A DNA stretch of 32,000 nt from Caldimicrobium thiodismutans (GCF_001548275.1 NZ_AP014945.1:1020001-1052000), one strand, 5' to 3'; numbered from the stretch's first letter, positions 1 to 32,000 are shown. Program-made: numbers and translations. The notes: a model not told the origin generated them from the sequence alone.

Positions 1-1
1 T

Positions 2-247
2 CGTCAGATTTTAAGGATTGCCATTGTGGCTGAGCTTGATGCCATAAACCTCTATGAACAACTTGCCAGTCTTACAGAGGACGAAAATTTAAGGGCCGTT
101 CTTTTAGATGTGGCCAGAGAGGAAAAGACCCATGTGGGAGAATTTATGGAGATGCTTCTTAGAAAAGATGATGAACAGGTTGAGGAACTTGAGGCAGGAA
201 GAGAAGAGGTAGAAGAAATCCTTGAAGGGGAAGAAGAGGCAGAATAG
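2..247 (+). CDS. Ferritin-like / rubrerythrin-fold diiron protein (EncFtn-like), 5'-truncated by the window edge
   Basis: The frame is open from nt 2 (RQILRIAIVAELDAINLYEQ...). It shows the two-helix ferritin-like pattern AExDAINxYE ... EEKTHVGEF (ExxH metal motif) and an acidic C-terminal tail. The GTG at 26 in the ORF track is probably internal. Confidence 0.6.
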   Translation, partial: RQILRIAIVAELDAINLYEQLASLTEDENLRAVLLDVAREEKTHVGEFMEMLLRKDDEQVEELEAGREEVEEILEGEEEAE

Positions 248-2432
248 AAAGGGATTATCTCAATCTTTGAAAAGTAAATTTTTCTTTTTTCTTCTTTGTT
301 TATTATTGTTTTCATATTTAAGAGGTTCTCTTTATGCCTATCCAGCGGTAAAAGCTTTAGAACTTACAGCCCAAAGGGTTGAAGTTCTTCAAGGTGGGAA
401 AAAGGTCTATGCTGAAGGGGACATCATAATTGAAAGGGAGGGCTATCTTCTTTATGCTGGAAGTTTAACTTATGAACCGGGAACGGAGCTTTTAGAGGTA
501 TCCAATTTTAAGCTCTTTGATCTTACTCAGAATGCAACCCTTCTCGGGGAAAAGGGACAATTTGATTTAAGAAATGGTGAGATCTGGAGTTCTAAGATCT
601 TTATCTATTACAAAAAAGAGGGATTCAAGATAAAGGCCTGGAATTTTTCTAAAAATGCCCTTAATGAATACTATGCTGAGAGAGCCCTCATCACAACCTG
701 TGAGCTTGATTGTGAAAAGGAGGAGTTTCCTCCCTGGAGTGTGGAAGTCAAAAATATAGTTCTTACTCCAGAAGGGATTTCCACTGCAGATGCAACTACT
801 TTCAGAGCAGGTAAAGTTCCTCTTCTTTATCTCCCTAAAAAGATGTTTTTACCCAGGGTAAGTCTTCCCATTTTTGAACCCCGAAAGGCTGGTTTTTTAC
901 CACCAGGAATCACTCAGGGTAGTAGGCTTGGTTTTGGTCTCCAAATTCCCTATTTTTTACCTCTCACAGATCAGATTGATTTTACCATTGCTCCTCTTTA
1001 TACAACTAAGAGAGGTCTTATCTGGGATTTAGAAAATCAATTGGCTTTAACAGAAAATACTAAAAGCTTAATAAGGGTGCGCTATCTCAGGGATACTAAA
1101 AGAGGAGAGTATGCTACCGAGGAGGCCCCTAAAAATCGTTACTGGATCACCGGAAAAGTTGATATCTCAGCTGCGAAAAACTGGGATCTACACTTAGATC
1201 TTGATTTTCTTTCGGATAAAGATTTTCTTGAAGAGTTCAATGTGGGGGAGGGTAGTTTTGATAATATCAAGAAACTTTATCTTGATAGATTCAACCGAGA
1301 TGTGGATGATAAAGCCCAGGACTTTCGCACCTCAAGTCTCTGGTTCCAGTATTTTAAGCATAGTCTTTATACCCGTTTGCAGAGTTCCTACCTTGATTAC
1401 AATGGAGCTGGAAATAAGAAGGAAGTTCTTCAACCCTTAGCAGGTTTTCATCTTTCCCTTCTTCCCTTCCAATTTAAGGGTATTATTCCAGCCCTCAATC
1501 TTGATTATAATTATTTTTATAGAGAAACAAATTATTATGGTAATAGATTTGGTCTAAATCTTGAGGCCAGTTACCCTTTTTCCTATCAATTTTTGAAAAG
1601 TGAGGTCAAAGTAAATTATAAGAATTATCTTTATTTATTGGAGGATTCAGGAAATTTTACAGACAAATCCTTGCATACCAATCTCTTTGAGCTCTCTTTG
1701 ACCACCTATACTCAACTTTTTCGCACCTTTAGTCTTGGTGAAGGGGCAAGACCCTTTCAATTCCAACATATCCTTAAACCCTATTTGACCTTTTTTTATC
1801 GGAAAAAAATAAACGGAGATTTCCTACCCACCTTTATGTATGAAGATTATCTAACAGAAAAGGCTAAGGCTATAGAATATGGGATCTGGCAGTATTTTAA
1901 TCTGGCTAATCAAAAGAACTTTTTTGTTCTGAGGGCCTATCAACAATATGATTTTACTAAGGCTGAGAGATCTGCAACGGCAACCAAACCTGAGGAAAGG
2001 GCTTTTTCGGATCTTTTCATTCAGGCCTTTTCAAACTGGAAAGATCGTTTGGCTATGCGCTATGATACAGCCTATAATTTTTATGGACTTGGAATTAAAA
2101 AACATTCCCTCACCCTGGGTTTGAGAAAAATTTTGCTGGATGCCATAGATTTTACTTATCAGGAAGATAGAGCTTGGGATACGAAACAAGCAACTTTAAA
2201 GCTTGGAGAGCTTTTTAAAGAGAGATTTTTAATAAATTACTATATCTCAAGAAATTTAAAGATTAATGAAACCACCGAACAAAAACTTGAAGCCCTCTAT
2301 CTTCACGATTGCTATCTTGTTGGGCTTGGGGTTTCAATTACCCCGAGAGATACCAAATTCTATTTCAGAGTTGATCTGAAAGGACTTGGAGGACTGGGAG
2401 AGAAGACTCTTTACCAGTCCGAAGTTCAATAA
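222..2432 (+). CDS. lptD: LPS-assembly outer membrane protein LptD/OstA family
   Basis: 736 aa with an N-terminal signal-like segment (KSKFFFFLLCLLLFSYLRGSLYA). An OstA-like N-domain is followed by a long Y/F/N/L-rich beta-barrel-type region. The start is uncertain: TTG at 222 overlaps the upstream gene by 26 nt, and in-frame TTG at 267 gives MKSKFFFF... Confidence 0.75.
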   Translation: MKGKKRQNRKGLSQSLKSKFFFFLLCLLLFSYLRGSLYAYPAVKALELTAQRVEVLQGGKKVYAEGDIIIEREGYLLYAGSLTYEPGTELLEVSNFKLFDLTQNATLLGEKGQFDLRNGEIWSSKIFIYYKKEGFKIKAWNFSKNALNEYYAERALITTCELDCEKEEFPPWSVEVKNIVLTPEGISTADATTFRAGKVPLLYLPKKMFLPRVSLPIFEPRKAGFLPPGITQGSRLGFGLQIPYFLPLTDQIDFTIAPLYTTKRGLIWDLENQLALTENTKSLIRVRYLRDTKRGEYATEEAPKNRYWITGKVDISAAKNWDLHLDLDFLSDKDFLEEFNVGEGSFDNIKKLYLDRFNRDVDDKAQDFRTSSLWFQYFKHSLYTRLQSSYLDYNGAGNKKEVLQPLAGFHLSLLPFQFKGIIPALNLDYNYFYRETNYYGNRFGLNLEASYPFSYQFLKSEVKVNYKNYLYLLEDSGNFTDKSLHTNLFELSLTTYTQLFRTFSLGEGARPFQFQHILKPYLTFFYRKKINGDFLPTFMYEDYLTEKAKAIEYGIWQYFNLANQKNFFVLRAYQQYDFTKAERSATATKPEERAFSDLFIQAFSNWKDRLAMRYDTAYNFYGLGIKKHSLTLGLRKILLDAIDFTYQEDRAWDTKQATLKLGELFKERFLINYYISRNLKINETTEQKLEALYLHDCYLVGLGVSITPRDTKFYFRVDLKGLGGLGEKTLYQSEVQ

Positions 2433-3477
2433 TAACCAGATCAGGCGGGGTCAAAAATCTCATAGGAGGACCACCCGTGCCAAGCCCTTTACTGACCAAG
2501 AGATAACCTCCTTGTGTTAATGTGTGTAAGCCAGGATATTCAAGATCAAAAAAATATTTAAGAAGCCATTTTCCAACAGGATAATACAACCCTCCATGGG
2601 TGTGCCCTGAAAGCATAAGATCAAAAAGTCCATAAGCTGATGGATTTACCCTGGGTTTGTGTTTTAATAGGATCACAAACTTGCCTTTTGGAACCTCTTT
2701 AAGGAATACCTTTTCATCAAGAGGACCCTTACACCTTTTGAAATATCTGCAGTCATCATCATCCAGACCTGCTATAACAAGAAAATTTTCAATCTCATAG
2801 ATATCACCCCTTAAGACCTTAAATCCCGCATCTTCTGTAAAGGTAAGAGCCTTTTCAATTCCTCGATAGTATTCGTGGTTCCCCACAATAGCAATCTTTC
2901 CATAAGGTGCATCAATAGTTTTTAAGGCGAACTTTAGATCTGCTTTGTTATCCATATTGCCGTCCACAAGGTCACCTGTTGAGACAATAAGCTGGGGCTT
3001 AAACCTTTGAACAGCCTTTTTTACTATGTCAATTTTATCAAGCCCCATAACAGGCCCTAAGTGGAGGTCACTGATTTGGAGTATTCTAAAAGGAGAGGTT
3101 TCTTGAGGAATCTTGGAAGAGGTGATTGTAAGATAAATAACCTCAGGTTTTAAGGTTTCATAATAGCTATAAAGGGAAAAAAGAATAGCCATTCCTAAGG
3201 AAAAGGAAAGTCTTTTGGTAAAGGGGCGAAGTATAAGGTCAAAGATAATAAAATAGAGGAGAAAGCCCATCCAGAAAAGGGCTGAAAAACTTATAAGAAA
3301 TGAGAGAAAAGGGGAAAGATAATGATCAGAAAGCCGTATGAAAAGTGGGGAAAGGAAAGCAAGTATTAAGAGTAATTTAATAACAAGATGTCTGGGATGA
3401 AGTCTAAAATAAAGATAAAGGTGCATCAAAAAATAAAGAGTAAAAAAGGTGAAAATAAAAAGGATAGGGGAAAGCAT
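2365..3477 (-). CDS. Membrane-anchored calcineurin-like metallophosphoesterase (YkuE/COG1408-like)
   Basis: Several hydrophobic helices lie at the N-terminus. The phosphoesterase motifs follow in order: ISDLHLG, GDLVDG, GNHEYY, GHTHGG. Its ATG overlaps the feoB stop (TAATG at 3475-3479). Confidence 0.85.
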   Translation of the reverse strand: MLSPILFIFTFFTLYFLMHLYLYFRLHPRHLVIKLLLILAFLSPLFIRLSDHYLSPFLSFLISFSALFWMGFLLYFIIFDLILRPFTKRLSFSLGMAILFSLYSYYETLKPEVIYLTITSSKIPQETSPFRILQISDLHLGPVMGLDKIDIVKKAVQRFKPQLIVSTGDLVDGNMDNKADLKFALKTIDAPYGKIAIVGNHEYYRGIEKALTFTEDAGFKVLRGDIYEIENFLVIAGLDDDDCRYFKRCKGPLDEKVFLKEVPKGKFVILLKHKPRVNPSAYGLFDLMLSGHTHGGLYYPVGKWLLKYFFDLEYPGLHTLTQGGYLLVSKGLGTGGPPMRFLTPPDLVIIELRTGKESSLPVLQVLSDQL

Positions 3478-5402
3478 TAGAAAAGTTTATAGACCCCAAA
3501 GGATAGGATCCATGCCAGGACAAAACTATAAAGCAAAAAGCCTATGGCAAGCCCTTTGGAACCTTCTTTCCACATGGTCACAAAGGTTGCTACACAGGAA
3601 TTATAAATAAGAACAAAAACTAAGAAGGAAAAGGCTGAGGCCTGAGTAAAAAGTCCCTTTAGTTCACCCTTTAAAGAATCTGCCTCTATTTCAAAGGAGG
3701 AGGGATAGGGGTTTAGGAGAGAGAAAAAGGCCTTTTGAAAGGCTAAAAGAAGGCTTTCGCCCTGTTCCTTTAAAGCTGAAAGGGGATCAAATTTTTTAGT
3801 TTCCTTTTCTTTTTCTGCCTTAAGTATTACCGCAAGATTACTTAAAATGGCTTCTCTTGCCAGAAAGGCTGGAATAAGGGAGGTTGTAATCTTCCAGTCT
3901 CCAAGGCCAATGGGTTCAAATATCGGGGAGAGGGTTTTTCCAATCCTACCTGCTAAGGTCTTTTCAAGATCCTTTTCTCCATAAGGAAGATTTAAGATTA
4001 GCCAGATCCCTACTGCTATGGCAAAAATAACAGTGCCTGCTCGTATAACAAATCTTTTTACATGTAGAAAAACAATGGAGAAAAGCACTTTGAAAGAGGG
4101 TATTCTATAGGGAGGAAGATCCATAATAAAATGAGAAAGCTCCTTTTTTAAAAGGGTTTTTCTTAGAATAAGACTGGTTATGAAAGCTAAGAAAATTCCT
4201 ATAAGGTAAAGGAGAAAAATTAAAAGGGCAGGCCTTGTAAAAAAGGTCAGGGCAAAAAATCCAAAGACCACAAGCCTTGCCGAACAGGACATAAAGGGAA
4301 TCATAGAGATTATTAGAAGGCGATCCTTTTTATCTTGTATAGTGCGAGTAGCTAATATGGCCGGAACATTACATCCAAATCCCAGAATCAAGGGAATTAC
4401 ACTTTGGCCATGAAGTCCAATTCTATGCGTAAAGCGATCCATAAGAAAGGCAACCCGAGGAAGATACCCTGAGGTCTCAAGAAGAGTAAGAAAGAAAAAC
4501 ATAATAAAGATGAGAGGTAAAAAGGTAAGAACAATTCCAAGCCCACCTAAGACTGCACCAATTAAAAAGTCCTTTAAAAGAGAAGGGGCCTGAATTGAAT
4601 CCAAAAGACTTAAAAGAGCTGGCTCAAGGAAGTCCTGAAAAAAGCCATCAATAAAATCTACAAGAGGGGAAGAGAGATCAAAAACAAATTTAAAGGTAAG
4701 ATAAAGAATGAGAAATAGAAAGAAGAAGCCAAGGATAGGGTGAAGGAAAACTTGATCAAGTATTTCAGTAAAGCTTTTTTTGGGAAGAAGGGGCTTTTTT
4801 ACTACCTCTGCGTAAATCCCTTTCACTAAGGAGTGCCGTTTTTCCTCTTTTAAAAGCTTAGGCTCATTTTCAGCTAAAAAGAATTCAGGTCGTGGTAGAA
4901 GGCCCTTTTCATGGGTGTCAATAATAGCAGGCAATAACTCTTTTACCCCCTCCCCTGTGCGTCCAATGGTTTTTAAAACTTTTATTTTGAATAGTTCAGA
5001 AAAGCGTCTCTCATCAATGTAGATGCCTATGTTTTCAGCCTCATCACTCATGTTGAGTGCTATAAGCATAGGTTTTTGAAGCTCACAGAGTTGAGTAGTC
5101 AAAAAGAGGTCTCTTTCCAAACGGGGACTTTCAATAACATGAAGGATTAGATCATAGTCTCCCTGTTTGAGGGTTTCAAGAGTTACCACTTCATCCTCTG
5201 AAAAGGCCTTTTCTAAGGTGTAAACACCTGGTAAATCTATAAATTCAATTTCATAGTCCTGAAAAAGGGTTTTTCCTTCTCTTTTTTCAACAGTAACCCC
5301 TGGCCAGTTTCCAATTTTAAGATTTGTGCCAGCCAGATGATTAAGAAGACTTGTTTTCCCTACATTGGGATTTCCAACAAGAAGAACTTTTATTTTTTTC
5401 AT
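3477..5402 (-). CDS. feoB: Ferrous iron transporter FeoB
   Basis: The N-terminal G-domain has GNPNVGKTSLLN (G1), DLPG (G3) and NMSD (G4). A large polytopic membrane domain follows. 641 aa. Confidence 0.95.
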   Translation of the reverse strand: MKKIKVLLVGNPNVGKTSLLNHLAGTNLKIGNWPGVTVEKREGKTLFQDYEIEFIDLPGVYTLEKAFSEDEVVTLETLKQGDYDLILHVIESPRLERDLFLTTQLCELQKPMLIALNMSDEAENIGIYIDERRFSELFKIKVLKTIGRTGEGVKELLPAIIDTHEKGLLPRPEFFLAENEPKLLKEEKRHSLVKGIYAEVVKKPLLPKKSFTEILDQVFLHPILGFFFLFLILYLTFKFVFDLSSPLVDFIDGFFQDFLEPALLSLLDSIQAPSLLKDFLIGAVLGGLGIVLTFLPLIFIMFFFLTLLETSGYLPRVAFLMDRFTHRIGLHGQSVIPLILGFGCNVPAILATRTIQDKKDRLLIISMIPFMSCSARLVVFGFFALTFFTRPALLIFLLYLIGIFLAFITSLILRKTLLKKELSHFIMDLPPYRIPSFKVLFSIVFLHVKRFVIRAGTVIFAIAVGIWLILNLPYGEKDLEKTLAGRIGKTLSPIFEPIGLGDWKITTSLIPAFLAREAILSNLAVILKAEKEKETKKFDPLSALKEQGESLLLAFQKAFFSLLNPYPSSFEIEADSLKGELKGLFTQASAFSFLVFVLIYNSCVATFVTMWKEGSKGLAIGFLLYSFVLAWILSFGVYKLF

Positions 5403-5408
5403 TGGTAG

Positions 5409-5759
5409 TTAATCCTTCAAGAAAGGGCAGATTTTGTGAAGAAGTCCCCACCGTTTTCTTTTTCTAAGGAGTTTCCCCTCCTGTGGGCAAGCGTTATCGA
5501 TAAATTCACAGGAAATGTCTTGGCAGATTTCAGGATTTCTTTTTATAAGTTCAACTTCTATCTTTTCAGCTAAGTCTTTACTGATTATCAGCCTGTTTAA
5601 ACCATTGCGGATGAGAATATTTCTTCCACATTTTCTAAGCACCTCAAACTGAGATCCTTTACGCAATCCCATAGCAGAAATCTTTTTGAGAATATCCTTT
5701 TCTTCAATAAAATCCCTGATTATCACTATATCTCCACATTCTACTTCCTTAAGAGTCAT
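5409..5759 (-). CDS. feoA: FeoA domain protein with Cys-rich C-terminal extension
   Basis: FeoA-like SH3 core (LKEVECGDIVIIRDF...GLRKGSQFEVLRK...ILIRNGLNRLIISKDLAEKIEV). Preferred start is ATG 5759 (MTLKEV), preceded by GGAGGT and lying 2 nt after the fur stop. The track start at 5780 would overlap fur. Confidence 0.85.
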   Translation of the reverse strand: MTLKEVECGDIVIIRDFIEEKDILKKISAMGLRKGSQFEVLRKCGRNILIRNGLNRLIISKDLAEKIEVELIKRNPEICQDISCEFIDNACPQEGKLLRKRKRWGLLHKICPFLKD

Positions 5760-5761
5760 TT

Positions 5762-6196
5762 TTATTTTACCTCCCGGCAATTAGGACAGATCCCAAAAAT
5801 TTCTAAATGATAGGTAAGAAGTTTATATCCTCTAAAGTCTTCGTGTTCTTTAATAAGCTTATTTAATCTTTCATCTACAACCTCTTCAACCTTGGCACAC
5901 CTTATGCAAATAAAGTGAAGATGGGGCATTTTGTTAAGGGTGACCTCGTAGTGGGAGTGGCCTCCCTGTTTGTAAACCTCTTGAATATAACCTGCTTCAA
6001 TAAGCAGGGGAAGAGTTCTATAAATGGAGGCCTTAGATATTTTGCTATTTTTATTTTTAAGGCGTAGATGTAGACCCTCTACATCAAAGTGATCTTTCAG
6101 AGAAAGTATCTCTCTTAAAATTTCCTCTCTTTCAGGAGTATATTTTAATCCCTTTTGCCGGATAAATTTTCTGAATTCTTCAATAAAGGTCTCCAT
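5762..6196 (-). CDS. fur: Fur family metalloregulator
   Basis: Winged-helix N-domain (ASIYRTLPLLIEAGYI), then HSHYE, HLHFICIRC and CPNC metal-site motifs. 144 aa, immediately upstream of feoAB. Confidence 0.9.
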   Translation of the reverse strand: METFIEEFRKFIRQKGLKYTPEREEILREILSLKDHFDVEGLHLRLKNKNSKISKASIYRTLPLLIEAGYIQEVYKQGGHSHYEVTLNKMPHLHFICIRCAKVEEVVDERLNKLIKEHEDFRGYKLLTYHLEIFGICPNCREVK

Positions 6197-6215
6197 AGAG
6201 CCCTCACAGATTTTT

Positions 6216-6230
6216 TGAAATTTATTCTCA
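6216..6230 (-). promoter_or_regulatory. Candidate Fur box overlapping the fur-feoAB transcription start region
   Basis: The minus strand reads TGAGAATAAATTTCA. That matches the 7-1-7 Fur consensus TGATAATnATTATCA at 11 of 14 positions, just downstream of the predicted -10. Confidence 0.35.
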
Positions 6231-6235
6231 ATTTT

Positions 6236-6263
6236 AAAATAAATTCTTTTCTAAGATTGTCAA
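6236..6263 (-). promoter_or_regulatory. Sigma-70-type promoter for the fur-feoA-feoB operon
   Basis: Minus strand: TTGACA (6263-6258), 16-nt spacer, TATTTT (6241-6236). The -35 lies 6 nt from the repeat terminus GGACGCATAC. Confidence 0.5.
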
Positions 6264-6269
6264 GAACCA

Positions 6270-6371
6270 GTATGCGTCCATATCTTTTGAGGCTCTATAG
6301 GATTTTTTACTATTTTATTTTTTACCTCTTTCCCCTTTTCTACCCTTTCTTTTTCTTGTAAGGATATGCAC
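6270..6371 (-). repeat. Intergenic repeat family copy 1 (short form, reads on the minus strand)
   Basis: Reverse complement: GTGCATATCCTTACAAGAAAAAGAAAGGG...AAAAAATCCTATAGAGCCTCAAAAGATATGGACGCATAC. It shares both cores with copies at 6667, 11216 and 24790 and the 3' core with the copy at 31621. Confidence 0.8.
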
Positions 6372-6666
6372 TTATACAAAAGTCCAGATCTTTACTGCAT
6401 ACACAGACAGGTTTTTTAGAAAGGGTAACTGTATTTGCGATAAGGTTATCTATCAAAAGGTCTGTGAATTTGGTATTGACTATTCCCAGGGCTATTATTT
6501 TCACTCTCCTCTTTCCCCTCCAGAATTGAAAAAGTACTTAAATCAGATTGAGTTTTTATTTCCCTTTTATTAGCCCCGCATCATCCCTTTTTCCAAAGAT
6601 TTTTTTAATACTTTATAATAATTTTTTCTGAGCCTTTTAGTTATCTTATAATCCTTTTCACAGGGG

Positions 6667-6779
6667 GTGCATGAGTTTGTATCCTTACAATAAAAAGAAA
6701 GATTTGAAAAAGGAAAGAAGTAAGAGGTGAGAGGTAGTAGAAAAAATCCTCTTGAGTCTTAAAAGATAGGGACGCATAC
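6667..6779 (+). repeat. Intergenic repeat family copy 2 (short form), inverted relative to copy 1
   Basis: GTGCATGAGTTTGTATCCTTACAATAAAAAGAAAG...AGTAAGAGGTGAGAGGTAGTAGAAAAAATCCTCTTGAGTCTTAAAAGATAGGGACGCATAC. Confidence 0.8.
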
Positions 6780-6785
6780 AACAAG

Positions 6786-6814
6786 TTGATTGATTCCAAG
6801 GCATATATTAAAAT
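6786..6814 (+). promoter_or_regulatory. Sigma-70-type promoter for the lapA-like / serine hydrolase genes
   Basis: TTGATT (6786-6791), 17-nt spacer, TAAAAT (6809-6814). The -35 starts 6 nt after the repeat terminus. Confidence 0.55.
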
Positions 6815-6871
6815 GATGGGAAATTGAAAAAATAGTTTTATAAAAGCGTTTTTTTTTGAAAGGGGGAAAGG

Positions 6872-7168
6872 ATGTTAAGAATTATTCTCTGGATAATTTT
6901 GGTTTTGGGGCTTACTCTCTTTGTGGTTTTTAATGTGGAGCCTAAAGTCACCGTGCATCTTTTACCAGGAGTTTCTCTTGAAGGGATGCCTCTTGCTTTA
7001 GTGATTATGGTAAGCTTTCTTCTTGGGCTTCTTTTTGGGCTTTTAATCCTTTTTCCTCAGATTATTCGAGCAAGGCTCAGGGAAAATCAACTGACAAAGG
7101 AGTTGCAAGGTCTCAAAACAGTAAAGCCTGAGGATAAAGAGAATGCCAAAGATAGTCCCAATTCTTGA
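6872..7168 (+). CDS. LapA-domain (DUF1049) inner-membrane protein
   Basis: 98 aa with two TM helices and the typical pattern LFVVFNVEPKVTVHLLPG...PLALVIMVSFLLGLLFGLL. A basic/coiled tail follows. RBS GGGGGAAAGG precedes the ATG. Confidence 0.75.
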   Translation: MLRIILWIILVLGLTLFVVFNVEPKVTVHLLPGVSLEGMPLALVIMVSFLLGLLFGLLILFPQIIRARLRENQLTKELQGLKTVKPEDKENAKDSPNS

Positions 7169-8204
7169 ACTTCTTAAGGAGGGAGTTAAAAAAGGGGTCT
7201 TCCCGGGTGCTGTTTCAGGAATTTTTTATCAGGGAAGAACCTATGTAATTGCAGGAGGCTATGCCTCCCTTACTCCTTTTCTTGAACCTGTAGAAGAGGC
7301 ATTTCTTTATGATCTTGCTTCCCTAACCAAACCTCTGGGGTTAGGCTTAACCTTAATTTATCATCTTAATAAAAAGCCCCTTCTTGATCTTGAAAAACCT
7401 TTAAGGACTTATCTTGAGGTTGAGCCTCCCCTTGGAGAGGTGCCTCTTTTTCGTTTTCTCAATCATACTTCTGGACTTTCAGCCTGGCATCCCTTTTATA
7501 AAGAAAAACCTCTAACTCTTGAAAAGATCTTTCAGCATATAAAGGAAAGGCCTCTTGAATACGAACCCGGGAAGCGCTGTCTTTATTCGGATCTAAATTT
7601 TTTCCTCTTTACCTATCTTCTTGAAAGAATTTATGGAAAATCCATTGAGGAATTATTTGAAGAGGCCAAGGCAAAGATTCCCTTTTCAAGAAAAGCTGTT
7701 CTTACTTTTAAGCCCCTTTTAAAGGGAATTGATGAAGAAAGAATCGTTCCAACCTCAATTGATCCTGAGACCAAAAAGATCTTGAGAGGGATTGTTGAGG
7801 ATGAAAATACAAGAGCCCTATCTGGAGTTAGTGGGGTTGCCGGGCTTTTTGGAAATATTTACGGGGTTCTGGAACTCTTAATTGAGCTTCTTAAGACTTA
7901 TAGAGGAGAAAAAAGTTTTCTTAATTCGGAACTTATAAAATATTTTTTTGAATTTGAGGATCCCCTTTCAGATTTTGCCTTAATTTTTATGAGGCCTTCA
8001 AAAGAGGGTTATTCAGCGGCAGGAGAAGCTCTTTCAGAAAAAACCATCGGGCATCTTGGATACACAGGTTGTTCTTTTTTTATTGATCTTGAAAGAGATT
8101 TAATTATTGTGCTTTTAAGCAACAGGGTTCATCCTCAGAGAGGAAATGAAAAGATAAAGGATTTTCGGCCCATATTTCACAGGGTAGTAGTTGAAAATTT
8201 ATAA
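7143..8204 (+). CDS. Beta-lactamase-fold serine hydrolase (class C / esterase-like)
   Basis: SxxK active-site motif (ASLTKP). The N-terminus G-FPGAV...G and the C-terminal HLGYTGCSFFIDLERDLIIVLLSNRVHP are typical of the family. It overlaps the upstream gene by 26 nt. Confidence 0.8.
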   Translation: MPKIVPILELLKEGVKKGVFPGAVSGIFYQGRTYVIAGGYASLTPFLEPVEEAFLYDLASLTKPLGLGLTLIYHLNKKPLLDLEKPLRTYLEVEPPLGEVPLFRFLNHTSGLSAWHPFYKEKPLTLEKIFQHIKERPLEYEPGKRCLYSDLNFFLFTYLLERIYGKSIEELFEEAKAKIPFSRKAVLTFKPLLKGIDEERIVPTSIDPETKKILRGIVEDENTRALSGVSGVAGLFGNIYGVLELLIELLKTYRGEKSFLNSELIKYFFEFEDPLSDFALIFMRPSKEGYSAAGEALSEKTIGHLGYTGCSFFIDLERDLIIVLLSNRVHPQRGNEKIKDFRPIFHRVVVENL

Positions 8205-8284
8205 TCTACCTTATTGAGTATAGAAGATGCGGACACCATTAAAGGGATTGCATTAGTAGGAAATTGCATGAGAAAAAATTAACA

Positions 8285-8312
8285 TTGATTTTGAAAAAAG
8301 AGGCCTTAAAAT
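8285..8312 (+). promoter_or_regulatory. Sigma-70-type promoter placed for a leaderless transcript of the AAA-ATPase/PD-(D/E)XK gene
   Basis: TTGATT (8285-8290), 16-nt spacer, TAAAAT (8307-8312). Only 6 nt (AAAGCT) separate the -10 from ATG 8319, and there is no Shine-Dalgarno. Confidence 0.4.
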
Positions 8313-8318
8313 AAAGCT

Positions 8319-9866
8319 ATGAAGAAAAACCTACCCATCGGGATTTCAAGCTTTGAAAAGATTAGAAGTGAACCCTATTATTATGTGGATAAAACTCCAT
8401 TTGTGGCAAAACTCGTAGAAGAGGGAACTTACTATTTTCTCTCTCGCCCAAGGAGATTTGGAAAATCCCTTTTTGTGGACACCCTAAAACAGGCCTTCTT
8501 TGGAAGAAAAGAGCTTTTCCAAGGGCTCTATCTTGAAAAGAACTGGGACTGGAGTGTCAGGTATCCAGTTATTCATATTGATTTTGGGGGAAGAACCCTC
8601 AAAGGAGAGGAACATCTAATAACTTATATTCTTGAACAACTTGAGAAAAATCAGGAAACCCTTGGAGTCTCCTGTTCAGAAAAAGATCTTTATGATAGCT
8701 GTTTTGAGGAATTAATCCTTAAAAGTTATGAAAAATATAAACAAAAAGTAGTTGTGCTTGTGGATGAGTATGACAAACCGATCCTTGATTGCATTGAGGA
8801 TAGAGAAGCGATAAAAAGAATAAGGGATATTCTTGTAAAATTTTATATTGTTTTAAAGCCTCTTGATAGGTATCTCAAATTTGTTCTTTTAACAGGGGTT
8901 TTAAAATTTTATATGTCTTCAATTTTCTCAGGCTTAAATTTCTTAAATGATATTACTTTAAGCAGAAAGTATTCAACTATTTGCGGATTTACTCAAGAAG
9001 AGCTTGAAGAGGTCTTTAAAGAAGAACTGCAAGATAAAGACTTAAAGCTTATTAAATGCTGGTATAATGGTTATTCCTGGCTTGGGGAACCCGTTTACAA
9101 TCCCTTTGATGTGCTTCTTTACCTAAAAGAAAGACAAATTCAGCCTTACTGGTTTGAGACAGGGACTCCCAGTTTTCTTATTAAACTCCTTGTGGAAAAG
9201 AAATTTTATATCCCCCAGCTCTCAGAACTTATGGCTTCAGAGCGCCTCCTTGGAAGCTTTGATGTGGACTTTATTGAACCAGAAAACCTTCTCTTTCAAA
9301 CAGGCTATCTCACCATAAAAGGAGTTGAAGAAATCCCATCGGGATACCTCTATTACCTGAGTTATCCCAATAAAGAGGTTAGAGTTTCCCTGAATAATTA
9401 CATAGTGGATTATTTGACAAGGAAGGGGCCTGAGAGTGCAAGGCTTACCCTTAAATTAACCAGGGCATTGAGGGAGGGAAGGGTTTCCGCCTTTGGAGAG
9501 GTTTTAAAGGCCCTTTTTTCAGGGATTCCCTATGAGTGGTATAGAAGTAATGAGATAGCAGGTTATGAGGGGTATTATGCCAGTGTGGTTTATAGTTTTC
9601 TTGAAGGCGCAGGCTTTGAAGTAATCCCTGAGGATTATACAAGCCTTGGAAGGATTGATTTAACAATAATTTTTGAGGAGAGATGTTTTATAGTTGAGTT
9701 TAAGGTGGTTGAGATGGAAGGGGAGAGTCCTAAGGCTATAGAGAAACTTAAGGAAAAAGGATATCATCAAAAATATCCTGGACGCTTTAAGGAGATATAT
9801 CTTATTGGGTTTGATTTTAGTAAAGAAAAGAAGACTCTCTCAAATTTTGATTGGATAAAGCTTTGA
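8319..9866 (+). CDS. Predicted AAA-ATPase (AAA-ATPase_like N-domain) fused to a PD-(D/E)XK nuclease-like C-domain (DUF1703/PDDEXK_9 type)
   Basis: The N-terminus [51 protein letters not shown] is the hallmark of this family. [10 protein letters not shown] is Walker-B-like. The C-terminus GRIDLTI...FIVEFKV gives D...ExK. Confidence 0.85.
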
Positions 9867-9881
9867 AATCTTGAAAATTTG

Positions 9882-9897
9882 GCCTGTCCGCACAGGC
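9882..9897 (+). promoter_or_regulatory. GC-rich hairpin between the AAA-ATPase gene and TrpB2, directly upstream of the trpB2 RBS
   Basis: GCCTGT-CCGC-ACAGGC is a perfect 6-bp stem with a 4-nt loop. It is followed by AGGGAGGGAAAAATG and has no T-tract, so it is not a classical terminator. Confidence 0.25.
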
Positions 9898-9909
9898 AGG
9901 GAGGGAAAA

Positions 9910-11202
9910 ATGAAAGTAATTTTATCTACTGAAGAACTTCCAAGAAAATGGCTGAATCTTGCTCCCTATCTTCCAGAACCCTTAGAACCACCACTTGATC
10001 CTCAAACCAAGGAACCAGTCTCTCCTGAGAAGCTGCTTGCTATTTTTCCCGAATCCATTGTGGAACAGGAGGTCACTCAGGAGGAATGGCTTGAGATCCC
10101 CGAAGATGTCCTAAAGGTCTATTCCCTTTACAGGCCAACTCCTTTGATCAGGGCAGAAAATCTTGAAAAATACCTTGAAACCCCTGCTAAAATCTTTTAT
10201 AAATATGAAGGGGTTTCTCCTCCAGGAAGCCACAAGCCCAATACCGCTATACCCCAGGCCTATTACAACAAAATCTCAGGGATTAAAAGGCTTACCACTG
10301 AGACAGGGGCTGGGCAGTGGGGAAGCTCTCTTGCCTTTGCTACTCAGTTTTTTGGGCTTGAATGCGAGGTCTATATGGTAAGAGCAAGTTTCAAACAGAA
10401 GCCCTATCGAAGAATCCTTATGGAGCTCTGGGGAGCAAGTGTCTCCCCTTCCCCTTCAGATAAAACAGAGTCAGGAAAAAAATTTCTTGCTATAGATCCA
10501 GAGCATCCTGGAAGCCTTGGAATAGCCATTTCTGAGGCTATAGAAAGGGCAGTCACCTCAAAGGACACCAAGTATGCCCTTGGAAGTGTGCTCAATCATG
10601 TTCTTCATCATCAGACGGTGATCGGTCTTGAAGCTGAGCTACAGATGAAGAAGCTGGGGCTTTATCCCGATTATGTGGTAGGGTGTGTAGGAGGTGGATC
10701 AAACTTTGCAGGGCTTGCCTTTCCCTTTTTGAAGCACAAAATCACAGGGGAAAAGACCCATACGGAGTTTCTGGCTGTTGAGCCTGAGTCTTGTCCAACT
10801 CTTACAAAAGGGGAGTATCGTTACGATTACGGAGACACCGTAGGGCTTACCCCCTTAATCAAAATGTATACCCTTGGAGCTGATTTTGTGCCGCCCCCTA
10901 TCCATGCAGGAGGACTGAGGTATCACGGAGATGCCCCTCTTCTCTGTGCCTTCTATCACCATGGTTTTATCAAAGCCAAAGCCTATTCCCAGGGAGAGGT
11001 CTTTTCAGCAGGGGTTCTCTTTGCCAAAACAGAGGGAATTGTTCCAGCCCCTGAATCAACCCATGCCATAAAGGCAGTCATTGACCTTGCCCTTGAATGT
11101 AAGAAAAATAAAGAGGAAAAGATCATTCTCTTTAATCTTTCAGGGCATGGATATTTTGATCTTTCTGCTTATGATGCCTATTTAAAAGGAGAAATAAAAT
11201 AA
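9910..11202 (+). CDS. trpB: TrpB-like PLP-dependent enzyme (tryptophan synthase beta chain 2, TrpB2 type)
   Basis: N-terminus [27 protein letters not shown]-lysine motif GSHKPNTA, and GGGSNFAG. 430 aa from ATG 9910, which follows GGGAGGG. The track start at 9871 lies inside the hairpin region. Confidence 0.9.
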
Positions 11203-11215
11203 GGTTTTTTTGCGT

Positions 11216-11491
11216 AGCTTCAGATGCTTACAAGAAAAAGGAAGAGTGGTAAGAGGTGAGAGGTGAGAAGTGAGAGGTGGGAGTAGGGGAAGCCCTTGTA
11301 TGTCTGCCCTGTGTAGGGGTTTAAAATTTTAAAACCTTGTAAGGGTTCAAAATCTTGAACTCCTACATTGATGCCAAAAACATATAACAGGCAAACATAT
11401 AGGTTTGTCCCTACAAAATACAGGTTTATTTTCCTTGAACTGAAGCAGCAGAAAAAACCCCCTTTAAATTTCAAAAGATATGGACGCATAC
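11216..11491 (+). repeat. Intergenic repeat family copy 3 (long form with internal insert and 5-unit heptamer tract)
   Basis: CAGATGCTTACAAGAAAAAGGAAGAG, then GGTAAGA GGTGAGA GGTGAGA AGTGAGA GGTGGGA. About 160 bp follows that shares TCCCTACAAAA...ATTTTCCT..AAC.GAAGCAG with the copy at 31621. It ends AAAAAACCCCCTTTAAATTTCAAAAGATATGGACGCATAC. Confidence 0.8.
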
Positions 11492-11497
11492 ATTAGT

Positions 11498-11526
11498 TTG
11501 ACGCTTTGCAGGCTTTGTGCTAAAAT
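11498..11526 (+). promoter_or_regulatory. Sigma-70-type promoter for pgi
   Basis: TTGACG (11498-11503), 17-nt spacer, TAAAAT (11521-11526). The -35 starts 6 nt after the repeat terminus. The ORF-track start at 11517 lies inside this promoter. Confidence 0.6.
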
Positions 11527-11561
11527 ATTTTCAAGACCGGCAATGTAAAAGGAGTTTTTTT

Positions 11562-13280
11562 ATGCGTGCTGATATTCCAAAAGTAGTTAAGGTCTATGGT
11601 GATTTTGGTATCATTAAAAGACCCTCCAAGCTTTCAGAAGAAGAAAAGGAAAAGATACTTCAAAGGCTTTTTCAGAAGGATGCAGAGCTTTTTACTCTTG
11701 ATCCTGATGTTAAGAAGAAGATTCAGGAACGCTTAGATTGGGTAGAGGGCTATAAATATATTGAGCCCAAGCTTAAGGAGCTTAAGACCTTAGCTGAAGA
11801 GATAAGAAGGGAGTATCAGTTTGTCCTTTGGTGCGGGATGGGAGGCTCAGGTCTTTTTCCCTTGGTAATATCTCAGATTTTTACACCAGCTGAAGGCTTT
11901 CCTGAGCTCAAAGTCCTTGACACCAATGACCCCTTTCATATTCAAGAAGCTGAAAGGCTACCCCTTGAGAAGACCCTTTTTGTTATTGTCTCAAAATCAG
12001 GAACCACTCTTGAGACCCTTTCTCACTTCAAATACTTCTGGGAAAAGGTTAAGGCCAATAATTCCGAGCCGGGGAAACAGTTTATAGCCCTTACTGATCC
12101 GGGCTCCCCTCTTGAAGGGTTAGCCCTTGAAAGAGGTTTTAGGAAGATTGTGCATCATCCCCCCTATGTAGGAGGGAGATATGCAGCCCTGACAGAGATA
12201 GGCTTTTTAGCCTCTGCTCTTATGGGGCTTGATTTAGCTAAGGCCCTACATTATGCCAAAGAAATGTATTCTGCTTGTGAACCAGGTATTCCCTGGAATT
12301 ATAATCTCGCCACCACCTTAGCTGAATTTATTACTGAATCTTACATCCTTGGACAGGATAAGCTAACCTTTATTGTGGACCCCCTTTTAAAACCCTTTGC
12401 CCTCTGGTTGGAACAGCTGATAGCAGAAAGTCTTGGGAAAAATTATGCAGGGCTCATACCTGTTGTAGGAGAATCCCCGGGGGCATCAACTGTTTATTCT
12501 TCGGATAGATGTTTTATTTATCTTACTTTAAGGGGTAGAGAGAGGCTCTATCATCGCCTGATTTCAGATCTTAAGGAAGGGGGCTTTCGGATCAAGCAGA
12601 TTGTTCTTGAGGATAGATATGAAGTCTTTGGTGAGGCCTATAGGTTCATGCTGGCAACAGCCCTAACAGGTTACTTTATCGGTGTTAACCCCTTTGATGA
12701 ACCCGATGTTGTGCTCTCCAAGACAAAAACCAGGGAACTTCTTGAAAAATTTAAAAAGGAGGGAGATTTTGGCTTAGAGCTTTATGTAGATAGTGACACA
12801 GGCCTTGGTTTTTATTATGAGAAGACTCTTTCCGTTGAGTATCCAAAGCTTTCAGCCCTTTTTAAAAAGTTCTTTTCTGATTTTGCCCCCTGGATTTATG
12901 TTGGGTTCTTAGCCTATCTTTCCTATGATCCAGAGATAGAGGATATTATCCGAGATATAAGAACCTTTGTCCGGGAAAAGAAAAATTGTGCCACCCTTTT
13001 TGGTTATGGCCCGAGATATTTGCATTCAACAGGGCAACTTTTTAAAGGTGGTCCTCCTCTTGCTCGTTTCATTATTTTTACTCGCCGGGGGCGGATTGAT
13101 TCTCAGATCATTCCTGAAGAGGGATATACTTTTTGGGATCAGCAGTTTGCCCAGGCTTATGGGGACTTTCGCGCCCTTGTTGAAAGGGAAAAACCTGTCC
13201 TTTTGATCCATCTTTTTAATGATCCTAAAGAGGATCTAAGGCTTGTTTTTGAACTTATTAAAAAAGCCTTAACCTTTTAA
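11562..13280 (+). CDS. pgi: Glucose-6-phosphate isomerase (SIS-domain PGI)
   Basis: Motifs WCGMGGSGLFP, SKSGTTLET and VGGRYAALT, plus the N-terminal LDWV leader typical of this PGI type. ATG 11562 is preceded by AAGGAG. Confidence 0.85.
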   Translation: MRADIPKVVKVYGDFGIIKRPSKLSEEEKEKILQRLFQKDAELFTLDPDVKKKIQERLDWVEGYKYIEPKLKELKTLAEEIRREYQFVLWCGMGGSGLFPLVISQIFTPAEGFPELKVLDTNDPFHIQEAERLPLEKTLFVIVSKSGTTLETLSHFKYFWEKVKANNSEPGKQFIALTDPGSPLEGLALERGFRKIVHHPPYVGGRYAALTEIGFLASALMGLDLAKALHYAKEMYSACEPGIPWNYNLATTLAEFITESYILGQDKLTFIVDPLLKPFALWLEQLIAESLGKNYAGLIPVVGESPGASTVYSSDRCFIYLTLRGRERLYHRLISDLKEGGFRIKQIVLEDRYEVFGEAYRFMLATALTGYFIGVNPFDEPDVVLSKTKTRELLEKFKKEGDFGLELYVDSDTGLGFYYEKTLSVEYPKLSALFKKFFSDFAPWIYVGFLAYLSYDPEIEDIIRDIRTFVREKKNCATLFGYGPRYLHSTGQLFKGGPPLARFIIFTRRGRIDSQIIPEEGYTFWDQQFAQAYGDFRALVEREKPVLLIHLFNDPKEDLRLVFELIKKALTF

Positions 13281-13514
13281 AGGAGAAAATATGGTATGGT
13301 AAAAATGTTAGCCATGGCAAATCACCTCGGAATTACTAATCCTTCTATTAAATTTTTGATGGGAATAGAATTAAAGTTGTCCCTTACTCCAACCGCCCGT
13401 GTGGTGATGGCTTTTAAGCCCAGGTGAAATGGAGTTCTTGTCCCTCTTTTTTAAAATTAAGCAAAGGAGACATGCTTATATTATAAACAAAAAAATTGCA
13501 GGAGGTTAAAGAAT

Positions 13515-14492
13515 ATGATGTTTCCTGAATACCGGGCCAGAAGACTCAGAAAAAACGAATTTGTTAGATCTTTGGTTAGAGAGACCAATCTTTCAGTGAA
13601 TGACTTTATTTATCCCCTGTTCATTGTGGAAGGCAAAAACATAAAGGAAGAAATAAAATCCATGCCCGGAATTTTTCGCTTTTCCTTAGACCAGGTGTTG
13701 GATGAAGTAAAGACCTCCCTTGACCTTGGGCTTAAAGCCTTCTTACTCTTTGGAATTCCTGCCAAAAAGGATGAAGCAGGAACTTCAGCCTTTGCCAAGG
13801 AAGGTATCATCCAGAGAGCGGTTAAGACCTTAAAGGATAAATTTCCACAGGCAGTTATAATAACGGATGTCTGTATGTGTGAATATACCTCTCATGGACA
13901 CTGCGGTATACTTAGGGGCGGGGAGGTTGACAATGACCTTACACTTGAACAATTAGCCCGTATTGCTGTCTCCCATGCTAAGGCTGGAGCGGACTGGGTG
14001 GCTCCTTCTGATATGATGGATGGAAGGGTAGCCCGAATTCGTGAGGCCTTAGATGAGGCAGGCTTTACAGAGGTTGCCATTATGAGTTATGCTGTGAAAT
14101 ATTGCAGTTCCTTTTACGGGCCCTTTAGAGAAGCAGCTGAATCAGCCCCTCAATTCGGGGATAGACGCTCCTATCAGATGGATCCTCCCAATGCCAGGGA
14201 AGCCATGCGCGAGGCTTTAATGGATGTTGAAGAAGGTGCCGATATAATAATGGTAAAGCCTGCTATGCCCTATTTAGATATTATAAGAATGCTTAGAGAA
14301 AATTTGCATCATCCCATTGCCGCCTATCAGGTAAGTGGAGAGTATTCCATGCTTAGGGCAGCTGGGAAACTCGGATATCTTGATGAAGAAAGAGTAATGT
14401 GGGAGAGCTTGATTAGTATTAAAAGGGCAGGGGCTGACTTAATTATCAGCTATTTTGCTAAGAGGGTAGCTGAGCTTTTGCAGAGGGCCTAA
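13515..14492 (+). CDS. hemB: Porphobilinogen synthase (delta-aminolevulinate dehydratase), Zn-type
   Basis: [26 protein letters not shown], the Cys-rich zinc site [14 protein letters not shown], active-site region [13 protein letters not shown], and YQVSGEY. Confidence 0.95.
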
Positions 14493-14495
14493 GGA

Positions 14496-15254
14496 GTGAG
14501 GTTCCTCCTCTTACTTCTTAGCTTAATTCTTGTTTCCTGTGCAAGACCTCCAAGACAGCCTTCTCCACCACCTCAAATAATTGCACCAGAAGAGTCAAGT
14601 AAATATCTTCCTGGTTGGATGCGTCCTTATACTATTAATGGAAAGACCTATTATCCTCTTCCGAAGGCAGAGGGCTATGAAGAAGTCTGTCTTGCCTCCT
14701 GGTATGGCCCTGGTTTTCACGGGCGTCAAACCTCAGGGGGGGAGATTTATAATATGTATGAATATACCGCAGCTCATAAACTCTTGCCCCTTGGAACTTA
14801 TGTCCTTGTAACCAACCTTGAAAATGGCAGAGAGCTTGTGGTGCGAATTAATGACCGAGGGCCCTTTGTGGAGGATAGATGTATTGATTTAAGTTTTGCC
14901 TCAGCTAAGGAACTTGGTCTCCACGGAAAGGGTCTTGCCCGGGTAAAAATTGTAGCCCTTTCAGAAGGAGAACTTATAAACTCAAAAGTTGTCTATAAAG
15001 ATATACCGAATTTCAGATTTAACGAATTTTATCTTCAGGTAGGGGCTTTCAAAAACTATGCTAATGCCTTGAAATATAAACTCGAACTTGAACAGGAATT
15101 TGAGCAGGTCTCCATTGAGCCCTATCAGCATCCAGAAAAGGGACTTTTTTACAGGGTCCAGATCTTTCTTTCCAAGGATTTATACAAGGCCCAGGAGCAG
15201 GCTTTAATTCTTAAAAAAGACCGCTTTAGGACCGCCTTTTTAGTTGCAAAATAA
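14496..15254 (+). CDS. rlpA: Septal ring lytic transglycosylase RlpA-family lipoprotein (DPBB + SPOR domains)
   Basis: Lipoprotein signal LLLLSLILVSC. The DPBB core is ASWYGPGFHGRQTSGGEIYNMYEYTAAHKLLPLGTYVLVTNLENGRELVVRINDRGPF. The C-terminal SPOR-like segment is FYLQVGAFKNYANA. GTG start. Confidence 0.9.
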   Translation: MRFLLLLLSLILVSCARPPRQPSPPPQIIAPEESSKYLPGWMRPYTINGKTYYPLPKAEGYEEVCLASWYGPGFHGRQTSGGEIYNMYEYTAAHKLLPLGTYVLVTNLENGRELVVRINDRGPFVEDRCIDLSFASAKELGLHGKGLARVKIVALSEGELINSKVVYKDIPNFRFNEFYLQVGAFKNYANALKYKLELEQEFEQVSIEPYQHPEKGLFYRVQIFLSKDLYKAQEQALILKKDRFRTAFLVAK

Positions 15255-15255
15255 G

Positions 15256-15957
15256 ATGGAAGAGCACTTTCAGGAACTTGAAAATGCCTTAGGGATCAAT
15301 TTCAAAAATAAAGAGCTCCTTAAAATAGCCTTAACCCATAGTTCTTATCGTATAAGCCATAAACATGAAGACCTTGAAGATAATGAAAGACTTGAATTTG
15401 TTGGAGATGCCCTTTTAAATCTATGTATATCCCTACTTCTTTACGAGAAATTCCCTAAGGATAGAGAGGGAGACCTTACGAAAAAAAGGGCCTATTTAGT
15501 CTGTAAAGAGCGTTTGATAAAGGTAGCTGAGTCTTTGAGGTTACCTGAGTTTTTGCTTACAGGACGCAGGGAAAAAACTCTTGATCTCAAAAGCAGGCTA
15601 AATATGGCAGGCAGGGCAGTTGAGGCACTGATTGGGGCTATTTTTTTGGATCAGGGTCTTGAAAAGGCCTGTAAAGTGGTGCATAAACTTTTTGCTCCCT
15701 ATTTTAAAACCTTAAAATTGAAGCCCCTTGTTGATGCCAAAAGCAGACTCCAAGAATATTTACAAAAGGAAAAGGGGATAATTCCTGTCTATGAAGTTCT
15801 TGAGATTACAGGGCCTGCACATAAACCGGAGATTGAGGTTGTAGTAAAGGTGGAAGATATGGTTTTGGCAAAAGCTAAAGGAACCTCCCGGAAAGAGGCT
15901 GAGAACCTTGCAGCTAAAAAGGCCCTTACTAAATTGAAAAAGCAAAGCAAAGCATGA
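15256..15957 (+). CDS. rnc: Ribonuclease III
   Basis: ALTHSSY and the catalytic signature NERLEFVGDA, with a C-terminal dsRBD (KSRLQEYLQK...GPAHKPEIEV...GTSRKEAENLAAKKAL). ATG 15256 lies 1 nt after the rlpA stop. Confidence 0.95.
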   Translation: MEEHFQELENALGINFKNKELLKIALTHSSYRISHKHEDLEDNERLEFVGDALLNLCISLLLYEKFPKDREGDLTKKRAYLVCKERLIKVAESLRLPEFLLTGRREKTLDLKSRLNMAGRAVEALIGAIFLDQGLEKACKVVHKLFAPYFKTLKLKPLVDAKSRLQEYLQKEKGIIPVYEVLEITGPAHKPEIEVVVKVEDMVLAKAKGTSRKEAENLAAKKALTKLKKQSKA

Positions 15958-16679
15958 AGTGCTATGTGGGGACTTCAGGCTGGAGTTATTACTCCTTTAA
16001 GGGGATCTTTTATCCTGAAGAATTGAAACCCAAAGAATGGCTTAAGTTTTACAGTCAACATTTTAAAACAGTTGAAATAAATGCTACCTTTTACCGAACT
16101 CCTCGGCCCCAAACCTTTAAAAAATGGTATCATGAGACACCAGCAGATTTTATCTTCACTATAAAGGCCCCTAAGGTTATCACCCATATTAAAAGACTCA
16201 AAGAGGTTGCAGAGGAACTAAAGGTCTTTTTAAAGAGTATTGCTCATCTCGGAGAAAAGGCAAAAGTCTTACTTTTTCAATTACCCCCCTCTTTAAAATA
16301 TGAAAGAGGGCTTATAGAGCAGTTTTTAGAGCTTTTATCAGAGGATTATAGGTCTGTTATTGAGATACGCAATGCAAGCTTTCATAATGAGGAATTTGCA
16401 GACTTACTCAGGAAGAAGGGAGTTGCTCTATGTTTCTCTGATTGTGGAGGACGATACCCTTCTTGGTATGAAGTTATAACTGCAGATTTCCTATATCTGA
16501 GACTCCACGGCTCCCCCGAGCTATATGTTTCTAATTATACAGATGAAGAACTTAAAAGCCTTGCAAAGCTTGTGAAATCTTATCAGGTAAAAGAGGCCTA
16601 TGTTTATTTTGATAATACCGCTCTGGGTTATGCAGTATTAAATGCTCAGACCTTTTTGAAATTTTTTGAAAATTCTTAA
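15954..16679 (+). CDS. DUF72 (UPF0759/YecE-like) family protein
   Basis: YVGTSGWSY..W.G.FYP, WLKFYSQHFKTVEINATFYRTP, LFQLPPS and VYFDN are the characteristic DUF72 blocks. ATGA start/stop overlap with rnc. Confidence 0.85.
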   Translation: MKCYVGTSGWSYYSFKGIFYPEELKPKEWLKFYSQHFKTVEINATFYRTPRPQTFKKWYHETPADFIFTIKAPKVITHIKRLKEVAEELKVFLKSIAHLGEKAKVLLFQLPPSLKYERGLIEQFLELLSEDYRSVIEIRNASFHNEEFADLLRKKGVALCFSDCGGRYPSWYEVITADFLYLRLHGSPELYVSNYTDEELKSLAKLVKSYQVKEAYVYFDNTALGYAVLNAQTFLKFFENS

Positions 16680-16691
16680 AAAGATTTTAAG
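16675..16691. terminator. AT-rich perfect hairpin containing the stop codons of both convergent genes (possible weak bidirectional terminator)
   Basis: CTTAAAA-AGA-TTTTAAG is a 7-bp perfect stem. The TAA of the DUF72 gene (16677-16679) and the TAA of the response regulator (complement of 16687-16689) each sit in one arm. Confidence 0.25.
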
Positions 16692-17838
16692 TCCTTATTT
16701 TCTGGGTAAGTTTAAAGAGGTGAGGAATTTCCTCCTCATCTCTAAAGAGTTCCCGAATGGAGAGAATTTCATCCTTTATTTTGAAAAAGATCTCCACAAG
16801 CTGAGGGTCAAAGTGGGCACCCTTTCCACGCTTTATAATTTCAAAGGCCTCATTTATAGTCATAGCCTTACGATAGGGCCTATCTGTAGTTAAGGCATCA
16901 AAGACATCCGCAATGGCTGTAATTCTGGCCAGAAGGGGAATCCTTTCTCCTTTAAGTCCCTCAGGATAACCAGTCCCATCCCATTTTTCATGATGATATC
17001 TGGCAATTTTTTCAGCAGCTTTTAAATATCTTATCTTTGAGCCTGCCAAAATCTCCGCTCCAATAATAGAATGCATCTTCATAATTTCCCATTCAGAGGG
17101 AGTAAGAGCCCCGGGTTTTAAGAGAATCGCATCAGGAATACCAAGCTTACCTATATCATGAAGAGGAGAGGCGTAGCGAAGAACATCTAAGGCCTCATTC
17201 TCTAACCCGAGATGAGCCCCTATAGCCACACTATAATGGGCAATTCTCTGGATATGATAGCCTGTGTGCTCATCTCTGTATTCAGCTGCCTTGGCTAATC
17301 GGTAAATAGTCTCAAGAGAGAGCTCTTTAATCTCTTCAAAGGCAAGTTTCAGATCAAGATTGGCCCTTAAAAGATCGGCAGTCTTTTTTTCCACTTCCTC
17401 TTCCAGTCTTTTTTGATAGTCTTTCAAAAAATCATGGTAGAGCTTAACCTTTGAAAGAGACTTGATTCTTGCTTGAAGTTCAGGTAGCATAAAGGGTTTA
17501 GCAAGGAAATCGTCTGCTCCAGCAAGCAAACCTTTGACCCTTGTGTCAAGGTCATTAACTCCTGTAATCAATATAACTCCTGTATCCATTAAATCAGGGT
17601 TATTTTTAATAAACCTGCAAAGGTTTATCCCATCCATCTCTGGCATAAGATAATCGGTAAGCACTATATCTGGCTCAAAAGATGAAACCTTTTCTAAAGC
17701 TTCTTTTCCATTTTCAGCTGTTTCTACTTGATATCCCTCAGCAAGAAGGATTTCATATATAGAATCCCTGATACCAGGGTCATCATCCACTACCAGAATC
17801 TTAATGATACGCTCTAAGTCTTTTTCTGGAAAAAACAT
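16687..17838 (-). CDS. Response regulator with HD-GYP domain (RpfG-type c-di-GMP phosphodiesterase)
   Basis: The REC domain has ILVVDDD...DIVLTDYLMPEMDG...AKPF. A coiled linker follows, then an HD-GYP domain with HDIGK and HHEKWDGTGYP. Confidence 0.9.
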   Translation of the reverse strand: MFFPEKDLERIIKILVVDDDPGIRDSIYEILLAEGYQVETAENGKEALEKVSSFEPDIVLTDYLMPEMDGINLCRFIKNNPDLMDTGVILITGVNDLDTRVKGLLAGADDFLAKPFMLPELQARIKSLSKVKLYHDFLKDYQKRLEEEVEKKTADLLRANLDLKLAFEEIKELSLETIYRLAKAAEYRDEHTGYHIQRIAHYSVAIGAHLGLENEALDVLRYASPLHDIGKLGIPDAILLKPGALTPSEWEIMKMHSIIGAEILAGSKIRYLKAAEKIARYHHEKWDGTGYPEGLKGERIPLLARITAIADVFDALTTDRPYRKAMTINEAFEIIKRGKGAHFDPQLVEIFFKIKDEILSIRELFRDEEEIPHLFKLTQKIRT

Positions 17839-18470
17839 GTCTCTATCTTGGTAAGCTCCTCAAGGTCATTAATATTGAGGAAACATTTTCCTTTAGGGTC
17901 TATTTTATGCCAAAAAACAGAGGTTGCAAGCAACCCTTTTCCTTGCAGAATAGATAAAAAGGCCTTAAAGCTTTTCCTTGGAGAAAGAGTTAAAAAAGAT
18001 TTTAGTTCCGAGAGAAGAATAGTATTGTAAGCCCCTGGAAGTGGCTCAAGCTCCTCTTCTTTTTCAAATACAAGGGCAGGGGTTTTTATTTTTTCAGTTT
18101 CTTCCAAAAGATATCTTAAAAGGTCTATTTTTATAAGGGGCTGGTCAACAGCAGAAACCAGAAGTAAAGCTTCAACATCAATATAATTAAAGGCTGCATA
18201 GAGACCACTTAGTGGACCAAGATTTTTAAAATTTTTATCATCAAAAATAAATTCTAATTTTTTTGTGCCTCCCAAATATTTTTCAAGGGAATCCTTTAAA
18301 ACCTCTTTTTGTTCTTTTGATTCCACTGAGATTAAAATTGGAATATTCAGTTGAAGATAGGGGTTAAGAGCCCAATAAAGAAGAGGTTTTCCAGCAAGGA
18401 GTTTTAAAGGTTTATTTCCACCGATTCTTTTGCCCTTTCCACCAGCAAGAATTAACCCGAACTTCTTCAA
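17814..18470 (-). CDS. mobA: MobA-like molybdenum cofactor guanylyltransferase
   Basis: GLILAGGKGKRIGG-NKPLKLLAGKPLL, GPLSGLYAA and LLVSAVDQPLI. TTG start overlaps the sbcC stop (TTGA). Confidence 0.75.
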   Translation of the reverse strand: MKKFGLILAGGKGKRIGGNKPLKLLAGKPLLYWALNPYLQLNIPILISVESKEQKEVLKDSLEKYLGGTKKLEFIFDDKNFKNLGPLSGLYAAFNYIDVEALLLVSAVDQPLIKIDLLRYLLEETEKIKTPALVFEKEEELEPLPGAYNTILLSELKSFLTLSPRKSFKAFLSILQGKGLLATSVFWHKIDPKGKCFLNINDLEELTKIETCFFQKKT

Positions 18471-21433
18471 AGATTTCTCCTCATTTTAATGGAGCTTCCG
18501 CCCTCTGGATTTTTGATTACCTCAAGGACAAGGGGAAAACGCTCCTTGAGTTCCTTTAAATGGGAGATAACCCCTATGATTTTTCCTGTTCTCTGGGAGA
18601 GATTAAGTAAACTCTGAACGACCCTGTCTAAGGTTTGTTCATCTAAGGAACCAAAGCCTTCATCAATGAGTAGGGTCTCAAGAGGTCCTTTTTTGGAAAG
18701 GGTTAGCAGAACATCAGATGAACCAAGGGCAAAGGAAAGAGCTGCTAAAAAGGATTCTCCCCCTGAGAGAGTCTTTACCTCACGCTTTGAACCAGTATAG
18801 GTGTCAAAGACCTCAAGAATAAACCTTTTAGTAAAGATATCTCCCTCAACAAAGCGATATCTTCCAAAGGTAAAATCAGAAAAATAGGTGTTAGCCTTTT
18901 TGAGAATAAGACTTAAAAACCGCGAGAGAACAAAGGAGTGAAAGGAAATGTTGGTATTTTTTCCGGAAAGAAGAAGGCTTAGTTTTTCAAGATAGGGATA
19001 CTCCTCTTCCAGAACCCTTTTTTCCTTTAATATCTCTCCATAAGACTTTAGATAATTTTCAGACTGATGAAGAAGCTCCTCCACCTTTCCAAGATTTCTC
19101 TCCCTTTCCACCTTTTCTTTTTCTATTTTAAGCTTTTCCTGATTCAATTTGGTTAGTTCTATAGTAAGTTGCTTTAAGGTTTCTGGATTTAAAGTTAGAT
19201 TATTTTTAGAGGCCTCTTCTTTTAGCTCCCTGAGGGCCAAGGTGAGTCTGTGTCTATCCCTTTCAAAATCAAAAAGATATTTCTCATAGTGGGGAAGATT
19301 TTTAATTTCCTGAAGGCCCTTTTTTATTTCAGAAAAATTTTTAAAAAGTCTCCCTTTTATCAAGGAGACTAATTCCTTAGCAAAAGCCTTTAGTTCTTGC
19401 AGACGCTCTTTAATCTCTCTCTTAAGGTTTTCATAATTGGCCATATGGGTGTGAAGGACCCTTTCAAGTTTTAAATGGGTTGCCTGAAGTTTTTTAGAGT
19501 TCTCTTCAAAGAGTTTGATTTCTTCAGTAATTCTTTTAATCTCCTCTTTAAGTTTTTCTTCATCTTGAGAATCCTTTAAAAAGCCCTTTAAGGCCTTAAT
19601 CTCTCCTTCCAGGGATGCCCTTTTTTCCGAGACCTGGAGAAGTCTATTTTGAAGCTCTTTTTTTTGTCTTTCCAAACCTTCAAGCAGAAGTTTAAGCTCT
19701 TTTTCTTTTTTTTCATACTGAGTAAGTTCTTTAAAAGAAAACTTTTTCTGAACAAGTTCCCCATAAGATTTTTCCAGAGCCAAAAGACTTTCCTTTATTT
19801 CTTCTTCCTTTTCTTGAACCATATTTTGGAGGAAAGAAAGCTCTCCTTCAAGGTGAGAGGCCTCTTTTTTAGTATTTTCAATTTCTGCCTCAACTTTTTC
19901 TAAATTTTTCTGAAGGTGCTCAATCTGAGGCAAAAAGAGGTCCCTTTGGGGTTTAGCAGGATGGACAAGGGATCCACAGACCGGACAGGGCTCTCCTTCT
20001 CTCAGGTTTTGAGATAGAATTATGGCAAGGTGCTTCATTTTTAAGTGCTCAAGCTCTTTCTGCAGGTAGTGCCTCTGCCTTTCAAGTTCTTTGAGTTTTT
20101 CTTTAAGCTTTAGAAGGTTTTGATTTTTTTCATAAAAGGCCCTTAAATAAGATAGCTTTTCTTTTTTTTCCGCCAGAGCTCTTGAGATTTCAAGTAAATT
20201 TTTTAGCTCCTCCCTCTCCTTTTGGATTAATTCAAGCTTCTTTTGTAAAACTTCTCCTGAGGATTCTACAGATTCCAATTCATTTTTCGTATTCAGGTAT
20301 ATTCTTTCAAGTTCTCTAAGATTCTCCTCATAAAGCCTTGCCTTTTGTAAGGTTTGCAAGGCCTCTTCCTTTTTCAAAAGCTCCTCTCTTTTGATTTTAA
20401 TGTGAGCTTCCCTTTCAGAAAGTTCGTTTAACCTTTGAGAGTTCTCTTTTAAGGCGATATTGAGTTTTTCAATAGAGGTCTTTTCCTTCTGCAAGGCAAG
20501 ATGTCTTTCTTTGATAAGGATTTTATTTCGCTCTAAGGCCTCCAAATATGGAGCTTTCCCTCGTAGGGATTTTAATTTTTCAACCTTTTCCTTTAAGGCC
20601 TCTATCTCAGGAAGTTTTGTGGATAGTTCCTTTAATTCTTTCTCAAGAGAGAGTCCTTTTTGAAGAAGCTCAAGGGCTTGCTCCTTTTTTTTAATGTCTT
20701 CCTCGCAATGTTTTAATCCCTGGGTAAGTTTTTTTAATTCCCTTTGAATAAGCTCATTCTGATTTGAGAGGTATTTAAGCTTTTCAACAAGTTCTTCAGG
20801 TCTGGACACCTCGGCAAGTTTCATAAGCTCAGCCTCTCTCTCCTTAAGAAGAGTGAGCTTTTCTTTTAAGGCCTTAGCCTGTTCTTTAAAAAATTCCTCA
20901 AGTCTTGATAGGGTCTCTGTATCAAAGAGTTTTTCAAAGAGGGCCTTTCTTTCTTTAGGATCAGAAAGGAGTATCTCTCGGTATTCTCCCTGAGGGATTA
21001 AAAAGACCTTCTTGAATTGTTTTCCATCCAGGCCAAAGAGCTCACGAATCTTTTCTGAGACCTCACCTGCCTTTTGAGAATATAGTTTATTTCCAATCCA
21101 GAGGGAAACTGTGCCTGTTTGTCTCTCATAAGGGGGTCTGCGCAAAACCCTGTAAATCTTTCCCTGATAGAGAAAATTGAAAGTTACCTCTGGGACAATT
21201 TGAGGGTATCTTTTAAGCAGATGGGAGATAAGATCCTTAGGTGTGCGCTCAGGAAAGGAAGCCTCTCCAAAGATAGCAAAAAGGATGGCATCAAAGAGGG
21301 TGGTCTTTCCAGAGCCTATCTCCCCTGAGATAAGAAAAAGTCTCTCTTTGTGGATCAGATAAAAGATATTTTCGTCAAGGACTGTTTTTAAATAGGGGCC
21401 AAAGCCCTGAATTGAGAGATAAAGAGGGCGCAT
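18467..21433 (-). CDS. sbcC: SbcC/Rad50-family SMC-like ATPase (exonuclease subunit C)
   Basis: Walker A GEIGSGKTTLFDAILFAIFG, a long K/E/L coiled coil, and a central zinc hook CPVCG. The C-terminal signature is LSGGESFLAALSFALG, with Walker B LLIDEGFGSLD. 988 aa. Confidence 0.9.
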   Translation of the reverse strand: MRPLYLSIQGFGPYLKTVLDENIFYLIHKERLFLISGEIGSGKTTLFDAILFAIFGEASFPERTPKDLISHLLKRYPQIVPEVTFNFLYQGKIYRVLRRPPYERQTGTVSLWIGNKLYSQKAGEVSEKIRELFGLDGKQFKKVFLIPQGEYREILLSDPKERKALFEKLFDTETLSRLEEFFKEQAKALKEKLTLLKEREAELMKLAEVSRPEELVEKLKYLSNQNELIQRELKKLTQGLKHCEEDIKKKEQALELLQKGLSLEKELKELSTKLPEIEALKEKVEKLKSLRGKAPYLEALERNKILIKERHLALQKEKTSIEKLNIALKENSQRLNELSEREAHIKIKREELLKKEEALQTLQKARLYEENLRELERIYLNTKNELESVESSGEVLQKKLELIQKEREELKNLLEISRALAEKKEKLSYLRAFYEKNQNLLKLKEKLKELERQRHYLQKELEHLKMKHLAIILSQNLREGEPCPVCGSLVHPAKPQRDLFLPQIEHLQKNLEKVEAEIENTKKEASHLEGELSFLQNMVQEKEEEIKESLLALEKSYGELVQKKFSFKELTQYEKKEKELKLLLEGLERQKKELQNRLLQVSEKRASLEGEIKALKGFLKDSQDEEKLKEEIKRITEEIKLFEENSKKLQATHLKLERVLHTHMANYENLKREIKERLQELKAFAKELVSLIKGRLFKNFSEIKKGLQEIKNLPHYEKYLFDFERDRHRLTLALRELKEEASKNNLTLNPETLKQLTIELTKLNQEKLKIEKEKVERERNLGKVEELLHQSENYLKSYGEILKEKRVLEEEYPYLEKLSLLLSGKNTNISFHSFVLSRFLSLILKKANTYFSDFTFGRYRFVEGDIFTKRFILEVFDTYTGSKREVKTLSGGESFLAALSFALGSSDVLLTLSKKGPLETLLIDEGFGSLDEQTLDRVVQSLLNLSQRTGKIIGVISHLKELKERFPLVLEVIKNPEGGSSIKMRRNL

Positions 21434-21443
21434 AAATGAGGTC

Positions 21444-21905
21444 TTACTTTATTTTTCCCTTGTATTTTCGTCTGATTTCCCGATCAAGTTCCCGGCGTTT
21501 AATGTCTTCCCGGCGATCAAAGACCTTTTTACCCTTAGCTAAGCCTAATTCTACTTTAGCAAGACCTCTTTCATTAAAATAAACCTTGAGAGGCACAAGG
21601 GTATAACCTTTTTCCTGAACCTTTCCGGAGAGGCGTTTTATCTCCCTTTTGTGCATAAGGAGTTTTCTTGTGCGAGTAGGGTCAAGGTTTTTCGCCTCAA
21701 GACTGTGAGGATAGGGACTTATATGAAAGTTATAGAGAAAGAGCTCTCCATTGAGAATTCTTGCAAAACTATCCGAGAGATTGGCTCTACCTTCGCGCAG
21801 GGATTTGACTTCACACCCTAAGAGTTGAATACCTGCTTCATAAGTTTCCTCTATATCATAAAGATGATGGGCCTTGCGATTGGTACAGACGATTTTCTGG
21901 GGCAT
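21444..21905 (-). CDS. smpB: SsrA-binding protein SmpB
   Basis: NRKAHHLYDIEETYEAGIQLLGCEVKSLR...ANLSDSFA...GELFLYNFHISPY...RTRKLLMHKREI, with a basic C-terminal tail. Confidence 0.95.
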   Translation of the reverse strand: MPQKIVCTNRKAHHLYDIEETYEAGIQLLGCEVKSLREGRANLSDSFARILNGELFLYNFHISPYPHSLEAKNLDPTRTRKLLMHKREIKRLSGKVQEKGYTLVPLKVYFNERGLAKVELGLAKGKKVFDRREDIKRRELDREIRRKYKGKIK

Positions 21906-21910
21906 AAAGC

Positions 21911-23236
21911 TTACACCCCCATAAAACGCCTAAGGAAGCCATGCATTTTTCCCGGGCTTTTGAATTGTTTCATTAAGGTCTTCATTTCTTCAAAGCTTTT
22001 AAGAAGTTTATTTACATCCTGAACTGTGGTTCCAGAGCCTTTGGCAATTCTGCGTTTTCTGCTGGCATTAATGATGTGAGGATTGCGTCTTTCCTGAGGG
22101 GTCATAGAATTAATGATAGCCTCCATCTTATGGATCTCCTTCTCATTGATAGGGAGATTGTCAATTTTCTTTCCTAACCCGGGTAGAAAACTCAAAATAT
22201 CTTTTATGGACCCAAGTTTTTTCATTTGCTGAAGCTGTTCTCTTAAGTCTTCAAGATCAAATTGAAGTTTTTTAAGTTTTTTTTCAAGCTCGCGCGCCTT
22301 TTTAATATCAAAGGCCTCCTGAGCCTTTTCCACCAGGGTCAAAATATCCCCCATTCCAAGGATTCTTGATGCAAGTCTTTCAGGGTGAAAGACTTCAAGG
22401 GCATCTAATTTCTCTCCAATGCCCAGAAATTTTATAGGACAGCCAGTGACCTCTTTAATAGAAAAGGCTGCTCCTCCACGGGCATCTCCCTCTACCTTGG
22501 TAAGAATAATTCCTGTAAGGCCTACTCTTTCCTGAAAGGTTTGGGCTACATTCACCGCATCTTGCCCCATCATAGCGTCAGCTACTAAGAGAACCTCTTG
22601 AGGTTTTAAAAAATCTTTAATAGCCTTGAGTTCCTCCATAAGGGCTTCATCAATATGTAATCTTCCAGCGGTATCCACAATCAAGACATCTCTGCCTGAG
22701 TCTTTTGCAATTTTTAAGGCCCGCTCAGCAATTTCAAGAGCCTTTTCCTGAGGGGTAGCTGAAACAAAGGGCAGCTCAATCTTTTCAGAAAGGATGCGTA
22801 ACTGGTCAATGGCAGCAGGTCTGTAAATATCTGTTGAGCAAAGTAAAGGATTGTGTCCCTTTTTTTTAAGATATTTAGCAAGTTTGGCAGCTGTAGTAGT
22901 TTTACCTGAGCCTTGAAGCCCTGCTAAAAGAATAACGGAAGGTTTTCCAGTAAGATTTAAGCCTGAGGCCTTGCCTCCGAGGGTCTCAACCAGTTCGTCA
23001 TAGACAATCTTGACCATCTGTTGAAAGGGGGTAAGACTCTCAAGAACCTCAGAGGAAAGGGCCCTGTTTTCCACTCTTTGCAGAAAATCCTTGACTACTT
23101 TGTAATTAACATCCGCCTCAAGGAGAGCAAGCCTTATTTCCCGTAAGCCCTTTTTAATATCTTCTGCACTAAGTTTGCCCCTATCCTTAAAGCCTGATAA
23201 AGCCTTTTCTAATCTTTCCGTTAAGTTTTCAAACAC
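21911..23236 (-). CDS. ffh: Signal recognition particle protein Ffh
   Basis: The N-domain is followed by G-domain motifs GLQGSGKTTTAAKLA, DTAGR and TKVEGDARGG. A Met-rich M-domain follows. GTG start is preceded by GAGGTGGGAG. Confidence 0.97.
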   Translation of the reverse strand: MFENLTERLEKALSGFKDRGKLSAEDIKKGLREIRLALLEADVNYKVVKDFLQRVENRALSSEVLESLTPFQQMVKIVYDELVETLGGKASGLNLTGKPSVILLAGLQGSGKTTTAAKLAKYLKKKGHNPLLCSTDIYRPAAIDQLRILSEKIELPFVSATPQEKALEIAERALKIAKDSGRDVLIVDTAGRLHIDEALMEELKAIKDFLKPQEVLLVADAMMGQDAVNVAQTFQERVGLTGIILTKVEGDARGGAAFSIKEVTGCPIKFLGIGEKLDALEVFHPERLASRILGMGDILTLVEKAQEAFDIKKARELEKKLKKLQFDLEDLREQLQQMKKLGSIKDILSFLPGLGKKIDNLPINEKEIHKMEAIINSMTPQERRNPHIINASRKRRIAKGSGTTVQDVNKLLKSFEEMKTLMKQFKSPGKMHGFLRRFMGV

Positions 23237-23340
23237 AAGCTCCCACCTCTTTAATGATTTAGATTATAAAGTAGCACAAACCTTTTTAGAATTCAAGCGG
23301 GATATCTCCTAATGCCTCCTTTAATTTTTTGAAGGAATTT

Positions 23341-23370
23341 ATTTTACCTCCCCCTACTTTTTATTGTCAA
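23341..23370 (-). promoter_or_regulatory. Sigma-70-type promoter for the ffh-smpB-sbcC-mobA-RR operon
   Basis: Minus strand: TTGACA (23370-23365), 18-nt spacer, TAAAAT (23346-23341). This is about 100 nt upstream of the ffh GTG. Confidence 0.55.
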
Positions 23371-23701
23371 TTTTTTCCCCGGAAATAATCCCCTTTTTTT
23401 CTCTAAATATGCTCTCTCGAGCATTTTCTAATACCTCCTTATCTTTCTGTAAAGCTCCTTTACCTTCCCACCCACTTTTTCCTTTGAAATAAGTTTTACG
23501 AAAGAACTAAGCTTGTAAATTCAAGAGGGGCGAAATAGATATTTTTATCGTGAAGGTTCAAGAGAGGAGCTAAGATTTTTTATATGAGGCAACGATAAAA
23601 TTTTGAATAGATTTTTAATGAGGCAATTCGACATCTTCCAAAATAAAAATTAATTGTTAAAATTTAATTTTATAGGTAACTTTTGATTATAAGGAGGAGC
23701 T

Positions 23702-24112
23702 ATGGAATTTGGAATACTTGAAGATTATGCTGTGAGGATGGTGCTTTTTCTTGCGCAGAATAATGGAAAAATCATCTCCCGAGGTGAGATAAGTGAGGCA
23801 ATGGCGATACCTATAACGGTTCTTGCAAGAATTGGCCAGACCCTTGAAGCTGCTGGAATTGTGGAGATTCATAGAGGAAAAAGAGGAGGATATAAGCTGA
23901 GAAAACCCCCTGAAAAAATTACCCTTCTTGAGGTTCTTGAAAGTTTCATCGGGAAAATTGCTATAAATAAGTGTGTAGATAATCCTAATTTTTGCGTAAG
24001 AGAGGGAGTTTGTCCTGTAAATCGCATTTGGAAGGAGATAAATGAAAAGTTTAGAAATCTTTTAAGGGTTGATTTTAAGACCCTTCTTGAGATGGAGAAA
24101 ACCTTAACTTAA
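23702..24112 (+). CDS. Rrf2 family transcriptional regulator (IscR/NsrR-like, probable Fe-S ligand cysteines)
   Basis: The N-terminal wHTH is EDYAVRMVLFLAQNNGKIISRGEISEAMAIPITVLARIGQTLEAAGIVEIHRGKRGGYKL. The three-Cys cluster CVDNPNFCVREGVCPV follows. A strong RBS AAGGAGGAG precedes the ATG. Confidence 0.85.
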   Translation: MEFGILEDYAVRMVLFLAQNNGKIISRGEISEAMAIPITVLARIGQTLEAAGIVEIHRGKRGGYKLRKPPEKITLLEVLESFIGKIAINKCVDNPNFCVREGVCPVNRIWKEINEKFRNLLRVDFKTLLEMEKTLT

Positions 24113-24126
24113 AAGTAAAAAGCTTT

Positions 24127-24750
24127 ATGAAAAATTTTATTATTTTCCGGCACGGTCCTATTGCAGAAGAGTATCGTAAAGTGTTTTATGGTCAGGTAGA
24201 TGTTCCTCTATCCTCTCAAGGAGAAAAACTTTCTCTTGAGGTAGTTGAAGGGCTCAAGGAAATTCCTTTAAAAAAACTTTTTTCAAGCCCTTTAAAAAGG
24301 GCTCTCTATCCAGCTCAGATTCTCTCAAAGGAAAAGGGACTTCCCCTTGAGGTAAGAAATGAACTGAAAGAGATAAATTATGGAACCTGGGCGGGAAGAC
24401 CAAGGGAAGAGGTCTATAAAGAACCCCTTTACTGGGAAAGGCTAAAAAAAGATTATCTTTCTCCTCCAGGTGGGGAATCTCTAAGGGATTTAAGGGAGAG
24501 GGCAAAAAAGTTCTGGGAGCTACTGAAAGGTCTTGAAGCTGGAAATTATGCCATCTTTACCCATGGGGGCTTTATTCGGGCCCTTCTCTGTGAACTTTTA
24601 AACCTTGAAAACACTTTGTTCTTTGCCTTTGAAGTCTATCATTTAAAAGCTGTCTTAATAACCCTCTTTGAAGATGGAATCTTTGTTATTAAAGGAGTTA
24701 ATCTTAAGATTCAAGAAATATCCCAATTAATGGAATCCTCTTATTGGTAG
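24127..24750 (+). CDS. Histidine phosphatase superfamily protein (phosphoglycerate mutase / CobC-like)
   Basis: RHG catalytic motif (IIFRHGP), SSPLKRA, E.NYG.W.G, and a second His in IFTHGGFIRAL. Confidence 0.8.
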   Translation: MKNFIIFRHGPIAEEYRKVFYGQVDVPLSSQGEKLSLEVVEGLKEIPLKKLFSSPLKRALYPAQILSKEKGLPLEVRNELKEINYGTWAGRPREEVYKEPLYWERLKKDYLSPPGGESLRDLRERAKKFWELLKGLEAGNYAIFTHGGFIRALLCELLNLENTLFFAFEVYHLKAVLITLFEDGIFVIKGVNLKIQEISQLMESSYW

Positions 24751-24789
24751 CCTATTCCACTAACATTTTAACAGGATTTAAAACAAAGG

Positions 24790-24904
24790 TGTATGCACCT
24801 CTATCTTTTGAGGCTTAAAGCTACCTCTTTTGACAGATAAATCTGCCTTTCACCTCTCACCTTTTTCCCCTCCTTCCTTTTTCTTGTAAGGATCTGAGCT
24901 TATG
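24790..24904 (-). repeat. Intergenic repeat family copy 4 (short form, reads on the minus strand, degenerate 3' terminus)
   Basis: Reverse complement: GCATAAGCTCAGATCCTTACAAGAAAAAGGAAGGAGGGGAAAAAGGTGAGAGGTGAAAGG...GCCTCAAAAGATAGAGGTGCATAC. No convincing -35/-10 follows its terminus, which faces the 3' end of the phosphatase gene. Confidence 0.75.
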
Positions 24905-25024
24905 CAACCAAAACCTTATATGGAGAGAGAACTTTTTTCAATTTTCTACAAAATTCATAAAATGTTGCAAAAATTAAATCTGGTATTACCCTCTAAAACT
25001 AAAAATACTAAGGAGGAGGGGGAT

Positions 25025-25981
25025 ATGAGGTGGTTACTTCGTACTTTCAGTATGGTTGCGCTTCTTCTTTTATTTACATGTGTAATTAGTATGGCAGCAG
25101 AGACTACTCCTCAGGTTATGGAGGGGGGCTCGAGTTTTCCCTGGTGGGCTTGGCCGCTTTTGCTTTTTATCGTAACCTTTATTTTGGGGATCATTGCTGT
25201 GCTGGGAGGTGTTGGAGGAGGAGTTCTTTTTGTGCCTATAGTGGGTGGATTTTTTCCATTTAATTTAGACTTTGTAAGGGGTGCAGGATTACTTGTAGCC
25301 CTTTCTGGGGCTCTTGCTGCTGGCCCAGGGCTTTTAAGAAGAGGGCTTGCGGATTTAAGACTCACTATTCCCCTTGCCCTAATTGCCTCAACAAGTGCTA
25401 TCTTTGGTGCTATGATAGGGCTTTCTCTTCCCAAAAATGTAGTAAATACCCTTCTTGGACTTACTATTCTTGGTATTGTAGTTATTATGCTTACTGCTAA
25501 AAAGTCTGAATATCCTGAAGTTAAAAAGGCAGATGCCCTTTCCCGGGCTTTAAAGATTTATGGAATTTATTATGAGCCTACTACCGGAAAGGAAGTGGAA
25601 TGGAAAGTGCATAGAACACCTATTGCTCTTCTTCTTTTTGTTGTGATAGGAATTATGGCAGGAATGTTTGGACTTGGAGCTGGCTGGGCCAATGTCCCTG
25701 TTCTTAACTTATTAATGGGTGTTCCCTTAAAGGTTGCAGTTTCAACCAGTAAATTTTTGCTCTCTATTACGGATACTTCAGCTGCCTGGATTTATCTTAA
25801 CAGTGGAGCTATCATACCCATGATAGTGGTTCCCTCTATTGTTGGAATTATGCTTGGTTCTATTGTGGGAGTTAGAGTTTTAGCAGTTGCCAAACCCAAA
25901 GTGATTCGCTGGGTAGTTATTGGTCTTCTTGCTTTTTCAGGCTTAAGGGCCCTGCTTAAAGGCCTTGGAATCTGGACTTAA
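25025..25981 (+). CDS. TauE/SafE (TSUP, DUF81) family anion permease
   Basis: Polytopic with two repeated halves. Each half has the G-G-G motif typical of DUF81 (LGGVGGGVLFVPI and FGLGAGWANVP). ATG 25025 follows AAGGAGGAGGGGG. The upstream part of the track ORF (24902-25024) is repeat/promoter sequence. Confidence 0.8.
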   Translation: MRWLLRTFSMVALLLLFTCVISMAAETTPQVMEGGSSFPWWAWPLLLFIVTFILGIIAVLGGVGGGVLFVPIVGGFFPFNLDFVRGAGLLVALSGALAAGPGLLRRGLADLRLTIPLALIASTSAIFGAMIGLSLPKNVVNTLLGLTILGIVVIMLTAKKSEYPEVKKADALSRALKIYGIYYEPTTGKEVEWKVHRTPIALLLFVVIGIMAGMFGLGAGWANVPVLNLLMGVPLKVAVSTSKFLLSITDTSAAWIYLNSGAIIPMIVVPSIVGIMLGSIVGVRVLAVAKPKVIRWVVIGLLAFSGLRALLKGLGIWT

Positions 25982-26007
25982 AAAAACTTTTAGAAAGGAG
26001 GGAAACA

Positions 26008-26424
26008 ATGGCTAAAGAAATCAAACCTTCAGAAGAACAGCTTTCCTATGCAGCTCTTCTTGATATAGGTATGAAATTAGGTCTTATTGGAATTGTGATT
26101 ACTTTTGCGATTTATGTTTTTGGAATTTTTTCTCCTTACCTACCCGTTGAGGATTTGCCTCAGTATTGGAAACTTAATGTCCACAAATATCTTGAGGTTA
26201 CCAGGATTCAGTCTGGTTGGGCCTGGATCACCCTTCTTCACAAAGGCGATTTTTTGAACTTTTTACCCATTGCCTTTCTCAGTGCTTTAAGCATAATTTG
26301 TTATATAAGGATTCTTCCTATTTTTCTTAAAAAGAAGGAGTCCATATATGCCTTTTTGGCTCTTCTTCAGGTATTGATTCTACTTTTAGCTGCCTCAGGA
26401 ATTCTCAAAGTGGGAGGGCACTAA
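26008..26424 (+). CDS. Small integral membrane protein, DUF1634-like partner of TauE permeases
   Basis: 138 aa with 3-4 TM segments. It starts 26 nt after the TauE gene behind the RBS AAGGAGGG. The family assignment rests on size, topology and context only. Confidence 0.45.
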   Translation: MAKEIKPSEEQLSYAALLDIGMKLGLIGIVITFAIYVFGIFSPYLPVEDLPQYWKLNVHKYLEVTRIQSGWAWITLLHKGDFLNFLPIAFLSALSIICYIRILPIFLKKKESIYAFLALLQVLILLLAASGILKVGGH

Positions 26425-26431
26425 GAGGATT

Positions 26432-26459
26432 TTGAAATTTAATTAATCTGCATTATAAT
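26432..26459 (+). promoter_or_regulatory. Sigma-70-type promoter for SRP RNA (and probably selC)
   Basis: TTGAAA (26432-26437), 16-nt spacer, TATAAT (26454-26459). The predicted start lies a few nt before the SRP RNA 5' helix at 26471. Confidence 0.6.
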
Positions 26460-26470
26460 TTTTCATTAAG

Positions 26471-26571
26471 GCTATTGGGGGCTTGTGCGACGGATCCCGG
26501 TGAACCCCGCCAGGCCCGAAAGGGAGCAACGGTAGCCGGGCTCTCCGGGTGCCGCAAGTTTCCCCAATAGC
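26471..26571 (+). ncRNA. ffs: Small (4.5S-type) signal recognition particle RNA
   Basis: The terminal helix pairs GCTATTGGGG with CCCCAATAGC. The conserved domain IV is CCAGGCCCGAAAGGGAGCAACGGTAGC (compare E. coli CAGGUCCGGAAGGAAGCAGCCAAGGCAG). It is a GC-rich island in AT-rich DNA. Confidence 0.9.
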
Positions 26572-26589
26572 CCCTTGCATTTTTTAAAT

Positions 26590-26682
26590 GGAGGCGTGAG
26601 GGGGCTGGTGCCCCTCCCGGGCTTCAAACCCGGTGCACCCCAAAAAGGGGTGGGTGGGTTCAATTCCCATACGCCTCCGCCA
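26590..26682 (+). tRNA. selC: tRNA-Sec (anticodon TCA), CCA encoded
   Basis: 8-bp acceptor stem GGAGGCGT/ACGCCTCC. 6-bp D-stem GGGGGC-TGGT-GCCCCT. Anticodon arm CCGGG-CTTCAAA-CCCGG. Long variable arm CACCCC-AAAAA-GGGGTG. 5-bp T-stem GTGGG-TTCAATT-CCCAT. Discriminator G plus CCA. This is the bacterial 8/5 tRNA-Sec architecture. Confidence 0.9.
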
Positions 26683-26769
26683 TAAGGATAAATTGGCCCC
26701 CCTCATTTTAACCAGATCATTTTTTATCTCCTTTCTTTCTCTATGCTATCATTCTGGAGGATATAACCT

Positions 26770-28194
26770 ATGCTTAAAAGGGTAATTACCTTACTCTTAA
26801 TTTTTGTTTTTATTACAATCACCCCTCTTAAGGCTCTAATTTCCCTTGAGGAGGAAGAGAAAATTGGTAAAGAAGTGTTACAGGAGGTTTCCAGAAGTCT
26901 TGAGATATTAAAGGATGTGGAGGCTGTAACTTATGTCAATCTACTTGGTGAGCTTCTTTCTCAAAAAGGGGTTTCCTTTTCTCCCTTTAATTTTCGTTTC
27001 TTCATTATCAAAGATAAAACTTTCAATGCCTTCTCCGTTCCAGGGGGCTATATATTTTTAAATACAGGACTTTTTGAGTCTCTTGAAAGTGAGGATGAGC
27101 TTGCTGGTATTCTGGCCCATGAAATGAGCCATAATTTAGCAAGGCATGTAGCCAAGAGGATTGAGACTATTAAAAAAATGCAGATAGCTACAACTGCAGC
27201 AACCTTAGCAGCAATTTTTCTTGGTGGCGGGCAGGCAGGACAGATTGTGGGGATTACGGGAACTGCCTTGGCTCAGACCAAGCTTCTTGCTTACAGCCGA
27301 ATGGATGAAGAAGAGGCAGACCGCATGGGTTTTGAGATTCTCACCAAAGCAGGATTTAATCCTCAAGCTATGGCACGGGTCTTTCAAAGGCTATCCAAGG
27401 AAAGCTCCTTTGCCATAGAATTAAATTATCGTTATCTCCTTACCCATCCTTTACCTCAGGAAAGATTGAATTATCTGCAAAATCTTGCAGAAAGGAGTGC
27501 CATTCCCTTCAAGGATCGCTATACCCTTTCGGGAGATCCCTATTATTTTTTAAGATTAAAGGCAAGAATTCGGGGTGAAGCCGAGGACTCAAGTGACCTT
27601 ATTCTGGTTTTAAAGGCCCAGCTAAAGGAAAAGGATGATCCCCTTTTGCGCTATCAATTAGGTATTGCCCTGATGGAGAGTAGATTTTTTGTTGAGGCAG
27701 AAAAAGAACTTACCACAGCCTTAAAAGGTCTTCCCTCCAGAGATTACTTTAAACTTGATCTTGCAGAGCTTTACTTTCAAAAAGGTGACTATGTTAAGGC
27801 CAGAGAGATCCTAAGTGCCCTTTCTTTTTCTAAATCAGGACTTGGAGAAATCCTGGAACTCAAAAGAAAATATCTCTTAGCCCGAGCCTACTCTGAGACA
27901 GGGGAATTAAACCAGAGTTATCAAATTTTTAAGGCCTTAGATGAAAACAAATTCCTCAAACAGGATCCCTTTTTTTATTACCACTTTGGTCTTCTCTGTT
28001 CCCGTATGGAGCTCTTAGGGGAATCCCATTTTTATTTTGGGAAATACTATGAAAATAGAGGAGACTTTAAGACAGCTGTCTTTCATTACAAAAAAGCCCT
28101 TTCCTTTTTACAAAAAGACTCTAAAATGTATTTAGAGGCAGAAAAAAAGGTGAAGGACCTTGACAGAGGTAAAGAAAAGAAGGTTTTACCTTAA
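26770..28194 (+). CDS. M48 family zinc metalloprotease with C-terminal TPR repeats (BepA/YfgC-like)
   Basis: Signal peptide, HEMSHNLARH (HExxH), a downstream EEEADRMG, and an approximately 200-aa TPR-like helical repeat region. Confidence 0.85.
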   Translation: MLKRVITLLLIFVFITITPLKALISLEEEEKIGKEVLQEVSRSLEILKDVEAVTYVNLLGELLSQKGVSFSPFNFRFFIIKDKTFNAFSVPGGYIFLNTGLFESLESEDELAGILAHEMSHNLARHVAKRIETIKKMQIATTAATLAAIFLGGGQAGQIVGITGTALAQTKLLAYSRMDEEEADRMGFEILTKAGFNPQAMARVFQRLSKESSFAIELNYRYLLTHPLPQERLNYLQNLAERSAIPFKDRYTLSGDPYYFLRLKARIRGEAEDSSDLILVLKAQLKEKDDPLLRYQLGIALMESRFFVEAEKELTTALKGLPSRDYFKLDLAELYFQKGDYVKAREILSALSFSKSGLGEILELKRKYLLARAYSETGELNQSYQIFKALDENKFLKQDPFFYYHFGLLCSRMELLGESHFYFGKYYENRGDFKTAVFHYKKALSFLQKDSKMYLEAEKKVKDLDRGKEKKVLP

Positions 28195-28729
28195 GGGCTT
28201 TAAAGCTTCAATAGCTGTCTTATTTTTATTTACAGGAATAGCTTTGGCAGGAGGAAAGGCTATGCAAATATCTTCTCCGGCCTTTTCAGATAAAGGTAAG
28301 ATTCCAGTTAAATATGTAATGCCTGGGGCTGGAGGTAAGAATATATCTCCTCCTCTTAAGTGGGAGAGTATCCCTGAAGGGACTCTATCCCTTGTTTTAG
28401 TCTGTGTGGATATTCACCCCGTTGCCAGAAACTGGATTCACTGGGTTATAATCAATATCCCCCCTACAGTAAAGGAATTTAAAGAGGGAGCTTCCATGAA
28501 AGAGATTTCTCCTCCAGCTAAGGAATTGATCAACTCTTTTGGATTTAAGGGTTGGGGAGGACCACAACCCCCTCCTGGCACAGGGGATCATCCCTATGTT
28601 TTTAAACTTTTTGCCCTCAAAGTTTCAGAAATAAAACTTACAGAAAAACCAAGCTATAAAGACCTTTTAAGGGCTTTAAAGCCCCATGTGCTTGCCGAAG
28701 CTGAATATACCGGCTATTTTGGAAGGTAA
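28160..28729 (+). CDS. PEBP family protein (YbhB/YbcL-type), probably secreted
   Basis: SPAFSDKGKIPVKY, SPPLKW, LVLVCVDIHPVARNWIHWVIINIP, and GWGGPQPPPGTGDHPYVFKLFAL. A signal-like N-terminus appears if TTG 28160 is used. The start is uncertain. Confidence 0.85.
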   Translation: MTEVKKRRFYLKGFKASIAVLFLFTGIALAGGKAMQISSPAFSDKGKIPVKYVMPGAGGKNISPPLKWESIPEGTLSLVLVCVDIHPVARNWIHWVIINIPPTVKEFKEGASMKEISPPAKELINSFGFKGWGGPQPPPGTGDHPYVFKLFALKVSEIKLTEKPSYKDLLRALKPHVLAEAEYTGYFGR

Positions 28730-28739
28730 AGGAGGTCAA

Positions 28740-29006
28740 ATGGAAAAGGTCTTAGCTACTGGTAAGACCCACAAAATAAAAGTTAAAAAACCCTTTCTTT
28801 TGCCAAGAAAGGAAAAGATAATTTGTCCCTTTTGTGGTAATTCTGAGGAATTTTATGATATTATTGAAAATGCCACCTTTTATATCCACTATCTTCAAAC
28901 TGAAGAGGGTCATTTAGAACCTGTAGAAGAGGAGGCAGAGGTTCTGGGGCCAGTTAAGTTTTTCTGCGGATCCTGTAATGCTGATCTTACCTATCTCAAA
29001 AAATAA
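28740..29006 (+). CDS. Small zinc-ribbon protein (two CxxC pairs), function unknown
   Basis: 88 aa from ATG 28740 with a strong RBS AAAGGAGGT. The motifs CPFCG and CGSCN are separated by about 45 aa. Gaps are 10 nt to the upstream gene and 6 nt to the downstream gene. Confidence 0.55.
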   Translation: MEKVLATGKTHKIKVKKPFLLPRKEKIICPFCGNSEEFYDIIENATFYIHYLQTEEGHLEPVEEEAEVLGPVKFFCGSCNADLTYLKK

Positions 29007-29012
29007 ACCCTG

Positions 29013-29798
29013 ATGTCCCCTTTTTATGTCATTCCTACTTATCAATCCCTTTTAAGAAATTTTCCCCTTTTAAAAAAGGGGGACCTCCTTTTAACCAGAA
29101 TTCCCATCAGACCAGATAACTTCCATCTTATTTTTGATCTTCAATGTCGTGAAGTCATATCTTTTCCAAGCTTTCTGTCACAGATCCTGAGTGCCTCAAA
29201 GGTTGCTCAGGCAGAAATTTTGAGAGAATTTATGCCTCCTTATACCTATGTTATCAAAAATCAGGTCTCTCTTCTTCAGGTTATGCAAAATCCCCCACCT
29301 TATGCAGGTTTTATCACTAAAAAGGATCAGGCTAACTGTGGATTAGGAGTTAAACTCTGGAGAGATCTTGAGGAGCTTTTTAATCTTGCTGGAACGCAAG
29401 CCCTTGAATTTCCCTTTGTCTTACAGCCTTTATTTAGAGACTGGAAGGACTTGAGAGTGATTGTTCTTGGTGAGCTTTATAAGGAGGCCTATTTAAGAGA
29501 AAACCCGGACAACTTCAGACAAAATCTTTTCTTTGGAGGAAAAGCAACTCCCTATGAACTATCTGAGGAGGAAACCACCTTTTGCAAAAGAGTGATGGAA
29601 AGAGGAGGTTTTTTCTTTGCTCATCTTGATCTTGCCTATATTGAAGGAAAGGGCCCCTATCTCTCTGAAATCAATCTGAAGGGTGGTATAAAGGGTGCCT
29701 CCATTAAGCCTCTTGAATATGAAAAGATACTCCACCGGCTAAGAGAGGATTTTTTCAATCACTGGAAAGAGGAGCATCAACCCTTTGAAATACTCTAA
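29013..29798 (+). CDS. RimK-like ATP-grasp ligase domain protein
   Basis: FITKKDQANCGLGVKLW is a K...G.GV ATP-binding loop. LRVIVLGELYKEAYLREN..NFRQNLFFGGKA matches the R.N...GG motif. FAHLDLAYIEGKGPYLSEINLKGGIKG matches the D....E.N Mg-ATP site. 261 aa. Confidence 0.7.
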   Translation: MSPFYVIPTYQSLLRNFPLLKKGDLLLTRIPIRPDNFHLIFDLQCREVISFPSFLSQILSASKVAQAEILREFMPPYTYVIKNQVSLLQVMQNPPPYAGFITKKDQANCGLGVKLWRDLEELFNLAGTQALEFPFVLQPLFRDWKDLRVIVLGELYKEAYLRENPDNFRQNLFFGGKATPYELSEEETTFCKRVMERGGFFFAHLDLAYIEGKGPYLSEINLKGGIKGASIKPLEYEKILHRLREDFFNHWKEEHQPFEIL

Positions 29799-31540
29799 GA
29801 TCCTTCAAGGGCAGGGAGAAAAAATCTCTTTATAACACTTTCCCAGTCAAGTTTACTCAGATAGGGCTGAGTCTTTTCATAAAGGTAAAGTCTTTCCTCT
29901 TCTGTTTTAGGCAATTTCTTGTAGATTAATTCTGAATATTTAGCTATAGCTAACTCTTCAAGGACATCTCTTTTATCCTCAGAAAGAGTTAAGAGAAGCG
30001 TTTCAGGAAGGTCCTTAGCAATCTCTACAAAATTTATAGCCACATAGGGTTTAAAGTCTTCTGAAAAAATCTTTTCAAGAAAAAAATAAACCCCGCAGGA
30101 GGTTGAAAGCAGAGAAAGACCCCCGGATGGAAGAACTTCAATATGAGAGATTCCAAAGGGTTCATAGATGGAAAACCCCAATTCCACATCACTTGCCAGT
30201 CTTAAATCTCTGGTGGTTATGTCTTCAGGAAAATCAATACCACATTTTCTTTTGGATAATCCAAATTGATTAATAAAAATAGCTTTAATAGCTTTAGCTT
30301 GGGAATTAAATTTCTCAATAAGTTGGTAAACTTCAATTTCATAGCCTACCAGATCTGGCCAACCAATTTTGTGTTCAAAGGGCCAGCCATATTCCTGGAC
30401 CATTCGGTCAACAGCCTCAACAGGTCTTCCCTGGGGGACTTGTGAAGCAAGAAGAAAGAAGATCCCTTTTAGGTTTTCCCTTGCAAGCAGGGAATCTAAG
30501 AAGAAAAAGAGTTTTATATCCCTCCAGACACCTTTACTTTTAACTAATCGACAGGCATGAGAAAAAATAAGGTCAACCCTATCACATCCCTTTTGACTTA
30601 GACATTTGGAAAATTTTTTCCTGCTAAGTTGAACCTCTTCAAAGGATATGTGATCTACAGACAGGCCATTATAAACTACCTTAATCTTTGATGGATCTGC
30701 TTCTGGGACAAGAAATTTATATTCCTCAGCAACAAGATCGCCTACTGCAAATATTTTATCAAAGCGGTGAGCCAGTTTCACAAGGGCTGTTCTATACCAG
30801 TCCATCTGAGGTCCAAATATCTCTTCAAGACTTCGTTGGTTAGCTTTGGACTTTTCAAGAAGATTATAAAAGGTGATATCATGTCCAGGCAAATTTTCCA
30901 CAATTCTACGAACCGGTGCTACCTCATGGGCATAAAATATTCTCTGATGCTTTTCAGGATTAAATTCAGGGTGAAGTTCAAGAGCTAATAGAGAGGGAAT
31001 TCCCATATACTCATGTCCAAAATGGTAAAATTTTGAGGCTTTTGGATATAGTAGTTTTAAAAATTCAAGATAGCAGAAACTGATTCTAAGATACTGCTCA
31101 TAGTCCCAATCTCGTTCATATTTATCTGAGGAAAGCCCAAATTTTTCCCAAAAGAGGTATTTTTGATAAATTACCTCCTCCTTTTTCATCTGGGTTATGT
31201 CAACAAGCAGGACATCAACCTTTGCCTGACGGGAAGGATTTAATTCACTAAGGAGGCGTCTTTTCCCATATACAATATCAATGTTATATTTTTCAAGAAC
31301 AGGTTTGAAAAGTTCACCAAAGTGGCCTGTGTCATAGTGATCTTTACTGGAATAGTAAACAACTCCGTCTTTTCCAAGGCGCGTTGAAGCAGAGCCAATG
31401 TATTCAAAGAGGGGGCCATAAAAGAGGGTCTTTTCAAAAAAGTTTTGATAACTTGGAGCTGTGCAAAGCCCTGCGAGAACTTCTCCAATGCCACCAATTT
31501 TATATAACGCCTCATGCGATATGTGTATAGCCACCTTCAT
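29795..31540 (-). CDS. GT-B glycosyltransferase resembling glycogen/starch synthase
   Basis: The N-terminus MKVAIHISHEALYKIGGIGEVLAG is the KxGG(I/L) donor-binding motif of glycogen synthases. The C-terminal half has YEPFGISHIEVLPSGGLSLLSTSCG (E-x7-E-like region). GT3 versus GT4/5 cannot be resolved by eye. Confidence 0.65.
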   Translation of the reverse strand: MKVAIHISHEALYKIGGIGEVLAGLCTAPSYQNFFEKTLFYGPLFEYIGSASTRLGKDGVVYYSSKDHYDTGHFGELFKPVLEKYNIDIVYGKRRLLSELNPSRQAKVDVLLVDITQMKKEEVIYQKYLFWEKFGLSSDKYERDWDYEQYLRISFCYLEFLKLLYPKASKFYHFGHEYMGIPSLLALELHPEFNPEKHQRIFYAHEVAPVRRIVENLPGHDITFYNLLEKSKANQRSLEEIFGPQMDWYRTALVKLAHRFDKIFAVGDLVAEEYKFLVPEADPSKIKVVYNGLSVDHISFEEVQLSRKKFSKCLSQKGCDRVDLIFSHACRLVKSKGVWRDIKLFFFLDSLLARENLKGIFFLLASQVPQGRPVEAVDRMVQEYGWPFEHKIGWPDLVGYEIEVYQLIEKFNSQAKAIKAIFINQFGLSKRKCGIDFPEDITTRDLRLASDVELGFSIYEPFGISHIEVLPSGGLSLLSTSCGVYFFLEKIFSEDFKPYVAINFVEIAKDLPETLLLTLSEDKRDVLEELAIAKYSELIYKKLPKTEEERLYLYEKTQPYLSKLDWESVIKRFFLPALEGS

Positions 31541-31579
31541 AAGATTTTCCCCTTTGAAATCTTTATTAATTTTTCAAGT

Positions 31580-31607
31580 ATCATAAAAGGATATTTCCTT
31601 ATGTCAA
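31580..31607 (-). promoter_or_regulatory. Sigma-70-type promoter for the glycosyltransferase gene
   Basis: Minus strand: TTGACA (31607-31602), 16-nt spacer, TATGAT (31585-31580). A second ATATTGACA copy sits 13 nt upstream. RBS AAGGGGA precedes ATG 31540. Confidence 0.5.
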
Positions 31608-31620
31608 TATATTTTGTCAA

Positions 31621-31775
31621 TATAAGCCTCTTTCCCTTTCCCCACCTCTAAAAACATAAGTTCCTATCCCTACAAAAAAAAAGAAGGGTTGGAAAAGGAG
31701 GAAAGTTCATTTTCCTACAACAGAAGCAGTAGAAAAAATCCTCTTAAGTTTCAAAAGATATGGACATAAATACTC
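31621..31775 (+). repeat. Intergenic repeat family copy 5 (long-form 3' half plus an inverted pyrimidine-tract fragment)
   Basis: TATCCCTACAAAAAAAAAGAAGG...CATTTTCCTACAACAGAAGCAGTAGAAAAAATCCTCTTAAGTTTCAAAAGATATGGACATAAATAC. The preceding CCTCTTTCCCTTTCCCCACCTCT resembles the complement of the purine tract. Confidence 0.7.
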
Positions 31776-31803
31776 TTGACAAACCTCAAATTCAGGTTAA
31801 TTT
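31776..31803 (+). promoter_or_regulatory. Sigma-70-type promoter for tRNA-Lys
   Basis: TTGACA (31776-31781) directly abuts the repeat terminus. After a 16-nt spacer comes TAATTT (31798-31803). The tRNA starts at 31830. Confidence 0.45.
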
Positions 31804-31829
31804 TTAAAATATTTTGATTTAACATAACA

Positions 31830-31902
31830 GGGCCGCTAGCTCAATTGGTAGAGCAATGGACTCTTAATCCATAGGTTGGAGGTTCGAGTCCTCCGCGGCC
31901 CA
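31830..31902 (+). tRNA. tRNA-Lys (anticodon CTT), no encoded CCA
   Basis: Cloverleaf: GGGCCGC / GCTC-AATTGGT-AGAGC / ATGGA-CTCTTAA-TCCAT / AGGTT / GGAGG-TTCGAGT-CCTCC / GCGGCCC-A. Confidence 0.95.
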
Positions 31903-32000
31903 TTTGTTTCTTTGGTTTCAGGGTTAAAAAATCTGAAGGCCTTTTGAGCCTCTTTTGTGCCCCTTGAAAACTAAGCTAATCTTCCCTTTCGTTGCCCATC

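Follow-up and report, generated by a model that had tools for sequence, protein, structure and literature searches.

Five related intergenic elements and their flanking genes

The window, a stretch of 32,000 nucleotides from Caldimicrobium thiodismutans, carries five related intergenic elements, here called c1 to c5 (contigs and loci outside it are given L numbers). The first, c1, lies on the minus strand at 6270-6378 next to fur-feoAB. It is a short form of 109 bp (nhmmer E 3e-30, with matches to the module profiles) whose terminal inverted repeats agree at 12/17 positions, its left tip reading TGTATAAG and its right tip ...GCATAC. Head-to-head with it, across a 289-bp spacer, stands the plus-strand short form c2 (6668-6780; 113 bp; E 6e-30). 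A third short form, c4 (24790-24906, minus strand; 117 bp; E 3e-31), is antisense between two plus-strand genes and is identical in the strain contig L012; its variant right end forms, on the plus strand past a His_Phos_1 gene, a small hairpin and a T-rich run, a terminator-like site at 24787-24800. The plus-strand c5 (31654-31773; 120 bp; E 2.5e-26) belongs to a variant subfamily with the left core ATCCCTACAAAA. The long form c3 (11211-11492, plus strand; 282 bp), found by nhmmer as two HSPs, is a composite in which a left end and heptamer array are followed by an unrelated insert of about 100 bp with palindromes, for which no source was identified, and then by a c5-type right half (about 11393-11492) that was assigned by the similarity of c5 to c3 and L033a.

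A profile built from the copies gave exactly five nhmmer matches in the window, with E values from 3e-31 to 1e-11 and the next match at E = 0.1, and separate profiles for the 5' and 3' modules, made from 11-13 distinct loci, again found these five only. The five related intergenic segments reported in the initial annotation are thus real, and their 5' core ATCCTTACAAGAAAAAG, GGTGAGA-rich tract, and 3' core ...TCAAAAGATATGGACGCATAC are as described there. Short (109-120 bp) and long (282 bp) forms do exist, c3 and c5 have extra internal sequence in common (62 nt, 85% identity), no copy has a conserved ORF in any frame, and the window contains no transposase gene. Two details did not hold. Look-alikes of the 3' core at 8215-8255 and 23430-23515 were not significant in the profile searches, the latter sitting within the remnant of a different IS, and the start proposed for c5 (31621) takes in a pyrimidine tract outside the element proper, so that the refined start is 31654. 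On the minus strand, a purine tract (31629-31649; AGAGGTGGGGAAAGGGAAAGAG) adjoins the TTGACA of the promoter (31607-31580) of a 581-aa gene. It is not significant alone and may, by analogy with L028 1438-1506, represent an inverted left-half remnant.

The same annotation had called the repeats structured and REP-like. RNA structure is absent from the family: the Rfam search gave no match at gathering score or at E <= 1, fold z-scores ranged from -2.0 to +1.2 on either strand, and the alifold consensus energy was -2.96 kcal/mol with a positive, unfavourable covariation term of +0.36. The conservation itself and one small hairpin (CCTTACAAGAAAAAGG) kept in most copies are all that might suggest structured non-coding RNAs or cis-regulatory leaders; this reading is already contradicted by these results and by the location of the element upstream of predicted promoters rather than within leaders, and we regard it as very improbable. 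Likewise, REP/BIME sequences, with a unit that is an imperfect palindrome of 20-40 bp, do not describe the family, which lacks a palindromic unit: no stable hairpin is common to the copies, the unit measures about 110 bp, and the inverted repeats are terminal only.

Transposase relics and the origin of the short form

Transposase sequence is found in longer relatives of the window copies. At L031 15800-16112, an ORF lies between a 5' module (E 1.7e-12) and a 3' module (E 5e-9); it has an rve_3 match (E 5e-13), continues into the 3' core (...NTIESQKIWTYT), and encodes the C-terminal part of a transposase (rve/rve_3). At L027, the 5' module is followed by the same transposase gene, here interrupted by another IS, and the two interiors are 100% identical over 71 nt. 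The composite protein from both loci matches rve, rve_2, and rve_3, and its top NCBIfam match is the IS481-family transposase NF033577 (E 4.9e-31; model positions 142-283 of 284), the second best being IS3 (E 3e-17). Its score of 108 bits lies under the 224-bit full-length cutoff of NCBI, a consequence of the survival of the C-terminal half alone. Judged by these matches, the transposase relic appears to be of the IS481 type. Since the window copies have their cores in common with the transposase-bearing L031 and L027, the 5' and 3' cores can be equated with IS ends, and on sequence comparison both are homologous to the ends of those copies.

We consider it likely (probability roughly 0.8) that the repeats are internally deleted, non-autonomous derivatives, MITE-like elements as well as longer relics, of an IS481-family IS in a Caldimicrobium population (Thermodesulfobacteria). 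The earlier suggestion of a non-autonomous, MITE-like element was essentially right and can be made specific, the ends being those of an IS481-type IS with relics in sister loci. In this view, the left inverted repeat and the transposase leader would make up the 5' core, and the 3' core would consist of the last ~13 transposase codons and the right inverted repeat; the alignment between the purine middle of the short forms and the IS leader is only a loose one. The parent IS would have been about 1 kb in length. In the DNA examined, no intact parent IS or intact transposase copy was found, and the relics are all frameshifted or interrupted. In the L022 relative, a decayed copy of ~610 bp with similar ends (tblastn E 8e-13) occurs at the fur promoter only.

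The termini bear on this assignment. The inverted repeats, TGCATAAGTTCAGATCC versus the reverse complement of the right tip TGTATGCGTCCATATCT, are imperfect, with 8-12/17 matches across the copies compared and, once re-registered, 13/17 in L031. The right end has the sequence TGTATGC, and the left end has TGCATAA. Members of the IS481 family have inverted repeats that begin 5'-TGT and are flanked by short direct repeats, and a DDE transposase is expected to leave a target-site duplication. The elements resemble this family (NF033577) in the best fit of the relic, in termini that begin TG(T/C), and in a single rve-type DDE transposase; they differ in that the parents are known only in decayed or interrupted form and that direct repeats are lacking. 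None of seven complete copies (c1, c2, c3, c4, L031, L032, and L033) shows a target-site duplication, the 3-6 nt flanks being different on the two sides.

This last feature, together with the solo 5' or 3' halves that occur and with long, medium, and short forms existing side by side (about 610 bp in L022, 313 bp in L031, 282 bp in c3, about 250 bp in L032, and 206 bp in L033), is what might be expected if a full-length IS had been whittled down separately at each locus and the short copies had never been mobile as such. We judge such independent decay in situ to be unlikely. Four copies (c1, c2, c5, and the copy in L009) have one common junction, in which the purine tract passes via (T/C)AGTA into the A-run of the 3' core, and they are of near-equal length, which is improbable for independent deletions. 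Moreover, the copies resemble one another at 75-88%, as expected from one deleted ancestor. Because of the common junction, we infer that the short form arose a single time, by deletion, and that the parent transposase then multiplied it in trans. Its mobilisation is putative; among the strains, no clean presence/absence polymorphism was seen, and the differences consist of rearrangements or insertions of other IS. Probably, the elements are fossil today.

The repeats have the small size (under about 500 bp), terminal inverted repeats, and multiple dispersed copies of a MITE and carry no transposase gene. Correia/CREE elements possess 26-bp inverted repeats and promoter hexamers inside the element. 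Like MITEAba12 of Acinetobacter, the Correia/CREE elements of Neisseria exemplify the derivation of prokaryotic MITEs from IS by internal deletion (reviewed in PMC10969869); Correia has a TA target duplication. The present elements are like these MITEs in size (about 110-280 bp), in having short and long forms with imperfect terminal inverted repeats and no coding capacity, in being scattered between genes in many copies, most of them immediately upstream of a gene, and in their association with promoters and strain-level genome plasticity. Unlike them, they do not encode the promoter, which lies outside the element. Sequence, host phylum, and parent IS family also distinguish them from Correia/CREE and MITEAba12, and their mobility is putative. 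Correia/CREE itself was rejected as a candidate by description rather than by sequence comparison, on the grounds that there is no TA duplication and that the -35/-10 hexamers lie outside the conserved element.

Position of the elements relative to promoters

In 7/12 loci, a promoter-like site lies 5-7 nt past the right tip, always in one orientation with the right end facing the promoter; the background in the offset test was 0.013 per position (1.3%), and the promoter scan recovers 3 of the 7 docked promoters. Promoter scan and offset test together place a sigma-70-like fur promoter (6236-6263, minus strand; TTGACA-16-TATTTT), followed by a Fur-box-like palindrome, 6 nt past the right tip of c1, and two plus-strand promoters 5-6 nt past the right tips of c2 and c3, namely, the lapA-side promoter (6786-6814; TTGATT-17-TAAAAT) and the pgi promoter (11498-11526; TTGACG-17-TAAAAT). 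Past c5, a plus-strand TTGACA begins at 31776, 2 nt after the tip and upstream of tRNA-Lys (31830-31902), and L033 has TTGACA at 7 nt but no -10 that passes the test. After the right tip of c4, the offset test found no promoter, and the copy at L028 6700-6748 likewise has none. Position and orientation relative to promoter-like sites are thus highly non-random.

The elements may, as proposed, be a modular regulatory cassette: this placement is compatible with one, but the promoters, as far as comparative sequence tells, predate the elements, the fur promoter being conserved in a relative without the element (comparison with L025 and L022). A rival reading would have the host maintain the repeat as a promoter-upstream cassette whose site at -42 to -62 would resemble an UP element, be bent DNA, or bind an activator, and whose heptamer array would tune expression; it would have spread via recombination or gene conversion instead of transposition. 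The fixed spacing and orientation of the 3' core relative to -35 hexamers would fit such a cassette, as would the A-tracts about 20 nt apart in this core, the near-palindrome ATATG-GACG-CATAT at the tip (perfect in L010), the missing target-site duplications, and the variation of array length between strains. A further point in its favor is that c2 came to lapA together with a promoter: in L032, both are absent and lapA directly follows hsp33. Yet the cores have been shown to consist of IS ends and coding sequence, the similarity spans at least 100 nt, including positions that a binding site does not need, c4 and the L028 6700-6748 copy lack a promoter, and fur and the AAA-ATPase paralogs have their promoters even where the element is missing. 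We therefore hold a cassette of this kind to be rather improbable; co-option after insertion is compatible with an origin by deletion of an IS481-type IS and does not replace it.

Under that origin, insertions would have been made, or have survived, preferentially at a position 5-7 bp ahead of a sigma-70-type -35 hexamer, the right end pointing toward the gene. Today the elements would make up the upstream border (about -41 to -150) of the docked promoters, which they may modulate. A second IS, ISx, is relevant here. An internally deleted remnant of it, identified from its sequence and by blastn against the IS in L010, lies on the minus strand at 23313-23632, and its end falls at the exact site that the right tip of the repeat family occupies in the sister strain L012 (GCATACA/ACATC TTCCAA), upstream of rrf2. 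ISx displays the same promoter geometry at 4/6 known flanks (pgi, ssrA, rrf2, and one unnamed gene). Conceivably, both IS481-like elements pick their insertion point by the promoter, placing one end 5-7 bp upstream of the -35 in a fixed orientation, but we put this forward only as a tentative and somewhat doubtful idea. The transposase might be guided by a TTGAC-type sequence or by sigma/RNA polymerase bound there. If true, this would explain why ISx is found between the family's tip and the -35 and would define a class of elements that systematically rewrite the upstream half of promoters.

A comparable behavior is known from the ISAba32 subgroup of the IS1202 family, whose members insert in one orientation only, leaving 5-6 bp between the IRL and a XerC/D site (bioRxiv 10.1101/2022.12.17.520857), and whose transposases are distantly related to those of IS481. 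In both cases, a particular end of the IS stands 5-7 bp away from a DNA site bound by protein, with constant spacing and orientation, partial copies keep the spacing, and tandem or nested insertions occur at one site. In contrast to ISAba32, the neighboring site is sigma-70 promoter-like (TTGACA-N16-18-TAAAAT) rather than a Xer site and is faced by the IRR rather than the IRL, and no second copy of the spacer is visible at the opposite end, whereas the ISAba32-type distance equals the direct repeat.

Heptamer arrays, family range, and strain variation

TRF detected a 7-bp tandem array of 3.7 units in c2 (6711-6736, plus strand) and one of 5.7 GAGAGGT units in c3 (11244-11283, plus strand). Compared with the window, the orthologous copy of c3 has 14 additional nt in L009 and 14 fewer in L010; the purine tract is thus a 7-bp VNTR that differs between strains. 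It probably originated in the Shine-Dalgarno-like purine stretch of the transposase leader, expanded into a slippage-prone array. The BrickBuilt MITE of Porphyromonas gingivalis also contains a minisatellite (PMC4596501), and in both elements the internal tandem-repeat array varies in copy number. The unit described here is only 7 bp long and would derive from the transposase leader, and host and sequence are unrelated to those of BrickBuilt.

The family occupies no fewer than 17 loci in about 131 kb of sequence, spread over 8 or more contigs from one Caldimicrobium population; the distinct modules number at least 12 for the 5' side and at least 11 for the 3' side. This sample comes from one mixed metagenome assembly, was anchored on IS and on AAA-ATPase paralogs, and is not random. 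An extrapolation to hundreds of copies per genome is uncertain, as it started from an unusually dense window; in the less biased flanks, a copy occurs about every 15 kb, which corresponds to roughly 100 per 1.8 Mb. Pattern scans of GTDB and JGI yielded chance-level matches only, and the family is absent there. In the L025 relative, fur, pgi, and the encapsulated-ferritin-like (EncFtn) gene all lack the element upstream, as does the EncFtn gene in the L022 and L023 relatives, the comparison species being only about 80% identical in Fur. The family is thus both multiple and lineage restricted.

In conclusion, the repeat family, read as deleted IS481 derivatives, is an undescribed MITE of a little-studied thermophilic genus and as such a known kind of element. 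Between strain contigs, further IS insertions and rearrangement breakpoints were found at the elements, which coincide with nearly every structural difference within one hot-spring population. For annotation, it matters that the family yields spurious ORFs, breaks short-read assemblies, and marks rearrangement junctions. From the ribosome-binding leader of the transposase, a 7-bp array whose length varies with the strain has probably formed at about -60 to -90 relative to host promoters, where it may tune expression. Furthermore, the strict 5-7 bp placement, common to a second IS, could reveal promoter-directed target choice by rve-type transposases, of which we found no description in the literature searched.

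Copies in the window and their relation to IS481

The five related intergenic copies described in the initial annotation, each with a 5' core, a purine tract, and a 3' core, were confirmed on reading and aligning the segments. A profile built from them (nhmmer) gave exactly five matches in the 32-kb window (E values of 3e-31 to 1e-11, the next being 0.1), and half-element profiles built from 11 to 13 distinct loci recovered the same five copies and no others. Refined tip to tip, these lie at 6270-6378 (-) (c1), 6668-6780 (+) (c2), 11211-11492 (+) (c3), 24790-24906 (-) (c4), and 31654-31773 (+) (c5). Two weak look-alikes that had been pointed out, at 8215-8255 and 23430-23515, were not significant by the family profiles. 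The extra internal sequence ascribed to the long forms is indeed common to c3 and c5 and marks a variant subfamily, also represented at L033, and c3 carries an additional insert of ~100 bp, in which no homology to the transposase was detectable at the protein level. The genes flanking the copies are ordinary chromosomal ones (fur-feoAB, lapA, pgi, ffh, rrf2, and a TauE-family gene), and the window also holds genes for SRP RNA, tRNA-Sec, and tRNA-Lys.

The decisive locus for the origin of the family, L031, is on a 582-kb contig of NCBI assembly GCA_017880035.1, the same assembly in which the strain-variant contigs L009, L010, and L032 were found by exact-protein matches. Here (15800-16112), a 5' module (E = 1.7e-12) and a 3' module (E = 5e-9) flank an open reading frame that matches the rve_3 integrase core (E = 5e-13) and runs directly into the 3' core (...ERPHSGLQQVSPIKYLCYAQRKNTIESQKIWTYT). 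At a second locus, L027, the 5' module precedes, in matching orientation, the upstream portion of this transposase gene (...TDNGSEF...PKGNGYVERFNRTLEE...), which is broken by another IS. The interiors of the two loci are 100% identical over 71 nt. The composite protein is closest to an IS481-family model (E = 4.9e-31; positions 142 to 283 of the 284 in the model), with IS3 second, and matches rve, rve_2, and rve_3 in Pfam. Because of these two loci and the IS481-family fit, we read the 5' core as the left inverted repeat plus transposase leader, AAAAAGGAAAGGTGGTAAAATG of L027 as a ribosome-binding site and start codon, and the 3' core as the end of the transposase gene, encoding its C-terminal tail, joined to the right inverted repeat. 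When the family terminus TGCATAAGTTCAGATCC is compared with TGTATGCGTCCATATCT (reverse complement), 8 to 13 of 17 positions agree.

At the left end the short forms retain ~46 nt, and at the right end ~40 nt. In c1, c2, c5, and the L009 copy, the junction is identical (purine tract, then (T/C)AGTA, then an A-run), which argues for a single deleted ancestor that multiplied, as MITEs do. Independent decay in situ of full-length ISs is less likely, given that the short forms share this junction. MITE-like derivation from an IS481-type element is the best-supported account of the family. The earlier MITE-like reading was right in essence, but the description of the repeats as structured was unsupported. 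No family copy matched Rfam at the gathering score or at an E value of ≤1, single-sequence folds were unremarkable on both strands (z-scores of -2.0 to +1.2), and the alifold consensus reached -2.96 kcal/mol with an unfavorable covariation term.

Several local features deserve mention. Between c1 and c2, the 289-bp spacer (6382-6667) has a pyrimidine tract at 6500-6522 and a GCATAC motif at 6398-6403 that resemble a further decayed minus-strand copy, although the family profiles detect none. Read on the plus strand, the variant right end of c4 (24787-24810) folds into a 5-bp hairpin (AGGTG TATG CACCT) with a T-rich run after it; the site is immediately past the His_Phos_1 gene and may serve as a terminator. 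The called start ATG of the TauE-family gene (24902) is inside the left tip of c4, so translation may truly begin further downstream. Two pieces of the pgi-hemB spacer (13282-13347 and 13409-13505) are 89 to 92% identical to L027 segments that lead on from the IS481-like transposase relic and have ~1 kb of extra DNA between them; they are another shared or mosaic intergenic module.

Docking at core promoters

The placement of the copies with respect to promoter-like sites proved to be nonrandom, with the same end facing them. Twelve loci had both an intact right end and native DNA for at least 45 nt beyond it. Requiring a -35 element matching at ≥4 of 6 positions, a 16- to 18-nt spacer, and a -10 hexamer, we find a sigma-70-like site beginning 5 to 7 nt past the terminal ...ATAC at 7 of the 12, namely, c1 (fur), c2 (lapA), c3 (pgi), L009 (encapsulated-ferritin-like gene [EncFtn]), L030 (AAA-ATPase), L031 (thioredoxin), and L032 (a 130-aa gene). 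At a background of 0.013 per position under the same criteria, the binomial chance of seven or more is ~5e-11. A stricter promoter scan independently reported the promoters at c1, c2, and c3, and the right end points toward the gene at every docked locus. Near misses are L033 (TTGACA at 7 nt), c5 (TTGACA at 2 nt), and L012 (rrf2; TTCCAA-16-TAAAAT at 6 nt). The exceptions, c4 and L028 6700-6748, are promoter-less, and a lone left half at L028 1438-1506 adjoins a TTGACA.

The promoter itself is not a component of the element. In the related species locus L025, where no element is present, the -35, the -10, and the Fur box of fur are all conserved, and the AAA-ATPase promoter is common to paralogs lacking the element, so these promoters predate the insertions. 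Nor does lack of room explain the spacing: with 2 nt free on the other side or with more than 100 nt, it stays at 5 to 7 nt.

Other readings of the cores were rejected. The 3' core has the wrong GG/GC spacing for a sigma-54 promoter (by inspection) and no convincing match to an IHF, Fur, or dif/Xer site; the Fur box at fur is located downstream of the -10. In the 5' core, TTGTAA has no -10 at 16 to 18 nt, so a divergent promoter there was also dropped. The 54-aa open reading frames near fur in different assemblies are mutually unrelated.

A second, different IS, here termed ISx, shows comparable placement. It is 1.42 kb long and weakly IS481-like, with two frameshifted open reading frames and an rve domain, and is present in five copies (L010 507-1926, L027 1684-3098, L028 9044-10458, L029 3049-4424, and L030 2-1446) and two deleted derivatives of ~320 bp (window 23313-23632 and L033 about 770-1095). 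Four of six flanks have a -35-like hexamer 5 nt beyond the transposase-proximal end, and in three cases ISx directly follows a family tip. At the opposite end of ISx, an outward TTGACA-18-TAAAAT (window 23370-23341, minus strand) faces ffh.

Strains, related species, and rearrangement

The DNA matched in GCA_017880035.1 is 96 to 99.8% identical to the window, and exact-protein matches also led to L011 and L012 in two Logan run assemblies. Both Logan contigs start within the repeat, as expected for a multicopy sequence, at which contigs from short reads tend to end. A search for the exact 3'-core pattern in GTDB genomes and JGI metagenomes gave chance-level single matches and no family copy, these collections evidently being without the source species. 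The closest named homologues of Fur are from Caldimicrobium sp. MAGs (~80% identity), and that of the AAA-ATPase is C. thiodismutans THC_0502 (83%).

In loci of related Caldimicrobium species (L022 to L026; Fur 79 to 81% identical), no significant family copy was found. In L025, fur and pgi are element-free divergent neighbors 174 bp apart, and L022 has different DNA upstream of EncFtn. Directly upstream of the fur promoter, L022 and L023 carry a decayed element of ~610 bp with similar tips and transposase remnants (tblastn E = 8e-13). Given this decayed element and the lack of significant copies in the related species, the IS family is old in the genus, whereas expansion of the short form took place in the lineage of the window.

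This lineage has at least 17 family loci in ~131 kb, a sample anchored on the ISs and AAA-ATPase paralogs to reach further genome territory. The least biased flanks (L028, L029, L031, and L033; 78 kb) contain 5 loci, ~1 per 15 kb, which extrapolates to roughly 100 copies per genome if the genome resembles the 1.81-Mb C. thiodismutans chromosome. The hundreds of copies first suggested are therefore unsupported.

Synteny breaks among L009, L010, L032, and the window lie at or within family elements. An IS1380-like fragment (~700 bp; IR CCYAAATTGCCGATAGAA; weak match to DDE_Tnp_1_4) occurs three times in L010, each time inserted at one identical point in the family 3' core, 8 to 10 nt from the tip (L010 6630-7335 and 15160-15850, junction compared with L032 5205-5245), which suggests sequence-specific targeting of the repeat. 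The heptamer array within c3 (period 7 by TRF) has 5.7 units in the window, two more (14 nt) in the orthologous copy of L009, and two fewer in that of L010.

A block comprising lapA, a beta-lactamase-like gene, the AAA-ATPase, and a TrpB-like gene separates fur from pgi in the window (6197-11516), bounded by c1/c2 and c3. The outgroup L025 has no such block between the divergent fur and pgi (2246-2418). On L032 (7682-8850), the same lapA block directly follows hsp33 and c2 is absent, and L010 has both junctions. The AAA-ATPase_like plus PDDEXK_9 gene (8319-9866) is one of many paralogs (L009 16611-18161, L030, L031, L033, and five in C. thiodismutans) that often adjoin repeats. The 3' part of tRNA-Lys and downstream sequence (31860-31999) recur with 100% identity at L028 10597-10736, neighboring Prim-Pol/DUF927, topoisomerase, TrwC-relaxase, and AAA_30 genes, probably reflecting an integrative element with its attachment site in tRNA-Lys.

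Mechanism and precedents

MITE-like copies of this kind would have been mobilized in trans, and insertion or selective retention would have placed them just upstream of core promoters; the elements are now probably fossil. Three results speak against a textbook MITE: no intact parent IS was found in the DNA sampled, no target-site duplications flank any complete copy, and strain comparison for filled and empty sites gave no clean polymorphism. Conceivably, frequent recombination among the ~100 copies could have erased target-site duplications. A co-opted regulatory role would be compatible with MITE-like derivation, candidate features being a UP-like A/T-rich stretch or a near-palindrome (ATATG-GACG-CATAT) at -55 to -42, together with the variable spacer array.

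The family is of the same kind as the IS-derived MITEs Correia and MITEAba12, which likewise have short and long forms, are found just upstream of genes, and are associated with promoters (PMC10969869). BrickBuilt (PMC4596501) is a precedent for a MITE with an internal variable repeat array. The nearest precedent for the docking geometry is the ISAba32 subgroup of IS1202, with rve-type transposases distantly related to IS481 and one end 5 to 6 bp from XerC/D sites in fixed orientation (bioRxiv 10.1101/2022.12.17.520857); in our family, however, the site looks promoter-like instead. A limited literature search found no description of -35-directed insertion, which is absence of evidence and not proof of novelty. 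The promoter-docking geometry, common to two IS types (the family and ISx), is the part worth pursuing.
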